Shown: positions 1 to 64,000 of the stretch, in pieces
How the letters are laid out: each line of letters begins with the position of its first letter
How positions within the stretch are numbered: position 1 is the first letter of the stretch
Source of the DNA: a virus
Taxonomy: Duplodnaviria; Heunggongvirae; Uroviricota; Caudoviricetes
IMG/VR virus record: IMGVR_UViG_3300026549_002494
Span: 72,468-136,467 of that record
Strand: one strand, 5' to 3'
Length of the DNA stretch: 64,000 nt
Made by a program: the position numbers and the translations under genes
Notes under the pieces: generated by a model
The model's database searches: none
The model's input: the letters and a program-made list of their open reading frames with translations, nothing else
What the model was told of the DNA's origin: nothing

Positions 1-9
1 TGTGTTGAA

Positions 10-582
10 TTGCATAATGGGAAATTTGATGTAGAAGCAGAAAAAAGAACATATAAATATTCAATCGACCATTATTATGCAAAATATGATTTTGAAGCAG
101 ATAGGAAAAGTGGAAAACTCGGAGTGTTCATTATTCAGCAAAATGCAGAATATAAAAGGGAAATTAGAAGAACCTCTGAGTCTTACTATCGCAATAAAAT
201 CGAATTTGATAAAAGTGGATGTAATATTACAGAAACAAGAGAGCAGTTGCAATACCGTCTTCGCAAATATAAGGCAGATAAAAGAAAAAGAGAGGTTGAT
301 GCAATTAGCTATGAAGCAGATTTGAAAGAAATTAAAGGAATGTTTCAAGTATTAAAAGAGAAACTTATCATTAAACTGAGCGAAGCAAAAACTAGCAAGG
401 AATATGATGATGCTAGAGATATATTTGATTACTATTTTGTATGGATAGTAAGAGATATTGAACAACTTGAAAAGAAAGTGAATCAAAATAGTTTTTGTTC
501 TGTAAAAGAAGCAACTGATAGCATTGCAAGCTTGAAGGAAAAAATTGCAGAGAAAACAAGAAAAATAGAAGGGAGAGATTGA
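10..582 (+). CDS. hypothetical protein (possibly 5'-truncated by window edge)
   Basis: Long ORF with coding-like K/E-rich composition. No recognisable motifs. Confidence 0.35.
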   Translation: MHNGKFDVEAEKRTYKYSIDHYYAKYDFEADRKSGKLGVFIIQQNAEYKREIRRTSESYYRNKIEFDKSGCNITETREQLQYRLRKYKADKRKREVDAISYEADLKEIKGMFQVLKEKLIIKLSEAKTSKEYDDARDIFDYYFVWIVRDIEQLEKKVNQNSFCSVKEATDSIASLKEKIAEKTRKIEGRD

Positions 583-770
583 TATGCTAAAAATTGAAAT
601 TGAAACCGGAAATGCTGCTTATTCAGAGAATGATGAACTTACATGGGATGGCAGACTTAATCTTGCGGCAAATTTAAAAGCAATTGTAAATATGATTGTC
701 AACGGCGGAAACGGCGGTACAATAATGGACATCAACGGAAACAAGGTAGGAAAATGGGAGGTAAATTAAA

Positions 771-1439
771 ATGAAAAGATATTTTATAAAAACAAATGCA
801 GATAACAAAGTAGCTATAGTAGACAGACATAATAAGGCATTTTATTTTGGGGACACATCATTTGATAAACCGTTGACTTTGCGGAGAGCAATAAAGGCAG
901 ACTATAGCGGCATTGAGGGTTGTGAAACAGCTGAACAGGCGGTAGAAAATACATTGGGAAGATATTATCATATCACAAAAGATAAACAGGTAGACAGACT
1001 ATTTGACTTTGACTTAAAGGATTTTATCTATAATCCCAATATAGAAATAACGGAATTTTACAGTGATAAGAAAGGATTGTGTGTAAATATGAGCAATGCA
1101 TACCGAACACAGCAGTATGTCGAACGGGCATTACAGGAAGATTTTGAAGAATTTGAAGCGAAAATGCTTGCGGCTGACAAAGAAGATATATTTAAAAATG
1201 CTTATGAAATTGCAGTTAAAAGGGAAATAGTTAATTTCTTTATGGACGTTCAGACAATAACTGATTATTATAAAATTCTTGCAAGAGTAGATATGAATAT
1301 ACGGAGTAGTTTGTTAAGTTTGTTGTATGATTACTACATAGAAACAGAATATGCAAGCGTAAGCAGTTATGAAGAAATCGAGAGATGGATTGGTTGGTTT
1401 TGTGAAAGAGAAAGGGAGTGTATGAAAAATGAAGTATAA
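771..1439 (+). CDS. hypothetical phage protein
   Basis: 222-aa ORF, tightly packed with neighbours on the same strand. Stop overlaps the next start. Confidence 0.4.
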   Translation: MKRYFIKTNADNKVAIVDRHNKAFYFGDTSFDKPLTLRRAIKADYSGIEGCETAEQAVENTLGRYYHITKDKQVDRLFDFDLKDFIYNPNIEITEFYSDKKGLCVNMSNAYRTQQYVERALQEDFEEFEAKMLAADKEDIFKNAYEIAVKREIVNFFMDVQTITDYYKILARVDMNIRSSLLSLLYDYYIETEYASVSSYEEIERWIGWFCERERECMKNEV

Positions 1440-1995
1440 TAAATTTGCCACTAAAGTAGATACACGATCACGGAAGGCGATGGCGAAATTCCTTTCAGAA
1501 CATTTCCGCTACTACACAATGAATAGCTGGAATTGTAGCACATCTTGGGCAAATAATGTTAAGATTTATAATTTGGGGCTATCAAAAGAGATTACCGATA
1601 AATTATATGATATGCTCGATATAGAATATTATGGTTCTGATTTACAGTTTTGTATTGATGACCTGATACGGGATTTTGAAACGAAAACAGGATATTCTGC
1701 GGGATTCAATGGCAGAAGCGACGGTTATCTTGTAATGTATGATACTGAGTGTGTGAATGGGAAACGCCAAGTTTATCCCGGCAGAAGTGTTGACGATTAT
1801 ACATTAGATGAGTATATGGATAAAGATGAATTTGATATGCAAGATTTACGTGATAAGGTAAAACTTGTTCAAGCATTTGATGAACTTTGCAATCAGATAA
1901 TTGAGAAATGTATATACTTTGCAGAAAATTATGAGGTTGTCGAAGAGGAATATACGGTTACTATGACAAGAAAAGTGTTGCAAGAAATAGTATGA
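1429..1995 (+). CDS. hypothetical phage protein
   Basis: 188-aa ORF overlapping the previous stop (ATGA-type coupling). Confidence 0.4.
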   Translation: MKYNKFATKVDTRSRKAMAKFLSEHFRYYTMNSWNCSTSWANNVKIYNLGLSKEITDKLYDMLDIEYYGSDLQFCIDDLIRDFETKTGYSAGFNGRSDGYLVMYDTECVNGKRQVYPGRSVDDYTLDEYMDKDEFDMQDLRDKVKLVQAFDELCNQIIEKCIYFAENYEVVEEEYTVTMTRKVLQEIV

Positions 1996-2028
1996 AAAAC
2001 GTAATTTTATTTAGGAGGATTTTAACAC

Positions 2029-2676
2029 ATGAACACATTAAACATTATAACGGATATCAATACTTATTTAAAAACGGAAAATAAATCAATTTTGACGGAT
2101 TTGTTAAATGCTTTACAAATTGAATACAGACACGAAGAAGCGAAGAAAAAAGGCGGAAATATTGCATTGAAGCGACAAAAAATCGCTGAAAAGATTTTAA
2201 AACAGAATAAAAAAGACGGAATGAAAGAACAGTTTTTCAAATGTTGGATTGAAGAAATAGACGGAAAAAAGATGCAGTTTTTCGGTAATCCGTATTATAT
2301 TATAGCACTAAAAGAAGCATTCAAAACATCAGCAGAGACGGAAACAGAAGCAGAAAAAATCACTTTTAAAGCAAGTAAATTTTTCGATAAGTCACAATAT
2401 GAACTTAATCAGATTGATTTTGATTTGACGGAAATTAAGCAATATTTAGCACAATTTAAAGCAGAGCAGAAGCAGAAGCCGCCAAAACAGAGGGAAAACA
2501 GATGTGTTATGCCTTTTGGAAATATTGCTGATAGAGGTTATAATGCAGAATTTTTGATTGACATTATAGAAGCATTGGGAACTGATGTGAAATTTTATCA
2601 GAATGAAAACGCAAACGGAATCAGTATTTTTGAAGCCGAAGCTGGAGCAGCTTTAATTTGTCCTTGCAGACTTTAA
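2029..2676 (+). CDS. hypothetical phage protein
   Basis: 215-aa ORF preceded by AGGAGG-like RBS (ttaggaggatttt). Confidence 0.4.
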   Translation: MNTLNIITDINTYLKTENKSILTDLLNALQIEYRHEEAKKKGGNIALKRQKIAEKILKQNKKDGMKEQFFKCWIEEIDGKKMQFFGNPYYIIALKEAFKTSAETETEAEKITFKASKFFDKSQYELNQIDFDLTEIKQYLAQFKAEQKQKPPKQRENRCVMPFGNIADRGYNAEFLIDIIEALGTDVKFYQNENANGISIFEAEAGAALICPCRL

Positions 2677-2692
2677 GAAGGGAGTTTTTGAA

Positions 2693-2971
2693 GTGTTACA
2701 CAGTATTATTAGTTTTAATGATGATAGAGGCGTTACAATAGATTTTCACAGATTAAAACAGAAGCGCCCGGAAAGCGTTTTAAATGCAGTTTTTAAAGGC
2801 TTTTCAGAGTTTGAAAGTATCTATATTACAGAGGATATGAAAAGGCGTTGCAGAGCCGTTACAATTCATTATACAGAGTATGAAAGCACAGAAGCAAACA
2901 AGACTTTTGAATGCACTTTTACAGACTTCCTGCAACGGTATGAGGCATACAAGATGCAAAAATCAGCATAA
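2693..2971 (+). CDS. hypothetical protein
   Basis: 92-aa ORF with GTG start after GAAGGGAG RBS. Followed by a terminator. Confidence 0.35.
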   Translation: MLHSIISFNDDRGVTIDFHRLKQKRPESVLNAVFKGFSEFESIYITEDMKRRCRAVTIHYTEYESTEANKTFECTFTDFLQRYEAYKMQKSA

Positions 2972-3024
2972 ACAAATTAAAATTGCTTTACAGAAGCAAT
3001 AAAAACACAATTTCATTAGTTTAA

Positions 3025-3052
3025 ACAGGCATTAGTTAATGTCTGTTTTTTT
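3025..3052 (+). terminator. rho-independent terminator
   Basis: 9-bp stem acaggcatt/aatgtctgt with short loop, followed by a T7 run. A second small hairpin ttgcttTACAGaagcaa lies just upstream (2985-3001). Confidence 0.6.
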
Positions 3053-3100
3053 ATACTCAAAGTTAAAAACAAAACAGAGAATATAATCAAAGAAATATTT

Positions 3101-3328
3101 TTGATTAGAAAGGGAAACAAAATTATGAGCTATACAGAAGCAATTATGACTATAGTAAGATATGGAAAAGAATTTCAAGCAATCGAAGAATTACTTGGAT
3201 TTGTTAAAAGAAAAAATGAAAAAATTGAAAAAGATAATGCAACAAAATCTTCATGCTTAAGGGCAATTAAAAAGATTAATCAACAAAAAAATAGTGCAAT
3301 TGATGCACTGTGTGATTGGGAGGGATAG
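3101..3328 (+). CDS. hypothetical small protein (true start probably ATG at 3125)
   Basis: ORF downstream of the AGAGAATATAAT motif at 3076. Basic C-terminal half. Confidence 0.3.
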   Translation: MIRKGNKIMSYTEAIMTIVRYGKEFQAIEELLGFVKRKNEKIEKDNATKSSCLRAIKKINQQKNSAIDALCDWEG

Positions 3329-3588
3329 AAATGAAATTATCTTATGGTTATAATTATGATGAACTGTTACATTACATAAGAAAGTTTGCTATAGACAATG
3401 ATTGGGAAGATGAAAATGTACCAGAGCAAATAAGAGCATTCTTTACAACTTGGGCGTTTTTGTTTCACGTAGATGCTGACACTCGTAGTTGTACGCAGAC
3501 TTTATTTGCAATTTATACATTAGCAGGTCTTGATGAGATAATTAGTTATGATGACTTTGAACATTTCATGGTTAAATTAATAGTATAA
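3316..3588 (+). CDS. hypothetical protein
   Basis: 90-aa ORF overlapping the previous stop. Confidence 0.35.
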   Translation: MGGIEMKLSYGYNYDELLHYIRKFAIDNDWEDENVPEQIRAFFTTWAFLFHVDADTRSCTQTLFAIYTLAGLDEIISYDDFEHFMVKLIV

Positions 3589-3705
3589 GAAGATATGGTC
3601 GCATACGATACCGGCGACTTGGAATGGGACGCGATTAAAAAAGTAATGGTGAGAGTATAAAAGATTTGATATTTTAAAAGTATAGATAAGGAGGAAAAAT
3701 AACTT

Positions 3706-3987
3706 ATGTACACAGATAAAAAATACACAATGATAGTTACACAGGAAGATTGGCGCTACCCAAGGGAAGTGCAGATTAGCTTCTTTGCGGAACAGCCTTG
3801 GGAAGGTGAGTTAAGTGATATAGTCTTTGGGGATAACGTAGATGAATTATCAGAAAGCAGTGATGGACATCCTAATGAGGGTCTTTTCTATATACTTTAT
3901 GCAAACAATAGCGGTGAGCGGATTGGGTATGGTGTAATTCACTGGGACACCATTCAGAAGAATATTGATGACTATGAAAAATATTAA
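3706..3987 (+). CDS. hypothetical protein
   Basis: 93-aa ORF with AAGGAGG RBS 8 nt upstream of the ATG. Confidence 0.4.
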   Translation: MYTDKKYTMIVTQEDWRYPREVQISFFAEQPWEGELSDIVFGDNVDELSESSDGHPNEGLFYILYANNSGERIGYGVIHWDTIQKNIDDYEKY

Positions 3988-4049
3988 CACAGTGAATTTG
4001 CGTTTATATCCGCAATAATTTCTCGCAGGAAAGAGTGTTACGGATAAGA

Positions 4050-4481
4050 TTAAAGTTGTTGTAAACTTTTCAACACAATATCAATTCGAGCCATTATATT
4101 GTCAACAGTTTTCTTAGACAATCCGTTATATAATGGGCGCAACTTAAAGAGATCCGTCATAATTATAGTAGCAAACGCATTTGCGTCTATTTCGGCAATC
4201 TGATTATTATAAGCTTCAACTTCAATTTCGTCGGAAGTTTTATAATTTGCAAAATATTCATTATAGTTATTACGAATTTGCCATACATGACGTAACTCAT
4301 GAGCAATAGCGAACACATCATCTGGATTGGATAGAATAATGTGACGTAAATATATAGTCGTCCCATCAGAACTACATTGAGCAAGTGTCGTTTTAGTAGG
4401 GAAATGGGATATATCATAAGATATATCGGGTGGTGTGATTTTTAAAATTTCACAAACATTTTTTATATATTCATTAATCAT
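4050..4481 (-). CDS. ImmA/IrrE-family Zn metallopeptidase-like protein
   Basis: HExxH motif (AIAHELRHVWQ). Size and minus-strand orientation typical of ImmA-like anti-repressor peptidases. Confidence 0.5.
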   Translation of the reverse strand: MINEYIKNVCEILKITPPDISYDISHFPTKTTLAQCSSDGTTIYLRHIILSNPDDVFAIAHELRHVWQIRNNYNEYFANYKTSDEIEVEAYNNQIAEIDANAFATIIMTDLFKLRPLYNGLSKKTVDNIMARIDIVLKSLQQL

Positions 4482-4742
4482 GATAAAAATCCTTTCTTAG
4501 TCTATGCTTATTATAGCAGAGAAAGCTTATAAAATCAAGACGAGGGTGTGATGTGATATTATGCAGTGTGAAGGAATTGCTTGACGGTAAACATAAAATA
4601 TGTTATTCTAAAATAAAAAAAGGAGAATAACTATTATGGGAAGTAAAGAAGCAAATGACAACAAGAAAGACACAGGTAAGAATATTACATTTGAGTCAGA
4701 GTCTGAAAAAGCAAAGAAAAAACCTAAAAAGGAGTAAAGGAT

Positions 4743-5372
4743 GTGAGTAATATTTTAGAATTTTTTAAAGGAATAGGATTAAACGAAATCTTAGTCTATC
4801 TTATAAACGGATATGTATTCAATTCGGTATTTGAATTTATTACTCGGACAGACTTCAAAAAAGAATACCAACATATATTTGTAAAATCTATAGTGTATGG
4901 ATATGTAATTGTTCAAATATATAATTTGTTACCGATACCAATACAAAACCCGAGTATTAACATAGGATTGCAAATATGCCTTTGTTTAATAGTGGGATAT
5001 GTCTTAGGCAGAATATGTTTAAGTAGTATCTTTGGTAAAATATCAAGGATATTAGGCGTATACAGAAACTTTAATCATGGGATTTGGATGGACATTTTTA
5101 ACGGCGGTCGAAGCCCTATATGGATTAGAGCAACGATAAAATCTCAAAATGAAGATATTTGGGGAGAACTTAAGCATCTTGAAACAAAGCAAAGATATCC
5201 ACTGCTTGTATTGCATCGTTATAGTATTAACGATTTAGACGGACATCTTATAAAGGATTTGTCAGATGATGAAAGCAGAACTATATTAATTGATACGGCC
5301 AAATGTGACAGATTGGAAATTGTACATACCAGAGATGACAAGGGTCGACTCCAAACTGAAGTAGAGGAGTAA
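4743..5372 (+). CDS. hypothetical protein with hydrophobic N-terminal segments
   Basis: 209-aa ORF with GTG start after AAGGAG. Preceded by a 33-aa RBS-bearing mini-ORF at 4637-4738. Confidence 0.35.
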   Translation: MSNILEFFKGIGLNEILVYLINGYVFNSVFEFITRTDFKKEYQHIFVKSIVYGYVIVQIYNLLPIPIQNPSINIGLQICLCLIVGYVLGRICLSSIFGKISRILGVYRNFNHGIWMDIFNGGRSPIWIRATIKSQNEDIWGELKHLETKQRYPLLVLHRYSINDLDGHLIKDLSDDESRTILIDTAKCDRLEIVHTRDDKGRLQTEVEE

Positions 5373-5543
5373 AATAACTCAAAATATTTATAGACTCATA
5401 TAAAAAGGAATTGCTTGATAACAAGAAAAAAATTATGTGATAATAGAGAGAAATGCGTGAGAAATATGTAAAAATAAAGGAACAAAAGTTAAAAGGTCAA
5501 AAAACAAAAAAACACAAATCAATAAAAAAAGGAGATAACCAAA

Positions 5544-6041
5544 ATGAAAGTAAATGAATTCACGGTAATTCTTAATGAACAAAATAATCCAGAATTAAAA
5601 TGTATTCATCAATATAAATGGGAAATTCCCTTATGGGAAGATGTGTTTGATGATATTGTATGGTATGAAAGTTTAGTTAAAGAGTTAAATAATACATTTT
5701 TTCTGGATATTGTCGCCGAAGAATACGCATATATTGTTGCATTAAACAATGCAAGTGAAATAGTCGGGATATACCAATTATCTCACGGAACTTGTAGTGA
5801 AACATATAGCAGGAATAAAGAGTTAGTAACATTTTTATTATTATCTGGGGCAGAACAGTTTATTCATATACACAACCATCCCGGCGAAAGTGATATTATC
5901 GAGAGCGAAGGTGATAAGGGCGTAAGAGCAAACATTGAGGTGGCTGCTAAGATTTTTAATATACAATACAAAGAGAGTATTATTATTGGAAAACATACAT
6001 TCGGATTAAGCAAACGCTATTATCAAAGCGACAAAATGTAA
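5544..6041 (+). CDS. RadC-like JAB/MPN domain protein
   Basis: HNHPgeSdi-iESegD matches the RadC JAB signature HNHPSG...PS..D. AAAGGAG RBS. Confidence 0.45.
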   Translation: MKVNEFTVILNEQNNPELKCIHQYKWEIPLWEDVFDDIVWYESLVKELNNTFFLDIVAEEYAYIVALNNASEIVGIYQLSHGTCSETYSRNKELVTFLLLSGAEQFIHIHNHPGESDIIESEGDKGVRANIEVAAKIFNIQYKESIIIGKHTFGLSKRYYQSDKM

Positions 6042-6051
6042 TAAGGGGGTT

Positions 6052-7062
6052 ATGAAAATGTCTGGAAGAATTGAACATCGGTTAAAGACAGAACAAACAA
6101 TTAGTAGACTTTTAAATAATATGCCAGAATGTATGGTAGAATATTATTATAATTTATCATCAAAGAGAGAGATAAAAACTTGCGAAGAATATATTAGAAA
6201 GGTGAGAAAATTTTTATTGTACGTAAATTCAGATCCCATTCAAATTGATTGGCGACAAATAAATGAAACAGATATAGCAAAATATTTTAAACATATTGAA
6301 ACTAAAATAATGAAAGATGGGAAAATGGCTAATACGAGTTTTTCTTTTAGAAAAGAAAATTATACAGCCTTGAATAGTTTTTTTAAATATTTATATAAAA
6401 AAGGATATATACCCCATAACCCTGTGGAATTTATTGATCGTCCAACTAAAAAAGATTCTGTTAGTAGAAAATTTATGACAGAAGATGATTTATCAAAAAT
6501 AATCAAAACAGTTAAATGCGGAGCTGGCTCAAGTCGTGCGATTGCAAGGCAAGACAATTGGTGGACAAGGGATTTAGCAATTATTTTAATGTTTATAACA
6601 ACCGGAATGCGTAAAACTGCCTTATCAGAAATTGATATTAATGATATTAATTTTACCACAAATGAGATTCGTGTAGTAGACAAAGAACACGAAACTCATA
6701 CATTTAATATGCCTAATATTCTAACAGATGCTTTGATAGATTGGATGTACCAAAGAGAAAAAATATTGCAAGGAACAGATGTTGCTCCACTGTTTATATC
6801 CAATCGTTTAAAAAGAATGTCTCCTGACAGTATATCATTATTAGTAAAGAAATATACAATAGAAGCATTAGGTGAACCCTTTTCACCACATAAAATCAGA
6901 GCGGCTTTTGCAAATATTATGTTAGAACATACAGGGAATATAAAGATTGTAGCGGATGCATTAAGACATAAACAGATAGAAACAACTAAAATATATCTTA
7001 ACAATGATGAAAAGAAAGTCAATAAAAAGACAGTGGATATAATGAATAGTATTTTTAAGTGA
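6052..7062 (+). CDS. int: tyrosine recombinase / phage integrase
   Basis: Catalytic-domain motifs: GMRKTAL (Arg), HKIRAAF (H-x-x-R), ALRHKQIETTKIYL (terminal Tyr). N-terminal SAM-like domain. Confidence 0.8.
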   Translation: MKMSGRIEHRLKTEQTISRLLNNMPECMVEYYYNLSSKREIKTCEEYIRKVRKFLLYVNSDPIQIDWRQINETDIAKYFKHIETKIMKDGKMANTSFSFRKENYTALNSFFKYLYKKGYIPHNPVEFIDRPTKKDSVSRKFMTEDDLSKIIKTVKCGAGSSRAIARQDNWWTRDLAIILMFITTGMRKTALSEIDINDINFTTNEIRVVDKEHETHTFNMPNILTDALIDWMYQREKILQGTDVAPLFISNRLKRMSPDSISLLVKKYTIEALGEPFSPHKIRAAFANIMLEHTGNIKIVADALRHKQIETTKIYLNNDEKKVNKKTVDIMNSIFK

Positions 7063-7110
7063 TTAGGTTTGACTTTTAATTAATTTAATTTAGTTTTTTG
7101 ATTAAAATAA

Positions 7111-7139
7111 TTGACAAAATAATAAATATAGTATATAAT
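7111..7139 (+). promoter_or_regulatory. perfect sigma-70 consensus promoter TTGACA-N17-TATAAT
   Basis: TTGACA at 7111-7116, 17-nt spacer, TATAAT at 7134-7139. Confidence 0.6.
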
Positions 7140-7145
7140 AAAAGA

Positions 7146-7232
7146 CGAATAGGGGATCAATAGACGATTGATTTCCCTCTGTGATAATTAAAAGACTAAC
7201 CACACATTGGGAAGGGCGGTTAGTCTTTTTTT
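7146..7232 (+). ncRNA. candidate ~85-nt small RNA (consensus promoter, two hairpins, intrinsic terminator)
   Basis: Sits between the promoter above and a 10-bp stem terminator aagactaacc/ggttagtctt plus T7 at 7191-7232. Internal hairpin GGGATCAAT/ATTGATTTCCC. No ORF with RBS. Confidence 0.4.
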
Positions 7233-7507
7233 GTTATTAAAAATTTGATAACAAATGCCAATGATTGCAAATATCAAACTTGTATATAAGAACAAATTTT
7301 CATATGTAACCATAACATTCCCCCTCTCCGAGGGAAAAAATTCAACGTGATTCCTTATTCGTCCTTTATTATTATATATCTAAAAGCTGTTTTGTCAAGA
7401 AATATTAAATTTGACATTATATCTATTGAATATCAGTCAAATATATGATAAAATGTATACAAATAAGTGAACCCTTATAAATAATATAAAAAAAGGAGTA
7501 AATTAAA

Positions 7508-7921
7508 ATGAAGTACACAATCTATGAAAGCTCAGAGGAATTTGAGAAGAAAGATTTCGACAAAATCGAAGCAGGCTGCACATACAATTCCGAAACTGCT
7601 ACTGCTACGGTCGTCAAAATATTTGATGACAAGGAAGGCGCATTGGAAGCGTTGAGCAAAAAGGCAACGTCAGTGAGGAAGTTCGGCAAAATCATCTGCG
7701 TAATTGAATACTATGTTCTGCCCGAGGAAAAAGATGAGTACGGGGACGACATCGAATTTTACGACCCGATTGCGTTTTCAGAAATGCAGATACCCGTCAG
7801 AATTGCACCGGGATACGAAAACGCATACGAAGATGTTGCCACATTTGATAATTATGCAGATGCCGCCGCAAAGGTTGACAGTCTGTTAGACGAAGATATT
7901 GACGCATATATAGCTATATAA
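7508..7921 (+). CDS. highly acidic small protein (possible DNA-mimic / anti-restriction candidate)
   Basis: 137 aa, about 25% D/E. GGAG RBS. Own TTGAAT-17-TAAAAT promoter with TG extension at about 7428-7460. GC content about 42% against a 32% background. Confidence 0.4.
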   Translation: MKYTIYESSEEFEKKDFDKIEAGCTYNSETATATVVKIFDDKEGALEALSKKATSVRKFGKIICVIEYYVLPEEKDEYGDDIEFYDPIAFSEMQIPVRIAPGYENAYEDVATFDNYADAAAKVDSLLDEDIDAYIAI

Positions 7922-7963
7922 AAAAAAGAGGTAATTAAAAATGAAAAAAGTAATTAACGGAAA

Positions 7964-8125
7964 ATGTATAACACAGAAACGGCTAAGTTAATCGCCAGCC
8001 GTGATAACGGTCTCGGCAGCCATGAATTATACTATGTACGTGAAGAATTATACAGAAAAAAGACAGGTGAATATTTTCTGCACGCACTCGGCGGCGCAAT
8101 GTCGGGATATTCTCAAATTGTCTAG
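7964..8125 (+). CDS. possible 53-aa small protein in the GC-rich island
   Basis: ORF MYNTETAKLIASRDNGLGSHELYYVREELYRKKTGEYFLHALGGAMSGYSQIV. Weak RBS. An overlapping 16-aa ORF at 7941 has a better RBS. Confidence 0.2.
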   Translation: MYNTETAKLIASRDNGLGSHELYYVREELYRKKTGEYFLHALGGAMSGYSQIV

Positions 8126-8187
8126 GGCGACGGCACTTCAAATTATCCTTAAAAGGGTAAATTTTAGTTGCGTTTCATACGGTGCAG

Positions 8188-8222
8188 AAAAAAGAACGGT
8201 ATTAGCTGTTCTTTTTTTGTTT
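8188..8222. terminator. bidirectional intrinsic terminator
   Basis: A-run, stem aagaacgg/ctgttctt, then T7 run. Confidence 0.5.
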
Positions 8223-8323
8223 TTGTAAATTATTGTTGCAAATAATGGAAATATATGATAATATATAATGTAGGCGAAAGTTATAGTAGAAATGTAAGGG
8301 AAATAAAAAAGGAGGAATATTGA

Positions 8324-8845
8324 ATGCAGTTTGGAGAAAAAGGATTGCCGGGAACCTTAATGGGAATAAGTATCCCAGTATCAATACTTATGGGGCTTTT
8401 AGGCGGCGTAATAGGTATGGTATTAACATTTTTATTTTTTGTTGTGCTTGCAATTGCCTCTTGGGTAGCTAATATTCATTATCAGGGATTGACTGTTTTT
8501 GGATCGAGCGGAGATGATGAATATTCATTTGTAGATGAAAATCATATTCCATTTGATTACTATGGTTTTCAAAAGATACCCGGATTGACTGCGGAAGATA
8601 TAGCAAGGGAAAATCAAATTGAATGGGCGTACAGGCATATACCAATATCTAAACTATTAGATTATTCGGGTCAATATCAGCCCGTAATAAACGACCGTGC
8701 AAATGGTATAATATATAGGCAAATTTTTCATATTGAAAAAGATTCACTTGGGTTTCCGGAGCGTACGCTTGTGTTAAAACGTAAATTTGCACAGTGTGAT
8801 CGGAATAGTCCTAAGCCATACCTTACATGGAGACATTGCAGATAG
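8324..8845 (+). CDS. membrane protein (N-terminal TM helices)
   Basis: Hydrophobic stretch GISIPVSILMGLLGGVIGMVLTFLFFVVLAIASWVANI. AAGGAGG RBS. Confidence 0.4.
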   Translation: MQFGEKGLPGTLMGISIPVSILMGLLGGVIGMVLTFLFFVVLAIASWVANIHYQGLTVFGSSGDDEYSFVDENHIPFDYYGFQKIPGLTAEDIARENQIEWAYRHIPISKLLDYSGQYQPVINDRANGIIYRQIFHIEKDSLGFPERTLVLKRKFAQCDRNSPKPYLTWRHCR

Positions 8846-9489
8846 GAGAGAGTAAAATGGATAATAATGAGAATGTAAAAACTGAAAAACTTAAACCAGG
8901 AGATATTAAAACAACACAATGTCCGAGATGTGGTATTGATATAACTACTACGGTTGACAAGTATGGACTTTATTCTTTCCCTGAACTTTGTCCTCAGTGT
9001 GGCATTAATATGGAGTTTTATAAAAAAAATAATAATATTGAATGGTTGAAAAAACAAAGAGAAGAATGTGTAAAGAAATTAAAAGATATAAAGGAAGAAC
9101 AGGATCAATTTAGTTTCTGGGGGGCATTTATTGAACATGTAAAATGCGATCCGATTTGTTGGTTGTTTTACGGATTGGGGGCGTTAGTTTTTTTGGTTAG
9201 TATTTTAATGTGCTTTGCAATTGATGTAAAAGAAGGTATTGAAGGGATGCTATTTTCATTAATAGCATGCTCAATAGTAGGTTCAATTGCTCCCACAATT
9301 GATGCACTACAACAACAAGATAAAGTCAATAATGAAAAATTTTATCAAGACAATGAGAAAAAAATACTTACAGCTCAAATTCGTCAGCTTGATAAAGAAA
9401 TCGAACGTAGAAAACAGATGGAAGAAAAAACAAAAACCACCAACAAAACATCAAAAATAACAATAAAAAAGGAGGAAACAAACCAATGA
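8827..9489 (+). CDS. zinc-ribbon / TM / coiled-coil protein
   Basis: CPRCG...CPQCG N-terminal zinc ribbon, a TM segment, and a K/E-rich coiled-coil C-terminus. Confidence 0.4.
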   Translation: METLQIGESKMDNNENVKTEKLKPGDIKTTQCPRCGIDITTTVDKYGLYSFPELCPQCGINMEFYKKNNNIEWLKKQREECVKKLKDIKEEQDQFSFWGAFIEHVKCDPICWLFYGLGALVFLVSILMCFAIDVKEGIEGMLFSLIACSIVGSIAPTIDALQQQDKVNNEKFYQDNEKKILTAQIRQLDKEIERRKQMEEKTKTTNKTSKITIKKEETNQ

Positions 9490-9809
9490 GAATATTCACA
9501 TTTACCTACAAAGAAAATCCGGGCGCAGCACATATTCGAAATGTTAAATTCATAACCGATTTAACTAATCGGATAAATTCAGATGCTTCCTTGATTGAAA
9601 AGGCAAAGAAGAATAATAGAGGTTTTGCTGAAGAAGTGCGAAAGATAATATCTAATACAGAAAATGATGAATATGCATTTACAATGATAGAGGGAAGAAT
9701 GCTTGATGCGCCAAGATATTCATTTCTTAAAAATGTTGAATGTGACGGAATAAAATATGATGTGGAGATAGATAATTTATCAAGGACATTTTGTTTGTTT
9801 GAGTGTTGA
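9486..9809 (+). CDS. hypothetical protein
   Basis: 107-aa ORF overlapping the previous stop. Confidence 0.35.
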   Translation: MRIFTFTYKENPGAAHIRNVKFITDLTNRINSDASLIEKAKKNNRGFAEEVRKIISNTENDEYAFTMIEGRMLDAPRYSFLKNVECDGIKYDVEIDNLSRTFCLFEC

Positions 9810-9919
9810 AAATAACAAAACTGTGGGATTGTACTTGTATAGACACACCCTGCATATAGTGGGAGTTATGTATTTTTGCATAGCTCCTTCACTCTTATTA
9901 ATAAAGAAATAATTTCACA

Positions 9920-19027: not shown

Positions 19028-19873
19028 TTGAAAGAAAAATACATAAAGAGTCCTATAAATTATATAGGCAATAAATACAAACTTATTAGTCAGATTATTC
19101 CGTTATTTCCTGATGAAATCAGCATGTTCGTTGATGTATTTGGTGGTTCAGGAACGGTTTTGATTAATACAAAAGCAGAACATTATATGTATAACGACAT
19201 AAATCCATATGTGTCAAGTATTTTTGAAGGTCTTGTAACAGAAGATACAGATGCAGTAGTAAAGAAAATAGAAGATATTATTACAGAGTATTCACTTAGC
19301 AAAACTAATAAAGAAGGATTTGAGAGACTTCGTGATGACTACAATGCCGGAAAAAACGACTGGATTACACTCTATACATTGATGTGCCACTCATTTAATC
19401 ATCAATTCAGATTCAATAATAACCATCAATATAATAGCAGCTTTGGTAAAAATCGAAGTTATTTTTCAGACAGACAGAAAGAAGACTTATATGCAATGAA
19501 GAAAAATATCAGTACAGATGTTGTATTCTCATCAAAAAGTTTTGTTGACATTGATTACTCAGACTTTGACGAACACGACTTGTTGTATTTTGATCCGCCT
19601 TATTTTGCATCTGTTGGCAATTACAATGATGGCAAAAGAGGATTTGAAGGTTGGACAGAAGAACATGAAAAGAAACTATTAGAATTATTGGACAAGTTAG
19701 ATGAACAAGAAACAAGGTGGGCTTTATCAAATAATTTGAAGTATGACAATCCGTTTTTAGATGAATGGAAAGATAAATATAAGATTCATTATTTGAATGG
19801 CGATTACGTGAACTGTAATTATCACAAAATTGACAGAAGTAAAGATGTGGAAGTATTGATTACAAATTACTAA
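19028..19873 (+). CDS. N6-adenine DNA methyltransferase, Dam-like (alpha class)
   Basis: N-terminal FxGxG (VDVFGGSGTV). C-terminal DPPY (LLYFDPPYF). TTG start. Conserved structured leader with uORF. Confidence 0.75.
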   Translation: MKEKYIKSPINYIGNKYKLISQIIPLFPDEISMFVDVFGGSGTVLINTKAEHYMYNDINPYVSSIFEGLVTEDTDAVVKKIEDIITEYSLSKTNKEGFERLRDDYNAGKNDWITLYTLMCHSFNHQFRFNNNHQYNSSFGKNRSYFSDRQKEDLYAMKKNISTDVVFSSKSFVDIDYSDFDEHDLLYFDPPYFASVGNYNDGKRGFEGWTEEHEKKLLELLDKLDEQETRWALSNNLKYDNPFLDEWKDKYKIHYLNGDYVNCNYHKIDRSKDVEVLITNY

Positions 19874-19963
19874 ATTGACATACTATATATAGTATATAAT
19901 GCAAATTTAACATACAAGATATAGACTAAAATACAGATAAAAGCATTCTTTCATTTGGAAAAT

Positions 19964-19975
19964 AGAGAATAAATA
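19964..19975 (+). promoter_or_regulatory. AGAGAATA(W)ATA recurrent upstream motif (one of 10 copies)
   Basis: Core AGAGAATA or GGAGAATA at 3076, 10226, 14438, 19964, 25097, 31078, 31978, 33025, 36673, 43894. Variant TAGAATAAA at 18964. Always intergenic and 30-130 nt upstream of a + strand gene. Confidence 0.45.
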
Positions 19976-20048
19976 AATACAAGAATAAAACAGAAAGGAA
20001 TAAAGGCGTTGCAACCGTAAGAGATATCTACCTTTCTGGTGAAGAAAA

Positions 20049-20762
20049 ATTAAATACGTTGGTAGTAAAGCAAGAGTTTCAAAAGATATTAGTAAAATTA
20101 TCAATGAAATTATCAAAAAAGAGAATATTAAAATATACATAGAGCCATTTGTTGGTGGCTCAAATATGATTGAACACATTGAATGTGAAAATAAATATGG
20201 TTATGACAATAATGAGTATTTGATTGAATTTTGGAAACAAATACAAAGCGGCTGGAATCCGTTTGATGATGTTGACATGACTAAAGATTTTTATTCTGAA
20301 GTCAAGGATAATAAAGAGGGTTATCCAAAACATATCGTAGCTTTGTGTGGTTTATGTGCTACATACAATGCCAAGTGGTTTGGTGGTTATGCAGGAATTG
20401 TACATACGAAAATGGGAACTGATAGAAACTACTATGATGAAGCAGTCAGAAATGTTTTAAAACAGAGAAACAATATTATGGATGTTATTTACGATTGCAA
20501 GTCTTATGAGGATATTGAAATCGAAGGAGCGTTGATTTATTGTGACCCTCCATATGAGGGAACAACAAAGTATAAAGATGATTTTGCCCACAAGACATAT
20601 TGGGATTGGGTTAGAAAGATGAGTAAGAAAAATATTGTACTTTGTAGCGAATATAACGCACCTGAAGACTTTGAATGTATTTGGACAAAGGAATTAACAA
20701 CTACTTTGGATAAGGCAAGTCGTAGTAAAGCGGTAGAAAAATTATTTAAGTACAATGGATAA
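20049..20762 (+). CDS. Dam-like N6-adenine DNA methyltransferase paralog lacking a canonical start codon (possible ATT start or decaying copy)
   Basis: The frame is open from 20043 and encodes motif I IEPFVGGSN upstream of the first ATG (20166). DPPY at CDPPYEG. About 70% identical to the 31160 protein. The aligned start codon ATG of the paralog is ATT here. Confidence 0.5.
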   Translation: MKYVGSKARVSKDISKIINEIIKKENIKIYIEPFVGGSNMIEHIECENKYGYDNNEYLIEFWKQIQSGWNPFDDVDMTKDFYSEVKDNKEGYPKHIVALCGLCATYNAKWFGGYAGIVHTKMGTDRNYYDEAVRNVLKQRNNIMDVIYDCKSYEDIEIEGALIYCDPPYEGTTKYKDDFAHKTYWDWVRKMSKKNIVLCSEYNAPEDFECIWTKELTTTLDKASRSKAVEKLFKYNG

Positions 20763-20806
20763 TTTTTACATAATTATTGATAAAAAGCAGATAAAAGGTT
20801 TGTTTC

Positions 20807-21310
20807 ATGGCAGAAAGTGAGATGATAAAGATATTAGAGAATAAAGATTATGAGTTATGGAATGGTGATTGTTTAGAATTGATGAAGAACATACCTGATA
20901 AATCTATTGATATGATTCTATGTGATTTACCTTATGGTACGACTGCTTGTAAATGGGATTCAATTATTCCTTTTGACAAATTATGGAAACAATATAATCG
21001 GATTATTAAAGATGATGCTGCAATAGTATTATTTGGGTCAGAGCCTTTTTCAACAGAATTAAGACATAGTAATTTAGAAATGTATAAGTATGATTGGATT
21101 TGGGATAAAAAGAAAAGTTCAAGTGCATTGAATTGTAATTATCAACCATTAAAAACACATGAAATTATTTCTGTGTTTGGTAAAATGGCAACTACATATT
21201 CAAAAAATGGCAATATGAAATACAACCCACAAGGAATAATTCCTTGTGAAAAAGTAAATAAAAGAAATTCTAATAAAGCTGATATTTTTCATAGTACTGT
21301 TGCAAAGTAG
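20807..21310 (+). pseudogene. beta-class amino-MTase N-terminal module (DPPY-like DLPYG) lacking the C-terminal FxGxG: truncated/frameshifted
   Basis: CDLPYGT motif near the N-terminus, but the ORF stops at 167 aa without motif I. A -1 frame continues open from 21295 to 21783. Confidence 0.45.
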
Positions 21311-21783
21311 GAATTCCACTGCAAGGATTAGTACATGACTTATCAAAGTTTTCGCCAGTAGAATTTTGGGAAAGTGTTAAATATTATCAAGGAGATTCAA
21401 GTCCGATTGATGCTTGTAAAAAAGATAAGGGTTGGTCGGCTGCTTGGATGCATCATAAGGGTAGAAATAAACATCACTATGAATATTGGCAGGATAATTT
21501 TGATAATGGTGGAAGTCATATCGAAATGCCGATTAAATATAAGAAAGAAATGCTTTGTGATTATCTGGGCGCTGGCAGAGCATATCATGGTAAATCATTT
21601 GATTTTGAGAAAGAATTACAGTGGTGGAATTTAAAGAAAAGCAAACCGATTGCAATGCATCCAAATGATATAGCTTTTATTGATAAATATATAAATCTGT
21701 TTTGTAAGCATAAAAACGAAGCATATGATATTAGAAAAATATTTTATCAAATTAAGAAAGAAGGTAATGCCTTATGTCAGTAG
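21295..21783 (+). CDS. possible HD-domain-like ORF continuing in the -1 frame from the MTase fragment
   Basis: The junction reads FHSTVAK / VGIPLQGLVHDLSKF (H...HD..K pattern), then His-rich MHHKGRNKHHYEYW. Confidence 0.3.
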   Translation, partial: YCCKVGIPLQGLVHDLSKFSPVEFWESVKYYQGDSSPIDACKKDKGWSAAWMHHKGRNKHHYEYWQDNFDNGGSHIEMPIKYKKEMLCDYLGAGRAYHGKSFDFEKELQWWNLKKSKPIAMHPNDIAFIDKYINLFCKHKNEAYDIRKIFYQIKKEGNALCQ

Positions 21784-22115
21784 ATTATCATATATACTCA
21801 ACTAAAACTGGCGAGTGCATTAGTAATAACCGTTATGCAGGAATGCCATTTCTTTGGAATAAAACTATTAATATAGGACATCAATGTTTGGTTGAATGGA
21901 TTGATGATACCTTTTTAGGGAAAATCAAACAATGGACAATGATTGAAAAAGTAGAGTCTTGTGATTTACAACCGACTTTTTCGGAAGATTTGATATTCTA
22001 TTATTCAAAATCTGATATTTACGAACTGCGAGATATAATGGATACAAATAAAGATGTGCTTGTGGAGTTAATGGAGAATAATAATAGTGACGGACTAATT
22101 GTTGTGATGATATAA
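21774..22115 (+). CDS. hypothetical protein
   Basis: 113-aa ORF. Confidence 0.35.
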   Translation: MSVDYHIYSTKTGECISNNRYAGMPFLWNKTINIGHQCLVEWIDDTFLGKIKQWTMIEKVESCDLQPTFSEDLIFYYSKSDIYELRDIMDTNKDVLVELMENNNSDGLIVVMI

Positions 22116-22161
22116 GAGGTAATTATACTTTTTATATGGAGAAAGATAGGGGTGTTAATAT

Positions 22162-22524
22162 ATGAGAAAGAAACCTACATATGATTTAGATTGGGTCTAC
22201 TCGCATACTCCATTTAAGAAAATACTTGAAGAAACCTGTGATTTGAAAATTGAAAAATCAAAAATACAAAACCCCGAAGCCCCGGGACTGGATACGAGCT
22301 GGTATCATTATATGATACGATTTAATTTTCCGCGTTTTAAGGAAAGATTTGAGGAAATAAAGAAACAGTTACTCAATACCAATTTGTGTCGCAATAATAA
22401 AGAATACTTTGATTGGATTAATGAATTGGGCTGTTCAACATCCGAGGTATGTCATGTAATTATTGATGGCTGTATAGCAAATCCAGAAGGAAGTTTTGAA
22501 TGGGATTGGTGCGATGATGAATAA
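22162..22524 (+). CDS. hypothetical protein
   Basis: 120-aa ORF. Confidence 0.35.
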   Translation: MRKKPTYDLDWVYSHTPFKKILEETCDLKIEKSKIQNPEAPGLDTSWYHYMIRFNFPRFKERFEEIKKQLLNTNLCRNNKEYFDWINELGCSTSEVCHVIIDGCIANPEGSFEWDWCDDE

Positions 22525-22837
22525 AGAGTTTGATTTTAAAACAGAAGAACAGGTGCCGGATTCTTGGTTAGATAGATGTAGTGATAATGGTTATCAAAGA
22601 TATATAGATAATAATGGTGTTCGTAGATACAGAGATAATGATGAAAAAGTGCGAGATATGCCATATCGTCCATGTGCAAAATGCGGACATTATCCTAATG
22701 AAAATGGTGATGACTATTGTATTCAGAATTTGGGACGAGTTGTAAATGCGTGTTGTGGACATGGAACACATGAGGGATATATCATGTTTGATGACGGAAG
22801 AGTTATAAGAGGAAATTTTAGAGTCGAACATTTATAA
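22496..22837 (+). CDS. zinc-ribbon protein
   Basis: CAKCGH...CCGHGTH cysteine cluster. Confidence 0.35.
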   Translation: MNGIGAMMNKEFDFKTEEQVPDSWLDRCSDNGYQRYIDNNGVRRYRDNDEKVRDMPYRPCAKCGHYPNENGDDYCIQNLGRVVNACCGHGTHEGYIMFDDGRVIRGNFRVEHL

Positions 22838-22876
22838 TGAAACAAACATTTCATGGGGAAAAAATAGGAGGTTTTA

Positions 22877-25066
22877 ATGAGAGTTTTACTATTATTAAGA
22901 GGTTCTGCCGGTTGTGGCAAATCAACTTGGATAGAACAAAATGGCTTAAAGCCGTACACTTTATCAGCCGATGATATTAGATTATTGTGCCAAAGTCCAC
23001 TTATGCAGGTAGATGGTACTGTCGGTATCAGTCAAGCAAATAATAATGTTACTTGGAAGACACTGTTTACATTGCTTGAAGTCAGAATGCAGAAAGGTGA
23101 GTTTACAGTTATTGATGCTACCAATTCTAAGACTTCTGAAATGAACAGGCATAAAGAGATGTGTAATACATACAGATATAGAATTTACTGTGTGGATTTC
23201 ACAGACATTCCTATTGAAGAGGTTAAGCGTAGAAATGCAAACAGAGAACCTTTAAAGAGAGTGCCTGATGAAGTGATTGACAAAATGTATTCAAGATTTA
23301 AGACACAAAAAATTCCTTCAGGTATTAAAGTTATCAAACCTGATGAACTTGATACAATTTGGATGAAAATGTTTGACTTTTCAGAATATAAAAAGATTCA
23401 TCACATAGGCGATATTCATGGTTGTAACACAGCATTGCAGAAATACCTATCCGATAATGGCGGTATCAAAGATGACGAAATGTATATCTTTACTGGTGAC
23501 TATGTTGATAGAGGTCTTGAAAATGCAGAAGTTGTAAAATTCCTTATCTCTATTTCTGACAGGAAGAATGTTCTCATGCTTGAGGGCAATCACGAAAGAT
23601 GGCTTTGGTTATATGCTAATGATTGTGTTGGTAAATCAAAAGAATTTGAATTAGTTACAAAACCACAGTTAGATGATGCAAAGATTGATAAGAAAGATAT
23701 TAGACAGTTATATAGGAAGTTTGGTCAGTGTGCTTATTACAAGTATGGAGATAATGTTTATCTTGTTACACATGCTGGGTTAAGTACAATGCCTGACAAC
23801 CTATCTTATGTTGCGACAGAACAGATGATTAAAGGTGTAGGTAATTACAACGACTTTGAAAAGATTGCCGAAACCTTTATAAATACCACTTCTGACAACG
23901 TTTATCAAATTCACGGACACAGAAATACAAAAGCACTGCCCGTAAAAGTGAATGACAGGGTTTATAATCTTGAAGGTCGAGTTGAATTTGGCGGTTGTTT
24001 AAGATGTGTACAGGTTGACAAAGACGGCATTCGTACCATCGAGGTTGAAAATGAAGTGTTTAAGACCCCTGAGATGAGAAGCGAACAGACCGTAACAAGT
24101 AGTTCAGTAGCTGATACAATTATAGCACTGCGTTCTAATAAGTACATTCAAGAAAAGAAATTTGGCAATATTTCATCTTTCAATTTTACAAACAAAGCTT
24201 TCTACGATAAGGTTTGGGATGAGCAGACTACAAAAGCAAGAGGTTTGTATATTGATACGAAAAAGGGCAAAGTTGTTGCAAGAGCATATGAGAAGTTCTT
24301 TAATATTAATGAAAGACCTGAAACTAAGTTTGATATGTTGCAATATAAACTTCGGTTCCCAGTAACAGCTTATGTAAAAGAAAATGGTTTCTTAGGTATT
24401 GTAAGTTATAACGAATATGAAGATGATTTGTTTATAGCAAGTAAATCCACCATTGATAGTCAGTTTGCACAGTGGTTCAAAGAGATGTTATATAGTAAGA
24501 TTTCCTCTGATAACATTAGTAAGATGAAGCAGTTTATCAAAGAAAATGACGTATCGTTTGTGTTTGAATGTGTTGATATGAAGAACGATCCTCACATTAT
24601 TGAATATCCAAAGAGCGCATTATTCCTACTTGATATTGTTAAGAACGATATGAATTTCGAGAAGTTTGAATACGAAGCGATGGTTGATATTGCAAATCAG
24701 CTTGGCATTACTCCAAAAGAAAAGGCAATCGAAATTGCTACTTGGCAGGACTTCTTTGATTGGTATTATGACATATTAGAAGAAGACTATGAATACAATG
24801 GACGAAAAATTGAGGGTTTTGTTATTGAAGATAGCGTAGGATATATGACCAAACTCAAGCTTACATACTATAACTTCTGGAAGTTTATGAGAAGTATTTC
24901 TCATGAGGCAATTAAGAATGGCTATATCAAAAAGACATCTGCTTTGACAACTCCGACAGCAAAGGAGTATTATGCATGGGTTAGAAAGCTTCATGACGTA
25001 GAAGATAAAGACAGTTTGCCAAAAGATATTTGTACTTTGAGAAGACTATTCTATAAAGATAGGTGA
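22877..25066 (+). CDS. Pnkp-like trifunctional RNA repair enzyme: polynucleotide 5'-kinase / 2',3'-phosphoesterase / ligase-like adenylyltransferase
   Basis: P-loop LLRGSAGCGKST. Calcineurin-like phosphoesterase motifs GDIHG, GDYVDRG, GNHE. C-terminal nucleotidyltransferase motif I YVKENGFLG (KxNG), as in bacterial Pnkp ligase domains. Confidence 0.7.
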   Translation: MRVLLLLRGSAGCGKSTWIEQNGLKPYTLSADDIRLLCQSPLMQVDGTVGISQANNNVTWKTLFTLLEVRMQKGEFTVIDATNSKTSEMNRHKEMCNTYRYRIYCVDFTDIPIEEVKRRNANREPLKRVPDEVIDKMYSRFKTQKIPSGIKVIKPDELDTIWMKMFDFSEYKKIHHIGDIHGCNTALQKYLSDNGGIKDDEMYIFTGDYVDRGLENAEVVKFLISISDRKNVLMLEGNHERWLWLYANDCVGKSKEFELVTKPQLDDAKIDKKDIRQLYRKFGQCAYYKYGDNVYLVTHAGLSTMPDNLSYVATEQMIKGVGNYNDFEKIAETFINTTSDNVYQIHGHRNTKALPVKVNDRVYNLEGRVEFGGCLRCVQVDKDGIRTIEVENEVFKTPEMRSEQTVTSSSVADTIIALRSNKYIQEKKFGNISSFNFTNKAFYDKVWDEQTTKARGLYIDTKKGKVVARAYEKFFNINERPETKFDMLQYKLRFPVTAYVKENGFLGIVSYNEYEDDLFIASKSTIDSQFAQWFKEMLYSKISSDNISKMKQFIKENDVSFVFECVDMKNDPHIIEYPKSALFLLDIVKNDMNFEKFEYEAMVDIANQLGITPKEKAIEIATWQDFFDWYYDILEEDYEYNGRKIEGFVIEDSVGYMTKLKLTYYNFWKFMRSISHEAIKNGYIKKTSALTTPTAKEYYAWVRKLHDVEDKDSLPKDICTLRRLFYKDR

Positions 25067-25104
25067 TGGAATTTGAGTTTAATTGACAAATAAGAAAGAG
25101 AATA

Positions 25105-25440
25105 TCTAAATAGACGGTTCCGCTAAGCTCCAGTCATTTCGATGGCAAAGAAATGCAGTGATTGTGGCGCAGATTAAATCGTGAGCAGTTAAGGGTCCAC
25201 AGCCGTCACAAGGTGCTATCTTTACATAATAGTTAAATGTCCAGTAAGGCTAAGGTGCTATGGTGCTCACATAGACCGACAGAGGAAACAGCCTAATATT
25301 TTATATGGGATAGCAACTCAAATGGCAGAGGAATTGGTAAACCTCAGACGCAGAAAGCTTCCAATTTATATTAAAAATTATGAGCAGGAGAATGTAAATG
25401 ATTTTTGTCGATATTAAAAATATCAAGAATAACGATGAAA
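25105..25440 (+). ncRNA. candidate structured non-coding RNA (GC-rich island inside the RNA-repair cassette)
   Basis: About 340 nt with no RBS-bearing ORF. GC about 45% against a 32% background. Upstream TTGACA (25083) plus an AGAGAATA motif (25097). Internal repeats AAGGTGCTAT x2. Confidence 0.25.
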
Positions 25441-25524
25441 ATAAATTTTCAATGGAGAATAAATAAACATAACTAAATACGAAAGGAGTATGAGTGCCGG
25501 CTTAATCTCATGAGGCTCTGAGTA

Positions 25525-26262
25525 GTGAATTTGAAAGGAAACAAAATTGGTGAAGAGCATCTGATTTTTAATGAAAACGCAATGGATGTTCTTGATTTTA
25601 TGATTAACAAGGGCAAGAAAGTTGATATGATTTTCACAGACCCACCTTATAAAATAACTTCCCGTGGTAATGGCGGAAATTCCGGTGGAATGTTCCAAAA
25701 GAAAGAAGTTAATAACGGAAAGGTTTTTTCGGTCAATAATTTAGAAATAGAAGATTGGCTACCTAAATTTTTTGAAGTCTTAAAAGACGATTCTCATTGT
25801 TATATTATGACCAACAACAAAAATATCACGCATTATCTTGATGTTATAAACAAGTCCGATTTTCATTTTGTCAAATGTCTCATATGGGTTAAAGATAATA
25901 AGATTATGGGTCAGTCCTATATGAGTCAATTCGAGTACATAATTATGCTCCGCAAAGGTTCTCATAAGAGAATTAATAATTGCGGAACAAGTGATGTTTT
26001 ACAGATTCCAAACAAAAAATTAAAGGGTGAAGATGGGAAAACCATTCACGACACCGAAAAACCAGTAATGCTTACGGATATTCTCGTTGAAAATTCATCA
26101 AATGAGGGAGACACAATTTTGGATCCGTTTATGGGTATTGGTGGATGTGGTGTAAGTGCGGCAAAGTTAAAACGAAAATTCATTGGTTGTGAATTGGAGA
26201 ATAGATATTATGATGTCTCCCAGCAGAGAATTAACGATGCAGTAGGAGAGAACTGCTATTAA
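25525..26262 (+). CDS. beta-class N6A/N4C DNA methyltransferase
   Basis: N-terminal FTDPPY, C-terminal DPFMGIGGCG (FxGxG). GTG start. Leader homologous to that of the 19028 gene. Confidence 0.7.
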   Translation: MNLKGNKIGEEHLIFNENAMDVLDFMINKGKKVDMIFTDPPYKITSRGNGGNSGGMFQKKEVNNGKVFSVNNLEIEDWLPKFFEVLKDDSHCYIMTNNKNITHYLDVINKSDFHFVKCLIWVKDNKIMGQSYMSQFEYIIMLRKGSHKRINNCGTSDVLQIPNKKLKGEDGKTIHDTEKPVMLTDILVENSSNEGDTILDPFMGIGGCGVSAAKLKRKFIGCELENRYYDVSQQRINDAVGENCY

Positions 26263-26297
26263 TGAAAGCAGGGTTTCATTAATAAAATGGAGGTGAT

Positions 26298-27329
26298 TTG
26301 ATGAATATTTCTGAAATTAAAGCAGAGATTAAGAAGCCTGAATATGACTTTTTAGAGAAAAATGAGCATTTAGGTAAGAATATTATCCTGCTTGGCTTAG
26401 GTGGCTCTCATGCATACGGCACAAACACAGAAACATCTGATTTGGATATTAGAGGTTGTGCGTTAAATCGTAAGAATGAAATCCTTACAAATGAGAATTT
26501 TGAGCAGTTTGTAAACGAAGAAACCGACACAACAATCTATTCTTTCAACAAACTTATCTCTTTGTTAAGTAACTGTAATCCAAATACGATTGAGATTTTA
26601 GGTTTAAAACCTGAACACTACTTATATTTGTCGCCAATAGGTCAAGAATTACTTGATAAAAGAAAATTATTTTTGTCAAGAAGAGCGGCCCATTCTTTTG
26701 GTGGGTATGCAACCGCACAATTAAGACGGCTCGACAACAAAGCGGCTCGACTTGTAGACCAATCTCAGCAAGAAAAACATATTCTTGGTAGTATTCAAAA
26801 TGCTATGTATGATTATAAACGTAGATACTTTGAATTTGAAGATGATGCTATTAAGTTGTATGTTGATAAAGCAGTTCAAGAAGGATATGATACTGAAATC
26901 TTTATGGATATAAATTTACACCACTATCCGCTTCGTGACTACAAATCTATGTGGTCAGAAATGAATAATGTTATTAAAGATTATTCAAAGATAGGCAAGA
27001 GAAATCAGAATGCTATCGAGCATGGGAAACTTGCAAAACATATGATGCATCTTATTAGGCTTTACATTATGTGTCTTGACATCTTGGAACGAGAAGAAAT
27101 CGTTACTTATAGAGAAAAAGAACACGATTTTCTTATGAGCATCCGAAATGGAGAGTTTTTGGATGATAATAGGCAGCCTATCCCAGAGTTTTTTGAAATG
27201 GTAGATGAGTTTGAAAAGAAACTTGAATATGCAAAAGCAAATACGTCACTAAAAGATAATCCTGATTATAAGGCTATCAATGAATTTGTAATGAGTGTCA
27301 ATGAGAGGGTGGTAAAGGGTGAAGTTTAA
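26298..27329 (+). CDS. Pol-beta superfamily nucleotidyltransferase (predicted RNA-repair-associated NTase)
   Basis: GS...D.D signature LGLGGSHAYGTNTETSDLDIRG. Translationally coupled (overlap) with the CCA-adding enzyme gene. Confidence 0.5.
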   Translation: MMNISEIKAEIKKPEYDFLEKNEHLGKNIILLGLGGSHAYGTNTETSDLDIRGCALNRKNEILTNENFEQFVNEETDTTIYSFNKLISLLSNCNPNTIEILGLKPEHYLYLSPIGQELLDKRKLFLSRRAAHSFGGYATAQLRRLDNKAARLVDQSQQEKHILGSIQNAMYDYKRRYFEFEDDAIKLYVDKAVQEGYDTEIFMDINLHHYPLRDYKSMWSEMNNVIKDYSKIGKRNQNAIEHGKLAKHMMHLIRLYIMCLDILEREEIVTYREKEHDFLMSIRNGEFLDDNRQPIPEFFEMVDEFEKKLEYAKANTSLKDNPDYKAINEFVMSVNERVVKGEV

Positions 27330-28665
27330 TATTAATATTCCTGACGGAGCCAATCTTCTCATTCACGCCCTTCAGGACAACGGATATTCCGCTTATGTTG
27401 TAGGCGGTTGTGTCCGGGATAGTATATTGGGTAGAGAACCACATGACTGGGATATATGCACATCTGCCACTCCTGAGCAAATGCTTGAAGTTTTTAAGGA
27501 TAGACGAGTCATCGAAACCGGATTACAACACGGTACTATTACAGTAGTAGTTGATAAAATTCCATATGAAATTACGACTTATAGAATAGACGGAGATTAT
27601 TCAGACAATCGAAGACCCGATAGTGTAACCTTTACAGATAATCTCATCGAAGATTTGAAACGTAGAGATTTTACTATAAATGCAATAGCTTATAACGATG
27701 CACAAGGTTTGGTTGATCCGTTTCATGGAATTGAAGATATTGAATGTGGGAAGATACAGTGTGTCGGCTCTGCAAAAGAGCGATTTAACGAGGATGCTTT
27801 GAGAATTTTAAGAGCAATTCGATTTGCTTCTCAGCTTGAATTTAGTATTGAGCCGGAAACAGATTGGCAAATTCATCAACTCTATAAAAATTTAGAGAAT
27901 ATATCAGTAGAGAGAATTAACGGTGAATTCTGCAAAATTGCATCGTTTGATAACTTTTGTGTAGAACTCTTGCTTTATAAAGATGTGTTCTCTTTATTTA
28001 TCCCAGAATTAAAAGGCATGATTGATTTTCCTCAAAATAACCCTTGGCACATTTACAATGTGTTTGACCATACGATACACGCTGTTGCCGAATGTGGTTC
28101 AAAGGATTTAATTACAAGACTTGCAGTGTTATTTCACGATTTCGGAAAGCCTCATTCCTATCAGGATGGAGAAGATGGCATTAGACATTTCAAGGGTCAT
28201 GCAAAAGTCAGTGCAGATATGACAGATTCAATCATGAAACGATTGAGATTTGATAACGATACAAGAAACAAGGTTGTTGAGTTGGTACAATATCACGATG
28301 CTACATTTTCAGTCGGTAAGAAATATGTCAAAAAATGGCTTAATAAGATTGGTGAAAAACAGTTTAGGCGATTAATTAAATTAAAAGAGGCAGATAACAA
28401 AGCTCAGAACTTGGAACGTTCCAACGAAAGAATTGGAGAGTTACACGAAATTGAGTCTCTTATAGATGAAGTTTTGAAAGAGCAGGAGTGTTTTTCTCTA
28501 AAGGATTTGGCTGTTAAGGGAGAAGATTTAATCAATATCGGTTATAAACCTGGAAGAGCGTTAGGTGCCGCATTGAGAGGATTGCTTGATTGCGTTATAG
28601 CCGAAGAAGTGGAGAATAATAAAGTAGAGTTATTAAAGTTGGCAAGTAAATGGTTGCCACGATAA
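27319..28665 (+). CDS. cca: tRNA nucleotidyltransferase (CCA-adding enzyme) with HD domain
   Basis: Head-domain motif VVGGCVRDSILGREPHDWDICT. C-terminal HD region VLFHDFGKP. Confidence 0.8.
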   Translation: MKFNINIPDGANLLIHALQDNGYSAYVVGGCVRDSILGREPHDWDICTSATPEQMLEVFKDRRVIETGLQHGTITVVVDKIPYEITTYRIDGDYSDNRRPDSVTFTDNLIEDLKRRDFTINAIAYNDAQGLVDPFHGIEDIECGKIQCVGSAKERFNEDALRILRAIRFASQLEFSIEPETDWQIHQLYKNLENISVERINGEFCKIASFDNFCVELLLYKDVFSLFIPELKGMIDFPQNNPWHIYNVFDHTIHAVAECGSKDLITRLAVLFHDFGKPHSYQDGEDGIRHFKGHAKVSADMTDSIMKRLRFDNDTRNKVVELVQYHDATFSVGKKYVKKWLNKIGEKQFRRLIKLKEADNKAQNLERSNERIGELHEIESLIDEVLKEQECFSLKDLAVKGEDLINIGYKPGRALGAALRGLLDCVIAEEVENNKVELLKLASKWLPR

Positions 28666-28735
28666 ATCTATACTTTTGTTGGTATTTTAGAAATCGTTAA
28701 ATTATGTTAAAGGTAAATAAAAATTGTAGAGAGTA

Positions 28736-29095
28736 ATGAGCAAGACCGAAGATTTCCATAGAGGTGGGAGAATGAAAATGAGATTACTGTGCATTAAAGA
28801 TTTTATAGCGGTCACCGATATGCACGGAGATAATGACCCAAAAGAAATTTGCTATTCTGAGGGCACTGAGTATAACGCTATAATTGATATGCCATACAAC
28901 GGAAGCAGACTTGAAGTTCCGGGTAGGAAGAACAGCTACACCTTTCCTTACCATATAGACGACATCAAAAAGTATTTTATATTTGCTTTTGATAAAGAAA
29001 GACACGATAAAATCTATACGAAAGTTAAAAATTGCAAAATATATATTGATTCTAAATGTTTTGACGTGGGAGAAGCAATAATTAAACAGGAGTAA
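28736..29095 (+). CDS. hypothetical protein
   Basis: 119-aa ORF. An internal ATG (MKMRLL) after GGTGGGAG is the likely true start. Confidence 0.3.
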   Translation: MSKTEDFHRGGRMKMRLLCIKDFIAVTDMHGDNDPKEICYSEGTEYNAIIDMPYNGSRLEVPGRKNSYTFPYHIDDIKKYFIFAFDKERHDKIYTKVKNCKIYIDSKCFDVGEAIIKQE

Positions 29096-29099
29096 ATGA

Positions 29100-29396
29100 A
29101 TGAAAAATCAACTTTCTAAAAGAGAATATAAATATAGATGCAAAATTATAGCCGAGAATCATTTGAAGAAAGAGTGTCAAATATATCTTGATAGTTACGT
29201 AGACTCAAAGTGGCTTACATATAAAGATGTCTATCTTAACAAAGTGGTGCTGCTTCGCATCAAAGCTGCACACAATTTTCAATCAGCCAGCAAAGCAATG
29301 TGGAAAGCAGGAATGTCAGCTAAAGAAGTGTCTGATGCTTTCAATAATTTTGCACAGACACTAAAACCTTGGTTGGAGGATGACATAGATGGATAA
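29100..29396 (+). CDS. hypothetical protein
   Basis: 98-aa ORF. Confidence 0.35.
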   Translation: MKNQLSKREYKYRCKIIAENHLKKECQIYLDSYVDSKWLTYKDVYLNKVVLLRIKAAHNFQSASKAMWKAGMSAKEVSDAFNNFAQTLKPWLEDDIDG

Positions 29397-29622
29397 GACA
29401 ATTCATTTTGAAAATGGCTCAAAGATAGAAATATTGCAAGCCAAAGAATCAAAACGCAGTAAGCGTGGTGAAGAACAAATGAAACAAATAATAACCCGCT
29501 ATAGAAAATCACCATATGAACTTGCAAAATATACTATGGGAGATACTTGGAACAATCTACATTGGTATCAAAAACTTTATTATAGAATTTATTGTGAATG
29601 GACAAGGAGAATATGTAAATGA
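29389..29622 (+). CDS. hypothetical protein; paralog of the 39955 ORF
   Basis: Shared N-terminal pattern F-NGS-I...KRSKRG...Q...I...Y-K-P with the ORF at 39955. Confidence 0.35.
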   Translation: MDKTIHFENGSKIEILQAKESKRSKRGEEQMKQIITRYRKSPYELAKYTMGDTWNNLHWYQKLYYRIYCEWTRRICK

Positions 29623-30131
29623 AAGAAATCCCGTATTATAAAAAATACGCAAGAGAAGTTATTACCGAATTAATCAAATATGATGACGAGGATATAATTC
29701 GTAAGTTTGTTAGCGAGATATCCAAACTAAGCACACTCAAACCATACTGCAATAATCATAAGAAACCAACCGTGAGAACCATTACCAAACCAAAGACAAT
29801 ATTATCTAACCCTGAAGCCATTTCAGATATTCTTGAGTCATACAAAAAATCAACATACGTGTGTTCATCATGTGGTAAAATTGTTTTTCCCGAAGTAGAG
29901 ATTGCGGACGGCAATGTCAATTTTCATACTGAAAAAAATAATTATCTTGGCAAAGGCGGAAGAATTATTCGTGATAATATCTGCCCTGACTGTAAATTAT
30001 CAGTTGAAGGTTTTAAGGACAATACTATTAAAAGATTGTCAAATGGGTATATAGGTTGCTTAAAATGTGGAACTGTATTTGATGTAAGTAAAGATCGCTG
30101 TCCCGGATGCGGACTACCAAGATATTATTGA
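29619..30131 (+). CDS. double zinc-ribbon protein
   Basis: CSSCG...CPDC and CLKCG...CPGCG. Confidence 0.4.
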   Translation: MKEIPYYKKYAREVITELIKYDDEDIIRKFVSEISKLSTLKPYCNNHKKPTVRTITKPKTILSNPEAISDILESYKKSTYVCSSCGKIVFPEVEIADGNVNFHTEKNNYLGKGGRIIRDNICPDCKLSVEGFKDNTIKRLSNGYIGCLKCGTVFDVSKDRCPGCGLPRYY

Positions 30132-30218
30132 TACCCAATAGAACTGAGATTTCATGGTGAAAATAGGCTTGAAAAAGCGAGAAAAACGGAGAAAACGAGA
30201 GAAAAACGGAGGTTGTAA

Positions 30219-30476
30219 ATGTATCAAATTTATTATAGTAGAAAGAACTATAAAATTGAAGTAAAACCGTTGACTAAAACATTTAAGGACGGAAGATTAA
30301 TGAAAGGATATCTGGATGATGTAGAGAATAATCCCGGCAAGATTATAAACTATAACAACTGTTACTCTTTTTCAACTTCAAGAAAAGCATTAGTTGATTT
30401 TGGTCGTGCTCTTAAAGAAAAATGGATTGCCGAATTAAAAGATGAGATTAATCGTTTTGAATCTATTAAGATATGA
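30219..30476 (+). CDS. hypothetical protein
   Basis: 85-aa ORF, GGAGG RBS. Confidence 0.35.
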   Translation: MYQIYYSRKNYKIEVKPLTKTFKDGRLMKGYLDDVENNPGKIINYNNCYSFSTSRKALVDFGRALKEKWIAELKDEINRFESIKI

Positions 30477-30488
30477 GGAGAAATAACT

Positions 30489-30719
30489 ATGACACGAGAT
30501 TTTCTTGGTAACGAGATTAAAGTAGGCGACAAAGTTGTTGCTATGAGATATAGAGGAACATCCGCACTTTTGTATGAGGGAATTGTAGAAAAAGTCTCTC
30601 CTAAAACTGTTTGTGTTAGGAAGAAATACAAGGGGTATGACTGGGGAATGCATGATGTTATGAGAGTTGATTCTGGGAAAGTTGTTGTTATAAATGATAT
30701 AGCAATAAAGGAAGAATAA
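30489..30719 (+). CDS. hypothetical protein
   Basis: 76-aa ORF. Confidence 0.35.
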   Translation: MTRDFLGNEIKVGDKVVAMRYRGTSALLYEGIVEKVSPKTVCVRKKYKGYDWGMHDVMRVDSGKVVVINDIAIKEE

Positions 30720-30720
30720 A

Positions 30721-31086
30721 ATGAGTAAAGAAAAGACAATGAAACTTTACGCAGTTAGAGATAAAAGCACAGGTAAATTTGTAAGCGACATAACAAATCC
30801 AAGACATAAGTTTTGGGAGAAGAAAGGCTCTTGTGAATCTGCCATTAAGTCATACAGTCCTTCAAGAGTTACGCCGGGTAGTCATAGAACAAAAAGAAAC
30901 AAGGAATATTTAGAACTTGTTGAACTGACTTGTGTAGACAGCAATTACATAATTGATGATATTGGCTATGTTTCTGACTGGTATCAAAGTAGCATCGATG
31001 ATACAAAACCGCCTGTATGGACAGACGAGCATATTGAAGAATTGTTGAAAGATTTTATCTTAATTCCGAGAACGGATGGAGAATAA
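30721..31086 (+). CDS. hypothetical protein
   Basis: 121-aa ORF. Confidence 0.35.
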   Translation: MSKEKTMKLYAVRDKSTGKFVSDITNPRHKFWEKKGSCESAIKSYSPSRVTPGSHRTKRNKEYLELVELTCVDSNYIIDDIGYVSDWYQSSIDDTKPPVWTDEHIEELLKDFILIPRTDGE

Positions 31087-31159
31087 TTAAATATAAGAAT
31101 AAAACAGAAAGGAATAAAGTGTAGCTACTGTAAACCATATGGACTTTCTGGTGAAGTAA

Positions 31160-31909
31160 TTGAAATACATGGGAAGTAAAAGTCGGATTGCGAAACATAT
31201 CGTGCCGATTATACAAAAGTATATAGATGAAAATAGTATTACTACATACATTGAACCCTTTGTAGGCGGTGCTAATGTAATTGATAAGATTAAATGCGAA
31301 AACAAGCTCGGCTCAGACTTGAACAGATATTTGATTGCGTTGCTGAGACACGTAAGAGATGGTAATGATTTATATGAAGGTGTGCCAAAAGATCTTTACG
31401 ACAAGGCGAGAACGGCATTTAACAACGGAGACACTTTTGAATTTGAGGATTGGGAGATTGGAAATATTGGGTTTATCGCATCATATAACGGCAGGTGGTT
31501 TGACGGCGGTTATGCAAAGCCGGGATATGAAAAGACCAAGAACGGTGAAAGGTATAGAGACTATTATCGTGAAGCAAAGGATAACCTTATGGAACAAGCA
31601 CCTAATCTAAAAGGTATACGGTTTATACACGAAGATTACCGAAGTTATGAGCCTAACGGATGTTTAATATACTGCGACCCACCATATGCAAATTCAAAGC
31701 AGTATGCTAATGCGACCAAGTTTAACTATGATGAATTTTGGAACACGATGAGAGAGTGGTCAAAAGATAACATAGTTCTTATTAGTGAACAAATCGCACC
31801 TGATGATTTTGAATGCATATGGGAAAAAGAATTGACAACGACACTTGATAAGAATAGTAGAAGTTCGGCCGTTGAAAAACTATTCGTGTACAAATCACAC
31901 AATATATAG
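31160..31909 (+). CDS. Dam-like N6-adenine DNA methyltransferase
   Basis: N-terminal MKYMGSKSR and IEPFVGGAN (motif I). DPPY at CDPPYAN. Preceded by a 6-codon uORF MDFLVK. Confidence 0.75.
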   Translation: MKYMGSKSRIAKHIVPIIQKYIDENSITTYIEPFVGGANVIDKIKCENKLGSDLNRYLIALLRHVRDGNDLYEGVPKDLYDKARTAFNNGDTFEFEDWEIGNIGFIASYNGRWFDGGYAKPGYEKTKNGERYRDYYREAKDNLMEQAPNLKGIRFIHEDYRSYEPNGCLIYCDPPYANSKQYANATKFNYDEFWNTMREWSKDNIVLISEQIAPDDFECIWEKELTTTLDKNSRSSAVEKLFVYKSHNI

Positions 31910-32005
31910 TATTAATACATTAAAACAAACACAATATACAGTATTGAGTTTTCAATGAAACTTTTGTTTCATTGAACAGAGAATAATATAATAAACGCAG
32001 TAGTT

Positions 32006-32995
32006 GTGAAAATAAAGGAGGATGAAAAATTATTGAATAACGGATTAAATGTTTTAAGCCTATGTGACGGCATGAGCTGTGGACACATCGCATTAGACAA
32101 AGCTGGATATACAATAAACAAATATTTTGCGGCGGAAATTAAGGACATTGCTATCAAAGTAACAAAAGATAATTATCCAAACACAATTTATATTGGAGAT
32201 GTGAATAAAGTTACATATAAAGATGGGGTACTACATACAGAGACTGGAGATTTTAAGATAAAAATTGATATTGTAATGTTCGGAAGTCCATGTCAGAGTT
32301 TTTCCAGAGCAATGATTAAAGAAAAAAAGATTGGACTTGAAGATCCTAAGCGTTCTGGGTTATTTTATGAGTGCAATAGAGTTTTAAGAGAAGTCAACCC
32401 AAAATATTTCCTTATGGAAAATGTAGTAATGAAGTCAGACGATGAAAAAATTATCAGTGACATGATGGGGGTGCATCCAATTAGGATCAATTCTTCTCTA
32501 ATAACGGCACAGCTAAGAGATAGATATTATTGGACTAATATTCCAAATGTTTCAATTCCGGAAAATAAAAATATTACATTACAAGATGTTTTACTTGATG
32601 GTTATGTTCCGAATGAAAAAGCTAAGTGTTTGTGCAAAAACGACTCTCATGGATATTATAACGGTTGTAATTGGACACCAATTAAAAGATTTCATAGATT
32701 TTGGTATAAATCATTTGGCACTATGGTATTTCCTTCAAAAGAATATTTTGATAACTGCATAGAAATAACAAAGAGGATATTGGACGGTAGAAAATCTTCT
32801 GCAAAATTGTATGATGATTATATTGGACATGATTTTGATAACGCAAGATATTTGTGGAAAGAAGAAAGGGCAAGACTGCAATCTGTACCAGAAGGATATG
32901 TAAAAAACTTATCCGAAAAAGAAGCGGCTGATGTACTGGGAGATGGATGGACTGTTGATGTAATTGCTCATATACTTAGTTTTATGGAGTTTTGA
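32006..32995 (+). CDS. C5-cytosine DNA methyltransferase (Dcm-like)
   Basis: Motif I-like LSLCDGMSCG. PCQ motif FGSPCQSFSRA. ENV. Probable true start TTG at 32033, 11 nt after AAAGGAGGA. Confidence 0.7.
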   Translation: MKIKEDEKLLNNGLNVLSLCDGMSCGHIALDKAGYTINKYFAAEIKDIAIKVTKDNYPNTIYIGDVNKVTYKDGVLHTETGDFKIKIDIVMFGSPCQSFSRAMIKEKKIGLEDPKRSGLFYECNRVLREVNPKYFLMENVVMKSDDEKIISDMMGVHPIRINSSLITAQLRDRYYWTNIPNVSIPENKNITLQDVLLDGYVPNEKAKCLCKNDSHGYYNGCNWTPIKRFHRFWYKSFGTMVFPSKEYFDNCIEITKRILDGRKSSAKLYDDYIGHDFDNARYLWKEERARLQSVPEGYVKNLSEKEAADVLGDGWTVDVIAHILSFMEF

Positions 32996-33133
32996 AAATT
33001 TAATAAGACACTTATTTTATCGAACAGAGAATAAATACATTAAACACAGCAGTTGCAAATGCTGTGAAATAACAGAAAGGAATAAACAGTAACACCGGTT
33101 AAAAAGATTACGTAATCCCTGTAAGGGTATATT

Positions 33134-34627
33134 TTGAAAAAAGAAAAATTAACAGCAAATATTTTATTTTCCGGAATCGGCTGTCAAGAGCGTGGATTCC
33201 AAAATTCTAATCTATTTGATTTAGAGGTCTTAAATACATCTGACATCTGTAAAGAGTCCGTCTTATCCTATGCTGCCATTCATTGTGGACTGACAAATGA
33301 AATGGTAGAAAATTATCCCGATTATCCTTCGAGAGAAGAAATGGCAAAAGAATTAACAGAGATTAATTTAGGTTATGAGCCTGAAAAAGATAAGTGTTTT
33401 GACTGGGCTAAGTTGGTAAAAAGAAAAAATAAAGATCTTGAAAAATATTGGTTGGCAAATAAATTGTCACATAATTTGGGTGATATAAGTAAAATTGAAG
33501 AATTACCGTATGCTGATTTGTGGACTTGCAGTTTTTGTTGTCAGGACATCAGCGTCGCTGGCAAAATGAAAGGCTTAAATCCCGATAGTGGTACTCGCAG
33601 CAGTTTGCTTTGGGAAAATATTCGTCTGCTTAAAAAAGCAAGAGATAATAATATTTCTCCAAAATATATTATGTTTGAAAATGTTAAAAATCTTGTAAGT
33701 AAAAGATTTATAGACGATTTTAATAATTTACTTGAAGTCCTTGATGAACTTGGTTTTAATTCATACTGGAAGGTACTTAATGCAAAAGAATGTGGAGTCC
33801 CACAAAATAGAGAAAGAGTATTTGTTATAAGTATCCGTAAAGATATTGATAAAAATACATTTTACTTTCCGTCACCGTTTGATAACGGATTAAGATTAAA
33901 AGATGTTCTCGAAGAAGTTGTTGATGAGAAATACTATTTATCAGATGATAAAGTTGAGAAGTTTAAGAAGAATTTCAATATTGAAAGCGATAGTGTTACT
34001 ACTCGCAATGCTGACATAGCTTCTTGTATTAGAGCAACTTATTATAAGAATGGTTCAAGAAATATATGTGAAAACATTGAAAATGGGAAAGGTTACGAGG
34101 GTGTAGTTGAAGTTTCTCCTAACAGAGAATATAAAATAGGTAACGTATATAATCCAAAGCATACCGGCGGCAGTTTCGCAGGAAATGTATATGATAAAAG
34201 GGGCTTATGCCCAGCTTTATCTACTATGCAAGGTGGCGGCAGACAGCCTCACGTGGTAACGGGATTAGTTTCTAATAAGGGTGAAAAGTTTGAGAAGCAA
34301 ACAGATTTTGCAAATACTCTTCTTGCAAGAGATTACAAAGGCTTTGGTAATCAGCAAATGAATTGTATAGTTTACACAGATGATATACGAATCCGTAAGC
34401 TTACACCCAGAGAGTGCTATGTTTTGATGGGTCTTACTTTTGAAGATTGTGACAAGGCGGCAGAAATAGGAGTTACGAATACTCATCTTTATAAACAGGC
34501 TGGTAATGGCATTGTTACGAACTGTGTTGAACTTATAGCAGAGCATTTGTATAAAGCACAGTATGATAATACATATGTATGCACCGATGAGAAGATGGCA
34601 AATTTTATGAACTCACAGTCGGAATAA
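33134..34627 (+). CDS. C5-cytosine DNA methyltransferase
   Basis: LFSGIGCQE (motif I), FCCQDISVAG (catalytic Cys region), ENVKNL (motif VI), QAGNG (motif X). TTG start. Confidence 0.7.
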   Translation: MKKEKLTANILFSGIGCQERGFQNSNLFDLEVLNTSDICKESVLSYAAIHCGLTNEMVENYPDYPSREEMAKELTEINLGYEPEKDKCFDWAKLVKRKNKDLEKYWLANKLSHNLGDISKIEELPYADLWTCSFCCQDISVAGKMKGLNPDSGTRSSLLWENIRLLKKARDNNISPKYIMFENVKNLVSKRFIDDFNNLLEVLDELGFNSYWKVLNAKECGVPQNRERVFVISIRKDIDKNTFYFPSPFDNGLRLKDVLEEVVDEKYYLSDDKVEKFKKNFNIESDSVTTRNADIASCIRATYYKNGSRNICENIENGKGYEGVVEVSPNREYKIGNVYNPKHTGGSFAGNVYDKRGLCPALSTMQGGGRQPHVVTGLVSNKGEKFEKQTDFANTLLARDYKGFGNQQMNCIVYTDDIRIRKLTPRECYVLMGLTFEDCDKAAEIGVTNTHLYKQAGNGIVTNCVELIAEHLYKAQYDNTYVCTDEKMANFMNSQSE

Positions 34628-34813
34628 ATTCTGACTGTGGAAAGGTTTACGGAGCTACCATGAGAGGTAGATACAATCCCGATGGCTCTACATCACAAAA
34701 TTTGGAGTTAAATGGAGAAGAAATAAGCAATGCAATAACAACTGTCGGAAAAGATAGTTTGGTGGTTATTGGAATGAAATAACTTTTTCATCTGCTATCA
34801 AATAACAGGAGGA

Positions 34814-35095
34814 ATGTTTATGAACTTGGACTTAAGTGAAAGAATTAGCAACAAAGCTTGCGGAAAAAGATATAAGGTCGAATGTCGAATAGAAAATCAG
34901 CCTTTTTGGATAACGGGGATATTAATTAACTATAACAGCGGTAATCTCGATCTTCTGACAGATGACGATTGTGTAATACACATACCATATAGTGGTTTGA
35001 GATGGCTGCTTCCAGCGAATAAGACGGCTACTAAGCACGAAACTGTAATGTCAAAAGAGGAAATGTTAGAACTTATGAGAGATGAAATAAGGTAG
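34814..35095 (+). CDS. hypothetical protein
   Basis: 93-aa ORF, AGGAGG RBS. Confidence 0.35.
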   Translation: MFMNLDLSERISNKACGKRYKVECRIENQPFWITGILINYNSGNLDLLTDDDCVIHIPYSGLRWLLPANKTATKHETVMSKEEMLELMRDEIR

Positions 35096-35105
35096 GAGGT
35101 AATTA

Positions 35106-35441
35106 ATGTTATATCCTAAAATTAATTGGAAGAAATTTGATAAAAACAATCCGCCACCGGATTTAGATACAGAGACGCAATGCCTCATATTTCTCCGTGA
35201 AAGATGTGGCAAGAAAGAACGATGGAACTATTGGGTTGATACAGCAACTCCACATGGTCATTATCTTAATGATTTTTGGGACACAGAAAATTATTGGATT
35301 GAAGGTCAGAACGATATTGAAGTTCTTGCATATGCAGAGCTTGGGCACATTGCGAAATCAAATATTATAAAACAAAACGAATATGAACAAGTGCTCTCAT
35401 CAAAAGATGGACGAACGAAAATATATATTACAAAGGAGTGA
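35106..35441 (+). CDS. hypothetical protein
   Basis: 111-aa ORF. Confidence 0.35.
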   Translation: MLYPKINWKKFDKNNPPPDLDTETQCLIFLRERCGKKERWNYWVDTATPHGHYLNDFWDTENYWIEGQNDIEVLAYAELGHIAKSNIIKQNEYEQVLSSKDGRTKIYITKE

Positions 35442-35653
35442 TGAAATGGACGATGGGACTATGAGAGGTCGCAGGGTATTCAATCATCCTTGGGATGATG
35501 ATTGGCAAATATCTCTTTCAAAAAAAGAATTGGATGAAATCATTTATCCTTTCAGTAAAAACGAAAAAACAAGACAATAATGGAGAATTAATATATGTGA
35601 GTAGTTCAAAACTACCTCACGTAAAATAAAAAAAAGAAAGGAAGATAAAAATA

Positions 35654-36424
35654 ATGAAAAAAATAATTATAGCAATAGTAACAGGTTTAGTAATAATCGG
35701 AGTAATATTTTCTTTGAAAATAGTGCCCACGGGACATACCGGTGTAGTGATACATACAGGTGCTGTTAGCAATAAAGTACTTTCGGAAGGATTACATTTT
35801 AAAACGCCTATTATAACACGTATATATAACATGGACAACCGCATTGTGAGAACCGATGTAGACATTTCAAGTTCTTCAAAGGATTTACAGGTAATCACGG
35901 GGACGATTTCAGTTAATTATAGGGTGGCTCCTGAAAAATCAGCGGAACTCTACAAGAATGTTGGTAAGAAATATGAAGAAATAATTATTCGCCCGGCGGT
36001 TCAGGAAACTACTAAGGGTGTTATGGCACAGTATACGGCTGAGGATTTAACAATAGAGCGTCAGACCGTAGGCAATGCAATGAAAAAAGCATTGGAAGAA
36101 AAGATTAAGGGTTATGGTTTAGATGTTGAAGCTTTGAATATTATTGATTTTGATTTCTCGGAAGAGTTTAATAAAGCTATCGAAGCAAAGCAGACGGCAC
36201 AGCAAAACGCATTAAAGGCTGAACAGGATTTGGCTCGTATAAAAATTGAGGCAGAACAGAAAGTCGAGCAGGCGAAAGCTGAAGCGGAAACATATCGTTT
36301 GCAGAATCAAGAGATTACAGATAAGACACTTGCGTTAAAATATTTGGAAAAGTGGGACGGCAAGCTTCCGACGGTAACATCTAATGGACAGAATATTTTA
36401 GATATTAATAGTATTTTAAAGTAA
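35654..36424 (+). CDS. SPFH/band-7/prohibitin-domain membrane protein (HflC/K-like)
   Basis: N-terminal TM helix, PHB-domain-like core, C-terminal A/E/K/Q coiled coil (AEQDLARIKIEAEQKVEQAKAEAE). Confidence 0.7.
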   Translation: MKKIIIAIVTGLVIIGVIFSLKIVPTGHTGVVIHTGAVSNKVLSEGLHFKTPIITRIYNMDNRIVRTDVDISSSSKDLQVITGTISVNYRVAPEKSAELYKNVGKKYEEIIIRPAVQETTKGVMAQYTAEDLTIERQTVGNAMKKALEEKIKGYGLDVEALNIIDFDFSEEFNKAIEAKQTAQQNALKAEQDLARIKIEAEQKVEQAKAEAETYRLQNQEITDKTLALKYLEKWDGKLPTVTSNGQNILDINSILK

Positions 36425-36437
36425 GGAGGATTATAAT

Positions 36438-36656
36438 ATGAAGAAGTTTAGAGTAACACAGGATTTGGATTATGTTAAAGGGTATTTGAGATATGGGCAT
36501 AAAGAAGGTATTGTCGAAGTTGAATCTGAGGATGAGCTAAAAGAAATGGTTGAAACTGGAGAAATATTTGATTATATGCATGTCAAAGTAGATGATTATT
36601 CAATCGAAGATTATGATGATGGCGGCAATAAGGTTAAGTGGGAGCAAATTGATTGA
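36438..36656 (+). CDS. hypothetical acidic small protein
   Basis: 72-aa ORF, GGAGG RBS. Confidence 0.3.
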   Translation: MKKFRVTQDLDYVKGYLRYGHKEGIVEVESEDELKEMVETGEIFDYMHVKVDDYSIEDYDDGGNKVKWEQID

Positions 36657-36753
36657 AATCTGTCTTTCATTTGGAGAATAAATAATTGTAAATATTAAAA
36701 GAAAGGATAAAAGTTCACGTGAGTAAAGCTGCGCAGCTACTATTGGTGAACAA

Positions 36754-37425
36754 ATGAGTAGTACAAATAGAAGTAATGCGAGAAATGAACATATATCAGA
36801 CTATTATATTACTCCCATTGCAGATATTGAATTATTTCTTGAAAAATTTAACGAGTTTTATCCTCTGGATTGGAAACATTCTAAAATTTTAGATCCTTGT
36901 GCCGGCGGTAATCTTGAAACACGAGATGAACACGGCATTAAAGAGGCGTATCATCCGATGAGTTATTCCACAGCAATACATAATGTGTTCAGAGAGTGTA
37001 ATGTGAACAATATTGATATCCGCTCTGATTCGCTCGCCGAAACAAAAGGTGATTATTTGACTATGGATGTTAAGAAATTTCAGCCTGATATTATAATCAC
37101 GAATCCGCCGTTTAATTTGGCAGTTCCAATAATCGAAAAGGCTATTGAAGATGTGTCGGATAATGGATATGTGATTATGCTACTTAGGCTGAATTTCTTT
37201 GGCAGTCAAAGCAGAGAAGAATTTTTCAAAAAATATATGCCGGAATCCGTATTTGTACACCATATAAGAATTGGTTTTACAGATAAAAAAGACAGTAATG
37301 GGTATACGGTTTTCGATAAAGACGGAAATCCCAGACGCGGAAGTACAGATTCGATTGAGTATATGCATGCGGTTTGGAATAAGAATAATTTGCAGCCGAG
37401 TTATACGAAATTAATATTGATATGA
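36754..37425 (+). CDS. N6-adenine DNA methyltransferase (gamma-class, NPPF)
   Basis: ILDPCAGGN (motif I-like) followed by IIITNPPF (motif IV). Confidence 0.6.
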   Translation: MSSTNRSNARNEHISDYYITPIADIELFLEKFNEFYPLDWKHSKILDPCAGGNLETRDEHGIKEAYHPMSYSTAIHNVFRECNVNNIDIRSDSLAETKGDYLTMDVKKFQPDIIITNPPFNLAVPIIEKAIEDVSDNGYVIMLLRLNFFGSQSREEFFKKYMPESVFVHHIRIGFTDKKDSNGYTVFDKDGNPRRGSTDSIEYMHAVWNKNNLQPSYTKLILI

Positions 37426-37446
37426 AAGTTTTATTTCATTAAAGAA

Positions 37447-38025
37447 TTGGAGGAGATTAAAATTTCAACCAGAGATAATACATACAATAGTTCTAATACC
37501 AGAACATTTTTGTTATCAGACGAAATAGATAACGAATCTGTTGGGAAAATCTTATGGGGTATTATAGATTTAATACAAGAAGATGATGAGAAAGACAAGA
37601 AAGAAAAAAATTATGAGCGTGAACCAATAAAATTATATATTAATTCGTTTGGTGGCTCTATTTATGATATGTGGGGATTAATTGATGTTATGCTTTCAAG
37701 TAAAACTCCAATTCATACATACTGTGTTGGAAGCACCATGAGTGCGGCGTTAAATATTTTTTTAGCCGGGACAAAAAGATTTTGTTACAAACATTCTACT
37801 TTTATGTATCATCAAATGACAAGTTATAGAGGATGGCAGAAATATCAGGATATTGTAGAGGGTAAGGATGAATTAGATGCTCTCAATAGACAACTTGAAG
37901 AATTTGTAGTTGAAAGAACCAATCTTACAAGAGCAGAAATTGATGAAATTCGAGAAAAGAAAAAAGATGTCTATATTCATTCTAATGAAGCAGTGAAGTA
38001 CGGTATAGTTAATGAAATTTTGTAA
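37447..38025 (+). CDS. ClpP-like (S14 family) serine protease
   Basis: YINSFGGSIYD, CVGSTMSAALNIF (Ser), FMYHQ (His) resemble ClpP catalytic motifs. TTG start with no clear RBS. Confidence 0.5.
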   Translation: MEEIKISTRDNTYNSSNTRTFLLSDEIDNESVGKILWGIIDLIQEDDEKDKKEKNYEREPIKLYINSFGGSIYDMWGLIDVMLSSKTPIHTYCVGSTMSAALNIFLAGTKRFCYKHSTFMYHQMTSYRGWQKYQDIVEGKDELDALNRQLEEFVVERTNLTRAEIDEIREKKKDVYIHSNEAVKYGIVNEIL

Positions 38026-38172
38026 TAAAAAGACTAACTATTAAAAGTCAAGAGGAAAATTAGAATTTCTTGAGAAAATTTTTAGAAAGTCTGAATAATC
38101 AGTTGAACATTGAAAATTGCATGACAAATAGAGCAACGAAAGTTGCTCGTCAAAAAATATTGGAATGAGAGA

Positions 38173-39390
38173 TTAAACAGCTTTGTAAAGTTGCCCTGTT
38201 TTCTCTAAATGATAAACTAATCGCACAAGTTTCTTGGCAGCATGAGATATAGCGACGTTGTAGTGCTTACCTTCGCCTTGCTTTTTAGCAAGGTATTCAG
38301 CAAAAGATGAATCCCAATGGCAAACATACTTTGTTGCATTAAACAGAGCGTATCTCAAGTATCGGGAACCACGCTTCTCCATATGTGAATAGGTAGAAGT
38401 TAGTTGCCCTGACTGATATGTTGATGGCGATAAACCTGCATAAGCAAGAATTTTATCAGGTGAAGAAAACCTATCAAAATCACCGATTTCAGCGATTATC
38501 ATAGCTCCCATACGATAACTGATGCCGGGAATGCTGAGAATAGGAGAATTAATTTTATCCATTATGGATTTAATAGCTTCTTCAATTTCTTTGATTTCAG
38601 TGTCAAGTTCTTTTATGAGCTTAATGGTATGCTTTAATTCAAGAGATTTGGCAGGCATAACAGAGCCGATAGAGTTTCTTGCAATATCCCGAAAGCGAAT
38701 AGCAGTATCGCGGTTGTATCTGCCTTTTGAGGCTTCATATAGCAGATTCGTTAGTCGCGTAAGGTGAGCTTCAGCAATGTGATGAGCTGACGGAAATTCC
38801 GAGAGCAACGCATAGATAGACTTCATATGTAGAGTTGGAACCGCCTTTTCGAGTTCAGGAAAAAGAATGTTAACAAGTCTTGCGATGGATTGTTTAAGCT
38901 TGGCTCTTTCAGAAACTTTATCAAATCTGTATCTTGTTAGTGACTTTAACTCTTCGTTATGGTACAATGTATTCGAGTAGGACTTTAAGTTCACATCAGA
39001 CATTAACATCATAGCGATAGTATGAGCATCAACCTTATCTGTTTTAGTCTTTCTGAGGGTGAGACTTTTTCGATACAGATTGGTATGTAGTGGATTGATA
39101 ACAAAGGTCGGCAAGCCTTTATCAAGAAGATACCCAAGCAGATTGTATGAGTAATGTCCTGTGGCTTCAAGCCCTACTTTTACTTTGTTCAAATCATCTG
39201 TAACCGATAAAATTTTTTGATAAAGATTATCAAAACCTTCCATTGTGTTTGGAATGGTGAAGGCATTAAAGAGAACTTCACCATCGGAGTTACAAATAAA
39301 GCAGTCATGCTTATCCTTTGCAACATCAATTCCGGCATAAATCATAAAACAACCTCGTTTCAATAGAATTTTGATACTGTTTAGACCCAC
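38173..39390 (-). CDS. IS110-family DEDD transposase
   Basis: N-terminal MIYAGIDVAKDKHD signature. Full-length 405 aa. Probable true start at M of MIYAGID. Confidence 0.8.
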   Translation of the reverse strand: MGLNSIKILLKRGCFMIYAGIDVAKDKHDCFICNSDGEVLFNAFTIPNTMEGFDNLYQKILSVTDDLNKVKVGLEATGHYSYNLLGYLLDKGLPTFVINPLHTNLYRKSLTLRKTKTDKVDAHTIAMMLMSDVNLKSYSNTLYHNEELKSLTRYRFDKVSERAKLKQSIARLVNILFPELEKAVPTLHMKSIYALLSEFPSAHHIAEAHLTRLTNLLYEASKGRYNRDTAIRFRDIARNSIGSVMPAKSLELKHTIKLIKELDTEIKEIEEAIKSIMDKINSPILSIPGISYRMGAMIIAEIGDFDRFSSPDKILAYAGLSPSTYQSGQLTSTYSHMEKRGSRYLRYALFNATKYVCHWDSSFAEYLAKKQGEGKHYNVAISHAAKKLVRLVYHLEKTGQLYKAV

Positions 39391-39570
39391 AGGGCACTTT
39401 GCGATTGTAACCTTGTTCTAAATAAACCGTTATGCGGTATCTAACTGATTAACAACTGTACAAAGAGACTGTGGTTAGAGCCTTTTTGAAACCATCGAGT
39501 GGTAGGAGGATTAAACTAATCCACAGTATCTAAACACAGTATAGCAAATATCCGTAAAAATGGATATATA
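39391..39570 (-). ncRNA. candidate IS110 bridge-RNA-like non-coding region
   Basis: Non-coding leader upstream of the IS110 transposase with multiple stem-forming repeats (ccacaggg/ctgtgg, atactgtttaga/tctaaacacagtat). By analogy to described IS110 bridge RNAs. Confidence 0.3.
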
Positions 39571-39604
39571 AACTATAAATATATAATACAAGGAGAATAA
39601 ATAT

Positions 39605-39955
39605 ATGGAACCTATTTACCCCACAAGAACAGAGCTAATATCAGCAGATTTAGAAAAACATGACAAAAACGAATACATTCTACATCTTCGTTATAGGGTT
39701 AAAAGTCAATATGGTACAGTCATATACGATATACCAAAGGTATTCTTACCTATAGGCAGTTTCGCTAAGATACTGCATGAAAATGACAAGGTATATTTAA
39801 CCTTTTTTGACGGAACTAAATTACCTCTGGGTTTGAATAAAGAAGGTGTAGCGATTCATATGGTTTCTGAGAAACCAAGTAAAAAAATGACAATTGCCGA
39901 AATTGAGAAAGAACTTGGCTATTCCATAGAAGTTGTTTCAGAGAAGGAGAATTAA
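39605..39955 (+). CDS. hypothetical protein
   Basis: 116-aa ORF, AAGGAG RBS. Confidence 0.4.
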   Translation: MEPIYPTRTELISADLEKHDKNEYILHLRYRVKSQYGTVIYDIPKVFLPIGSFAKILHENDKVYLTFFDGTKLPLGLNKEGVAIHMVSEKPSKKMTIAEIEKELGYSIEVVSEKEN

Positions 39956-40167
39956 TGATTATACAATTCAAAAATGGTAGTAGCATAAAATGCTTGTCCG
40001 GCGGGAAATGCAAGCGAAGTAAGCGAGGACGGAAACAAAGAGAAAAAATCAGAGATTATTATTTGAAATATCCGGATAAGTTTTTTGAAGATTTTACTGG
40101 ATACAAACTGCTTCCATATCAAAGAGTTATATTAAGAATAATAGGGGGAGAAATTCGTAATGACTAA
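39955..40167 (+). CDS. hypothetical protein; paralog of the 29389 ORF
   Basis: N-terminal FKNGSSIKCLSGGKCKRSKRGRKQ, similar to the 29389 ORF. Confidence 0.35.
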   Translation: MIIQFKNGSSIKCLSGGKCKRSKRGRKQREKIRDYYLKYPDKFFEDFTGYKLLPYQRVILRIIGGEIRND

Positions 40168-40350
40168 ATTTATCGAATTAACAACAAAATTAGGAAAAAC
40201 ACTTGTGAATTTAGAACTCGTTGATACAATATATGATAACAAAGAGATAGATAAAAGAGTTCTTTCATTTGCTGGCACCGAAGAATACATATGTGTTAAT
40301 GAGAGCTACGATGAGATTGTGAGTAAAATTAAAACAGAGGAGAAAAAACA

Positions 40351-40695
40351 ATGAATTCTAAAAAAGCAACGATATATGATTATGCGAGGATGTGTAGGGC
40401 GAATCTTCACAAATGTGAAAACTGTCCGATGTGGGATTATAAATGTTCTATATCTGCAATGGACGTAAAAGATGCTGACAAAGCAAACGAAATAATACTT
40501 AAATGGTGCAAGGAACACCCTGTAGAAACACGGCAGGATAGATTTTTAAAGATGTTTCCGAATGCTGAAATGCTTGACGGGCGCCTTAAACTTTGCCCCG
40601 AAGAGTTGGGGTGCGTAGAGGAAAACGAGATGTGTTCAATGTATTCTTGCGATGAATGTCGTCAAAAATATTGGCTTGCGGAGGTAGACGAATGA
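40351..40695 (+). CDS. Cys-rich small protein
   Basis: CENCPMWDYKCS...CPEELGC...CDEC. Confidence 0.35.
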   Translation: MNSKKATIYDYARMCRANLHKCENCPMWDYKCSISAMDVKDADKANEIILKWCKEHPVETRQDRFLKMFPNAEMLDGRLKLCPEELGCVEENEMCSMYSCDECRQKYWLAEVDE

Positions 40696-40994
40696 AAGAT
40701 CAAATTATGTGTCCAATATGTCACCATCAAGCAAACCACGAGATTTACAGTTGTGAATGGGGCATAGAGGAGGAATATACCGATTGTTACGTATGCGGAT
40801 TTAGAGAAGAATTTGCATATGGATATCATTCCGTTATGGTCGGTAATAAATGGTTTGCTTGGAATTATACACTTGTTGGAAATAGGTATACAAATTTAAT
40901 GAAAAAAATTTCAAGGGCTGAATTTATGGCAAGACGCAATTGGAAGAAATTTAGAAAGAGGACATGCGTAAAGGATTGTCCTGTAATGAGGTGA
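40656..40994 (+). CDS. zinc-finger small protein
   Basis: CPICHH...CEWG...CYVCGF. Confidence 0.35.
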   Translation: MSSKILACGGRRMKDQIMCPICHHQANHEIYSCEWGIEEEYTDCYVCGFREEFAYGYHSVMVGNKWFAWNYTLVGNRYTNLMKKISRAEFMARRNWKKFRKRTCVKDCPVMR

Positions 40995-40998
40995 GCGA

Positions 40999-41247
40999 AT
41001 GAATTATTTAATTTTGTATGACAATGAGAATTATGTATATATAGACGCTGAAAATCTGGAAGATTGTATCATTCAATTTGCTGATTATACAGGTTATAAT
41101 ACGGAGTTGTTTTTGAAAGCATTAAAAGGGTGTCATTCACCTAAAGATTATGTTAGTATATATGAACATTTTAGCAATTATAATATAAATTCTATTCTTG
41201 TAATACAGCAAGCAATTTATGACGAGGAGGCAGAAGAAAATGAGTGA
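40999..41247 (+). CDS. hypothetical protein
   Basis: 82-aa ORF. Confidence 0.3.
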   Translation: MNYLILYDNENYVYIDAENLEDCIIQFADYTGYNTELFLKALKGCHSPKDYVSIYEHFSNYNINSILVIQQAIYDEEAEENE

Positions 41248-41590
41248 AAAAGAACGTCTGGTTGAGTTGTTGCAAAATTGTCAGATCCAAACCCGAACAC
41301 TTGAAGATTTATTCTATAAATCTGTAATTGAAAAGATTGCAGACCACTTACTTGAAAATGGTATAATTGTACCGCCTGTTAATGTTGGCGGCATAGTATG
41401 GGTAATATATAACAAATGTGTTACGCCAGCAAATGTTATGGCAGTATATGTTGATAAAAGCGGTGGAATGTTTGATTTGAAAATATTAACCGAGGGGATT
41501 AAATCTACAATAAATAAAGATTATACATTCGATATGGTTTACACAACCAAAGAAGAAGCAGAAAAAGCATTGAAAGGCGGTGCGGAATGA
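41219..41590 (+). CDS. hypothetical protein
   Basis: 123-aa ORF. Confidence 0.35.
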   Translation: MTRRQKKMSEKERLVELLQNCQIQTRTLEDLFYKSVIEKIADHLLENGIIVPPVNVGGIVWVIYNKCVTPANVMAVYVDKSGGMFDLKILTEGIKSTINKDYTFDMVYTTKEEAEKALKGGAE

Positions 41591-41705
41591 TGTGTATATC
41601 AACAAAAATTAAACAGTTATTTTGTAAACATTCTTTTGAAAAGCATTATATCCCACACGGTTTTAGGATTGTAGATGGTTATATGGTACACGCATTTGAA
41701 TACAA

Positions 41706-42620
41706 ATGTTCAAAATGCGGGAAAACACAGGTGAAAATCACGAAGCAGAAAGACGGTGTGGAGTGATGAATAAAATAAATGTAAATTTGTATGGCGGTAA
41801 AAGTCTATTTGGCGGTAAAGAGTCACCTTTGGAAGCAGATGAAATATACTGTGACAGAGCAGAACAATGTACTTATTACAAAAACAATACCTGCTTGAAT
41901 TGTAGAGATTTCTTAGTCCCCCGTTGCAAATTTGGTAATGTGGTGACTACCAAAGGATATACAAGTCGAGCAAAAAAGTATTTTAGCTTTAAGGGCAAAT
42001 ATCAAAACGATAAAGTATATAACAAACTAAAATATCCTAATGACCGTGTAGCAATTATGGGGGATGAATTGTATATTCGGTATGATTATGGCACGGTGAG
42101 AAAACGCTCCGAACAGGACGAGAAGTGGAGGAAAGATGTTGAGGGGTATATTATATCCACAGATGGTTATAGAAAAAGTGTGTTTATCCCTTTGAATGAA
42201 GTGACGAATAACTTGCTTTTCGCAATTTTTTCTAATGAGCCTCGTACGATGTTTGGTGGAGTAATAGACGATTATCAAAATAAAGTAGTGCCCGATATTA
42301 TACAGACACTTAAAAGAGTTGCACCCGAAATACATAAGAAATTTATTAAGAAATATCCGCAATTTGATAAAGAACCAAATTATATTGGCAGAAAAGTTTA
42401 TGTTAATTCTCTCAAATCAAATACCAAATTTACGGCAAAAAATAAAGAATGGCTTTTTGATGGCGAATATGTTTCTGCTTCTAATATAGATATAGGCAGT
42501 AGTTCTCCGTGGTGGCTGCAAAATGGTGTTTATAGTGATGTAAAAATAAAAGTTAACGATAAAATGACAATAGAGATTAACGATAATTCAATAGTCGATG
42601 AAAATACACGATTTGTATAA
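41706..42620 (+). CDS. hypothetical protein (Cys-rich N-terminus)
   Basis: 304-aa ORF. The likely start is the internal ATG (MNKINVNLYGG). Confidence 0.4.
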   Translation: MFKMRENTGENHEAERRCGVMNKINVNLYGGKSLFGGKESPLEADEIYCDRAEQCTYYKNNTCLNCRDFLVPRCKFGNVVTTKGYTSRAKKYFSFKGKYQNDKVYNKLKYPNDRVAIMGDELYIRYDYGTVRKRSEQDEKWRKDVEGYIISTDGYRKSVFIPLNEVTNNLLFAIFSNEPRTMFGGVIDDYQNKVVPDIIQTLKRVAPEIHKKFIKKYPQFDKEPNYIGRKVYVNSLKSNTKFTAKNKEWLFDGEYVSASNIDIGSSSPWWLQNGVYSDVKIKVNDKMTIEINDNSIVDENTRFV

Positions 42621-42663
42621 ATGTTCGGCAATATTTATGATAACCCCGAATTATTGGAGGTGA

Positions 42664-43032
42664 ATGACAGTGACAGATAATGAAATTGTAAAAGCTTTAA
42701 AATATTGCAAAGAACACAAGGGTATGTGTACAGATGATTGTATATACAGAGCGGTGTATAGGGGAGGTTGTCTCCCAATGTTACAAAAGGATGTTATCAA
42801 TCTCATCAACCGCCAAAAGGCTGAGATTGAGAAATATAAATCGGGAATGATTGCAAATGCCGAGGTAGTAAAAACGTTGACAAATGAACTTAAAACCGCA
42901 AAATCCGAAGCAATAAAAGAGTTTGCGGAACGATTGAAGGAGAGATACGAAAAACATATATTATGCAGTACAAATATACTGAACAATGAAATTGACAACC
43001 TTGTAAAAGAAATGACGGAGGTAGAAAGATGA
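42664..43032 (+). CDS. hypothetical coiled-coil protein
   Basis: 122 aa. The antisense ORF 42651-43175 is rejected as a shadow. Confidence 0.4.
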   Translation: MTVTDNEIVKALKYCKEHKGMCTDDCIYRAVYRGGCLPMLQKDVINLINRQKAEIEKYKSGMIANAEVVKTLTNELKTAKSEAIKEFAERLKERYEKHILCSTNILNNEIDNLVKEMTEVER

Positions 43033-43269
43033 AAATAAAGCAGTGCGACCGGTGTGGTAAAATAATACCCAATAAATGTGCGGATGAAACAAGTGTTGTC
43101 ACATACATAGCATCGAAAGAGGGGTATACATATCTCCCTCGTAACTTTGACTATGCCATGAGTGTTCAAAATCATTTGTAAAATGGCTTAAAGCACTGGG
43201 TAATCTCAATTAAAGAAAACATAATGAGTGATTTTGTAAATTAAGATAAACATTAAGGAGAATTATTAT

Positions 43270-43638
43270 ATGAACTGTACAAATTGTTTGCATTATAATG
43301 CTTGTCTTGGATGGGTAGGAAACGAAGATGAGGAAAGATTTCTCGAAAGCAACTCACCGGAGAAATGTGATTGTTTCGACAATAATGAGCTGTATGTGAA
43401 ATTGCCCTGCAAAAGAGGAGACAGGCTCTATATTGTTCTTAGAGGCACAAATGAAGTGTTAGTTGGAACAGTGAGGAAGTTGACTTTTAGCGATACAAGA
43501 GATATTGTTGTAGACATTGCATATATAAAAAACGGTTACGGAACTACCGGCAATTTCATGAGCAATTCGTTTGGAAAAACCGTATTTTACACAGAACAAG
43601 AAGCGATTGTAGCAGCAAGTAAAGTAGCAAGGAAGTGA
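43270..43638 (+). CDS. hypothetical protein
   Basis: 122-aa ORF. Confidence 0.35.
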   Translation: MNCTNCLHYNACLGWVGNEDEERFLESNSPEKCDCFDNNELYVKLPCKRGDRLYIVLRGTNEVLVGTVRKLTFSDTRDIVVDIAYIKNGYGTTGNFMSNSFGKTVFYTEQEAIVAASKVARK

Positions 43639-43642
43639 TTAT

Positions 43643-43867
43643 ATGAAGTTTTGTTTTGGAGATATTGTAATTGTAGACGATTTTCAAATAGGCGTTATAG
43701 TTAAAAGTTGGTGCGGAACAGAAGAAAACAATTATAACATCTATGTTCGTTCTTATAATGCAATTAAAAATTATAGAGAACCCAGAATTCAACGGTATAT
43801 GGTAAGACACAAATATCTCAGTGAGGAAGAAAAGCAATATCAATATAATGCGATTAACGGATTTTAA
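43643..43867 (+). CDS. hypothetical protein
   Basis: 74-aa ORF. Confidence 0.3.
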   Translation: MKFCFGDIVIVDDFQIGVIVKSWCGTEENNYNIYVRSYNAIKNYREPRIQRYMVRHKYLSEEEKQYQYNAINGF

Positions 43868-44002
43868 AAAGGGATAAAAATTAAATTTCATTTGGAGAAT
43901 ATATATTATGAGAGGTTACGGTGCTTGTATTAAAATACCGTTGGAGTGTCAGAAAAGTGTATGATTTTTGGTGGAATGTTGAGTAAAGGAAGGAGGAGTT
44001 TT

Positions 44003-44320
44003 ATGTATGACGTAGGTAAAATATCAATGTCGCCTATATTAGCCAAAGCAATTTCAGCTTCAGAGGATATAGCCAAAGCAGTTGCGGATAGTATTGTGCG
44101 ATATAAAAATTTAGATTTTGGTGATATTGAAGAAGCGGCAAAACAGATTAATTCTAAAAATGTCGTGAACAATAAACCGACTTTAGGAGCTTATCCTATG
44201 GGAAATAATGACGAAATAGTTATTTTTACTTTTTTAAACGAAAATAACGAACGAAACACCATGTGTATGTTCTTACAGGAATGGGAAGAAATTTCTAAAA
44301 GAAACAAGAGTCAAGAGTGA
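44003..44320 (+). CDS. hypothetical protein
   Basis: ATG after GGAAGGAGG RBS. Track ORF 43946-44320. Confidence 0.35.
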   Translation: MYDVGKISMSPILAKAISASEDIAKAVADSIVRYKNLDFGDIEEAAKQINSKNVVNNKPTLGAYPMGNNDEIVIFTFLNENNERNTMCMFLQEWEEISKRNKSQE

Positions 44321-44635
44321 TTTTCATATCACACTCTTTCTATCATAGGTTTACACCGTTCTTAGCGGCAATCTACAAGGATGTTAAGTAGCACTACGAT
44401 AGCACATTATATCACAAAGTGAAATATTTTCAAATCAATAGAGCAATTTTCCGCTCTGCATTTTTCAAAAAATAACAACCAAATAACAAGGTGGGGTAGT
44501 ATACCTTGGGTTTGTGCACCCAAAATCACTGTTAACATAAATTTTCATATAGAACTAATTTTATGTTCCATCCGCAAGGGTGTTTAGATATATTTTTATA
44601 TTTTATATTTTTTTAATTTAAGGAGGATAAAAATT

Positions 44636-45826
44636 TTGGCAAAGACAAAAGAAAGAAAGGCTTTAAAAAAGGGTAAAGCTCAGTTTAATCTCATTGGTCG
44701 TGTTAAGCTTACCGATAACACGTTCAGTCTCGATCATACTTATGATTCCGGATGGACAGATAGCGGTATGTATGTTGGTATTGATTGCGGTAACGGTAAT
44801 GTTGTATATGCCGAGATGAAGAGTGGCTTCTTCCCGGACAGAGATAATGTAATTCGTGCTTTTAGTGAGGATGAAAAAGACGAGAACGGTAAGAGTAAGT
44901 CGGTTGAAATTGATTGGGAAGACCGTTTGGATGAGTCATTGTATGATAGTATCTCAGACAATTCATTCATTACCGTAGGCGTTGAAAAAGACGTTAAGGG
45001 TAAGACGGTTTATAAAAAATTTCTTACAGCCTATGATGCAGTTAATTATCTTAGCGAATATCTTGAGGATGATGTAGTTGTTAACGTGAAAGGAAAGCTT
45101 GGTTATAGCGAGTATGATGGTAAAGTTTCAGTTAAGAAAGAAATAACTTCTATCGTTCTTTCAAAAATTGAAGACGAAGCGGATTTTAAAGCAACATTCT
45201 CACAAGCGATTCTTGTTGACTCAAAGAGTATTGGAAAAGAAATTAAGGATAAGGGAACAATAGAACTTATGGGCTATGTTGTTGATTATGTGGGCAAGCC
45301 CAAAATCAATGACGAAAAAGTTGAAGTAAGAAAAAATGTTGTATTTCCCAAGATGTTTGAGGTTGAAATTAATGAAAATCCTGAGATTACAGCAAAAATG
45401 CTTCAGAAATTTTTTAAGCCTAAGAAAGGTAGTATCAGCGAAGTTACCGTTGTCGGAAATCTAATCGAAGGTGGAACCATTGTTAATATCACAGAAGATG
45501 ATATTCCCGATGACATAAAGGAACTTATTGAGTTGGGTTTATATTCAGAAGAAGAAGCTGAAAGAAGATGTGCTGTGGGTAATAACAACCGTGAAAAACG
45601 AATGATTATTGTTAAACCGGATATTACATATGTTGGTGACAGTGAAAACAGGAAACCTGCTGTTGCCTTTGAAGACGGTAAGTATGACGAGGATGACTTG
45701 TATTTTTATGAACAGGCATTGCTCGATGCGGGAGTAGATACGGATACTGAAAAGTCAAGTGATACAGATAGCGAAGAAAGCACCGATGAAGAAACCGATC
45801 TTCTCGCAATGCTTGAAAATATGTAA
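44636..45826 (+). CDS. putative ssDNA-binding / recombination-mediator protein with acidic C-terminal tail
   Basis: 396 aa. C-terminus DTDTEKSSDTDSEESTDEETDLLAMLENM. TTG start after AAGGAGG. First gene of the replication module. Confidence 0.35.
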   Translation: MAKTKERKALKKGKAQFNLIGRVKLTDNTFSLDHTYDSGWTDSGMYVGIDCGNGNVVYAEMKSGFFPDRDNVIRAFSEDEKDENGKSKSVEIDWEDRLDESLYDSISDNSFITVGVEKDVKGKTVYKKFLTAYDAVNYLSEYLEDDVVVNVKGKLGYSEYDGKVSVKKEITSIVLSKIEDEADFKATFSQAILVDSKSIGKEIKDKGTIELMGYVVDYVGKPKINDEKVEVRKNVVFPKMFEVEINENPEITAKMLQKFFKPKKGSISEVTVVGNLIEGGTIVNITEDDIPDDIKELIELGLYSEEEAERRCAVGNNNREKRMIIVKPDITYVGDSENRKPAVAFEDGKYDEDDLYFYEQALLDAGVDTDTEKSSDTDSEESTDEETDLLAMLENM

Positions 45827-45847
45827 TAAAAAACAGGAGGATGTTAG

Positions 45848-46831
45848 ATGAGTTTTAGAAAAAGTGCAGCAAATAAAATAGGTGGTAAGTTTTTAGTATA
45901 TGGTGCGACTGGTACAGGAAAGTCATTATTTGGTTTGACTTTTCCCAATAGCATTGCCATAGACAGTGAAGCAGGTCTTGCCCACTATGAGGGTGTTCCA
46001 GTGTCTCTTAATAATGGTAATACATATAACAATCTAAAGTTTGTAGATACAACCTCTGATCTTGATACTCTTGAAGAAGATTTAGAAGATTTTGTTGATA
46101 TTGCAGAAGAAAATAAGTGTCAAACGCTTATTGTTGACAGTGAGAGTAAAATCTATGCAGGTCTTCAGGTCGCTGCGAACGAAGTAGAAGAAAAACGCGC
46201 AAGAAGAAAAGGTAAAGATGCGAATGATGTAAACATTTCGGTACTTAGCTGGGGACGTATCAAATTAATTAATATGAGATTGCAACAGACTAAAATTGAC
46301 CTTTCTTCTAAAGGATATCATATTGTATCCGTTGCACAGGAACAGGAAATTAAAGATGAAGATGGTAAAAGGGTATTAGGCTACAAGCCTGATTGTTATA
46401 AAACACTTCCTTATGATTATGATATTGTATGCAGATTTTTTAATAAAAAAGAAAACGATGGAATTCATTACTATGCAGAAATCATTAAGGATCGTACAAA
46501 TGTTACAAAGGTTGGAGATGTTGTAGAGAACCCCTGTTATGATATTTGGAAAGAATATTTCGATTCAAGATCAGGATTAACTGCGTCTGAAACGTCTTAT
46601 AAAAAAGATATGGCTACTTCAACCGAGTCTATGATTGACAAATCAGAAAGGTCAGAGGAACTCGCTACAGAGTTTAAAGAGGTTTTGAAATCTTTTAAAG
46701 ATAACAAAGATGCACTTCTTGCTGTTAACAAACTGATGAAAGAAAAAAATATTTCACTTAAAAATCTTGAACTTCAGTCACCTGAAACGCTTACAGAGCT
46801 TATTGACTTTGCAAAATTACAGTTAGGTTAA
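45848..46831 (+). CDS. AAA_24 / Sak4-like RecA-fold ATPase
   Basis: Walker A LVYGATGTGKS. Walker B-like LIVDSES. Confidence 0.55.
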   Translation: MSFRKSAANKIGGKFLVYGATGTGKSLFGLTFPNSIAIDSEAGLAHYEGVPVSLNNGNTYNNLKFVDTTSDLDTLEEDLEDFVDIAEENKCQTLIVDSESKIYAGLQVAANEVEEKRARRKGKDANDVNISVLSWGRIKLINMRLQQTKIDLSSKGYHIVSVAQEQEIKDEDGKRVLGYKPDCYKTLPYDYDIVCRFFNKKENDGIHYYAEIIKDRTNVTKVGDVVENPCYDIWKEYFDSRSGLTASETSYKKDMATSTESMIDKSERSEELATEFKEVLKSFKDNKDALLAVNKLMKEKNISLKNLELQSPETLTELIDFAKLQLG

Positions 46832-46894
46832 TATACATATTGCTCCGGTGAAGATAAATTTACCGGAGCCTCTTAACAGAAAGGATATTCTAAC

Positions 46895-47353
46895 ATGGCA
46901 AATAAGAAAAAAACAGATAACACACAGTGGATTAAACTGTGCGAATATATAAAAAAAGAAATCCTTGAATATGACGATAATATGAAGTTCCCTCAGTATC
47001 TTGCTTTGAGATTACAAGGCATAAAACGAGGAGAATATATTGCGAATAATACACATGCAGTTAATGCACATTATGACGACTATACAATTCTCTGCACATT
47101 TAAACTTTGCAAACAAAGGATTGTGACTTATTTACATAATAATGAGCAAAAAATAAAAGATGAGCGTCATAAAATTAATCTCATTATGAAAATAGTCGAA
47201 CCAGAGATCAATGATGTGTATTTGAGATTGCAAAGAGTTAAGAAATCTCAAACAAAATCAGAAAAAATAATGTGCGATAATCAACGTAATAAAGGTGCGA
47301 AGTATACAAAAAAGACTAAAGAAATAAACGACAGAATGAAAAAACTTTTCTGA
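46895..47353 (+). CDS. hypothetical basic protein
   Basis: 152-aa ORF. Confidence 0.35.
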   Translation: MANKKKTDNTQWIKLCEYIKKEILEYDDNMKFPQYLALRLQGIKRGEYIANNTHAVNAHYDDYTILCTFKLCKQRIVTYLHNNEQKIKDERHKINLIMKIVEPEINDVYLRLQRVKKSQTKSEKIMCDNQRNKGAKYTKKTKEINDRMKKLF

Positions 47354-47366
47354 GAAGGAGGTATAA

Positions 47367-48872
47367 TTGGCTATAACAAAAAAAGAAAATAAAAAATTAA
47401 CACCTTATCAAGAAGAAGTTTTAAAAACGGCGAAGCAAATTAAAGAATATAAAGTCATGGCGGAAGCTAATATTGTTTCGATTTTATATAAAAAACCTGA
47501 ATTGTTTTTCGATTACACATTACAGCTTGAAGATTTTAGCGAGAATACTTGGAGAGTTTATTGGCAAATTGCCTACGATATCATTATGGTCGAGAAAAAA
47601 TCGGTCTTAGATGATATGACTGTTGGCTTATACCTTGAAAAACATCCAAAGCTAAAGAAAGAATATGATGGTTATGGCGGATACGAAACCATTGACAAAG
47701 CAAAAGAATATGTTAATACAAGTAATATTGATGGTTACATCAAAGAATTATATAAATGGAAAACCGTCTTAATAATGTTAAAAAACGGTTTTCCAATACA
47801 TGAGCGCATTAGTGATTTTTGTGATATGTCTTTAGATGAAATTTATGAGGAATATGAGGCGATGATAAATCATATTTTTGTAAACGCTGCTAAAGATGTT
47901 GTGTCATATAATGCCTGTGAAGGTATTAATGAGTTCATAGACGAATGCAACGAGGGAAAAAATATAGGCTTACCGCTAAATAACTGTGAAATCCTTAATA
48001 AAGAGATTGCCGGATTTAACTGTAATGGTAACATCTATGGTTTAGGAGCAAACTCAGGAGTAGGTAAGAGTACCACAGTTATGAATTATATCATTCCTAC
48101 AATACTTCATTATGATGAAAAAGTCGTATTTTTTATAAATGAAGAAGATCAGACCAAGGTACAAAGAGAACTTGTTGTGTGGGTAGCAAATAATATTTTC
48201 AAATTTGACTTACCTAAATATAAATTGCGTGATGGTGGTTTTGATGAGGAAACGATGACTCAACTACGAAAAACAGCTGAATGGATTGAAGAAAAGAAAG
48301 AAAAGCAGAATATAATCATAGTTCCGCTTGAAAGATATTCGGTTAATACGGTTATAAAACTTATCAAAAAATATGCAAGCCTTGGTGTAAGATATTTTGT
48401 TTTAGATACTTTAAAAGAAAGTTGTGATTCTACAACCGATGAAGTATATAAATCTATGACAAGAGATATGGTTAAACTGTATGATATTGTTAAGCCAACT
48501 GCCAAAAACGTAGGATTGTTTGTTACATATCAGCTTGGGAAAGCAAGTATCAAAATGAGATACCTTACTAATAACGAAATAGGTATGGGTAAGAGCATTG
48601 TAGACGTTATGAGTGTAAATCTTATGATACGCAGACCTTTTGAGGATGAATTTGAGGGCGGTAGACACGAGATTGTAGGTTATAGATTCGACGGTATGAA
48701 CGGCAAGAGCAAAATACCTTTTAAATTAAAACCGGACAAACATTATATGATTACTTTTATTCCCAAAAATCGTTTTGGTCAAACTGATGCATTTCAAATT
48801 ATTAGCGAATTTGATTTTTCTACTAATACAAATAAGGACATTGGCATCTGTAATATAGTTCAAGATTGGTAA
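47367..48872 (+). CDS. DnaB-like replicative DNA helicase
   Basis: Walker A GLGANSGVGKSTTVMNYI. Walker B VVFFINEEDQ. Size and position next to the primase. Confidence 0.7.
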   Translation: MAITKKENKKLTPYQEEVLKTAKQIKEYKVMAEANIVSILYKKPELFFDYTLQLEDFSENTWRVYWQIAYDIIMVEKKSVLDDMTVGLYLEKHPKLKKEYDGYGGYETIDKAKEYVNTSNIDGYIKELYKWKTVLIMLKNGFPIHERISDFCDMSLDEIYEEYEAMINHIFVNAAKDVVSYNACEGINEFIDECNEGKNIGLPLNNCEILNKEIAGFNCNGNIYGLGANSGVGKSTTVMNYIIPTILHYDEKVVFFINEEDQTKVQRELVVWVANNIFKFDLPKYKLRDGGFDEETMTQLRKTAEWIEEKKEKQNIIIVPLERYSVNTVIKLIKKYASLGVRYFVLDTLKESCDSTTDEVYKSMTRDMVKLYDIVKPTAKNVGLFVTYQLGKASIKMRYLTNNEIGMGKSIVDVMSVNLMIRRPFEDEFEGGRHEIVGYRFDGMNGKSKIPFKLKPDKHYMITFIPKNRFGQTDAFQIISEFDFSTNTNKDIGICNIVQDW

Positions 48873-48879
48873 AAGAAGG

Positions 48880-49968
48880 GTGGCGAGCGGTATAAACGCA
48901 AATGAGTTAAAGGAATATATCATAGAAAATAACTGTGTGGAACAGATACTTATTTCATTAGAATGTCATGATATAAAAAGTTATTCTGCTGAATGGCGAG
49001 CCGCTTTGCCGCAAGGCACTAATAAAACGGCAATTTGTATAAAAAAAGATACATTGTCTGTAGCAATTAGAAGCTCCGAGATAAATGAACACGGAGATAT
49101 TTACACGCTGGTTATGTCCATCAAAAATATATCGTTTGGAAAAGCGGTTAAATATCTCCACGAAATTCTTGGCTTGAAATATTCTTATCAAAAAAATAAT
49201 GACAAAGATAATAAAAAAGACCCTTTGGCAATTTTCAAAAAAGTAAAAAGACAGAGATATATTATAGATAAAGACATTCCGATTTATGATAACAGTTGCA
49301 TAAAAGAATATGTTCCGCTCCCTTATATAGATTGGGTTCGAGAGGGTATAATGCCGGGCGTATGTAAAAAATTCAATATTGGATATTCGTTTGATCATAA
49401 GAGGATTGTAATCCCGGAAAGAAAGTGGGATGGAGATGGTGATGAGTACATTGGTGTGTCGGGTAGAACTACAGTTCCTAATTATGAGATGTTTGACATT
49501 CCGAAGTATGTAAAGATGTCAAAAACGTATCCAAAGGGTTTAAACGTCTATGGATTGAATGAAAACTATAAATCCATTCAAAAAGCTGGATTTGTGGTTG
49601 TAGCAGAGAGCCAAAAGTCAGTGCTGAAGCGGGTTTCAAGAGCCGACGAAACTATGGTTTCATTGGGTTCTTGTGAATTGACGGAAGAACAGGTAAAAAT
49701 ATTAATTGGCCTAAATGTTGAGATAGTTATCGCATTAGACGAAGGAATAAGCTTAAATCATATCCGAAAGGAATGCGATAAGTTCTATCCTATACGAAAG
49801 ATAAGTTATATATATGACAAGTGGGATTTAATACCAAAAGGAAGTAAAAATAGTCCTGCTGATATGCCTAACAAGGTTTATAATTTTTTACTTAAACATC
49901 GTATTCCGTATGATGAAGCTGAACACAGGAGGTATAAAGAATGGCAAGAAAAACAAAAGAGGAGCTAA
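48880..49968 (+). CDS. DnaG-like DNA primase (TOPRIM)
   Basis: TOPRIM-like VVVAESQKSVLK (Glu) and IALDEG (DxD). GTG start after AAGAAGGG. Confidence 0.55.
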   Translation: MASGINANELKEYIIENNCVEQILISLECHDIKSYSAEWRAALPQGTNKTAICIKKDTLSVAIRSSEINEHGDIYTLVMSIKNISFGKAVKYLHEILGLKYSYQKNNDKDNKKDPLAIFKKVKRQRYIIDKDIPIYDNSCIKEYVPLPYIDWVREGIMPGVCKKFNIGYSFDHKRIVIPERKWDGDGDEYIGVSGRTTVPNYEMFDIPKYVKMSKTYPKGLNVYGLNENYKSIQKAGFVVVAESQKSVLKRVSRADETMVSLGSCELTEEQVKILIGLNVEIVIALDEGISLNHIRKECDKFYPIRKISYIYDKWDLIPKGSKNSPADMPNKVYNFLLKHRIPYDEAEHRRYKEWQEKQKRS

Positions 49969-51122
49969 CAAAACTCTGCAAAAAACTTAATACTAACACA
50001 TTATGGTCTTGGAGCAGATATCATTGTTATAAACAAGACCGTTGGGAATATTTTTTAAAATATATTCTTCATCAAAAAGAAGACAGAGCAAACAGTATTT
50101 ATTGTGTTTCTGGTGGCAATGTTCATAATATTATTGAAAAACTATATACCAATCAGATTAAATATGAAGATATGTCGGAGTTATATGAAGATAGTTTATT
50201 TACAATGAACTGTGCAGAACTAAAATATAACAGAAGCGACTCTGAAAAGAATGATGCTATTGCAAATAAATATGAAAATTGTATTCGACACTTCTTTAAA
50301 AATCATAATCTTATTACTTTCCCACATAAAGTTGAACACTTTATAACAATTCAAATTTCCGATAATATTCATATGCAAGGATATATAGATATGCTTTACG
50401 TTGAGCCGTATACTGATGAAAACGGAAATGAAAGAAAACGCATACATATAGTGGACTGGAAAACATCTACAAGATATCAAGGAGAAAAGATAATCAAAGA
50501 AGGCGGACAGCTTATGATATATGCTGAGGGTATAAGGCAAGCTTTAAATATTCCGTTAGAAGATATTATTTGTGAATGGAATTTCTTAAAATATGTTACC
50601 GTTTTGGTTGAACAGAAGAATGGTAAGATAAAAGAAAGATACATTGAACGTAATGCTGTTGGTGAAAGTTTGGTAAACACAGCTAAGATGTGGTTAAAAT
50701 CATTTGGTTATGACGAGGATAATATTAATAAATTTGTTGAAAAGATGATTTTTGAAAATAGTATTGAATGTTTACCGGATAAAGTAAGAGCTAAGTTTGT
50801 TATTAAAGATTGTTATATTCAAGTTCCCTTAACGGAGGAGGAAATACAAAATTTAAAAGACGACATCGTTAATGTTGTTAATGAAATTACTGACAAAGAA
50901 AGAGAATATAAAGATAGCGGTGATGAAGAAGTTTTCTGGCAAGAGGTAACTCAGGCGGATGAATTTAGATTATTTAATTTGTCGGGATATTCAAGGAAGT
51001 TGCATAAACCGCTGGATGAGTATCTTAAAAATAAAGAATTGTTTTTAAATCAAGAAAATGATGACAGCAGTGTAATATCATCAGAGGAAGATGATTTATT
51101 GGCATTTGTAAACAGTTTATAG
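49941..51122 (+). CDS. PD-(D/E)XK family nuclease (RecB/Cas4-like exonuclease fold)
   Basis: YIDMLY ... HIVDWKTS (D...D-x-K pattern). Confidence 0.5.
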   Translation: MARKTKEELTKLCKKLNTNTLWSWSRYHCYKQDRWEYFLKYILHQKEDRANSIYCVSGGNVHNIIEKLYTNQIKYEDMSELYEDSLFTMNCAELKYNRSDSEKNDAIANKYENCIRHFFKNHNLITFPHKVEHFITIQISDNIHMQGYIDMLYVEPYTDENGNERKRIHIVDWKTSTRYQGEKIIKEGGQLMIYAEGIRQALNIPLEDIICEWNFLKYVTVLVEQKNGKIKERYIERNAVGESLVNTAKMWLKSFGYDEDNINKFVEKMIFENSIECLPDKVRAKFVIKDCYIQVPLTEEEIQNLKDDIVNVVNEITDKEREYKDSGDEEVFWQEVTQADEFRLFNLSGYSRKLHKPLDEYLKNKELFLNQENDDSSVISSEEDDLLAFVNSL

Positions 51123-51124
51123 GA

Positions 51125-54100
51125 GTGAGAGAGATAAAAAGATACGAGAATTATCATAAACACTGTCATGAGTCTAATATTATGACCTTAGATTGTGTAG
51201 TGAAAAATACTGATTATATAAAAAGAAGCCTTGAATTAGGCTGTAAAAATTATTTTACTACACAGCATGGATGGGCAGGAAAATTTCTTGAAGCATATGG
51301 TTTATGTGAAGAAAATGGTTTAAAAATGATATATGGGGCAGAATTGTATATGGTTAAAGATAGATTTATTAAAGATAATTCTAATTACCATATTGTGATT
51401 GTTGCAAAAAATCAAGACGGTTTTTATGAATTGAATGAAATTATGGCTGAGAGCAATCGAACCGGTTATTATTATAAACCAAGAATTGATATAGAATTAA
51501 TCAAACGGCTTAATCCAAATAATTTCTATGTTACAAGCGCTTGTATTGGCGGAATTTTACGAGAGGGCAGTGACAAAAAAATTCTATTTGAGACTATATA
51601 TAACCATTTCAAAAATAATTTCTATCTTGAAGTTCAAAATCATCCTTTTGATATTCAGAAAAGACATAATCAGAATATGATTGATTTATCTCAAAAGTAT
51701 AGTATCCCTTTAATACACGCCAACGATAGTCACTATATTTATCCGGAACAAGCAAAAGACAGAACAAAATTTCTTAAAGGAAAGGGTATGAATTACGGTG
51801 ATGAAGATAGTTTTGTATTAGATTTTCCTGATTATGACACTGTTGTGGATAGATATAAAGTTCAGTCAATTCTTAACGAACAGCAAATCAAAGAGGCCTT
51901 AGATAGTACATTGATTTTTGATAATTGTGAAGAGTTATATTTTGATAAAGAAATAAAAATGCCTACAATTTATCCCGGCTACAGTCAAGAAGAAAAAAAT
52001 AAAATATTATCTAAACATTTGGTGAAAAAATGGAATGTTGAAAAACATAATATTGATAAATCAAGATGGAAAGAATACGAACAAGGTATTGCATATGAGT
52101 ATAAAATTGTTAAAGATACAAATATGGCTGATTACTTCTTATTTAATGAGAAAATGGTTGATTTAGCAAAAAATAAATACGGCGGTGTTTTATCAAGAAC
52201 CGGAAGAGGCTCTGCGGTTTCTTTCTATATAAATAAGTTACTTGGTTTTACTGAAATTGATAGATTTGAAGCTCCTGTGCCTTTATATCCTACAAGATTT
52301 ATGAGTGTAGCCAGAATTTTAGAGACGAGATCGCTACCTGATATAGATCAGAATTGGTCTGATGTGTCAGCGCCTATTGCTGCATCTAAGGAATTGCTGG
52401 GTGAAGATGGAATTTATTATATGTATGCACTTGGTACGATGAAAGAATCATCTGCATTTAGAAATCTTTGTCGTGCGTATGAAATTCCTATGGATGAATA
52501 TAATGAAGTCGGAAAAAATATCGAAGCATTTAGAACTGATAAAAAGTGGAAACCTATTATTGATGAAGCTCAAAAATATATTGGAACTATTGAGAGTATT
52601 TCACCCTCTCCCTGTAGTTTTGTATTATCAAATAAGTCTTTATCAAAAGAATTAAGTTTAATAAAAATAGGTGATCAGTTGTGTGCTTGCATAGATGGAT
52701 ATACGTCTGATGTTTGGAAATATCTTAAAAATGATTACTTAACAGTGGTAGTTTGGAAAATATTATCTGATTTTTATAAAGAAATCGGCGAACCAATACC
52801 CAATATAAGAGAACTTTTAGTTCGTTTGGATGATAAAGTTTGGCAAATATATGAAGACGGTATGACGGCGACACTGAATCAAGCGGATACTGATATATCC
52901 ACATCAATGCTAAAACGTTATAAACCAAAAACAGATGCTGAAATGAGCGCATTTGTAGCGGCGATTCGCCCGGGTTTTGCAAGTTTAGTAAATACTTTTC
53001 TCGATAGAGAATCATATAGTACCGGTGTTGATGAAATAGATAATCTGCTTTCAGCAAGTTATCATTTTATGCTTTATCAAGAATCAATAATGGCATTTCT
53101 GGTTTGGTGTGGAATGAAAGAAGACCATACATATGATATTATTAAAAAAATCAGTAAGAAAAAATTTACCCCTGAAGCAAAAGAAAATTTGAGAATAGAA
53201 CTTTTAGAGGGATATAAAAAGAATTTAGGAACCGAGAAAGGATTTAATGAAATATGGCAAGTTGTAGACGATGCAGCTCGGTATTCATTTAATGCTTCGC
53301 ATGCGTGTAGTGTAGCTTATGATAGTATTTATGGAGCAGAAGCAAAAGCGCATCATCCATTAGAATATTTTACAACAGTACTAAACATATATCAGTCAGA
53401 TAATGAAAAAACAAGTCGTATAATTTCTGAATTAAATTATTTTGGAATTCATATAGAAGACATTAAATTTGGAAAGTCAAAGAGTAAATATACATATGAT
53501 AAAGACACCAATACAATTTATAAAGCGGTTTCTTCTATTAAATATTGCAATAAACAAATTGCGGACGAGCTTTATCAATTGGGACAAAATAAGTATGATA
53601 ACTTTATTCAGTTGCTTTCTGATATTAAAGAAAAAACTTCTGTTAATTCTAAACAATTAAAAATCTTAATCATTTTAGGATTTTTCTCGGATTTCGGTAA
53701 TAACAAATATCTACTGGACATTTATGATCTTTATGATAAATATGGAAAATGTAAAATTATAAAAAAGACAAAAATATTAGAATATGGGCTTTCAGAAAAT
53801 ATTATTAAAGAATATTCAGGTAAAGAAACTAAAATGCAATATGGAGATATTAACAATATAGGTCTTATCTCTGCTTTATCACAAAACGTGGATAATAAAT
53901 CATTATCAATAAAGGAACAAATAAAATCGGAAATGGAATATTTGGAATATATCACATACCAAAATCCTAAGGCTCCCGATGATATGTATTATGTTGTTGA
54001 ATGCAAATTTTACAAAGACAAATCCAAACCGTATTTATATCTCTATAATTTAAAAACAGGCGAGTATTTAAAAACAAAAATCACTGCGGGGAAAGCATTT

Positions 54101-54238
54101 ATAGAATCCCCATTTAAAGAGGGTAATGTTATCCATGTTAAAGAATTTAGTGAACGCAATAAAATGAAAAAGGTGGGTGGAGATTGGGTTCGCACAGACG
54201 AAAAAGAGAGAATAGTTAAGAAGTGGGACGTATATTAA
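51125..54238 (+). CDS. dnaE: DNA polymerase III alpha subunit (DnaE-like, PHP domain)
   Basis: N-terminal PHP YENYHKHCHESN. 1037 aa. GTG start. Confidence 0.8.
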   Translation: MREIKRYENYHKHCHESNIMTLDCVVKNTDYIKRSLELGCKNYFTTQHGWAGKFLEAYGLCEENGLKMIYGAELYMVKDRFIKDNSNYHIVIVAKNQDGFYELNEIMAESNRTGYYYKPRIDIELIKRLNPNNFYVTSACIGGILREGSDKKILFETIYNHFKNNFYLEVQNHPFDIQKRHNQNMIDLSQKYSIPLIHANDSHYIYPEQAKDRTKFLKGKGMNYGDEDSFVLDFPDYDTVVDRYKVQSILNEQQIKEALDSTLIFDNCEELYFDKEIKMPTIYPGYSQEEKNKILSKHLVKKWNVEKHNIDKSRWKEYEQGIAYEYKIVKDTNMADYFLFNEKMVDLAKNKYGGVLSRTGRGSAVSFYINKLLGFTEIDRFEAPVPLYPTRFMSVARILETRSLPDIDQNWSDVSAPIAASKELLGEDGIYYMYALGTMKESSAFRNLCRAYEIPMDEYNEVGKNIEAFRTDKKWKPIIDEAQKYIGTIESISPSPCSFVLSNKSLSKELSLIKIGDQLCACIDGYTSDVWKYLKNDYLTVVVWKILSDFYKEIGEPIPNIRELLVRLDDKVWQIYEDGMTATLNQADTDISTSMLKRYKPKTDAEMSAFVAAIRPGFASLVNTFLDRESYSTGVDEIDNLLSASYHFMLYQESIMAFLVWCGMKEDHTYDIIKKISKKKFTPEAKENLRIELLEGYKKNLGTEKGFNEIWQVVDDAARYSFNASHACSVAYDSIYGAEAKAHHPLEYFTTVLNIYQSDNEKTSRIISELNYFGIHIEDIKFGKSKSKYTYDKDTNTIYKAVSSIKYCNKQIADELYQLGQNKYDNFIQLLSDIKEKTSVNSKQLKILIILGFFSDFGNNKYLLDIYDLYDKYGKCKIIKKTKILEYGLSENIIKEYSGKETKMQYGDINNIGLISALSQNVDNKSLSIKEQIKSEMEYLEYITYQNPKAPDDMYYVVECKFYKDKSKPYLYLYNLKTGEYLKTKITAGKAFIESPFKEGNVIHVKEFSERNKMKKVGGDWVRTDEKERIVKKWDVY

Positions 54239-54258
54239 AATGAAAGGAGAAATAGTGT

Positions 54259-56517
54259 TTGGAGAAAATTGTTGAATTTCGGTGCGTACCGGAAAGACAA
54301 GTTTACAATTCACAAGATTTCAAGATATATGGGTGCTCAATTAATAGTTTTGAGTACCCCGACATTCAGATTAATAAATATAATACTGTAACCATTAAAG
54401 GCAATATTTCTGAACTTAATCTTGGTGTTGAGTATATAGTCAAGGCGAAAGAAGTATCGGATAACTATGGTATAGGTTATGAGGTTATATATATTAAAAG
54501 AGAAAAACCTACGAGTTTGGCATCAGCAAGAACATTTTTATATGAAATTCTGACTGAAAAACAGACTGATGCACTATTGTCTGTCTACCCGGATATTGTA
54601 GATAGAATAATTAATAATCGACTGGACGACGTTGATTTATCAAAGGTTAAAGGTGTTAAAGAGTATACGTTTGGTATTATTAAAAATAAGGTCATAGAAA
54701 ATTTTAAGTTAGCTGAAATAGTTGAAGAATTTAGAGGATTATTCAATCTTTCAACCGTTAAAAAACTATATGATAAATATACATCAGTAGATAAAATCAA
54801 AGAAGTCATTAGAGAAGAACCGTATCAATGTTTATGTAGATTAGGTGGCATTGGGTTTAAAACCGCCGATTCATTACTTCTTACACTTGATGAAGACGCA
54901 AAGGCATGTCAAAAAACAGGTGAAAAACCAGTATTATTTTTTGGATTTGATCTTGTTACGTCATATCAGCGTGCTAAGGCTTGTGTGGATTATTTGTTGA
55001 CAGAGAATGAAAACAACGGCAATACATATATGAATGTTGGTGATTTGAAAAAACAGTTTGATGTATTAGTCCCGGAAGCAAAGGATAATTTGCCGCTTAT
55101 TCTAAAAGGTGAAAATGATGTAATTTTTAATCGTGATCTATTAAGCGTATGTAAAAAGAATACATATGAAACAGAAAAATATGTAGCAGAAAAAATCAAA
55201 GAAGGCTTAAATATACATACAAAATGGAACTGTGATTGTTCAAAGTTTCAAGAACTTCAAGGTTTTAAATTGACAGATGAACAATGTAAAACATCACAAT
55301 ATATGTGTGAAAATAATATTGTATTGCTTGTAGGTTATGCAGGTTCCGGCAAATCATCATCAACACAGGCTTTTACAGATATGCTCGAGTATTATAATAA
55401 GAAATTTTTACTTCTTTCTCCAACAGGTAAGGCAGCAAAAGTCTTATCGGGTTTTACGGGAAAAGATGCTATGACGATACATAGAGGTTTAGCACACATA
55501 CCGCCTAATTATTGGGGTTATAATGAAACTTGCAAACTTCCTTATGATGTTGTAATTGTAGATGAGTTTTCAATGGTAGACATTTTTTTGTTTCGGCATT
55601 TACTCGAGGCTATAGATTTTTCAAAAACCAAATTGCTATTAATCGGTGATGATGCTCAGATACCATCTGTAGGCGCAGGTAATATACTGTATGACTTGTT
55701 AAAAAGTAAAAGCATCCCTACTATAACACTTAACAAAGTATTTCGTTATGGAACAGGCGGATTATCAACTGTTGCAACCGATACTCGCACAGGCACAGAA
55801 TATTTGGATAAATCTAATTCGGGTATGCAAGCTTTCGGTGATGACCAGTCGTATATTTTTATGCCTATGACACAGGATAAAATAGTTGATTATACAGTAA
55901 AATTATATCAGACTTTATTGAATAAAGGATATTCATTTGAAGATATCGCCGTTCTTTCATGCTATAACGTTGGAGATTACGGGACGACAACGCTTAACAA
56001 AAAAATACAAGCGGCGGTTAATAACAAGCCTGAAGCGAAAATTGCATTTGGGGATAGTGAATTTAGATTGGATGATATTGTTATAAATTGTGTCAATGAT
56101 TACAAAGCCGAGGTTTACAATGCCAGCCTTACCGAGGGAGATATAACTACTTTTATTGCAAATGGCGAGACTGGTCGAGTAGTAAAAATTATGAGAGACG
56201 CTATGGTGGTAGATTATGACGGTACGTTGATTTATACGCCCAAAGGGTCAATGCAAAATATTAAACTGGCTTATGCCATAAGTATACATAAATCGCAAGG
56301 GTCGCAGCAGAAGATTGTTATATTAGTTACGCCTAAAGCTCATTGTTATATGCTTAATTCCAATTTATTATATGTTGGAGAAAGCCGAGCAAAAGAAAAA
56401 TGTTATCATTTGGGTGAGGTTAGAACTGTTAATATAGCTTTAAAGAAGAAAGAAAATTTCAATAGAAAAACATTGTTGCAAATATTTTTGGATAACAAAG
56501 GAGAACTAAATGGATAA
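54259..56517 (+). CDS. RecD-like (RecD2/SF1) ATP-dependent DNA helicase
   Basis: Walker A VGYAGSGKSSST. Walker B VVIVDEFSMVD. HhH GGIGFKTADSLL. C-terminal AISIHKSQGSQ. Confidence 0.7.
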   Translation: MEKIVEFRCVPERQVYNSQDFKIYGCSINSFEYPDIQINKYNTVTIKGNISELNLGVEYIVKAKEVSDNYGIGYEVIYIKREKPTSLASARTFLYEILTEKQTDALLSVYPDIVDRIINNRLDDVDLSKVKGVKEYTFGIIKNKVIENFKLAEIVEEFRGLFNLSTVKKLYDKYTSVDKIKEVIREEPYQCLCRLGGIGFKTADSLLLTLDEDAKACQKTGEKPVLFFGFDLVTSYQRAKACVDYLLTENENNGNTYMNVGDLKKQFDVLVPEAKDNLPLILKGENDVIFNRDLLSVCKKNTYETEKYVAEKIKEGLNIHTKWNCDCSKFQELQGFKLTDEQCKTSQYMCENNIVLLVGYAGSGKSSSTQAFTDMLEYYNKKFLLLSPTGKAAKVLSGFTGKDAMTIHRGLAHIPPNYWGYNETCKLPYDVVIVDEFSMVDIFLFRHLLEAIDFSKTKLLLIGDDAQIPSVGAGNILYDLLKSKSIPTITLNKVFRYGTGGLSTVATDTRTGTEYLDKSNSGMQAFGDDQSYIFMPMTQDKIVDYTVKLYQTLLNKGYSFEDIAVLSCYNVGDYGTTTLNKKIQAAVNNKPEAKIAFGDSEFRLDDIVINCVNDYKAEVYNASLTEGDITTFIANGETGRVVKIMRDAMVVDYDGTLIYTPKGSMQNIKLAYAISIHKSQGSQQKIVILVTPKAHCYMLNSNLLYVGESRAKEKCYHLGEVRTVNIALKKKENFNRKTLLQIFLDNKGELNG

Positions 56518-57268
56518 AATTAAAGTTTTTAAAACACTGTTGGATAAATTTGAAACGGACGAAATGAGAAAATATTGTGAAGATATGATAGAACAGATAC
56601 CTAATTACATATTTACAATACCTTCATCAACATCACTCAAATATCATAATAAAACACAGTGTCAGCCGCATGGTCAGATTTTTCATATACTGATGTTTGG
56701 AGAGATAATGAACTATATTCTTGGATTGGAATATATACAGGACAAATATTATAAGCCTCGCCACAGAGATTGTTTGCGTTGTACTGCAATTTTTCACGAC
56801 GCTCTTAAATGTGGATTAGATGGCTCAAAACACACGGTTCACGAACACCCTTTACTTGCAGGAGAATGGGTAAGAAATACTACTGTCGAGCATGATATTC
56901 CGCAAGAAACTAAAGAGTATATTGCACATCTCTGTGAAAGACACAGTGGACAATGGGTAGAAGCCAAAAGAAGTACAACCGTACTTCCTAAACCAGAAAC
57001 AGATGAAGCTTTTTTAGTTCATCTCTGTGATTATCTATCGAGCCGGTCAAATTTGGATATGATTTATTCAGATGAGGTGTATGAAGCTCTGGATGAAATT
57101 AAAACGCCGGAAGTAGAACTTCCTAAGCTGGAAGAATATGTATTGGATTTCGATAAACATAAGGGTAAAAAATTAATTGATGTTGCCAAGTCTAATCCCG
57201 ATTATATTAGCTGGGCGAAAGAGAATATATATAGGGAACCGATTAAGAGCTTGTTAGCTCAGTTGTAA
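56510..57268 (+). CDS. HD-domain phosphohydrolase
   Basis: H...HD pattern (FHILMFGE ... AIFHDALKCG). Confidence 0.55.
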   Translation: MDKIKVFKTLLDKFETDEMRKYCEDMIEQIPNYIFTIPSSTSLKYHNKTQCQPHGQIFHILMFGEIMNYILGLEYIQDKYYKPRHRDCLRCTAIFHDALKCGLDGSKHTVHEHPLLAGEWVRNTTVEHDIPQETKEYIAHLCERHSGQWVEAKRSTTVLPKPETDEAFLVHLCDYLSSRSNLDMIYSDEVYEALDEIKTPEVELPKLEEYVLDFDKHKGKKLIDVAKSNPDYISWAKENIYREPIKSLLAQL

Positions 57269-57281
57269 AGGAGATAAACAT

Positions 57282-59222
57282 ATGAACGATGTGATAAAAA
57301 TCATGAAAGACATTATTGGAAAATTAAACAAAGCATCTGAAGCATATTACAAATATGACAAACCTATAATGTCTGATAAAGAATATGACGATCTGTATGA
57401 TACTCTTACATCAATAGAAAAGACATCTGGTATTATTATGTCAAATTCACCGACAAGAAAAGTACAGGGATATATTCTTGAGGGACTGAAAAAAGTTGGA
57501 CACAGCAAACCAATGCTTAGCGCCAATAAAACAAAAGATATTGAAGATATTCGTAAGTTTATTGGTAATAATAATTTTTACGCCTCTATGAAGCTTGATG
57601 GATTGACCACAATACTTCGCTACGAGAATGGAGAATTTAAACAGGGTATAACACGCGGTAACGGCATAATAGGAGAAGATGTAACAGAAGCTTGTAAATT
57701 TATTTCAAATATTCCGATGAAAATCCCTTATAAGGAGAGTCTTGAAATCCGAGGAGAGACGGTTATATCTTGGGATGAATTTAAAAGAGTTAACGAGATT
57801 GTCCCTGAACCATATTCACATCCAAGAAACCTTGCCGCCGGAACTTTGAGAAATTTAGACTTGAACACAATTAAAGACCGTAATCTTTCATTTATTGTAT
57901 TTGAATGTGTATCTGGCGTCGATTGGGACGATAAATATATCGTTCTTGACGTTTTAAATAATATGGGCTTTAAAACCGTAAAACGATGTAATGGTAACAT
58001 AGAAGAATGTGTTGAACAATTAAAACCGGAAGAATATGCGTATCCAGTAGATGGTATTATATTTGAACTTAAAAGCCGAAAGCTTTCTAAATCACTTGGG
58101 GCGACGGGACATCACGAAAATTGTCGTATGGCTCTCAAGTGGGCTGATGAATTATATGAAACTACTCTTCGAAATGTTGTTTGGCAAACATCAAAATCAG
58201 GGTTAATTAATCCTGTTGCAATTTTTGACCCTGTTGATTTAGATGGAGCTATTACGACCAAAGCGACATTACATAATGTTTCATATATTGAGGATTTAGA
58301 ACTCGGTATTGGGGATAGAATTCAAGTTTATCGTGCAAATATGGTTATACCAAAAGTACATAATAACTTGACCAGAAGTAATACTCTGATGTTACCCACA
58401 AAGTGTCCTTGCTGTGGCGGTGAAGTAAAAATTCAAGATAGTGGTAACAGCAAATCTCTTATTTGTACTAATCCGACTTGCTCTGCAAAAATTCTTAATC
58501 GCTTAAAACATTTTGCCTCTCGTGACGCTATTAATATAGAAGGAATGTCCGAGGCAACTCTTCAAAAATTTATCGAACTTGGTTTGATTTCTTCGTTTAA
58601 AGATATTTATTATCTCAAAAATTATTACAATAAGCTTGTTACCATAGAGGGTTTTGGTAAGAAATCAATCGACAAACTTTTAAATTCTATTGAAAAATCC
58701 AGAGAAATATCTTTAAGTCGTTTTATCTATAGCTTATCCATACCACTTATCGGCAAAGTGGCAAGTAAGCAGGTCGAAGATTATTTTAATGGTAATACCG
58801 ACATGCCGGATATAATATCAGAGCTAAGCGCCCCAAATACACTCAATGGTATTCAGGGCTTTGGTACTGAAATGCGAAAATCAATCAGCGACTTTTTCAA
58901 TATAAATAGTCTGGAAATTTTTAAACTCAGCGAAGAATTTGTATTCAAAGCAGCTAATAAATCTATCAATTTAATTTCCTCAATCATAGGTAAAATATTT
59001 GTTATCACAGGTAGCGTAGAACATTTTAAAAATAGAAACGAATTAAAAGAAAAAATAGAGTCAATGGGTGGTAAAGTATCAAGTTCGGTAAGCAAAAATA
59101 CTGATTATCTTATCAATAACGACACTACATCGAATAGTTCTAAAAATAAGAAAGCCAAAGAGTTTGGTATAAAAATCATATCCGAAGAAGAATTTTTAGA
59201 ATTAATTAAAGAGGCAAAATAA
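57282..59222 (+). CDS. ligA: NAD-dependent DNA ligase LigA
   Basis: Adenylation motif ASMKLDGLT (KxDG). OB, Zn finger CPCCGGEV...CTNPTC, HhH and BRCT-like C-terminus. Confidence 0.85.
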   Translation: MNDVIKIMKDIIGKLNKASEAYYKYDKPIMSDKEYDDLYDTLTSIEKTSGIIMSNSPTRKVQGYILEGLKKVGHSKPMLSANKTKDIEDIRKFIGNNNFYASMKLDGLTTILRYENGEFKQGITRGNGIIGEDVTEACKFISNIPMKIPYKESLEIRGETVISWDEFKRVNEIVPEPYSHPRNLAAGTLRNLDLNTIKDRNLSFIVFECVSGVDWDDKYIVLDVLNNMGFKTVKRCNGNIEECVEQLKPEEYAYPVDGIIFELKSRKLSKSLGATGHHENCRMALKWADELYETTLRNVVWQTSKSGLINPVAIFDPVDLDGAITTKATLHNVSYIEDLELGIGDRIQVYRANMVIPKVHNNLTRSNTLMLPTKCPCCGGEVKIQDSGNSKSLICTNPTCSAKILNRLKHFASRDAINIEGMSEATLQKFIELGLISSFKDIYYLKNYYNKLVTIEGFGKKSIDKLLNSIEKSREISLSRFIYSLSIPLIGKVASKQVEDYFNGNTDMPDIISELSAPNTLNGIQGFGTEMRKSISDFFNINSLEIFKLSEEFVFKAANKSINLISSIIGKIFVITGSVEHFKNRNELKEKIESMGGKVSSSVSKNTDYLINNDTTSNSSKNKKAKEFGIKIISEEEFLELIKEAK

Positions 59223-59224
59223 AC

Positions 59225-59449
59225 ATGACAGACGTATCCAGATATTTACAAAGTAACGAAACTTTGTGGGAAATATATACCTATAATCAAATCCCTGATT
59301 TTATTGTGATAACCATAGGATATTATCGTGAAGAATACATTCTTTATCAGCTTACGAATGGCAAGCGAAAAGAAGTAAAACGCAGTGATAATCCTATGGA
59401 CTTTCATAAAATCATCGAAAAGAGAAGGAGCAAAATGTATGATTTATAA
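59225..59449 (+). CDS. hypothetical protein
   Basis: 74-aa ORF. Confidence 0.3.
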   Translation: MTDVSRYLQSNETLWEIYTYNQIPDFIVITIGYYREEYILYQLTNGKRKEVKRSDNPMDFHKIIEKRRSKMYDL

Positions 59450-59639
59450 AAATTCTAATGAAAAAGCTATAACAGCAATGGAATATGTAAGGACGGGACA
59501 TTATGGTGAAGATGATGGTTCTTCGCTATGTTGTTGCCCGGTTTGCGGAGAGATAAATTTCTCTTGCTTGTATAAAAATAACCTAACCGAAAAGATTGTC
59601 GGTTGTAACTACTGTGTAAGCAGAGAATACATTAATTAA
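59442..59639 (+). CDS. small zinc-ribbon protein
   Basis: ATG after AAGGAG. CCCPVCG...CNYC. Confidence 0.3.
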   Translation: MYKNSNEKAITAMEYVRTGHYGEDDGSSLCCCPVCGEINFSCLYKNNLTEKIVGCNYCVSREYIN

Positions 59640-59667
59640 ATTAACAAGAAAGGATGACAATAAAAAC

Positions 59668-59871
59668 TTGACAGAAAAAGAACGTAGATATCAAATGGGG
59701 TGGTTGGATGTGAAGCGTCAGGCACAGATGTATGAGTTGTATTGTGGCGATGTAACAACAAGAATAGGCACTCCCGAAGAAATTGAAAGATATAAGCTCT
59801 TAGGGAAGAGAGAAGCTAAAAACCAGAAAATAAGAAAAAAATCAAACAAGAAAGGAGAAGAAATGATATGA
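59668..59871 (+). CDS. hypothetical protein
   Basis: 67-aa ORF. Confidence 0.3.
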   Translation: MTEKERRYQMGWLDVKRQAQMYELYCGDVTTRIGTPEEIERYKLLGKREAKNQKIRKKSNKKGEEMI

Positions 59872-60101
59872 AAGAAACTATTATTCAGTTTAATACGGTC
59901 GAAGATATTAAAAACTTTGTTAATATGACAAACAAGTACAATCACGATATTTTACTTTTTAGCGGGAGATACATTGTAGACGGTAAATCCATTATGGGGA
60001 TATACAGTTTAGATTGGTCTAAGCCTATTAAAGTGGAAATCAGCGAACCTTTTGACAAGGCTTTTATAGATGATTTGGCGCCGTATATCTATATTAAATA
60101 A
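59868..60101 (+). CDS. hypothetical protein
   Basis: 77-aa ORF overlapping the previous stop. Confidence 0.3.
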   Translation: MKETIIQFNTVEDIKNFVNMTNKYNHDILLFSGRYIVDGKSIMGIYSLDWSKPIKVEISEPFDKAFIDDLAPYIYIK

Positions 60102-60119
60102 GAAAGAAGATGAAAATTT

Positions 60120-60848
60120 TTGAAAGTAAAGTTGTTTACATATACAAATAATCCTGAATTAACCGTAGCAATAGCGCATAAGGCTTGCTATACACCTTTG
60201 AGTTTGTCAGAGATTTTAAAGCAGGGTATGTCTAAAGATGAAATCATAAGACATATTACAGATGCTGTAAAATCGGGTCATACATCGGTGTTAGAACATG
60301 CAAATTTTACTTTTGCTATTGAAGATGTATCACGAAGTCTGACTCATCAATTGGTACGTCATAGAATAGGTAGCTACTCGCAAAGTTCACAAAGATACAT
60401 AGATATGACGGATTTTAACGCTATTAAACCGTCTGAAATTCAGAATAACAAGTATTGTGAAATGATATTTGACGACACGATGGAGCTAATTGCGACCCAG
60501 TATAAAAAACTGTGTGATATTCTGTACAACCAATACATTTCAGAAGGTATGTCCAAGAGAGAAGCAAAGACTAAATCACAGGAAAATGCCCGAAGTGTAT
60601 TACCCAATGCGTGTCCTACACAAATAGTAACGACAATGAATGCAAGAAGTCTTTTAAATTTCTTTGCTCATCGTTGTTGTAATAGAGCGCAGGACGAGAT
60701 AAGAGCTTTGGCTGATGAAATGCTAAGACAGTGCAAAGTGGTAGCGCCTAATATATTTGCTTATGCGGGAGCGCCTTGTGAATATGGTAAATGTCCCGAA
60801 GGAAAGATGGGTTGCGGTAGCCCCAGAGGAAAGGAGTCAAGTAAATGA
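60120..60848 (+). CDS. thyX: flavin-dependent thymidylate synthase ThyX
   Basis: ThyX motif RHRIGSYSQSSQRY (RHRx7-8SxR). TTG start. Confidence 0.8.
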   Translation: MKVKLFTYTNNPELTVAIAHKACYTPLSLSEILKQGMSKDEIIRHITDAVKSGHTSVLEHANFTFAIEDVSRSLTHQLVRHRIGSYSQSSQRYIDMTDFNAIKPSEIQNNKYCEMIFDDTMELIATQYKKLCDILYNQYISEGMSKREAKTKSQENARSVLPNACPTQIVTTMNARSLLNFFAHRCCNRAQDEIRALADEMLRQCKVVAPNIFAYAGAPCEYGKCPEGKMGCGSPRGKESSK

Positions 60849-61399
60849 AAGACAAGCTTTTTTGTTTTGTTGGAAAGTCAGGAGCAGGGAAGGATACGAT
60901 TGTAAATAAGTTATGTGATGACTATGGCTATAAAAAAATCATTTCATATACAACACGCATTCCTCGTAACAGTGCAGAAGATTTAAAAAGCCATATATTT
61001 GCTGATGTTATAGATTATACATTTGCAAAGCGCTGTGGTGATATTGTAGCCGAGACGGTCTTTGACGGCAATCGTTATTGGACAACTAAGAGTCAGCTTG
61101 ACGTTTCTGATATTTATATATTGGATTTACCCGGGCTAGAAACTTTGCACGAAAGATATTCGGATAAAGATATTGTAGCAATCTATATTACTGCTTCTGA
61201 TACAGTGTTAAAGGAGCGTATGAAAAAACGTGGTGATACCGATGAAGCCATAGAGAAACGTATTAAAAATGATGAGATAATGTTTAAGGGAGCAAAAGAA
61301 TATCCTTGGAATTTAGTCGTTCATAATAACGGCGATGATAGTTTAGATTATATCTGTCAGAAAATACACAAATTTATGAAGACATTACAGGAGGAATGA
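60845..61399 (+). CDS. guanylate-kinase-like (d)NMP kinase
   Basis: P-loop GKSGAGKDT. SYTTRIPR matches the Gmk TTR motif. Confidence 0.6.
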   Translation: MKDKLFCFVGKSGAGKDTIVNKLCDDYGYKKIISYTTRIPRNSAEDLKSHIFADVIDYTFAKRCGDIVAETVFDGNRYWTTKSQLDVSDIYILDLPGLETLHERYSDKDIVAIYITASDTVLKERMKKRGDTDEAIEKRIKNDEIMFKGAKEYPWNLVVHNNGDDSLDYICQKIHKFMKTLQEE

Positions 61400-61845
61400 G
61401 ATTGGAAAAATTAAAAATATATCTTGCCGGCAAGATGAGCGGATTGAGCTTTGAAGAATCCGATGAGTGGCGCAGGGATTTTAAAAGGGTTTTTAAGAAA
61501 AAGATGAATTATGACACAAAGCATTATACAATAATAAATCCTAACGATTATTACAATTTTAAAAACCCCTCACACCAGAATGAACGTGAGGTTATACAGT
61601 ACGATTTAAACCATGTTCGTAGTAGTGATATTATTGTGGTTAATCTCAAAGATATAAATACCAGTATTGGAACGGCTATAGAATTGTATGTTGCGGCACA
61701 GAATAACATACCTGTTTTGGCTTGGGGAAGCGATGAAGAATGGGGAATTACGCATCCTTGGCTGAAAGAGTGCATCTCAAGAGTTGAGTCGGACGTATGT
61801 AGTTTATGCAATTATATTTTTGAATATTATTCTGTTGATTGTTAG
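61396..61845 (+). CDS. nucleoside 2-deoxyribosyltransferase-like (PF05014-type) protein
   Basis: N-terminal KIYLAGKMSG resembles the YLAGP motif of Ndt/Rcl-family enzymes. Gene context within the nucleotide-metabolism module. Confidence 0.4.
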   Translation: MRLEKLKIYLAGKMSGLSFEESDEWRRDFKRVFKKKMNYDTKHYTIINPNDYYNFKNPSHQNEREVIQYDLNHVRSSDIIVVNLKDINTSIGTAIELYVAAQNNIPVLAWGSDEEWGITHPWLKECISRVESDVCSLCNYIFEYYSVDC

Positions 61846-61858
61846 GGGGGGATTTTTA

Positions 61859-62062
61859 TTGACAAAGATTATTTTATATACAACACACTGCCCTAAATGC
61901 AATGTGTTAACTAAAAAAATGAGGTCTAAAAATATTAAGTTTTCTGAAATTTCGGATGTTAGCAAAATGACAAAGTTGGGAATAACAACTGTGCCAGTTT
62001 TAAATGTTGACGGCAAACTTTTGGACTTCAAAGAAGCAAATGATTACATAAACAGTTTATAA
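61859..62062 (+). CDS. nrdH: NrdH-like glutaredoxin/thioredoxin-fold redoxin
   Basis: CPKC CxxC motif, TVPVL. TTG start 7 nt after AGGGGGGG. Immediately upstream of nrdD. Confidence 0.5.
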   Translation: MTKIILYTTHCPKCNVLTKKMRSKNIKFSEISDVSKMTKLGITTVPVLNVDGKLLDFKEANDYINSL

Positions 62063-62074
62063 GGAGAACACTGA

Positions 62075-64000
62075 ATGAACATTAATATAAAACTTGACAA
62101 AAACTTCACAGCCCAGATAAATAAACTATTGGCTGAATACGGAACAGATATGGCGCGTCTCAATGGTTTTTCGGACGAACAACTTAGTTACACTGATTTT
62201 ATAGACAATTTTGTAGATAAGCAGACTGTTGCAGATGCTTCTATCGACGGAAATGCGAATGTGGGGACAAAGGACATATGTTCTTTAACTGCCGAAATGA
62301 GTAAACCCCATTCGAAGTTGTTGGCTTTTAATAAGATATATTACGAAATGAACAAAAGATATGGTTTCAAAACAGCTAACGAATGGCTGAGGAACGAATA
62401 CGACGGACATTTTTACATGCACGATGCTGCAAGTACAACATATGTCCCGTATTGTTTTGCTTATGATATTGAAAGACTTGTAAATGAAGGACTATATTTT
62501 ATTGAAAACTTTAACGCTCAGCCGCCCAAACATCTTGAAACCTACACTGATTTTGTAGGCGAATTTGTTAGTTGGACATCAAACAGATCAAGTGGGGCGT
62601 GTGGACTGCCTTCGTTTCTCGTATATTCTTATTACTTCTGGAAAAAAGATTGTGATGAGGGATATTATATAAAAAACCCAGAATACTACAGAGACCAAGA
62701 ATTTCAAAGAATTATATATAAATTGAATCAGCCGTATTTAAGAGTAAATCAGTCAGCATTTACGAATTTTTCTATTTTCGACAAAGAATATTTGGTTGCG
62801 CTATTTGGCGGAAAAGAATATCCGGATGGAACATATGTAATTGACTACATAGATGAAATCATAGAATACCAGAAGGCATTCATGGAAATCGTAAGCAAAG
62901 TTCGCTCGGATAACATGATGACATTTCCTGTTTTAACTTACGCCCTTTTGAGACAAAACGGAAAGTTTGCAGATGAAGATTTTGCAAAATGGTGCTGTAA
63001 TCATAATATGAAATGGGCGGATAGTAACTTCTTTATAAGCGAAGATGTAACAAGTTTGAGCAATTGCTGTCGTCTCGTATCTGATGTTGACAAGTTGGGT
63101 TATTTTAATTCGATTGGTGGATCAGCACTTGAAGTAGGAAGCGTAAAGGTAAATACAATTAACCTTGCAAGAATCGCTTACGAAACCAAGACAAAAGAAG
63201 AATATATTAATACGCTTAAAGAAAAAGTTTTTCTTGACCTTAAAGCACTTGATGTAGTAAGAAGTATAATTCAGAGAAACATTGAAAAAGGATTATTACC
63301 TAACTATACTCAAAAAATCATGAACATGTCATCGCAGTATAATTCAATAGGAATAATTGGCATATATGAAACCTTACAAAAGTTTAATCTGACTTATAAA
63401 GATAAATTCGGATATACCTTTTACAATGACGAGGGAATCGAATTCGCAAAGGAGATCCTGAAAACAATAAATGAAGTTAAAAATGAGTTTACTTCTGATA
63501 AGAACTATCAAGCCAATATTGAACAGATTCCCGGTGAACGTGCTGCATCAATTCTTATGCAGAAAGATAAATTTTTCTTCCCCAATCAGGCATATGAACT
63601 TCCCTTGTACGGTAATCAATGGATTCCTCTCGGAGTAAAAACAACAATCAATGAAAAGGTCAAACTAAGCGCAATTCTTGACAAGGCGTGTAACGGTGGC
63701 TCAATAGCACATATAAATATTGATGCTCCATTTAACAATTTTGATACGGCGTGGGACTTATTGAATAAAATTGCGGATGCAGGTGTTGTATACTTTGCTT
63801 TTTGTACGAGAATAAGTGCTTGCGCAAATAATCATGGGTTCTACGGGGAGACTTGCCCCAAATGCGGCGGTAAAAAGGTGACAACATATCAGAGGATTGT
63901 CGGATTTTTAACCCCTGAAAAGACCTATTCAAAAGAACGAAAAGCTGAATTTGCTATGAGAGACTGGATGGACTTGATGGGTAAGTGTGATTTAGAATGA
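62075..64000 (+). CDS. nrdD: anaerobic ribonucleoside-triphosphate reductase NrdD (class III)
   Basis: C-terminal Cys cluster C..C...CPKCGG followed by glycyl-radical-like RIVGFL. 641 aa. Stop codon at 63998-64000. Confidence 0.7.
   Translation: MNINIKLDKNFTAQINKLLAEYGTDMARLNGFSDEQLSYTDFIDNFVDKQTVADASIDGNANVGTKDICSLTAEMSKPHSKLLAFNKIYYEMNKRYGFKTANEWLRNEYDGHFYMHDAASTTYVPYCFAYDIERLVNEGLYFIENFNAQPPKHLETYTDFVGEFVSWTSNRSSGACGLPSFLVYSYYFWKKDCDEGYYIKNPEYYRDQEFQRIIYKLNQPYLRVNQSAFTNFSIFDKEYLVALFGGKEYPDGTYVIDYIDEIIEYQKAFMEIVSKVRSDNMMTFPVLTYALLRQNGKFADEDFAKWCCNHNMKWADSNFFISEDVTSLSNCCRLVSDVDKLGYFNSIGGSALEVGSVKVNTINLARIAYETKTKEEYINTLKEKVFLDLKALDVVRSIIQRNIEKGLLPNYTQKIMNMSSQYNSIGIIGIYETLQKFNLTYKDKFGYTFYNDEGIEFAKEILKTINEVKNEFTSDKNYQANIEQIPGERAASILMQKDKFFFPNQAYELPLYGNQWIPLGVKTTINEKVKLSAILDKACNGGSIAHINIDAPFNNFDTAWDLLNKIADAGVVYFAFCTRISACANNHGFYGETCPKCGGKKVTTYQRIVGFLTPEKTYSKERKAEFAMRDWMDLMGKCDLE

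Follow-up and report, generated by a model that had tools for sequence, protein, structure and literature searches.

A strand-specific motif at the 5′ edge of a probable portable methyltransferase leader cassette in phages of gut Clostridia

A purine- and A/T-rich motif that recurs along this phage DNA is very probably the 5′ element of a portable leader cassette carried in front of methyltransferase genes. The cassette is ∼100 nt long and its parts follow a set order: the motif, a 26–28-nt A/T-rich spacer, an orphan Shine–Dalgarno (SD)-like GAAAGGA(G), a palindrome core, and a weak SD with the start codon. The core consists of two perfect 8–12-bp palindromes, which differ in sequence between copies, inside an SD:anti-SD-like stem in which the orphan SD pairs with an anti-SD-like CCUUUCUG; in other leader types the stem is formed by GUUCAC with the real SD GUGAAC, or by GGAGU with ACUCC. 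At the 3′ end, a weak SD (GGUGA or GAGUA) is combined with a weak start codon (AUU, AUA or UUG). More than 50 contigs from phages and prophages carry the cassette, before at least five unrelated methyltransferase families, and the genes behind it encode D12, N6_N4, C5, small NPPY/NPPF and Dam-like enzymes. Its bearers are phages of gut Clostridia (Lachnospiraceae type); the type-1 leader was found in 41 IMG/VR contigs, with 10 genuine copies in genomes or MAGs, chiefly those of Lachnospiraceae or other Clostridia. No precedent for the cassette was found in Rfam or the literature.

The analysis confirms the motif as a strongly over-represented, strand-specific element. In the window (the whole 64-kb stretch of DNA analyzed; features given by coordinate lie on its + strand unless marked otherwise), the 12-mer RGAGAATAWATA occurs eight times, exclusively on the + strand, against 0.21 expected, and for RGAGAATA 30 copies (29 of them on +) compare with 8.4 expected. 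Intergenic DNA trimmed of the final 18 nt before genes (the SD zone) retains 12 RGAGAATA copies on + and one on −, where 0.52 would be expected (∼23-fold); 1,000 dinucleotide shuffles of the same set gave at most 4. The recurrence noticed in the sequence-only reading is thus far above expectation and strand biased. Of the ten sites given there, five hold the 12-mer (10226, 19964, 33026, 36673 and 43894, the third having been placed at 33025); the others (3076, 14438, 25097, 31078 and 31978) have the 8-mer core, and the variant at 18964 has AGAATAA only. Absent from that list were 12-mer copies at 25454, 39592 and 57220 and a core copy at 12454. The longer box reported for three loci is found there, TTTCATTTGG occurring at 19949, 36665 and 43886 and nowhere on the − strand of the window, and the identical 17-mers are real, at 10227 and 43895. 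The rule that copies always lie 30–130 nt upstream of a start fails at 10226 and 43894, where an ATG 5 nt after the 12-mer opens ORFs of 17 and 18 codons, and at 25097, where the next gene is 428 nt away. The site at 31078 is not wholly intergenic: the TAA (31084–31086) within the motif is the stop of ORF 30721–31086. Six copies before methyltransferase genes is essentially the right count, made up of 19964, 31078, 31978, 33026, 36673 and 25454, the last being the copy proximal to that methyltransferase in place of 25097, with the 18964 variant in addition.

The type-1 leader of a D12-class N6-adenine DNA methyltransferase gene (20049–20762; IKYVGSK...; PF02086, 5e-12) has the motif AGAGAATAAATA (19964–19975) at its 5′ edge, and BLAST homology to other phages begins at this copy; a second, degenerate copy, AAGAATAAAA, lies at 19982–19991. 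The leader (19991–20051) comprises a P1 stem of CAGAAAGG (19991–19998) and CCTTTCTG (20031–20038), the palindromes GTTGCAAC (20008–20015) and AGATATCT (20022–20029), a weak SD GGTGA (20038–20042), whose TGA is an in-frame stop, and the inferred start ATT (20049–20051). The other type-1 leader (31105–31162) stands behind GGAGAATAATTA (31078–31089) and has a P1 stem of CAGAAAG/CTTTCTG, the palindromes GTAGCTAC (31121–31128) and CCATATGG (31135–31142), and GGTGA, followed at 31160 by the TTG start of a D12-class gene (31160–31909; LKYMGSK...). Its motif is the 5′ edge of a cassette common to contigs L080 and L098: all three carry the block GGAGAATAATT...GGTGAAGTAATTGAAA and then continue into three different methyltransferase ORFs.

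The type-2 leader (36701–36756) is preceded by GGAGAATAAATA (36673–36684), with TTTCATTT upstream at 36665, and homology to L031, L012, L015, L026 and L017 runs from 36674. It contains the orphan SD GAAAGGA (36701–36707), a stem of GTTCAC (36713–36718) with the SD GGTGAAC (36745–36751), the palindromes TCACGTGA (36715–36722) and AGCTGCGCAGCT (36727–36738), and the ATG start (36754) of a small NPPY-type (Dam/EcoRI-methylase-like) methyltransferase (36754–37425; sub-threshold Pfam hits), whose orthologs in L018 have the same leader in front. A type-3 leader, GAAAGGAG...CTCTGAGTAG, with the motif GGAGAATAAATA and the palindromes GCCGGC and CTCATGAG (25507–25514), occupies 25454–25524 before an N6_N4 methyltransferase gene (25525–26262). 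The variant AGAATAAACTAA with a type-3-like leader, GAAAGGAG...GAAATTTC...CTCTGAGTAA (18962–19027), precedes a D12 gene with a TTG start (19028–19873), and a homologous leader is found in L012:5580. The C5-methyltransferase leader at 33026–33133, which ends at a TTG start at 33134, opens with the motif AGAGAATAAATA and contains a 22-nt hairpin (33047–33068), GAAAGGA, ACCGGT and the 12-bp palindrome GATTACGTAATC (33106–33117); its SD is sequestered by a predicted hairpin, CCCTGTAAGGG, and members of this leader family carry different palindromes. Before another C5 gene (32033–32995) there is a core-only AGAGAATAATATAAT (31978–32032), with a normal SD (AAGGAGG) and no palindrome leader.

Homology of these leaders to other phages begins at the motif and stops at the start codon. 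In this phage the distance from motif to GAAAGGA is 26–28 nt in four leaders of three types; in a fifth it is 48 nt, of which 22 are the inserted hairpin. Of 28 independent upstream contexts, 13 have GAGAATA no more than 70 nt upstream of a conserved leader, compared with 4.5% of background windows (P = 6e-11). As the exact core is present in just these 13 of the 28 contexts, the motif is an optional part of the cassette. When 36 independent methyltransferase upstream regions from across the clade were compared with 360 others with comparable gaps, GAGAATA was found in 25% versus 6% (P = 6e-4), GAAAGGA in 39% versus 4% (P = 6e-9), and palindromes at a mean of 0.86 versus 0.20 per 100 nt (P = 1e-8). 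The proposed link to the methyltransferase battery therefore holds, and the motif is a real cis element. Non-ATG starts are used by 6 of 8 methyltransferases and 11 of 51 other genes of this phage (p = 0.005), and by 29 of 36 leader-linked proteins. The cassette probably also serves as a homology patch for the swapping of methyltransferase ORFs.

The 12-mer is at the same time the preferred translation-initiation sequence of the clade, with the purine block (G/A)GAG ahead of the spacer AAUA(A/U)AUA; where an ATG comes next, it is an ordinary ribosome-binding site (RBS). It serves many genes of relatives in this way and, in the window, gene 39605–39955, for which GGAGAATAAATA at 39592–39603 provides SD and spacer; the copies at 4622 and 29606 are likewise plain SDs. 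Across the window and close relatives, a start codon follows GGAGAATA at a distance of 0–8 nt in 103 of 162 copies, and AGAGAATA in just 25 of 228. The listed sites form a heterogeneous class: GGAG-type copies are mostly ordinary SD sites, and most of the listed sites are orphan copies with no usable start codon, at the 5′ edge of a methyltransferase cassette. The 17-mers AGAGAATATATATTATG (10226–10242) and GGAGAATATATATTATG (43894–43910, with TTTCATTT just upstream) are possible SDs of the 17- and 18-codon ORFs. Of the core copies, AGAGAATATTCT (14438–14449) lies before gene 14501–15037 in the 5′ UTR of a transcript predicted from 14322–14351, AGAGAATATCTA (25097–25108) lies 31 nt past the Pnkp-ligase stop, near the start of a 458-nt noncoding gap, and GGAGAATAATAT (12454–12465) lies in the 5′ region of a TnpB-type IS element, whose true SD and ATG (12492) follow 26 nt on.

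For the orphan copies we tentatively favor, from the layout of the sequence, an action at the RNA level and not as a promoter. Six perfect TTGACA-N17/18-TATAAT promoters (7111+, 7398−, 10647−, 10702+, 11036− and 14322+) are confined to 7.1–14.4 kb, and the last of them (TTGACA-N18-TATAAT, 14322–14351) is the likely origin of a long rightward transcript. None of the + strand terminator-like sites listed falls within 14.5–44 kb, so internal promoters are not required there, and 14.4–44 kb could be read as long rightward transcripts from this σA promoter. The single-stranded purine and A/U-rich motif would determine where each methyltransferase message effectively begins, either as the point at which a single-strand endoribonuclease enters or cuts, or by binding 30S subunits, or in both ways; the outer stem together with the orphan SD would act as a 5′ stabilizer of the STAB-SD/polypurine type, and the weak SD and non-AUG start would throttle translation. 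The methyltransferase mRNAs would then be expected to be long-lived, poorly translated and commonly controlled. Several sites have hairpins without U-tracts upstream, such as the perfect 10-bp hairpin (31951–31974) before 31978, which is what a processing site flanked by a 3′ hairpin and a 5′ stabilizer should look like. STAB-SD is an SD-like 5′ UTR element that starts no translation and blocks RNase J1 (PMC4113751). Polypurine 5′ stabilizers are also known, and according to the passage of PMC2358910 that cites Hue et al. 1995, one supposed promoter proved to be a processing site with the polypurine GAAAGGAAA. The T4 RegB/S1 RNA site GGAGRAYARAA and GGAGAATAAAT agree in 10 of 11 positions (PMC3014915); the subset of ORFs that was scanned yielded neither a RegB-like nor any other dedicated RNase.

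Other observations count against the RNA-level reading. Copies of the AGAG type make poor SDs. The P1 stem has one sequence throughout 39 distinct copies apart from 3 one-sided G.U changes, and compensatory changes number 0, so that covariation gives no proof of RNA pairing, and fold stability relative to shuffled sequences is modest (z = −0.65 to −1.8 for type-1 and type-2 leaders; as weak as +0.46 for type 3). The palindromes, perfect, without a loop and with no G.T among ∼20 variants, are not accounted for by an RNA-level model.

The main rival, which we consider possible but doubtful, is that the motif is the core of a −35-less (−10-type) promoter used by host RNA polymerase with a phage factor, the cassette being promoter plus leader. 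The 23-fold, intergenic, strand-specific enrichment would fit, as would conservation that starts exactly at the motif with nothing conserved upstream, which is expected of a −10-only promoter, and the fixed 26–28 nt to the orphan SD in four leaders, which would place GAAAGGA ∼10 nt from the start site. Five sites contain AATAAATA, resembling −10-only phage late promoters: in T4-type late promoters TATAAATA spans −13 to −6, and relatives have A or T at position −13 (PMC1524935), and the cin-box TACGAATA is a −10-only element read by a small sigma (PMC6224593). The most promoter-like site is 3076, where AGAGAATATAAT (3076–3087) includes a perfect TATAAT 49 nt before the ATG at 3125 and follows a strong + strand intrinsic terminator (3023–3048) by 28 nt; with that terminator and that TATAAT, a promoter is needed there. 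Against a promoter class as a whole, the motif sites have no −35 or other upstream element, their σA-type scores are at background, no candidate factor was found among the genes examined, the clade-wide enrichment ties the motif to methyltransferase genes and does not suit a general gene-start signal, and at other places this 12-mer functions as an RBS.

It is unlikely that the orphan copies are functionless recombination scars or homology edges, in which the RBS consensus provided microhomology for cassette exchange. Shuffling of this kind by PeSL-type cassettes is known (PMC2839356, PMC4122927); here the homology blocks start at the motif, the genomes are mosaic and lose synteny at gene boundaries, motif and RBS consensus are identical, and in other phages its distance to the leader ranges from 13 to 53 nt, with no motif in 15 of 28 contexts. 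However, GAGAATA is invariant between this phage and the type-2 copies of L031, L015 and L026 where the adjacent spacer has diverged, it recurs in 13 non-homologous upstream contexts, and its spacing is constant in the four leaders of three types.

Very unlikely, in our view, is a role of the motif, the palindromes or both as DNA operators, whether for a C-protein-like controller, a self-binding methyltransferase or methylation-sensitive control of the battery. The loopless perfect palindromes do look like dyad-symmetric duplex DNA sites, two adjacent ones are reminiscent of paired C-boxes, and CfrBI and SsoII are autoregulated via the methyltransferase's own site or promoter (PMC3874152). The palindromes, however, are not the same in the different leaders of one genome and have no invariant position, so one regulator could not read them all, and one and the same pair precedes D12, N6_N4 and NPPY methyltransferases, which rules out the simple model of each enzyme's own recognition site. 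Moreover, the motif is non-palindromic and strictly strand-specific, and no HTH gene lies beside the cassettes.

The least probable reading is that motif copies are promoters for the sigma-70-family protein that the phage encodes at 15316–15885. That such a protein is encoded stands: its 189 residues form a very diverged member, below all NCBIfam cut-offs, with sigma region 2 and region 4-like segments. Its sole PDB relative is annotated sigma-H (E = 8e-5), sigma-H/ComX-type −10 elements contain GAAT(A), and the gene heads the motif-rich block; but SigH, SigI, SigK and FliA scores are all similarly weak, and a sigma with region 4 should need a −35 element, which the motif sites lack. The proposed cognate role is weakened by the adjacent GmrSD_N/DUF262 gene (15918–17444). 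L001 and L002 each carry the sigma-like domain as a fusion with a GmrSD_N protein that is a homolog of this neighbor (E = 1e-45), and in L126 the two genes overlap, so the pair is fused or directly adjoining in 4 of 4 readable contexts (this phage included), which indicates a role within that module. Intergenic GAGAATA is not enriched in L001 (6+/2−) or L002 (4+/3−), the two sigma-bearing contigs checked, and relatives rich in motif and leader copies have no sigma homolog in the DNA compared; the protein is probably not the cognate factor. The suggested host σA promoter class is not supported, as the motif sites score at background (7.8 versus 7.3 for intergenic DNA) and the true σA class lies at 7.1–14.4 kb.

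The window is part of a large temperate phage with a G+C content of about 33% and nearly all genes on the + strand. It carries an integrase (6052-7062), XRE repressor and ImmA-like protease genes on the - strand (11151-12268), a TnpB-type IS element (12492-13601) and an IS110 element (38173-39390). The long rightward block 3' of these holds a sigma-like gene, a GmrSD-like gene, eight DNA methyltransferases (19028, 20049, 20807, 25525, 31160, 32033, 33134 and 36754), an RNA-repair cluster (Pnkp-ligase, RlaP and a CCA-adding enzyme) and replication genes. The phage collection searched contained no close relative of the window; related sequences come from IMG/VR contigs 120-250 kb long and from prophage-like parts of genomes and MAGs, which are mostly from Lachnospiraceae or other Clostridia (Roseburia, Kineothrix and a Eubacterium sp. 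among them). Phages with batteries of orphan methyltransferases evade many restriction systems at once, and the expression and exchange of such genes are little understood. Several 6-bp palindromes are strongly avoided throughout the window (observed versus expected: CTGCAG, 0 vs 6.7; GAGCTC, 0 vs 3.7; CCATGG, 0 vs 2.7; GGTACC, 0 vs 2.7; ATCGAT, 2 vs 10; CTTAAG, 3 vs 10.7; GAATTC, 10 vs 25; GATATC, 14 vs 28); it seems that the phage relies on avoiding restriction sites in addition to carrying its eight methyltransferases.

The sequence-only reading had proposed a recurrent 12-nt upstream motif, found at ten intergenic loci, as a promoter class. The motif consists of a purine block, (G/A)GAG, followed by an A/T-rich tract, with the core RGAGAATA and the invariant part GAGAATA. 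Its over-representation on the + strand is borne out: the exact 12-mer has eight copies, all on +, where 0.21 are expected, and the 8-mer core has 30 copies in the window (29 on +) against 8.4 expected. Outside the last 18 nt of each intergenic segment, intergenic RGAGAATA occurs 12 times on + and once on -, compared with an expectation of 0.52 and a maximum of 4 in 1000 dinucleotide shuffles. The original list of sites stands in part; five of the ten match the 12-mer, the other five have the core only, and copies at 12454, 25454, 39592 and 57220 had been missed.

Copies of the motif are of two kinds. When the window is pooled with its close relatives, GGAGAATA lies 0-8 nt 5' of a start codon in 103 of 162 copies, and AGAGAATA in only 25 of 228; the GGAG-type 12-mer is therefore first of all the clade's preferred ribosome-binding sequence. 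In the window the purine block lies 5-10 nt 5' of the start codon of a real gene at 4622, 29606 and 39592, and not at the methyltransferase sites of the original list. The observed class is thus mixed, and the sites first listed are mostly orphan copies, with no start codon within working range. Sites 10226 and 43894 depart from this, as an ATG 5 nt on opens an ORF of 17 or 18 codons. A recurrent upstream motif can, as a caution, be a clade's consensus ribosome-binding site in orphan form and not a promoter. The TnpB-type IS region (12404-13601), which has a subterminal hairpin (TCGCG-CACTCT-CGCGA), contains a copy, GGAGAATAATATAT, in its 5' region; the core motif in this element is probably unrelated to the methyltransferase cassettes described below.

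When the motif-bearing intergenic regions were compared with the relatives using BLAST, short nucleotide matches were found to run from the motif to the start codon, whatever the flanking genes. The order of elements in these leaders is conserved: the motif; an A/T-rich spacer of 26-28 nt; A(C)AGAAAGGA; a variable core; (CTTTC)TGGTGAA; 2-7 nt; and the start codon. Type 1 leaders (19964 and 31078) have an outer stem, P1, formed by CAGAAAGG and CCUUUCUG, with the Shine-Dalgarno (SD) sequence GGUGA abutting its 3' foot. In the type 2 leader (36673) GUUCAC pairs with the SD itself (GGUGAAC), type 3 leaders (25454 and 18962) are closed by GGAG.../...CUCU followed by GAGUA, and in the C5-methyltransferase leader family (33026) a 3'-terminal hairpin sequesters the SD. 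Types 1-3 share an orphan SD, GAAAGGA(G), 50-60 nt 5' of the start. A type-1 pattern search returned 41 IMG/VR contigs together with 10 genuine copies in genomic sequences; with a covariance model, 54 leader copies score 59 bits or more, followed by a gap to below 20 bits, and the cassette is found in more than 50 contigs. One block is common to the leader at 31078 and to the relative contigs L080 and L098; it extends from GGAGAATAATTAAATATAAGAATAAA through the leader to GGTGAAGTAATTGAAA, after which both flanks diverge, and the ORFs behind it encode a D12 methyltransferase (KYMGSK), an N6_N4 methyltransferase (ELWHGDC) and a second N6_N4 type. This shared block with diverging flanks and three different ORFs argues that the motif marks the 5' boundary of a cassette whose 3' end lies one codon inside the gene.

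Covariation in P1, assessed using the covariance model, is silent because the stem is invariant, and the leader folds are only modestly stable. Two further candidate features of type 1 were set aside: an SD-sequestering mini-hairpin (UCACC/GGUGA) is present in the commonest variant only, and mini-ORFs after the orphan SD (GTG-TAG or TTG-CAA-CCG-TAA) occur in some variants only. Rfam 15 gave no match over the window at gathering thresholds and nothing relevant at E ≤ 1, nor anything relevant over 31060-33150 at E ≤ 5, and no described methyltransferase leader was found in the literature.

At least five methyltransferase families are encoded behind type-1 and type-2 leaders (D12, N6_N4, C5, small NPPY/NPPF and Dam-like enzymes); two non-methyltransferase genes are matched, by the loose type-3 pattern only. 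Across the clade, we compared 36 independent methyltransferase upstream regions with 360 regions upstream of other genes with comparable gaps. GAAAGGA is present in 39% and 4%, respectively (p = 6e-9), GAGAATA in 25% and 6% (p = 6e-4), and non-A/T palindromes of at least 8 bp occur at 0.86 and 0.20 per 100 nt (p = 1e-8). Of 28 non-homologous upstream contexts, 13 also have GAGAATA at most 70 nt 5' of the leader, compared with 4.5% of background windows (P = 6e-11). The suggested tie between the motif and the methyltransferase battery therefore holds: it is a real cis element of these genes, while promoter function is an unproven candidate.

Starts behind the leaders are for the most part weak. 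The 36 distinct proteins begin with TTG (15), ATT (8), ATA (5), GTG (1) and ATG (7), and in the window non-ATG starts are found for six of eight methyltransferases versus 11 of 51 other genes (p = 0.005). At 20049 the N terminus is pinned to ATT since the TGA inside GGTGA is an in-frame stop; a TGA of the GGTGA SD is often such a stop directly upstream of a methyltransferase start. Apparent ATT or ATA starts, in 13 of the 36 distinct proteins, and TTG starts among the others recur at many loci (for example 20049, 31160, 19028, 32033 and 33134). Standard gene callers would truncate such methyltransferases, and the ORF listing gave a shortened 20166-20762 for one of them.

The more interesting result is that this portable, methyltransferase-specific leader cassette obeys a palindrome rule. 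Each of 17 out of 17 distinct type-1 cores contains exactly two perfect 8-bp palindromes, 34 in total compared with 1.7 in shuffles (maximum 8). Their sequences vary from core to core and self-complementarity is kept: the first palindrome is GTAGCTAC, GTTGCAAC, GTCGCGAC, GCTGCAGC, GTGCGCAC or GCAGCTGC, and the second is GACATGTC, GTCATGAC, CCATATGG, TCATATGA, AGATATCT, AGAATTCT, ATGATCAT or GGAATTCC, with one single-mismatch exception (CCATGTGG). Unrelated genomes gave a natural control: the flanking pattern occurs there by chance 38 times, never with two palindromes. Methyltransferase leaders of the clade have one to four perfect, loop-less palindromes of 8-14 bp, in about 20 variants that are all Watson-Crick bar one; non-homologous methyltransferase leaders, in L126 (another relative contig) and elsewhere, also carry palindromes, of 10-14 bp. 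The seven leaders of the window contain 16.5 non-A/T palindromes per kb, compared with 2.1 per kb window-wide.

A leader palindrome could be the recognition site of its own methyltransferase, or a C-box. This simple model fails because the same pair precedes different methyltransferase families: GTAGCTAC with GACATGTC stands before D12, N6_N4 and NPPY methyltransferases, and GTAGCTAC with CCATATGG before both D12 and N6_N4 enzymes. Comparison of the palindromes with restriction-site avoidance gave 6-mer observed/expected ratios of 0 to 1.5 and no pattern. Minimum-free-energy folds of the leaders do not use the palindromes, and eight-base palindromes are unable to form stable hairpins. It is conceivable, at rather long odds, that they serve as a sensor based on structure and not on sequence, for example through mRNA self-dimerization or through a readout of DNA methylation or cruciforms. 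In the first option each methyltransferase mRNA would dimerize with itself via its private palindromes in a concentration-dependent manner, which would buffer methyltransferase dosage as the copy number of the phage genome climbs; in the second, the palindromes would report the methylation or cruciform state of the DNA. Either would, if true, be a new kind of cis-regulatory logic over an anti-restriction methyltransferase battery, and a structural rule of two perfect palindromes of any sequence could reveal a new regulatory principle.

The closest published concept to the leader cassette is the PeSL of T4-type phages, a composite promoter/terminator unit that mediates modular shuffling (PMC2839356, PMC4122927). 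Both are short, repeated, composite cassettes that lie before swappable genes in a variable accessory-gene region and offer patches of homology for shuffling; here, too, a repeated composite cassette is found at the boundaries of swapped genes, one cassette with three methyltransferase ORFs. PeSLs combine a consensus promoter for sigma-70 with a stem-loop terminator rich in G/C, and the cassette described here has neither (its stems lack U-tracts); it also reaches through the 5'UTR to the start codon, is methyltransferase-specific and contains variable palindromes. The control of restriction-modification methyltransferases by C-boxes, by binding of the methyltransferase to its own promoter or by promoter methylation (reviewed in PMC3874152) similarly involves dyad-symmetric sequences directly upstream of methyltransferase genes and expression that is kept low and controlled. 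In contrast to those systems, the palindromes vary from copy to copy irrespective of methyltransferase family, there is no C protein, and the enzymes are orphan phage methyltransferases without a cognate endonuclease. SD-sequestering leaders and riboswitches resemble the cassette in having an outer stem that involves or abuts the SD, which is itself paired in the type-2 and C5 leaders. Unlike the riboswitches of Rfam, it matches no family even at permissive thresholds, and a conserved ligand pocket is unlikely because the leader core is variable in sequence.

These features point to a shared, portable 5' cassette through which five or more unrelated methyltransferase families come under a single control logic of orphan SD, stem, weak SD and weak start. 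They also point to the cassette as a source of homology for swapping methyltransferase ORFs between phages of gut Clostridia. In practical terms, the cassette provides a searchable signature for anti-restriction methyltransferase cassettes in metagenomes and a testable model for the control of methyltransferase dosage.

How the motif itself works is open to several readings, of which we favor, tentatively, that it acts at the RNA level on methyltransferase messages. The motif would help to set where each message begins and to shield that 5' end, stabilization of the message would come from the orphan SD and stem, and the weak SD and non-AUG start would throttle translation. Five indirect observations lead us to prefer this model. 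From 14.5 to 44 kb the terminator scans list nothing terminator-like on the + strand, so the block is readable from the 14322 promoter, whose predicted 5'UTR includes site 14438. The motif is the clade's ribosome-binding consensus minus the start codon. Hairpins without U-tracts are found 5' of several motif copies (for example 31951-31974), consistent with processing of the RNA at a point that separates a 3' hairpin from a 5' stabilizer. The remaining two observations are likenesses to known RNA elements. In cry3A, an SD-like purine block in the 5'UTR, GAAAGGAGG, constitutes the STAB-SD (PMC4113751). In one published case, what looked like a promoter turned out to consist of a processing site and the polypurine GAAAGGAAA (Hue et al. 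1995, as cited in PMC2358910), and the mature 5' ends of cry3A (PMC4113751) and katG arise by processing of a longer transcript. GAAAGGA(G) resembles these stabilizers as an SD-like 5'UTR block that is complementary to the 3' end of 16S rRNA and has no start codon within working range, and by this analogy has a putative stabilizing role. It differs from the STAB-SD in that the type-1 block is predicted to be paired with CCUUUCUG, and in that two purine blocks (motif and GAAAGGA) stand in tandem inside a larger conserved cassette. The second likeness is to the target of the T4 RegB/S1 endoribonuclease, GG*AGRAYARAA (PMC3014915), to which GGAGAATAAAT matches at 10 of 11 positions; both place an intergenic SD-like GGAG block before an A-rich tract in early phage mRNA. 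The host here is a Firmicute, and half of the copies start with AGAG whereas RegB needs GGAG/U. Among the roughly 60 window ORFs scanned, which comprise part of the small ORFs and of the genome, no RegB homolog was recognized, and the likeness may only reflect a shared arrangement of SD plus A-rich spacer.

It is also possible that the motif is a -10-only promoter that depends on an additional factor. Five sites (19964, 25454, 33026, 36673 and 39592) contain AATAAATA, which is like the T4-type late element (PMC1524935), and site 3076 contains TATAAT 28 nt past a strong terminator; the remaining sites depart from it, and 39592 is simply a ribosome-binding site. The T4 late promoter, TATAAATA, is used with gp55 (PMC1524935) and the streptococcal cin-box, TACGAATA, with SigX (PMC6224593). 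Like the motif, these are short 8-nt A/T-rich elements without a -35 box, and the motif core includes the GAATA of the cin-box. Compared with the T4-type late pattern, (T/A)ATAAATA at -13 to -6, the invariant part here is GAGAATA and not an A/T hexamer, and neither a gp55-type sigma, gp33, a sliding-clamp-type activator nor a free-standing cognate sigma was recognized among the window ORFs scanned. No phage RNA polymerase or other transcription factor was recognized among them either. No conserved -35 lies upstream of the motif; TTTCAT was considered as a -35 box and rejected, its spacing to any -10-like hexamer being inconsistent.

The scan of about 60 window ORFs for trans-acting factors had a sole result, a subthreshold match to the "Phage ProQ C-terminal-like domain" (E = 5e-4, 21 bits versus a cutoff of 27) in a 76-aa ORF (30489-30719) located two genes 5' of the 31078 cassette. 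Structured RNAs are the ligands of ProQ/FinO proteins, which makes this ORF a weak lead to a trans factor.

The proposal that a phage sigma factor encoded at 15316-15885 recognizes the motif is weakened. The gene is indeed present and its 189-aa product is a highly diverged member of the sigma-70 family with regions 2 and 4, below all NCBIfam cutoffs. The relative contigs L001 and L002 encode a single polypeptide that joins the sigma-like domain to a GmrSD_N protein, the latter a homolog of the product of the window's next gene (15918-17444; E = 1e-45); the two genes overlap in L126 and are adjacent in the window. Neither L001 nor L002 shows intergenic enrichment of the motif, and motif-rich relatives have no sigma homolog in their available DNA, which consists of partial contigs. 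Given this fusion or overlap and lack of enrichment, the protein is unlikely to be a general factor for the motif. Judged by its sequence context, the pair (window, 15316-17444; L001, 9977-12082; L002, 10001-12073; L126, 10001-12206) looks like a conserved two-part module, possibly for defense or antidefense, rather than a developmental sigma. It sits just downstream of the prophage immunity module, and stand-alone sigma-like forms of about 190 aa also exist. Assignment to the sigma-H family, which would provide a link to a GAAT -10 element, was considered and rejected as unsupported: the sole PDB relative, labeled sigma-H, speaks for it, but the NCBIfam scores for SigI, SigK and FliA are equally weak.

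A host sigma-A promoter class can be rejected, as the best sigma-A-type scores at 12 motif sites (mean 7.8) are indistinguishable from those of 407 intergenic background windows (mean 7.3) and the sites give no signal of a TTGACA/TATAAT pair at 16-18 nt. The phage's real host-sigma-A promoter class is a cluster of six perfect 12/12 sigma-70 consensus promoters, all at 7.1-14.4 kb around the XRE/ImmA immunity genes and with none elsewhere in the 64 kb: 7111-7139(+), 7398-7371(-), 10647-10619(-), 10702-10730(+), 11036-11008(-) and 14322-14351(+).

The RNA-repair cluster contains a 458-nt noncoding gap (25067-25524) between the Pnkp-ligase gene and the methyltransferase, RlaP and CCA-enzyme genes, by eye more G+C-rich than the flanking DNA. 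The gap has neither a tRNA nor an Rfam match, gives no fold signal (z = +0.5), lacks a counterpart in the relatives and could be a decayed gene or an unrecognized RNA. The noncoding stretch headed by the 25097 copy of the motif (25105-25455) gave no evidence of being a structured noncoding RNA (z = +0.54; no Rfam match, tRNA or homolog in relatives). Footprinting 3' of the Pnkp-ligase gene across eight close relatives was uninformative because synteny breaks right after that gene.

Three further observations concern the promoter cluster. Behind a perfect sigma-A promoter on the - strand, 7188-7346 contains a 41-codon ORF (MVTYENLFLYTSLIFAIIGICYQIFNNKKRLTALPNVWLVF) whose product has a hydrophobic helix and then KKR; a weak BsrG-like Rfam match (22 bits, E = 0.38) overlaps the ORF, which is a candidate type I toxin of the SPbeta-prophage kind. 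A noncoding region of about 840 nt (9810-10650) has the perfect - strand promoter at 10647-10619, with an extended TG, and a strong - strand terminator at 10306-10278; the predicted - strand transcript of about 330 nt has no convincing ORF and is a candidate regulatory RNA by the immunity region. Finally, two 35-nt copies of a repeat, D7, that are 80% identical (14236-14270 and 14359-14393) flank the sigma-A promoter at 14322. Each contains a hairpin followed by a T-run (TTTCTTGCAAGAAA... and AGTTTACTGCAAGAAACTTTTTT), and the arrangement looks like a pair of attenuators or terminators gating entry to the rightward operon.

Follow-up and report, generated by a model that had tools for sequence, protein, structure and literature searches.

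The short segment that follows a tyrosine recombinase gene in a phage-derived stretch of DNA raises the question of what it encodes and with what it acts. The stretch (hereafter the window) comprises 64,000 nt of the IMG/VR virus record IMGVR_UViG_3300026549_002494, and the segment had initially been annotated as an orphan candidate sRNA unit, with a role in integration, excision or immunity, an antisense or decoy function, or a remnant att-associated structure as the possibilities. We regard it as highly probable that positions 7111-7398 instead constitute a type I toxin-antitoxin module of the TxpA/BsrG (Hol_Tox) kind, borne by a large clostridial phage. The plus-strand unit would most likely be the antitoxin half of this module, namely an antisense RNA to the gene of a 41-residue membrane peptide on the opposite strand.

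The window has a GC content of 31-36% and nearly all its genes lie on one strand. It encodes a DnaE-type polymerase that shares 52% identity with the enzyme of Clostridium phage c-st and 44-47% with the polymerases of Geobacillus virus E3 and of phiCDIF1296T, a large Clostridioides phage, along with a RecD-like helicase, a Pnkp-like RNA repair enzyme, a CCA-adding enzyme, a DNA methyltransferase, GmrSD and TnpB. This gene content and the c-st-like polymerase identify the window as part of a large clostridial phage. Phage c-st and several such large phages persist as extrachromosomal prophages, a lifestyle that would suit an addiction module placed beside a tyrosine recombinase. The recombinase gene itself (6052-7062; Pfam Phage_integrase, E = 3.6e-25) ends 50 nt upstream of the plus-strand unit, as the initial annotation had placed it. 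A blastn search of 6000-8000 against phages returned nothing, and the relatives of the integrase in IMG/VR were of no use for synteny because they showed only 39% identity over 49 residues.

The plus-strand unit opens with the promoter that had been described, TTGACA-N17-TATAAT at 7111-7139, which agrees with the consensus at 12/12 positions. Six such perfect promoters occur in the window against 0.18 expected from dinucleotide-preserving shuffles, and none of 100 shuffles gave six. With its start site placed by the -10 box, the predicted RNA runs from 7145 to 7234 (about 90 nt) and consists of an A-rich leader, a 5' hairpin, a CCCUC box, a spacer and a terminator. The 5' hairpin (7152-7178; GGGGAUCAAU-AGACG-AUUGAUUUCCC, with the family motif AUAGACG) has pairing arms GGGATCAAT / ATTGATTTCCC at 7153-7177 on the plus strand and can also be written AUCAAU-AGACG-AUUGAU; it is the second hairpin noted earlier between promoter and terminator. 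The terminator is formed by a central hairpin at 7190-7232 that exists on both strands, with a 12-bp stem and a 16-nt loop, and is followed on the plus strand by U7. Its arms (7190-7201 / 7218-7229) are 12 nt long and 100% complementary, and seven T residues occupy 7226-7232. An intrinsic terminator with a T7 tract had been recognized correctly; its stem has 12 bp from 7190 and not 10 bp from 7191. A generic terminator scan overlooked it because the loop limit of that scan is 8 nt. The 89-nt plus-strand RNA folds with -26.4 kcal/mol (z = -3.3), and an ORF and RBS scan of the transcript found neither, in agreement with the initial annotation. The unit is very probably a small non-coding transcription unit, an sRNA gene. 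A search of the plus-strand RNA against Rfam at permissive thresholds gave no family and nothing credible.

On the minus strand a second promoter with 12/12 consensus positions (TTGACA-N16-TATAAT, 7371-7398) converges on the same central hairpin. The mRNA predicted from it would span 7186-7364 in a short form of about 180 nt if its 3' end is the central hairpin, whereas a read-through form extending to about 7135 would gain additional sequence, considered below. It contains an ORF of 41 codons (7313->7188; MVTYENLFLYTSLIFAIIGICYQIFNNKKRLTALPNVWLVF), of which residues 1-29 form the conserved core. The Shine-Dalgarno (SD) sequence GAGGGGG at 7326-7320 stands about 50 nt past the predicted mRNA start, with the ATG 6 nt after it, and is sequestered in a hairpin at 7318-7338 (UUUUCCCUC-GGAGA-GGGGGAA) with the arms UUCCCUC/GGGGGAA. 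Residues 7-25 of the peptide are strongly hydrophobic (GRAVY 2.03) and KKR comes next; the predicted product is most likely a single-helix membrane peptide and a putative toxin. The minus strand of the central hairpin holds toxin codons 29-41 and the stop codon, after which only UUUUAAUUAU follows, and the plus-strand U-tract is complementary to the lysine codons AAAAAA of the toxin (7232-7227). If both RNAs end at the central hairpin they would overlap by 52 perfect bp (-87.8 kcal/mol). The locus combines a gene for a small, hydrophobic, membrane-directed peptide with an antisense gene that has its own predicted promoter and terminator and would be complementary to the toxin mRNA, both being features of type I modules, and it shows the sequestration of the SD in a short helix that belongs to the bsrG/SR4 type. 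The antisense option raised initially was thus correct in kind, its probable target being the convergent small toxin gene that had escaped notice.

Exhaustive searching of 1.8 billion representative proteins with HMMER recovered four relatives of the peptide (E 1e-4 to 7e-4), which share with the window peptide the core MVTYExLF...C[YH]xIFxxKK. A profile search extended these to 15 homologous proteins, with a precomputed Pfam domain in 0/15, and a scan of one genome per species gave 24 genomic loci. All of these belong to Clostridia (Lachnospiraceae, Oscillospiraceae, Oribacterium, Bengtsoniella and Ruminococcus), with 2-3 copies in several genomes, and identity between the window peptide and its relatives is 41-66%. 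A word-index protein search with the single peptide and a tblastn search of phages and plasmids found nothing, nor did a scan of IMG/VR with the exact SD-hairpin pattern and the family pattern; a metagenome scan with the terminator-loop pattern common to the window and one relative (L008) gave 20 matches, all due to chance and lacking both the RNA and the peptide. The MVTYE string was likewise not found in the literature searched. Since no MVTYE-type copy was found in the phage, plasmid and IMG/VR collections, a phage location is unusual in the available data, and a role in phage maintenance is one that we only infer.

The placement of the peptide in a known toxin family comes through these relatives. 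The Pfam family Hol_Tox (PF16935) matches 15/19 family members, and six of these reach or exceed its 23.3-bit cut-off (L015, L022, L017, L012, L008 and L018, at 23.3-28.5 bits). The window core (residues 1-29) aligns to profile positions 1-33 of 34 with 12.5 bits (E = 0.14), which is below that cut-off, and the full-length window peptide has no match to Hol_Tox in Pfam. Against Pfam and NCBIfam together the full-length peptide returned noise only (STAR_dimer, and SA1362_fam with 16.7 bits vs a cut-off of 42). BsrG, whose sequence was checked first (100% identity in phage SPbeta), scores 34.5 bits on Hol_Tox; a direct profile comparison of the window peptide with BsrG is weak (probability 7.8%).

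The RNA-level search gave a parallel result: while the plus-strand RNA has no Rfam family, the best match by E-value is the BsrG mRNA model RF01412 on the minus strand (7217-7346, 22.2 bits, E = 0.0041 for 701 nt searched), in an alignment that spans the SD hairpin through most of the ORF. This is below the gathering score of 55 bits, and true bsrG scores 210 bits. Among the relatives RF01412 gives 23-33 bits, all sub-threshold (33 bits for L018, 31 bits for L012, and matches to L008 and L021), and with L012 it aligns over its full length (E = 6.7e-6 locally). As these matches always fall at the toxin mRNA and on the right strand, they point to a distant relative and not a curated member. By sequence, then, the window module is a divergent relative of the TxpA/BsrG family, linked to it via intermediates, with its own scores under the curated thresholds.

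The antisense gene is conserved along with the peptide gene. A convergent promoter with at least 10/12 consensus positions is present on the opposite strand in 19/24 loci (12/12 in eleven), 48-106 nt past the toxin stop. The 20 RNAs extracted show one plan of A-rich leader, 5' hairpin, C-rich box, spacer and terminator. The 5' hairpin folds in 20/20, mostly as CCG-AUAGA-CGG, and the terminator, with the arms AAUAACCGCC / GGCGGUUAUU, runs into a U-tract supplied by the toxin lysine codons. A covariance model built from these 20 RNAs (R1) finds 24 strong copies in the Clostridia loci and matches the window at 7139-7234 with 66.3 bits (E = 1e-11), the sole copy within it. Five strong or moderate matches had no part in training the model. 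Three of them lie opposite an ORF, which is a second MVTYE ORF in two cases and encodes a different KK-ended hydrophobic peptide in the third; of the other two, one sits at the edge of a contig and one is an orphan with a decayed toxin ORF.

In the R1-guided alignment 92.8% of the cells are paired, a share that falls to 35-56% if partners are shifted by 1-3 columns; compensatory changes occur in 8/15 pairs, and 0/500 shuffles reach the observed covariation. Most of this comes from the terminator helix (97% of cells paired, compensatory changes in 6/11 pairs), while the inner 5' stem is conserved and varies little. RNAalifold on the sequence alignment missed the 5' hairpin owing to a register that varies from member to member. 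The SD lock of the toxin mRNA is similarly maintained: in 21/23 unique family UTRs an upstream C/U-rich strand pairs with the SD, with covariation between the two arms (GGGGG with CCCCC or UUCCC, GAGGG with CCCUC, GGAGG with UCUCC). The promoter-hairpin-terminator arrangement, for which the initial annotation had looked to homologous phages, is conserved in the Clostridia loci; in the phage collections searched no homologues were found. Ten flanking ORFs sampled at the homologous loci are ordinary chromosomal genes, including those for RsmH/MraW, glycosyl hydrolases, an alcohol dehydrogenase and a patatin-like protein, and no integrase is among them. The recurrence of the RNA with the peptide gene, and sampled flanks that lack an integrase, link the RNA to the peptide and not to recombination.

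The same architecture might belong to a small membrane protein that is harmless or useful, with a cis-antisense RNA setting its level. For this speaks the antisense-paired YhzE-2, which is non-toxic even in its native host (Fozo et al., PMC2887945), as does the score of the window peptide under the Hol_Tox cut-off. We nevertheless consider it unlikely: relatives pass the cut-off of Hol_Tox, a family with a proven toxin in BsrG, and both the double lock, i.e. a sequestered SD along with an antisense RNA from a consensus promoter, and the multi-copy spread with orphan antitoxins are typical of toxins.

Less likely still is that the window holds a decaying, non-functional copy in which the ORF lost its stop after KK and reads into the hairpin, the RNA genes being relics. 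The relatives are mostly 28-30 aa long and stop directly after KK(K), whereas the window ORF, with 41 codons, continues into the hairpin, and the 12-residue tail thus read out of it is unusual among the relatives, so the peptide could be impaired. Further, the window lacks a minus-strand terminator past the antitoxin gene, and degenerate or orphan copies exist elsewhere (L014 and L019). Against decay, both promoters retain 12/12 consensus positions, and the antitoxin RNA (66 bits) is intact, as are the SD hairpin and the core of the ORF. Moreover, L008 and L012 also continue into the hairpin with similar C-terminal extensions, the former sharing a PNV motif with the window, and this suggests that the window extension marks a sub-type and is not a lesion.

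The inverted repeat at this locus finds its explanation in the same module. The initial annotation had an 11-bp repeat bracketing the unit; such repeats do exist, with GACGAATAGGG starting at 7144, not 7143, and CCTTATTCGTC at 7353, not 7356, but the repeat is really 25 nt long (88%), and each of its arms, rather than bracketing the unit, is the -10 box and 5' end of one predicted transcript. The left arm (7135-7159) covers the -10 box and the antitoxin 5' end, and the right arm (7348-7372) the -10 box and the toxin mRNA 5' end. A second inverted repeat pairs 7172-7184 with 7325-7337. As each arm begins in the -10 box of one convergent promoter and extends about 20 nt into the transcript, both RNAs would begin nearly alike, with GACGAAUA(G/A)GG(G/A)AUCA. 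In 21/21 modules compared, homology between the toxin 5' UTR and the antitoxin 5' domain extends from the -10 box on, and the inverted repeat scores average 30.6 for cognate pairs vs 20.6 for non-cognate ones.

A structural counterpart is offered by helix P1 of the bsrG mRNA, formed between nt 1-35 and nt 232-262, while the stop codon lies in SL3 (PMC3834814). In the alignment of RF01412 with L012 the 5' end of the toxin mRNA forms the outermost helix with a segment past the central hairpin, and in L012 that segment is the antisense of the antitoxin 5' domain. The inverted repeat would thus correspond to a putative 5'-3' helix P1 of a bsrG-type toxin mRNA, the right arm supplying its 5' strand and the minus strand of the left arm, reached by the read-through mRNA, its 3' strand. 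Read-through transcripts of the window and seven relatives have a long enclosing 5'-3' helix in the MFE fold in 8/8 cases. In the window fold this helix, which would contain two A.C mismatches, pulls the anti-SD UUCCCUC off the SD, while the short transcript keeps the SD hairpin. A toxin-strand terminator-like hairpin occurs just past the antitoxin gene in 13/22 relatives, and in SPbeta the equivalent bsrG terminator comes after P1. No minus-strand terminator was found in the window beyond the antitoxin gene (past 7140), which makes the read-through form needed for P1 putative here.

Transition mismatches between the arms are skewed 47 vs 13 toward the kinds that give G.U pairs on the toxin strand, a count dominated by two inherited positions and therefore weak evidence. 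Direct trans pairing of the antitoxin 5' domain or its CCCUC box with the toxin 5' UTR or SD is no better than in shuffles, 51/500 of which equal the 5'-5' duplex. Cognate pairs do beat non-cognate ones in trans pairing, a comparison confounded by locus relatedness, and the P1 model explains this advantage better than direct trans pairing. That the unit is a stand-alone trans-acting sRNA for integration, excision or immunity, or its repeat an att or recombination site or a remnant of one, is scarcely credible despite the recombinase gene 50 nt upstream, given that the RNA goes with the small ORF in 24 Clostridia loci, that the ten sampled flanking ORFs include no integrase, and that the repeat recurs in 21/21 modules as promoter and 5'-end arms matching the putative helix P1, with no tRNA gene in the window.

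The toxin-antitoxin module would be expected to operate as follows. The minus strand would give the toxin mRNA from its consensus promoter, with the RBS held in a hairpin, and the plus strand the convergent antisense RNA, the terminator hairpin of which is the exact complement of the hairpin at the toxin ORF end. The first contact between the two RNAs may be made through these complementary hairpin loops, by analogy with bsrG/SR4, where the SR4 terminator loop makes first contact with loop 3 of the bsrG mRNA (PMC3834814). Zipping would then yield a duplex of at least 52 bp, or one covering the whole antitoxin if the toxin mRNA reads through, and this duplex may be a substrate of RNase III, again by analogy with bsrG/SR4. 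SR4 further covers the 3' half of P1, and its binding frees the 5' strand such that the SD helix grows from 4 to 8 bp (PMC3834814); in the same manner the window antitoxin could capture the 3' strand of P1 and free the 5' anti-SD strand, which would clamp the SD and block translation. Were the phage lost or antitoxin transcription to cease, the antitoxin, presumably the less stable of the two RNAs, would disappear and synthesis of the peptide would begin. The outcome would be either addiction, i.e. phage maintenance, or killing of the abortive-infection type.

These elements can be drawn together in a tentative synthesis, which we hold to be possible but doubtful as a whole. Under it the antitoxin would be a mimic of the toxin mRNA 5' end that arose from an inverted duplication of the toxin promoter and leader, and it would act mainly by strand displacement at the 3' strand of P1, the released anti-SD locking translation. 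The coupling of KK codons to the U-tract would keep the pair inseparable. Module and tyrosine recombinase might then form a stability cassette, joining dimer resolution and post-segregational killing, for an extrachromosomal c-st-like prophage, and the antitoxin would represent an undescribed RNA family widespread in gut and rumen Clostridia.

With the preferred reading an orphan candidate sRNA becomes an interpretable two-gene module, and its supposed tie to integration is corrected. The toxin superfamily and the 3'-overlap design are already known and no new principle is involved; the family of short antitoxin RNAs lacks an Rfam model. The TxpA/BsrG toxin family gains a clostridial branch of 24 loci, and this branch in turn an antitoxin RNA predicted at about 90 nt, which a working covariance model now describes. 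For the phage, the module suggests an addiction or abortive-infection function and a possible effect on lysogen stability. The module is perhaps also usable for counter-selection, a use with precedent in C. difficile.

Among known systems, bsrG/SR4 is the closest in layout, which agrees both with its published description (PMC3834814) and with the SPbeta sequence. The two share a small, phage-borne, single-helix peptide gene, the product starting with M-x-x-Y-E-x-L and ending in lysines; an SD in a short helix; a stop codon at or in a hairpin (SL3 of bsrG) that is complementary to the antitoxin terminator (SL4 of SR4); convergent RNAs that pair, or in the window would pair, by their 3' ends; and a toxin mRNA 5' end that in the window is predicted to be able to pair beyond the hairpin (as P1) with a region that the antitoxin would also cover. 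In contrast, the predicted window antitoxin is only about 90 nt long (SR4, 183 nt) and has no detectable sequence similarity to SR4, R1 finding nothing in the SR4 region (L027). Its predicted 5' end falls at the outer limit of the putative P1, whereas SR4 extends 60 nt beyond the toxin mRNA. The window copy, unlike bsrG, is without a dedicated toxin terminator after P1, its peptide and mRNA score under the curated thresholds, and its host clade is Clostridia and not Bacilli.

In the txpA/RatA system of the B. subtilis skin element RatA is 222 nt long, and TxpA, at 59 aa, is longer than the window peptide. The window RNA differs from that system in having no sequence-level match in Rfam. For txpA/RatA-type systems RNase III is proposed to clear the duplex (PMC3531473). 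The 3'-overlap layout is common to the Gram-positive type I families (PMC8594479, PMC2887945), and in the EF3263 system of Enterococcus faecalis the antisense RNA, at about 110 nt, comes near the roughly 90 nt predicted here (PMC2887945).

The par module (fst/RNA II) of the Enterococcus plasmid pAD1, which serves plasmid maintenance, likewise has convergent RNAs, one bidirectional terminator and repeats at both 5' ends. In par, however, these repeats are direct and the RNAs complementary there, whereas here they are inverted and the RNAs have the same sequence. A par-like module was rejected on this ground, together with a 5'-5' duplex no better than shuffles and the lack of an Fst-family match for the peptide in Pfam.

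The prophage modules of Clostridioides difficile (CD0956.2/RCd10 and others) resemble the window module in their clostridial hosts and location in prophages or phages, and their toxins are similarly small, with a hydrophobic N-terminus and a lysine-rich C-terminus (PMC6563280). The role proposed for the C. difficile type I modules is to stabilise a prophage or mobile element (PMC6563280). Unlike the C. difficile toxins, which have no sequence similarity to TxpA/BsrG (PMC6563280), the family described here is tied to that lineage through Hol_Tox.

Throughout the family (alignment A5), the U-tract of the predicted antitoxin terminator is templated by the C-terminal lysine codons of the putative toxin, AAAAAA or AAGAAA, which lie at 7227-7232 in the window; therefore, the same bases would encode both the charged tail of the peptide and the termination of the antitoxin. 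An inverted repeat (17 nt, 88%) is formed by 7066-7082 and 7185-7201; the terminator-arm sequence (AAAAGTCAAACC-like) occurs a third time directly 3' of the integrase stop codon. In a read-through transcript from either strand, this third copy could pair with an arm of the central hairpin shared by the terminator and the end of the toxin ORF.

The window contains six perfect (12/12) sigma-70-type promoters, against a chance expectation of 0.18: two stand at 10619-10647 (minus strand) and 14322-14351 (plus strand), and the other four are found in the 7111-7398 module and in the region 10702-11036. It seems that, at a small number of control points, the phage relies on promoters with the strict consensus. 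In the latter region the two perfect promoters, 10702-10730 on the plus strand and 11036->11008 on the minus strand, converge and enclose a small minus-strand ORF, MKGVLYINFTKFLEVCTIVSSVIDVATLAIDLHDKFKK (10916->10800), with the Shine-Dalgarno sequence AAAGGAG. The region 10702-11036 is possibly a second module with the same design as the 7111-7398 module. The KFKK codons of its ORF coincide with a weak hairpin and a U-run in the predicted plus-strand transcript, the encoded peptide has lower hydrophobicity, the fold z-score is only -1.4, and no match was recovered for the candidate module in Rfam.

Beyond this candidate lie a minus-strand ImmA/M78-like metalloprotease gene (11151-11939), a small ORF upstream of it on the same strand (11936-12268), and, after these, a TnpB/IS605 OrfB gene (12444-13601). 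One possibility for the segment 11151-13601 is a repressor/antirepressor region into which a transposon-type nuclease has inserted. Further along, a GmrSD-type restriction endonuclease (15918-17444), a Pnkp-like kinase-phosphatase-RNA ligase (22877-25066) and a CCA-adding enzyme (27319-28665) look like an RNA repair set, plausibly directed against tRNA-cleaving defences of the host.

Among the clostridial loci with relatives of the toxin peptide, an orphan antitoxin gene with a decayed toxin ORF (L019, 2627-2732) and a degenerate copy of the toxin gene that has no antitoxin partner (L014, 2610-2702) document the turnover of modules in this family. In a Ruminococcus metagenome-assembled genome (L018, 1698-1943), a second module in tandem combines an unrelated peptide, MGVICMAETVVLVLLLVAIAEVIKYIKK, with the same RNA scaffold. 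Here, the segment that codes for the toxin was apparently exchanged inside a conserved RNA framework, which scores 31.9 bits with our antitoxin covariance model R1 and 33 bits with the Rfam model of the BsrG toxin mRNA.

Follow-up and report, generated by a model that had tools for sequence, protein, structure and literature searches.

A probable counter-restriction island of orphan methyltransferase genes with a shared leader in a c-st/SPbeta-like phage of Clostridia

The window, by which we mean the whole 64-kb stretch of DNA that was analysed, is part of a 238.6-kb metagenomic contig from a c-st/SPbeta-like phage of Clostridia. Eight ORFs with DNA methyltransferase (MTase) signatures lie on its + strand between 19028 and 37425, within 18 kb, all placed and oriented as in the original prediction:

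19028..19873, + strand: D12 (alpha-class) N6-adenine DNA MTase, T4 Dam-like, 281 aa, TTG start
20049..20762, + strand: D12 MTase paralogue, 237 aa, ATT start (phrog_56, E 1.2e-30)
20807..21310, + strand: truncated beta-class MTase with DLPY, 167 aa
25525..26262, + strand: beta-class N6A/N4C DNA MTase, 245 aa (PF01555 (N6_N4), 108.1 bits)
31160..31909, + strand: D12 MTase paralogue, 249 aa, TTG start (PF02086, 64.5 bits; phrog_56, E 9.9e-40)
32006..32995, + strand: C5-cytosine DNA MTase, 329 aa (PF00145, 94.9 bits, profile positions 2-319 of 324)
33134..34627, + strand: C5-cytosine DNA MTase, 497 aa, TTG start (PF00145, 182.8 bits)
36754..37425, + strand: gamma-like amino-MTase, 223 aa, ATG start (phrog_799, E 5e-42)

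All eight match PHROG families annotated as DNA methyltransferase (E-values 1e-30 to 1e-68), with Pfam support counted when above the gathering score, and eight such matches in 18 kb cannot be a product of chance. When all six frames of the window were scanned for MTase motifs, no additional MTase turned up. The prediction of four enzyme classes on one strand was borne out by Pfam, PHROG and motif evidence, and each of the eight genes claimed does carry MTase signatures, although only seven are full length (three D12/alpha, one beta, two C5 and one gamma-like), the ORF at 20807-21310 being an N-terminal half. The 19028 gene, with DPPY and VFGGSG motifs, scores above cut-off against Pfam PF02086 (D12, 118.8 bits) and TIGR00571 dam (139.9 bits) and aligns with T4 Dam (1yfj) over its full length (E 6.9e-35). 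The 25525 gene has DPPY close to its N terminus and DPFMGIGG close to its C terminus, with PDB matches to 5hek 'DpnA' (E 6.6e-21) and CcrM 6pbd (E 5.7e-20). The C5 gene at 32006 carries SPCQSFS, ENV, QLRDR and GDGWTV, while that at 33134 has a long variable region, an insertion of ~90 aa between motifs I and IV and FCCQ, not FPCQ, as motif IV, its PC catalytic motif having Cys where Pro is conserved; FCCQ recurs in L055, other relatives having FPCQ or FPCT. The 36754 product is probably an N6-adenine DNA MTase on the strength of its DPCAGG (DPCAGGN) and downstream NPPF motifs, its phrog_799 match and an AlphaFold model of high confidence (pLDDT 90). The best PDB matches of this model by Foldseek include M.BseCI, M.TaqI and CamA, but tRNA m6A TrmM too. 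The product has no Pfam or NCBIfam match above cut-off, and most of the ~1900 members of its family are annotated as hypothetical proteins.

The 20049 gene is a D12 MTase, as predicted, but has no canonical start: position 20049 is an ATT codon in a reading frame open from 20043, and the first ATG/GTG/TTG, at 20166, lies past the FVGG AdoMet motif (FVGGSN), so that the gene is intact only with the ATT start. Its D12 Pfam match, above gathering score at 24.2 bits, was obtained with the portion 20166-20762. Close relatives with the same leader also have ATT or ATA starts, only 2 of 19 leader-bearing D12 relatives start with ATG, and non-ATG starts are commoner among the MTase genes of the window (6/8) than among other genes (24/79; P 0.018). 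The 20807 ORF was rightly called a degenerate beta-class fragment: it aligns by tblastn to residues 6-123 of 246-aa homologues (full-length homologues have 246-258 aa), scores 19 bits against PF01555, below cut-off, and lacks the C-terminal AdoMet-binding half (HPTQKP, FxGxG), for which reason it is presumed inactive. It adjoins a DUF5662 frame (21316-21783) that is N-terminally truncated, has no start codon and matches profile positions 30-155 of 156, and this boundary marks a deletion junction. The two D12 genes at 20049 and 31160 are not the recent, about 70% identical paralogs of the original prediction; they share 45% identity (111/246) in a mosaic pattern, with conserved ends and a diverged middle. 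Active enzymes may be fewer than seven, because of the Cys for Pro in 33134 and the dependence of 20049 on an ATT start.

The element, large with its genome of at least 238 kb, is either a phage or a phage-plasmid of the c-st/SPbeta-like kind, and its host is probably one of the Lachnospiraceae among gut Clostridia. The MTase region is set among SPbeta/c-st-like replication genes, including an SPbeta-like module with homologues of YorF/I/J/L, together with NrdD and an integrase; two features of the window are relevant below:

6052-7062: tyrosine integrase
15918-17444: DUF262/GmrSD_N protein with a weak NsnA match

The nearest known relative is the plasmid prophage c-st, which has just one MTase in the syntenic region. 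In a survey of 8848 gut phages, 34% encoded an MTase and 72% of those just one (PMC10477858), against which the density of the region is as high as predicted; it is less unusual among relatives in IMG/VR, in which a 12.7-kb locus can hold about five clustered MTase genes at most (tblastn gives as many as seven separate matches, some of them pieces of one gene). The clusters of these relatives are built from gene families also present in the window and repeat its D12-then-beta tandem, the order of 20049 followed directly by 20807 being kept in 48 related loci, and 63 IMG/VR loci are related to the 31160 gene. The island in the window is thus a large example of a lineage trait.

Six of the eight MTase genes are preceded by a leader of 65-110 nt, in which a GAAAGGA box resembling an SD is followed by a pair of palindromes, perfect yet variable in sequence, within a short closing stem, then by a second SD and a start codon that is usually not ATG:

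18962..19027, + strand: leader of variant-2 architecture before the 19028 gene; TAGAAT, SD-like box GAAAGGAG (18977), odd palindrome GGCAGCC (18990), TTAAA, palindrome GAAATTTC (19002), GCTCTGAGTAAT, TTG start
19964..20048, + strand: leader of the X/Y/A family before the 20049 gene; AGAGAATAA, CAGAAAGG (19991), GTTGCAAC (20008), TAAG, AGATATCT (20022), CCTTTCTG (20031), GGTGAA
25454..25524, + strand: leader of variant-2 architecture before the 25525 gene; GGAGAATAA, GAAAGGAG (25481), GCCGGC (25496), TTAAT, CTCATGAG (25507), GCTCTGAGTAGT
31078..31159, + strand: leader of X type before the 31160 gene (nhmmer E 5.8e-13); GGAGAATAA, CAGAAAGG (31105), GTAGCTAC (31121), TGTAAA, CCATATGG (31135), CTTTCTG, GGTGAAGTAA, then TTG
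33026..33133, + strand: leader of C5b type before the 33134 gene; AGAGAATAA, hairpin 33045-33066, CAGAAAGG (33073), ACCGGT (33094), 12-nt palindrome GATTACGTAATC (33106), CCCTGTAAGGG, then TTG
36673..36753, + strand: leader of Z type before the 36754 gene; GGAGAATAA, AGAAAGGA (36700), TCACGTGA (36715), GTAA, 12-nt palindrome AGCTGCGCAGCT (36727), GGTGAAC, then ATG

Upstream of the 32006 gene there is no twin-palindrome leader; a 9-bp hairpin (31953-31974) and AGAGAATAA (31978) are found there. The original prediction made no mention of this element, shared by six of the eight genes. Palindromes of at least 8 nt occur within 70 nt upstream of 6/8 MTase genes versus 12/80 others, and two together upstream of 3/8 versus 0/80; in all, the MTase upstream regions contain nine such palindromes versus 1.2 expected (Poisson P 4e-6; Fisher P 7e-4). 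A search by pattern only, in viral, metagenome and genome collections, returned 58 distinct cases of leader plus ORF, 57 of them with an MTase (alpha, beta, gamma-like or C5) downstream. The 19964 leader was recovered by nhmmer (E 5.7e-13) with a profile made solely from other contigs, whereas four of the six window leaders share with the well-sampled family an architecture but no detectable sequence similarity. The genes that 101 leader-bearing loci have in common with the window are mainly the MTases (7-57 loci each), an RNA ligase/Pnkp (10 loci) being the only other window ORF present in more than four. Absent from Rfam, the leader is an undescribed, portable, putative control sequence found almost exclusively ahead of MTase genes, and nothing else in the region is as unusual.

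Copies in other phages precede different enzymes. The 31078 leader is 98.9% and 97.8% identical (91-92 nt) to those of L188 and L190, which stand upstream of two different beta-class MTases, and in L065 and L027 a leader homologous to that at 36673, with TCACAGTGA and ACCTGCGCAGGT, lies ahead of a D12a-type MTase. Variable gene order, swapped paralogue middles and the occurrence of a ~90-nt leader ahead of different classes show that the island was assembled and reshuffled by gene-cassette exchange among related phages.

Judged by its sequence, the leader is most probably a cis-regulatory, structured 5' mRNA region that restrains and co-ordinates MTase translation. Its closing stem varies in sequence among leader families with complementarity kept, and includes a U.G wobble in the 18962 leader (GAGT/GCTC); all five imperfect pairs are G:T on the sense strand. 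The GAAAGGAG box, 45-55 nt ahead of the real start, is not itself followed by a start codon, and in X/Y/A leaders the SD-like box is predicted to pair with CCTTTCTG. Minimum-free-energy folds are weak (-8 to -13.5 kcal/mol), and in 16 distinct palindrome variants 64/64 cells are Watson-Crick, the innermost adjacent pair included, a self-complementarity through the centre that the RNA-hairpin model leaves unexplained.

This perfect dyad symmetry is what would be expected if the leader were instead a methylation-sensitive DNA operator, its palindromes being target sites of battery or host MTases whose binding or methylation feeds back on transcription of every MTase gene, comparable to the GANTC pair of the Caulobacter ccrM leader or to the GATC sites that lie ahead of Mu mom. 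We regard this as unlikely, although several observations speak in its favour: palindromes are enriched in leaders and depleted in the rest of the window; they change by symmetric double substitutions (GCGC to GTAC, CCGG to CTAG, AGATATCT to AGAATTCT, and, between the 33026 leader and its homologues in L018 and L062, ACCGGT to ACTAGT and ATATGCGCATAT to ATATGTACATAT); 6-bp cores typical of Type II sites (GAATTC, CATATG, TGCGCA, TCATGA, TGTACA, TTGCAA) reappear in different flanks; and several type Y leaders have an 8-mer without extended arms, which as RNA would form a hairpin of just 2-3 bp. However, one palindrome pair can stand upstream of up to six different MTase families and different pairs accompany near-identical enzymes, so the palindromes are not the downstream enzyme's own target, and the distinct cores in the six window leaders outnumber the MTases. 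Moreover, promoter-like hexamers overlapping the palindromes were not found, leaving no obvious route for methylation to act, and the sense-strand G:T pairs and closing-stem wobbles fit RNA, not DNA dyads.

We consider it probable that the region as a whole is a counter-restriction island of a c-st/SPbeta-like phage, consisting of seven intact orphan MTases, shaped by cassette exchange and furnished with a cis-regulatory leader. From gene content only, we infer that the battery would form a methylome shield, as the original prediction held: while the phage genome replicates, the seven intact enzymes most likely modify it at a number of distinct short motifs (m6A, m5C and possibly m4C being the proposed marks), and progeny DNA would then withstand the diverse Type I-III restriction enzymes met in one host after another. 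The leader would restrain and co-ordinate translation of MTases that could do harm if expressed from a prophage. The phage also clears some sites from its sequence outright: CTAG, GGCC, CGCG, GATC, CCWGG and GGNCC are strongly depleted in the phage sequence (observed/expected 0.07 for CTAG, 0.10 for GGCC, 0.25 for CGCG and 0.26 for GATC), and the window contains 135 palindromes of at least 8 nt versus 194-230 in shuffles. GATC is strongly avoided despite the T4 Dam-like 19028 gene; should GATC be the target of that enzyme, something else would have to explain the avoidance, such as methyl-dependent DpnI-like host enzymes.

The shield reading takes the MTases to be orphans. Domain searches of the 64-kb window revealed no recognisable restriction endonuclease adjoining them, in line with the original prediction, and the neighbouring ORFs either are shorter than 171 aa or have other functions. 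Restriction endonucleases diverge too much for such searches to exclude them. If the MTases instead belonged to restriction-modification or other defence systems, with endonucleases hidden among the small ORFs nearby or in another part of the 238-kb genome, the island would serve to keep out competing phages and not to shield its own. Sequence searches easily miss endonucleases, fifteen ORFs in the region (72-170 aa) have no accepted family match, the DUF262/GmrSD_N protein with its weak NsnA match lies at 15918-17444, and most gut-phage MTases have a non-orphan enzyme as best REBASE match (PMC10477858). We nevertheless find this improbable: every MTase neighbour above 170 aa has another assigned function, the 101 leader-bearing loci have mainly the MTases themselves in common with the window, and seven systems with seven undetected endonucleases would be unparsimonious. 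Equally doubtful is a role mainly in epigenetic regulation of phage or host expression, replication timing or lysis-lysogeny, as for Dam and CcrM, which the temperate or plasmid-like nature of the element (tyrosine integrase at 6052-7062; c-st a plasmid prophage) and a dedicated leader suggestive of specially controlled expression would favour, but which does not need seven enzymes of four classes, does not account for fast cassette turnover and variable-region swapping typical of an arms race and sits poorly with the strong restriction-site avoidance in the same genome, a sign of real restriction pressure.

The counter-restriction island resembles several known systems in part. Orphan anti-restriction MTases of phages, such as T4 Dam, P1 Dmt and the C5 MTases of the Bacillus SPbeta/phi3T/SPR group, are likewise solitary genes without an endonuclease in the phage genome, but those phages have one or two MTases or one multispecific enzyme, as opposed to seven separate enzymes of four classes, and the 33134 protein is no nearer to the SPbeta-group enzymes than to generic phage C5 MTases (32-39% identity). 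Chloroviruses and giant viruses have large arsenals (about 18 MTase genes in NY-2A) of varied classes and specificities, some without endonuclease partners; unlike our phage, they have eukaryotic hosts and a site-specific endonuclease accompanies many of their MTases, and to our knowledge no shared leader has been described for them. The D12-then-beta order of 20049 and 20807 recalls the DpnII cassette (DpnM, D12/alpha, and DpnA, beta). Here 19028, the other D12 gene, is the one matched by DpnM (2dpm; E 3.4e-9), and 25525, the other beta gene and of a different beta subfamily from 20807, is matched by a chain named DpnA (5hek). By contrast, the phage has a truncated beta partner and no DpnB-like endonuclease, and GATC is avoided, not protected.

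As to the leader, Mu mom is controlled by Dam-dependent transcription and by Com binding to a leader hairpin, the Caulobacter ccrM leader contains two GANTC sites, and Aca2 binds the same inverted repeats in DNA and mRNA. What these share with our phage is a dedicated leader whose dyad-symmetric elements lie beside the ribosome-binding site of a DNA-modification or anti-defence gene, one that may be harmful or whose timing is critical, but there is no sequence similarity and a candidate regulator for the phage leader was not found; since the palindromes differ by gene and by phage, a single sequence-specific binder cannot explain them. The SD-like 5' mRNA stabilisers of Firmicutes, STAB-SD of cryIIIA and the polypurine stabiliser of phage SP82 early RNA, similarly place a strong SD-like sequence (here GAAAGGAG) far upstream of the start; by contrast, the SD-like box of our X/Y/A leaders is predicted to be paired with CCTTTCTG, and the phage element is virtually confined to MTase genes and has two palindromes in every case.

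The original prediction had placed at least eight DNA methyltransferase (MTase) genes of four classes on the + strand of about 18 kb. ORF listing and translation revealed eight + strand ORFs with MTase motifs whose coordinates, strand and classes are those claimed, yet only seven appear intact and one, 20807 (genes are named by their start), is a remnant:

19028-19873, + strand, D12 (alpha-class N6-adenine) MTase; PF02086 118.8 bits (cut-off 22), TIGR00571 above cut-off; VFGGSG...DPPY
20049-20762, + strand, D12 MTase; PF02086 24.2 bits for the partial ORF 20166-20762 (cut-off 22); PFVGGS...DPPY
20807-21310, + strand, beta-class remnant; PF01555 19 bits, under cut-off
25525-26262, + strand, beta-class N6A/N4C MTase; PF01555 108.1 bits (cut-off 26.7), profile positions 1-220 of 221
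31160-31909, + strand, D12 MTase; PF02086 64.5 bits (cut-off 22); PFVGGA...DPPY
32006-32995, + strand, C5 MTase; PF00145 94.9 bits
33134-34627, + strand, C5 MTase of 497 aa; PF00145 182.8 bits
36754-37425, + strand, gamma-like MTase; no accepted Pfam or NCBIfam match; DPCAGGN, NPPF

Six of the eight genes exceed the Pfam gathering score (20049 through its part 20166-20762 alone), each of the eight also has a match among PHROG families for DNA methyltransferase (E 1e-30 to 1e-68), and a six-frame scan of the 64 kb for DPPY, NPPF and PCQ motifs revealed no further MTase candidates. The three D12 genes (19028, 20049 and 31160), among which 19028 alone passes the NCBIfam cut-off for TIGR00571, share the order of N-terminal AdoMet motif (FxGxG-like), variable region and DPPY, while the 25525 protein carries DPPY near its N terminus and DPFMGIGG near its C terminus. 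C5 motifs I, IV (PC), VI (ENV), VIII (QxRxR) and X are readable in 32006 and 33134, with the exception of motif IV of 33134, which reads FCCQ (catalytic Cys kept, Pro replaced) where relatives have FPCQ or FPCT; since the same change is present in the related locus L055, 58% identical, it is not a sequencing error. The multispecific C5 MTases of SPbeta-group phages are marked by several tandem target-recognition domains and by close similarity to M.SPRI, M.Phi3TI or M.SPBetaI; 33134 has a long variable region (~200 aa), but its best phage matches are generic C5 MTases (32-39% identity). The gamma class combines a class I AdoMet-MTase fold with motif I (DPxxGxG) ahead of NPPF/Y, and 36754 shows DPCAGGN followed by NPPF and a predicted model of that fold. 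Its family numbers ~1900 proteins, the majority called hypothetical, and NPPF (N117 P118 P119 F120) and DxxxGG are invariant across 24 homologues. The best PDB matches of an alignment-based AlphaFold model (pLDDT 90.0, pTM 0.87) are class I AdoMet MTases including the gamma enzymes M.BseCI, M.TaqI and CamA (E 2e-6 to 1e-5), with TrmM (tRNA m6A) scoring equal to the DNA enzymes. From phrog_799, occasional PF05869 matches in homologues and the upstream leader that it shares with other MTase genes, we infer that its substrate would be DNA.

20049 begins with ATT, in a frame that a TGA leaves open from 20043, and no canonical start occurs until 20166, beyond the FVGGSN AdoMet motif. Among 19 D12 relatives bearing the same leader, the start codon is ATT in five, ATA in three, TTG in nine and ATG in two. 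A weak start is thus the norm for this D12 family, and the keeping of ATT or ATA in 8 of 19 argues for, but does not prove, a functional 20049. For 20807, the window covers only residues 6-123 of 246-aa homologues (tblastn), bearing out its description as a degenerate beta-class fragment: intact homologues (246-258 aa) end in HPTQKP...CxGSG, and the missing C-terminal AdoMet-binding half (HPTQKP, FxGxG) was found in no frame nearby. The remnant adjoins a DUF5662 frame (21316-21783) that covers profile positions 30-155 of 156 and whose first start codon comes at 21448, and a single deletion probably took the 3' half of 20807 together with the 5' end of the DUF5662 gene. The D12 paralogues 20049 and 31160, held to be recent and about 70% identical, proved to share 45% identity (111/246), with good conservation over the first 60 and the last 45 residues and divergence between them, and are not recent duplicates. 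In related loci compared with the window, MTase genes are often split or truncated (L015, L016, L036, L049, L064, L186), among them beta and D12 genes with frameshifts, and in the isolate Enterocloster phage CB473P3 two annotated hypothetical proteins make up the D12 gene; such split genes could reflect frequent decay, assembly errors or on/off switching.

The claim that no restriction endonuclease adjoins these genes stood, in that profile searches detected no nuclease domain in any ORF neighbouring the MTases, although endonucleases escape such searches and absence of a domain is not proof. No cognate endonuclease gene, as in a Type II restriction-modification system, was recognised beside any of the MTase genes, and "orphan" is used here as a working description. 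The battery is real, comprising seven apparently intact MTase genes and one remnant, of four classes, without a detectable endonuclease. PADLOC adds just a weak NsnA match, to a protein of 508 aa (15918-17444) with a DUF262 (GmrSD N-terminal) domain; encoded 1.6 kb upstream of the first MTase gene, it is possibly a nuclease dependent on modification or a defence protein carried by the phage. Between the MTase genes lie genes for an SPFH protein and ClpP, ORFs of 72-170 aa without accepted family match, and an RNA-repair cluster (22877-28665):

22877-25066, kinase-phosphatase-T4-type RNA ligase fusion, 729 aa
26298-27329, RlaP nucleotidyltransferase
27319-28665, CCA-adding enzyme with HD domain

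This cluster probably counters anticodon nucleases of the host, in which case 19-38 kb as a whole would be a counter-defence island. A non-coding segment of ~370 nt (25067-25440), by appearance G+C-richer than its surroundings, separates the RNA ligase gene from the leader of 25525; the fold z-score (+1.08) and the lack of an Rfam match speak against a structured RNA, and the segment may be a decayed gene. An IS110 transposase gene (38173-39390, - strand; DEDD_Tnp_IS110 and Transposase_20) is inserted just past the island, and the window also holds a transposon-associated TnpB-type nuclease gene (12444-13601; OrfB_IS605, Cas12f1-like TNB and HTH) and a tyrosine integrase gene (6052-7062).

The main interest of the region lies in the leader, a portable twin-palindrome element of 65-110 nt that is specific to MTase genes. 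Upstream of 20049 and 31160, 60 nt are nearly identical, in the order CAGAAAGG, A-rich spacer, palindrome 1, TAA, palindrome 2, CCTTTCTG, GGTGAA and start. The same architecture recurs with different sequences upstream of the other leader-bearing MTase genes, only the remnant 20807 and the C5 gene 32006 having no leader:

Leader of 19028: palindrome 1 GGCAGCC, palindrome 2 GAAATTTC
Leader of 20049: palindrome 1 GTTGCAAC, palindrome 2 AGATATCT
Leader of 25525: palindrome 1 GCCGGC, palindrome 2 CTCATGAG
Leader of 31160: palindrome 1 GTAGCTAC, palindrome 2 CCATATGG
Leader of 33134: palindrome 1 ACCGGT, palindrome 2 GATTACGTAATC
Leader of 36754: palindrome 1 TCACGTGA, palindrome 2 AGCTGCGCAGCT

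At ordinary window genes GAAAGGA serves as the SD, 7-12 nt before the start, whereas before MTase genes it lies 45-55 nt upstream and is followed by a second SD. Palindromes of at least 8 nt occur within 70 nt 5' of the start in 6 of 8 MTase genes versus 12 of 80 others (Fisher P 7e-4), the MTase upstream regions holding nine where 1.2 are expected (Poisson P 4e-6). Starts are non-ATG in 6 of 8 MTase genes versus at most 24 of 79 others (P 0.018). A motif, (A/G)GAGAATAA or TAGAATAA, stands before seven MTase genes (at 18962, 19964, 25454, 31078, 31978, 33026 and 36673) and includes a -10-like hexamer, GAGAAT or TAGAAT; in four window leaders the distance to the SD-like box downstream is exactly 27 nt. 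On other contigs this spacing varies, and no -35 element is evident; the motif may be an activator-dependent promoter. A consensus scan for sigma-70 promoters inside or just upstream of the leaders gave no more sites than shuffles. Hairpins lie just 5' of the C5 MTase genes (31953-31974 and 33045-33066), each beside a AGAGAATAA motif, one formed by CAATGAAAC/GTTTCATTG with a 4-nt loop and the other by CACAGC/GCTGTG with a 10-nt loop, and could be terminators of the preceding genes or additional leader elements.

We then asked what follows the leader elsewhere, using a pattern-only search of viral, metagenome and genome collections in which hits with two 8-nt palindromes were retained. Among 58 distinct leader-plus-ORF combinations, an MTase homologue came next in 57 (33 D12, 16 of two beta subfamilies, six gamma-like, two C5). 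That the leader stands almost solely before MTases of four unrelated classes indicates that these phages regulate "methyltransferase" as a functional category. A single palindrome pair, GTAGCTAC with GACATGTC, was found before six different MTase families. Moreover, the leader at 31078-31159 recurs over 91-92 nt in the related loci L188 (98.9% identity) and L190 (97.8%), where it precedes two different beta-class genes that are 74-79% identical to their window counterparts; the leader is thus a portable module, conserved better than the genes it serves. A profile of the abundant leader family to which those of 20049 and 31160 belong, built without the window, matches only these two leaders there (nhmmer, E 6e-13), and a single profile for all six window leaders likewise failed, recovering only the two D12-paralogue leaders. 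The other four belong to other sequence families with their own relatives: loci L018 and L062 for the 33134 type, L065 and L027 for the 36754 type, and L007, L027 and L039 for the type shared by 19028 and 25525.

Rfam 15, including SAM/SAH riboswitch classes and small ribozymes, gave no gathering-score match across the window, permissive Rfam scans that took in three of the six leaders (those of both D12 paralogues, and 25050-25540 holding 25454-25524) stayed at chance level (E 0.5-8), and a limited literature search found no description of an MTase-gene leader. The leader could not be assigned to a known family or mechanism. No conserved regulator gene was seen with it, the window ORFs that recur in 101 leader-bearing loci being mainly MTases plus the RNA ligase gene (present in 10), and manual reading gave no conserved upstream ORF, start and stop positions varying between variants.

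Is the leader read as RNA or as DNA? A short closing stem surrounds both palindromes in every family, with differing sequences (CAGAAAGG/CCTTTCTG, CGGAG/CTCCG, GAGT/GCTC, ACAG/CTGT), and the leader adjoins the ribosome-binding site. Imperfect pairs number five (in loci L093, L165 and L039 and before 19028 and 25525), each a sense-strand G:T, an outcome with a probability of ~0.03 if G:T and A:C mismatches were equally likely. Closing stem, sense-strand G:T pairs, ribosome-binding-site position and non-ATG starts argue for RNA, and the likeliest reading, which we hold with about even confidence, is a structured mRNA leader that would restrain or co-ordinate MTase translation. Two genes upstream of one leader, a 76-aa ORF (30489-30719) carries DUF7205 in the precomputed annotation and a sub-threshold match to a phage ProQ C-terminal-like domain (E 5e-4); its product is a possible RNA-binding factor and candidate for acting on the leader.

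A methylation-sensitive DNA operator ranks next, and we consider it rather unlikely. The palindromes stay perfectly symmetric through the centre while their sequence changes, varying by symmetric double substitutions that include the two central bases (AGATATCT to AGAATTCT, ATATGCGCATAT to ATATGTACATAT, ACCGGT to ACTAGT). The innermost adjacent pair of a palindrome cannot form in a hairpin, and symmetric change that includes it favours a dyad recognised on double-stranded DNA. Across 16 distinct variants of palindrome 2, each position shows all four pair types and 64 of 64 positions are Watson-Crick, a figure that describes but does not test the symmetry as these 8-mers were selected as palindromes, the test being the enrichment of nine over 1.2 expected. 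Hexamer cores typical of Type II sites recur, which suggests methylation or restriction sites. On the other hand, the closing stem and the restriction of imperfect pairs to G:T fit RNA. More doubtful still is the proposal that the leader would be a new class of cis-regulatory switch for MTase genes, be it an RNA three-way junction that senses AdoMet/AdoHcy or binds a phage factor, or a dual DNA/RNA element that reads methylation state; if true, an MTase-dedicated switch would give feedback control over the phage's whole anti-restriction battery.

Other explanations fail. In CfrBI-type autoregulation the MTase's own target lies in its own promoter or leader and should vary together with that enzyme's specificity; here, a single palindrome pair is found ahead of as many as six MTase families, different pairs accompany enzymes that are 70-74% identical, and the leader with the N terminus occurs recombined with different variable regions. 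Inversion of a segment between CAGAAAGG and CCTTTCTG is contradicted by the fact that sequences of the palindrome 2 type never occupy the first position, and mRNA self-dimerisation through the palindromes by a cofold gain that beat at least 95% of shuffles in just 3 of 7 leaders. Whatever the leader's signal, it would reveal how the phage weighs the protection gained against what it costs to methylate the host, and the leader could supply a regulatory part for gut Firmicutes.

The palindromes pose a puzzle, in that dyad symmetry is strictly kept while sequence is free, and restriction may bear on it. Observed/expected ratios across the window are 0.07 for CTAG, 0.10 for GGCC, 0.25 for CGCG, 0.26 for GATC and 0.52 for CATG; CCWGG and GGNCC occur twice each and GGWCC once, and palindromes of at least 8 nt number 135 versus 194-230 in shuffles. 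This extreme avoidance, read from the genome's own composition, shows heavy restriction pressure. The four most avoided tetramers (CTAG, GGCC, CGCG and GATC) are absent from the window's twelve leader palindromes. Conceivably, function needs a symmetric structure and restriction pressure forces its sequence to change symmetrically, so that fast-evolving perfect palindromes could be a structural requirement repeatedly re-coded under this pressure. GATC avoidance goes together with a 19028 gene of T4 Dam type, a hint of methyl-dependent (DpnI-like) host enzymes or of a non-GATC specificity of 19028.

The 497-aa C5 enzyme 33134 is encoded residue for residue on two assemblies, the ENA metagenome contig ERZ27252065 k141_167722 (238,608 bp) and the Logan contig SRR7971122_9817, whose end at the position of the IS110 copy suggests that this insertion is repeated or polymorphic. 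Replication genes in the window encode a DnaB-like helicase, primase, exonuclease, Pol III alpha, RecD-like exonuclease V and NAD ligase, and NrdD is also present. Bacterial genomes carrying the leader are mostly Clostridia (Roseburia sp., Kineothrix, Eubacterium segne, Eubacteriales), with one match in a Treponema MAG. Cultured bacteria among them are Roseburia sp. 1XD42-69 (NZ_RAZG01000001.1) and Eubacterium segne BX4 (NZ_JACOOZ010000003.1). Gene content, likeness to Clostridium botulinum phage c-st and the leader-carrying Clostridia point to a large element, either temperate phage or phage-plasmid, that inhabits gut Clostridia, its host probably being among the Lachnospiraceae. The window's Pol III alpha shares 52% identity with the c-st enzyme and lies at nearly the same map position. 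In the region of synteny c-st has a single MTase. GenBank offers no phage close in DNA sequence, let alone a near-identical one.

How unusual is the battery? In a survey of 8848 gut phage genomes, the only study of counted MTase batteries in phages that a limited literature search returned, 34% have an MTase, and 72% of those have one only (PMC10477858). Seven intact genes are far out in this distribution, and the unusual density originally predicted holds in that sense. Uniqueness was overstated, as relatives share the trait. A search with the 31160 protein found 63 IMG/VR loci, mostly on 50-310 kb contigs, and tblastn with the eight window proteins gave up to ~5 MTase genes in a 12.7-kb locus (as many as seven separate hits, of which some are parts of a single gene), of the same families as in the window and with a conserved D12-then-beta tandem. 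The battery is best explained as a cassette-built anti-restriction island, in which MTase genes behave as exchangeable cassettes of large phages of Clostridia, probably Lachnospiraceae. It is a lineage trait and a known kind of system, of which the window is a large member: phage-borne orphan MTases are a known means of escaping restriction, and the battery therefore mainly adds an extreme, well-documented example.

Follow-up and report, generated by a model that had tools for sequence, protein, structure and literature searches.

The question raised by this locus is whether a series of apparent RNA-repair genes, located at positions 22877 to 28665 of a 64,000-nucleotide stretch of viral DNA (hereafter the window), constitutes a single cassette built around a bacterial Pnkp lacking its partner Hen1, as proposed in the initial annotation, or an association of separate modules. 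All features described below lie on the plus strand. The window belongs to a large temperate prophage resident in gut Lachnospiraceae: an integrase gene adjoining bacterial housekeeping genes supports the prophage status of the element, the hosts of which comprise Lachnospiraceae and other gut Clostridia, and which is widespread among gut Lachnospiraceae genomes. The repair genes are situated on the same strand among genes for replication and nucleotide metabolism (DNA polymerase, helicase, ligase and NrdD). They are real and intact, the catalytic motifs of the kinase, phosphatase and ligase domains, of the nucleotidyltransferase and of the CCA-adding enzyme all being conserved as had been claimed, and it is their anatomy and family assignment that need correction. 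RNA or tRNA repair is the standard reading for such genes (PMC12776372; PMC7824862). Because phage RNA-repair genes of every kind present here have been described before, the locus serves as a fine illustration and does not amount to a new system. A literature search returned no measured activity for these proteins or for the kinase-phosphatase-ligase fusion family.

The gene at 22877 to 25066, with an AGGAGG ribosome-binding site 7 nt upstream, encodes a 729-aa protein predicted to be a trifunctional RNA end-healing and sealing enzyme. The kinase P-loop, phosphoesterase and KENG motifs attributed to this ORF were recovered at the expected places (GSAGCGKST starting at residue 9, GDIHG at 178, GDYVDRG at 207, GNHE at 237 and KENG at 501), together with the Pfam domains AAA_33 (residues 4-142, E 6.8e-19), Metallophos (173-329, E 3.5e-14) and RNA_lig_T4_1 (PF09511; 453-665, covering positions 1-227 of the 227-position model, E 1.7e-41). 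PHROG 8238 matches the protein end to end (750 bits), the AlphaFold2 model is of high confidence (pLDDT 91.8), and the catalytic residues are under purifying conservation, being invariant in 16 homologues and also in 93 diverse homologues. The fusion is present in 113 phage records (Twort, SPbeta-like phages and others) and is shared by thousands of metagenomic proteins, for which the usual label is “RNA ligase”.

A domain-by-domain comparison of the model with solved structures agrees with this division. The polynucleotide 5’-kinase domain (residues ~1-150; 22877-23326) contains the P-loop G9-T17 and an S-x-D-x-x-R motif with D32 and R35, residues G14, K15, D32 and R35 being invariant across the 93 homologues, and is matched by Foldseek to the Clostridium thermocellum Pnkp kinase (4gp7/4jst, TM(target) 0.75-0.76, rmsd 3.1-3.5 Å). 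The binuclear metallophosphoesterase domain (residues ~165-395; 23369-24061), a predicted 2’,3’-cyclic phosphodiesterase and 3’-phosphatase, adds H299 and H346-H348 to its three motifs, has invariant metal ligands in the same 93 sequences, and resembles lambda phosphatase (1g5b, target TM 0.65) and the C. thermocellum Pnkp phosphatase domain (4j6o, 0.67). The ATP-dependent RNA ligase domain (residues ~420-729; 24134-25066) displays motif I (K501-E-N-G), motif III (E564), motif IV (E646-G647), motif V (K659/K661) and a candidate 2’-phosphate triad (H573, K669, R672), all of which are invariant in the 93 sequences. Judged by sequence and by predicted fold, it appears closest to the fungal Trl1 ligase domain (Trl1-LIG, Rnl6 clade), then to T4 Rnl1: a PDB profile search retrieved Candida glabrata Trl1-LIG (9qw7, E 9.5e-26 across residues 449-729), and Foldseek retrieved the same structure (E 1.9e-19, target TM 0.69) and T4 Rnl1 (2c5u, E 3.9e-13, target TM 0.54). 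The ligase is thus of the Rnl1/Trl1 type defined by PF09511, and not Rnl2-like as had been suggested.

That this protein is a bacterial Pnkp-type enzyme minus its Hen1 partner is, in the light of these matches, barely credible. Its domain order from N to C terminus (kinase, metallophosphoesterase, ligase) is identical to that of C. thermocellum Pnkp, which is also the best structural match for the kinase and phosphatase halves, and the top NCBIfam match is the Pnkp model TIGR04075. Yet the latter, with a cut-off of 750 bits, scores only 69.9, about an order of magnitude too low, and its alignment spans model positions 10-325 of 851, while PF09511 covers the ligase domain end to end and no Pnkp ligase domain was found among the 50 best PDB matches. 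Membership of the Pnkp family is therefore refuted, only the kinase-phosphatase half being Pnkp-like: the ligase is Rnl1/Rnl6-like, whereas that of C. thermocellum Pnkp is of the Rnl4 clade. The GDxHG histidine of the latter enzyme, mutation of which reprograms its product to a 2’-phosphate (PMC1920235), is retained as H181. The absence of a Hen1 gene, the partner in the bacterial Pnkp-Hen1 repair system, is no anomaly and is to be expected because the Trl1/Rnl1 ligase type is self-sufficient.

The nucleotidyltransferase had been described as downstream of this gene and translationally coupled to it, but the two are separated by 458 nt (25067-25524) lacking any ORF longer than 41 aa and by a complete DNA N6-adenine/N4-cytosine methyltransferase gene (25525-26262; DPPY motif, N6_N4_Mtase E 8e-31, PHROG 67), which the initial annotation overlooked. 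The methyltransferase gene interrupts the supposed cassette and falls outside RNA repair. From its sequence, the 458-nt stretch appears to be non-coding and to contain a promoter-like site, followed by a conserved leader and the decayed remains of a tRNA gene. The sigma-70-like promoter (25083-25112; TTGACA, 18 nt, TAAATA), assigned by consensus match only, lies directly 5’ of the leader, and five homologous loci carry TTGACA/TTGAAT and TATAAT/TACAAT at this position. The 96-nt leader (25113-25208), which has homologues in loci L039, L121, L172, L248 and L262 and precedes tRNA genes in relatives, may fold into a 7-bp terminal stem closing a variable-length hairpin and a short second hairpin; its consensus fold comprises 19 pairs with 0 compensatory changes, single-sequence fold z-scores are weak, and no Rfam match was found. 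The putative tRNA gene remnant (25307-25331) retains the acceptor 5’ strand and D-arm, its 3’ half being gone; its 25 bases agree at 21 positions with the start of the tRNA-like gene located after the leader in L121, and L039 and L248 share its 5’ motif. ARAGORN and Rfam detected no tRNA at these positions.

Beyond the methyltransferase gene, the presence of a Pol-beta nucleotidyltransferase and a CCA-adding enzyme was borne out. The former (ORF 26298/26301-27329; 342 aa from the ATG at 26301, which is preceded by GGAGGTG) belongs to the RlaP family (PF10127, 68.3 bits versus a cut-off of 23; PHROG 388, 187 bits). It displays the conserved signature S..YGT....SD.D.RG, its motifs being at least 97% conserved among 65 unique homologues of 46-100% identity, and no solved structure was detectable by sequence. 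Members of this family, as described in 2025, add 1-2 NMP to an RNA 3’-OH and prefer a broken anticodon-loop end (PMC12776372). The latter (27319-28665; 448 aa, GTG start) is a class II CCA-adding enzyme with a C-terminal HD domain: Pfam detects PolyA_pol (E 7.7e-39), HD and tRNA_NucTran2_2, NF009814 (‘CCA tRNA nucleotidyltransferase’) scores 303.3 bits and passes the curated equivalog cut-off of 290, and the best PDB matches are the CCA-adding enzymes 6ibp (E 2.6e-55) and 1miv (E 1.1e-54), to which the catalytic core is about half identical. Motifs A-D and the HD residues are at least 97% conserved in 45 homologues. The E-values of these Pfam matches, like those for the 729-aa protein, lie well outside the range of chance. 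The two genes overlap by 11 nt (27319-27329), with a Shine-Dalgarno-like GAGAGGG run 5’ of the GTG start; such an overlap is confined to this pair, and the coupling proposed with the 729-aa gene was not borne out.

RlaP and the CCA-adding enzyme form a conserved pair, the linkage of which to the ligase gene is sporadic. Of 80 related viral loci, 48 have the two genes side by side; the ligase lies within 10 kb in only 1 of these 80 RlaP-centred loci, and RlaP within 10 kb in only ~7 of ~60 ligase-centred loci. The ligase gene and the pair are hence separate modules, and since relatives mostly have over 10 kb between them, joint action is not demanded by synteny. The neighbouring genes in relatives include KptA/Tpt1, as well as putative NAD-salvage-like genes read off ORF translations only.

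As to substrates, reaction order and a role in counter-defence, we infer, and hold to be probable, that two independent RNA-repair modules, 1.2 kb apart here by happenstance, together restore cut tRNAs. The first module would be the 729-aa protein as a single ‘heal-and-seal’ enzyme, the kinase phosphorylating 5’-OH ends, the metallophosphoesterase opening and removing 2’,3’-cyclic or 3’-phosphates, and the Trl1/Rnl1-type ligase sealing the healed ends through lysyl-AMP on K501 without Hen1. In the second, RlaP would restore 1-2 nucleotides at a 3’-OH end short of bases and the CCA-adding enzyme would rebuild the tRNA 3’ tail. The HD domain of the E. coli CCA enzyme cleans this tail, and by analogy that of the present enzyme may do the same. 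Acting together, the modules would mend tRNAs, and perhaps further RNA species, after cleavage by host or competitor ribonucleases. A more tentative alternative, which deserves serious consideration, is that the modules act independently on different RNA damage and became neighbours by chance through a variable accessory-gene region. The scarcity of close linkage in both sets of loci is consistent with this, as are separations of 7.4 kb in L038 and ~13 kb on contig 3300045988_142974 and the methyltransferase gene, promoter-like site and tRNA remnant lying between the modules in the window. Against it, the same genomes usually contain both modules, and RlaP owes its name to being found repeatedly in association with RNA ligases (PMC12776372; PMC7824862). 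Moreover, RlaP lies within 10 kb of the ligase gene in L033, L038 and L149 and adjoins it in L009 (RlaP-CCA-ligase) and in L028 and L029 (ligase-RlaP), and this close juxtaposition in different gene orders suggests selection for proximity.

It is also possible, if rather doubtful, that the CCA-adding enzyme, and perhaps RlaP, mainly mature CCA-less phage tRNAs and so raise tRNA supply. An encoded CCA is absent from 85 of 107 tRNA genes of related loci, including tRNA-Gln/tRNA-Lys pairs near RlaP-CCA; tRNA arrays adjoin the ligase gene in L022, L033, L037 and L028, the decayed tRNA locus lies directly 3’ of it in the window, and 368 phage records, many from tRNA-rich phages, include a CCA-adding enzyme. 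However, neither the 64-kb window nor the ~9 kb upstream of it that L122 covers (L123 is the contig of a relative) yielded an intact tRNA gene, and to our knowledge Firmicutes hosts already need and possess a CCA-adding enzyme of their own. Such maturation would also leave unexplained the overlap with RlaP, a 1-2 nt adder favouring damaged ends (PMC12776372). The two roles are not mutually exclusive. Maturation of phage tRNAs, to which the CCA-adding enzyme may be devoted at least in part, would not be counter-defence. Protection of the lysogen, whereby prophage-expressed genes would mend host tRNAs cleaved by the host’s own stress toxins or by toxins of competitors (colicin-like or contact-dependent tRNases), appears unlikely. 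The prophage state and wide distribution of the element fit this role, which has been proposed for cellular RlaP/RtcB systems (PMC12776372), but a same-strand position amid genes for replication and nucleotide metabolism is what lytic early/middle transcription typically shows, and the same fusion occurs in Twort and other Staphylococcus phages with a strictly lytic life cycle.

Joint restoration of cut tRNAs by the two modules remains our preferred reading, and it is best placed by comparison with known systems. Among solved structures, the Trl1 ligase domain (PDB 6N0V, 6N67, 8RBJ, 9QW7) comes nearest to residues ~420-729, both in sequence (E 1.6e-13 for the single sequence; the profile alignment continues through the C-terminal helical module) and in predicted fold (TM 0.66-0.69, rmsd 3.6-4.3 Å), at ~22-24% identity. 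Motif I K-E-N-G, a His nine residues past motif III and a basic-x-x-Arg motif past motif V are common to both, the first basic position of the 2’-phosphate triad being Arg in Trl1 and Lys (K669) here; retention of this Trl1-like triad offers a lead for testing. Each is a trifunctional heal-and-seal polypeptide, yet the order is reversed (ligase-kinase-CPD in Trl1), and 3’ healing falls to a 2H cyclic phosphodiesterase in Trl1 versus a binuclear metallophosphoesterase here.

Jumbo-phage RNA-repair repertoires are reportedly covered in a survey by Burroughs and Aravind (2016). Those described by Iyer et al. 2021 (PMC7824862) comprise an ATP-grasp-type RNA ligase, polynucleotide kinase, phosphoesterase (occasionally calcineurin-like), RlaP and CCA-adding enzyme, a ‘syntax’ interpreted as tRNA counter-defence. 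RlaP and the CCA enzyme are treated separately in these surveys, the accessible text of which mentions neither an overlapping pair such as the present one nor a Trl1-like nature of such a ligase domain.

T4 Pnkp and Rnl1 are likewise phage-encoded tRNA healing and sealing enzymes, and they represent the textbook defence against the anticodon nuclease PrrC. Rnl1 and the window ligase have homologous adenylyltransferase cores (PHROG 562, E 1.2e-31), and their C-terminal modules differ (rmsd >10 Å at the TM of 0.54). Kinase-phosphatase and ligase are separate proteins in T4 versus one chain here, and we know of no CCA-adding enzyme in T4. The phosphatase of T4 belongs to the DxDxT/HAD enzymes (PMC3592404), and T4, like the window, encodes an RlaP, NrdC.11 (PMC12776372). 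The claim that the locus is more elaborate than T4 thus finds no support, and combinations of RlaP, ligase and CCA-adding enzyme are already catalogued in jumbo phages (PMC7824862). Finally, the characterised Pseudomonas enzymes PfRlaP and PaRlaP share with the window’s RlaP the family PF10127, the GS...DxD catalytic signature and a location near an RNA ligase gene; they reside in RtcB-RtcA operons, whereas the present RlaP is paired with a CCA-adding enzyme near a 5’-phosphate ligase, a pairing that suggests, as a further lead for testing, the rebuilding of trimmed tRNA 3’ tails.

Within positions 22877-28665 four complete open reading frames (ORFs) are located on the plus strand, as compared to three in the initial annotation. 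The first (22877-25066) specifies the 729-aa kinase-phosphatase-ligase protein with AAA_33, Metallophos and RNA_lig_T4_1 domains; the second (25525-26262) encodes a 245-aa DNA methyltransferase (N6_N4_Mtase, E 8e-31); the third, starting at 26298 or 26301 and ending at 27329, corresponds to the Pol-beta nucleotidyltransferase RlaP (PF10127; 343 or 342 aa, respectively); and the fourth (27319-28665) represents a 448-aa CCA-adding enzyme with PolyA_pol head, RNA-binding, HD and tRNA_NucTran2_2 domains. The genes originally reported are real, and the motifs quoted for them are all present at the positions assigned, but their anatomy had been mis-stated: the methyltransferase gene and a stretch of 458 nt (25067-25524), in which the longest ORF is at most 41 aa, are positioned between the ligase gene and the nucleotidyltransferase gene, so that the latter, described as translationally coupled downstream of the former, is neither adjacent nor coupled to it. 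An overlap, of 11 nt, exists only between the RlaP and CCA genes, and the GTG start of the latter is preceded by a Shine-Dalgarno-like GAGAGGG. No terminator-like sites were found on the plus strand between 22000 and 29500, and since promoter-like sites are no more frequent in the region than in shuffled sequence, transcription units cannot be inferred from them.

The 729-aa protein carries an AAA_33 domain at residues 4-142 (E 6.8e-19), a Metallophos domain at 173-329 (E 3.5e-14) and, at 453-665, a full-length match to PF09511 (RNA_lig_T4_1; profile positions 1-227 of 227, E 1.7e-41), the score of which (143 bits) exceeds the cut-off of 28.3. A confident AlphaFold2 model (mean pLDDT 91.8, pTM 0.73), based on 93 diverse homologues, shows a single disordered linker at residues 401-406 and was compared to the PDB by means of Foldseek. 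The modelled kinase resembles that of Clostridium thermocellum Pnkp (CthPnkp; 4gp7 and 4jst, TM 0.74-0.76, rmsd of approximately 3.1-3.5 A), and the phosphoesterase resembles lambda phosphatase (1g5b, TM 0.65) and the CthPnkp phosphatase (4j6o, TM 0.67). The ligase domain is matched best by fungal tRNA ligase Trl1 (9qw7, 8rbj, 6n0t, 6n0v and 6n67; E 1.9e-19 to 2.3e-17, TM 0.66-0.69, rmsd 3.6-4.3 A, with a whole-domain TM of 0.69 for 9qw7 and 6n0t), followed by T4 Rnl1 (2c5u, E 3.9e-13, TM 0.54, rmsd 10.6 A), while no Pnkp ligase domain occurs among the 50 best PDB fold matches. Sequence searches of the PDB with phmmer, using the ligase domain alone, retrieved the fungal Trl1 ligase domain (Trl1-LIG) as sole match, T4 Rnl1 not being retrieved even with the threshold relaxed to E<=10; a profile of 16 sequences aligns to Candida glabrata Trl1-LIG (9qw7) from residue 449 to the C-terminal residue 729 (E 9.5e-26).

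Across the 93 homologues (42-96% identity) the predicted catalytic residues of all three domains are invariant: P-loop residues G14/K15, D32 and R35 of the kinase; the phosphoesterase metal ligands D179, H181, D208, N238, H239, H299 and H346/H348; and, in the ligase, K501 and N503 of motif I, E564 of motif III, E646/G647 of motif IV and K659/K661 of motif V, as well as R455 and K473. With the NCBIfam model for bacterial Pnkp (TIGR04075), which has a cut-off of 750 bits, the protein attains 69.9 bits, and this match covers model positions 10-325 of 851 only, being confined to the kinase-phosphatase part of the protein. Considering this low score together with the full-length PF09511 match and the Trl1-LIG fold neighbours, the earlier description of a Pnkp devoid of its partner Hen1 does not hold; instead, sequence and model predict the Pnkp domain order, in which healing domains like those of Pnkp are joined to a ligase of the Trl1/Rnl1 type. 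In approximately 48 kb around the ligase gene (L004, L122 and L123), none of the called genes for which Pfam families had been precomputed is Hen1-like, and the methyltransferases present are DNA methyltransferases only. This absence poses no puzzle, because ligases of the Trl1/Rnl1 type work without Hen1.

The fusion is abundant. PHROG 8238 (“RNA ligase”) matches the 729-aa protein end to end (750 bits), and tblastn retrieved 516 phage records, 113 of which cover at least 80% of the query, including SPbeta-like Bacillus phages, an Alicyclobacillus phage, Twort, Sep1-like and other Staphylococcus phages. In a metagenomic protein collection, homologues number more than 4,000, and the ligase domain alone yields 3,397 clusters at 50% identity (E<=1e-3), the best of which mostly represent proteins of approximately 720-790 aa with a C-terminal ligase. 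The phage homologues are annotated, among other names, as “RNA ligase”, “tRNA ligase” or “polynucleotide kinase”, and the Bacillus and Paenibacillus copies are named “RNA ligase” by NCBI; published biochemistry on the kinase-phosphatase-ligase architecture was not found in the searchable literature.

RlaP proteins are named for their association with RNA ligases, and two from Pseudomonas were recently shown to extend RNA 3'-OH ends by one or two NMPs, with a preference for the broken anticodon-loop end; they were proposed as antidotes to nucleotide-excising nucleases such as RloC (PMC12776372). The RlaP of the window reaches 68.3 bits with PF10127 (cut-off 23). Conservation across 65 homologues is at least 97% for its GS...DxD signature and other blocks, among them S36, D48, D50 and the TDT motif (residue numbers counted from the TTG at 26298); no solved structure was matched by sequence at E<=1. 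The fourth protein is predicted to be a class II CCA-adding enzyme, as had been proposed. It scores 303.3 bits with NF009814 (CCA tRNA nucleotidyltransferase) against an equivalog cut-off of 290, aligns motif by motif with CCA-adding enzymes of Planococcus and Geobacillus, including 6ibp (E of approximately 1e-55), and retains motifs A (GGxVRD...DxD), B (RRD), C and D (EDxxR) together with the HD residues, all conserved in 45 homologues. In both the PDB and NCBIfam it is matched best by full CCA-adding enzymes, with far lower scores for poly(A) polymerase models. Such enzymes are common in phages (368 phage records).

Gene neighbourhoods were assessed in two sets of loci, one centred on RlaP (80 viral contigs with RlaP relatives of 57-78% identity) and the other on the ligase gene (33 loci from viruses and 28 from genomes). 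In the former, a CCA gene is located within 10 kb of RlaP in 52 contigs and follows it within a few bases or overlaps it in 48; the pair also occurs in L009, L038/L124 and L149 of the ligase-centred set, and RlaP-CCA is thus a conserved two-gene module in this phage group. The ligase gene, by comparison, is found within 10 kb in just one of the 80 RlaP-centred loci, while among the ligase-centred loci RlaP is present at that distance only in L009, L028/L029, L033, L038/L124, L127 and L149. In the window itself the two are split by the DNA methyltransferase gene, which is unrelated, and by non-coding sequence that has a promoter-like site of its own. The translationally coupled three-gene cassette initially envisaged can thus not be maintained; ligase gene and RlaP-CCA mostly do not form one cassette and are inherited separately. 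Close juxtaposition nevertheless recurs in different gene orders (RlaP-CCA-ligase in L009, ligase-RlaP in L028/L029), which hints at some benefit of proximity. A conserved ORF of approximately 308 aa, starting MVKLFSHTDLDGIGCG, directly follows CCA in 24 related loci (e.g. L072:12388-13314); its HTDLDGIG motif is reminiscent of DHH phosphoesterases, without a Pfam match at 1e-3. It does not occur in the window, where CCA is followed by a 119-aa ORF (28736-29095). A 141-aa ORF near RlaP in locus L070 appeared Thg1-like by eye and was dropped as it had no Pfam match. Approximately 1-6 kb downstream of RlaP in three loci without CCA (L043, L045 and L053), ORFs were noted, by eye from translations, that resemble nicotinamidase, ribose-phosphate pyrophosphokinase-like, nicotinamide/nicotinate phosphoribosyltransferase, macro domain and NAD synthetase proteins, and that would together make up an NAD-salvage set of a type associated with counter-defence.

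The non-coding region downstream of the ligase gene (25067-25524) has a G+C content of 43-44%, as opposed to approximately 33% in its surroundings, and is best read as a putative promoter, a conserved leader and a tRNA remnant. These correspond, all on the plus strand, to a promoter-like site (TTGACA-18 nt-TAAATA, 25083-25112), a conserved non-coding leader of 96 nt (25113-25208) and the first approximately 25 nt only of a tRNA gene (25307-25331). The leader is also present in L039, L121, L172, L248 and L262, in all five of which it precedes tRNA or tRNA-like genes, e.g. tRNA-Gln(UUG); exact-pattern scans located it in an additional virus and at three sites in metagenomes, chance 16-mers accounting for most of the 111 metagenomic pattern matches. 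A 7-bp terminal stem, a hairpin of variable length (extended by 23 nt in the window and in L248) and another short hairpin can be drawn for the leader, yet the six copies are near-identical and display no covariation, for which reason no RNA structure is claimed. Fold energies of the region are unremarkable (z-scores of +0.96 and +0.95 over 241 nt, one for each strand). Searches of 25067-25524 yielded no Rfam family at the gathering threshold or E<=1, no tRNA gene and no match to cultured phages, and nothing supports a group I intron or a Y-RNA-like RNA, either of which had first been suspected.

The occurrence of this leader shows that the ligase gene is typically neighboured by tRNA genes in this lineage, as is also the case in L022, L033 and L037. 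Pairs of tRNA-Gln(UUG) and tRNA-Lys(UUU) recur within a few kb of RlaP-CCA, tRNA-Gln and tRNA-Lys being classical anticodon-nuclease targets. Odd tRNAs were observed in related loci (L039:16274-16346, L248:509-585, L065:5229-5379 and, on the minus strand, L121:7030-7150): a tRNA-Gly(ACC) with a 9-nt anticodon loop in a related phage, a tRNA-like gene seemingly without a normal anticodon arm in L248, an ochre-suppressor-type tRNA (anticodon TTA) beside one with a 4-base anticodon call in L065, and a tRNA-like gene with a long insertion in L121.

The window encodes a DNA polymerase III alpha-like protein, helicases, an NAD-dependent DNA ligase, at least five DNA methyltransferases and two transposases, nearly all on one strand, and the identical 729-aa protein is specified by a 238.6-kb ENA metagenome contig (ERZ27252065:k141_167722). 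On a contig of a relative (L123, Logan SRR7971122; 15226-19427) the gene series of the right end of the window runs on through NrdD/NrdG, NlpC/P60, dUTPase and an integrase, after which bacterial housekeeping genes (peptidase U32, O-methyltransferase, YceG) follow on the opposite strand; this junction is a prophage end and demonstrates integration of the element. Proteins closely homologous to the 729-aa protein (64-89% identity) are present in genomes and metagenome-assembled genomes of Lachnoclostridium, Acetatifactor, Kineothrix, Coprococcus and other Lachnospiraceae/Clostridia. Given the integrase with its adjoining bacterial genes and these homologues, the element is a large temperate prophage of gut Clostridia. 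Searches for near-identical DNA in cultured phages matched fragments of 50-65 nt only, so the phage itself is not in the cultured-phage collection.

DNA methyltransferase genes are unusually dense in the window (19028-21310, 25525-26262 and 31160-34627). They comprise Dam-like MethyltransfD12 genes at 19028-19873 and 31160-31909, the N6_N4 methylase gene at 25525-26262, two C5 methylase genes (32006-32995 and 33134-34627), an ORF without a Pfam match on record (20166-20762), the C-terminus of which resembles that of the Dam-like gene at 31160-31909, and a DPPY-type ORF (20807-21310) that appears C-terminally truncated as judged from translation only. The transposase genes are of the IS605 OrfB/TnpB (Cas12f-like) type (12444-13601, plus strand) and of PHROG 2199 (38173-39390, minus strand), and a 508-aa protein with a GmrSD_N (DUF262) domain, known from type IV restriction enzymes, is encoded at 15918-17444 on the plus strand.

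For the repair proteins, conservation, fold and domain identity are established by the analysis, and the general reading of the locus as RNA repair holds. The best-supported interpretation is that ligase fusion, RlaP and CCA enzyme would form a phage RNA-repair tool-kit, whose substrates and biological target we infer: the fusion enzyme would heal 5'-OH and cyclic-phosphate ends and then seal them, RlaP would replace nucleotides missing at 3' ends, and the acceptor tail would be rebuilt by the CCA enzyme. The main rival is that the CCA enzyme serves plain maturation of phage tRNAs, which agrees with the lack of an encoded CCA in 85 of 107 tRNA genes in related loci (L022-L119); however, no intact tRNA gene is present in the window or in approximately 9 kb further upstream in L122 (L123 being the contig of a relative), and maturation does not explain why CCA is coupled with RlaP. 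Alternatively, the repair genes possibly protect the lysogen, a role less in line with their location among replication genes and with the occurrence of the fusion in lytic Staphylococcus phages.

A further hypothesis, of rather low probability, is that the overlapping RlaP-CCA pair constitutes a dedicated module for rebuilding the 3' tails of tRNAs after trimming beyond the CCA into the discriminator base, RlaP restoring N73 and the CCA enzyme then the CCA tail. Trimming of this kind is carried out by Cas12a3, which removes 2-4 nt from tRNAs and reaches as far as the discriminator base (PMC12851939). Such ends would be repairable only by addition of N73 followed by CCA, as expected of an enzyme adding 1-2 nt that acts ahead of a CCA enzyme. 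The Pseudomonas RlaPs favoured the anticodon-loop end over the 3' end, the tails offered being intact rather than truncated (PMC12776372). Immune nucleases that cleave tRNA tails have just been described, and the pairing provides a concrete substrate hypothesis for RlaP; it is one of two testable leads to emerge here, the other being the Trl1-like ligase with its 2'-phosphate-type triad.

Fungal LIG requires a 2'-phosphate, a property ascribed to a His-Arg-Arg triad that is described as restricted to the Trl1 clade (H227, R334 and R337 in CthLIG; PMC6379707), the role of which was confirmed by mutagenesis (PMC11404444; bioRxiv 10.1101/2024.06.06.597711). The profile alignment places H573, K669 and R672 of the 729-aa protein at these positions, the first Arg being replaced by Lys; H573 is located nine residues after motif III, as in Trl1, and K669 and R672 at +9 and +12 after motif V if a one-residue gap is allowed. 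All three are invariant in the 93 homologues, as is the motif I Asn (N503), the equivalent of which contacts sulfate in CthLIG. These four residues are compatible with a Trl1-like 2'-phosphate pocket, although it seems rather unlikely that the ligase is a prokaryotic member of the Trl1-LIG (Rnl6) clade recognising a terminal 2'-phosphate through H573, K669 and R672. Against this reading counts the retention of the GDxHG histidine (H181) in the phosphoesterase, mutation of which in CthPnkp yields a 2'-phosphate instead of a 2'-OH (PMC1920235), as does the absence of a KptA/Tpt1 gene from the window and of KptA from what is listed for fusion-carrying Staphylococcus or SPbeta-like phages. In its favour, RlaP-CCA is immediately preceded by a KptA gene (PF01885, 159 bits) at L071:9357-9926, on a contig (IMGVR_UViG_3300045988_142974) that carries the ligase gene too, and Clostridioides phage AR1086-1 (L152) has kptA approximately 5 kb from its RlaP; KptA was seen beside RlaP-CCA in this one of approximately 150 related loci. 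If the reading were correct, repair would leave a 2'-phosphate at the junction, which would be a natural substrate for bacterial and phage Tpt1/KptA, and a 2'-phosphate chemistry common to Trl1 and the fusion would link phage RNA repair to these unexplained bacterial enzymes. To our knowledge, their substrate in bacteria has long been unknown.

The locus thus represents a clean and well-preserved example of phage-borne RNA repair in the under-studied gut Lachnospiraceae, and embodies no new principle: the claim that it reaches beyond what is known is not sustained, since jumbo-phage surveys already list RlaP and CCA enzymes among repair components (PMC7824862). What stands out is a fusion with thousands of members, including those of Twort-like Staphylococcus and SPbeta-like Bacillus phages, in which the ligase is like fungal Trl1 rather than T4 Rnl1 or Pnkp. 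With bacterial Pnkp the 729-aa protein shares the kinase and the binuclear metallophosphoesterase domains, but not the Rnl4-type ligase and the adjacent hen1. The C-terminal domain specific to T4 Rnl1, which confers tRNA anticodon-loop specificity, is not matched, the PHROG 562 match ending at residue 679, whereas the all-helical C-terminal module of the Rnl6 clade has a predicted counterpart in the model helices at residues 663-681, 693-707 and 718-728.
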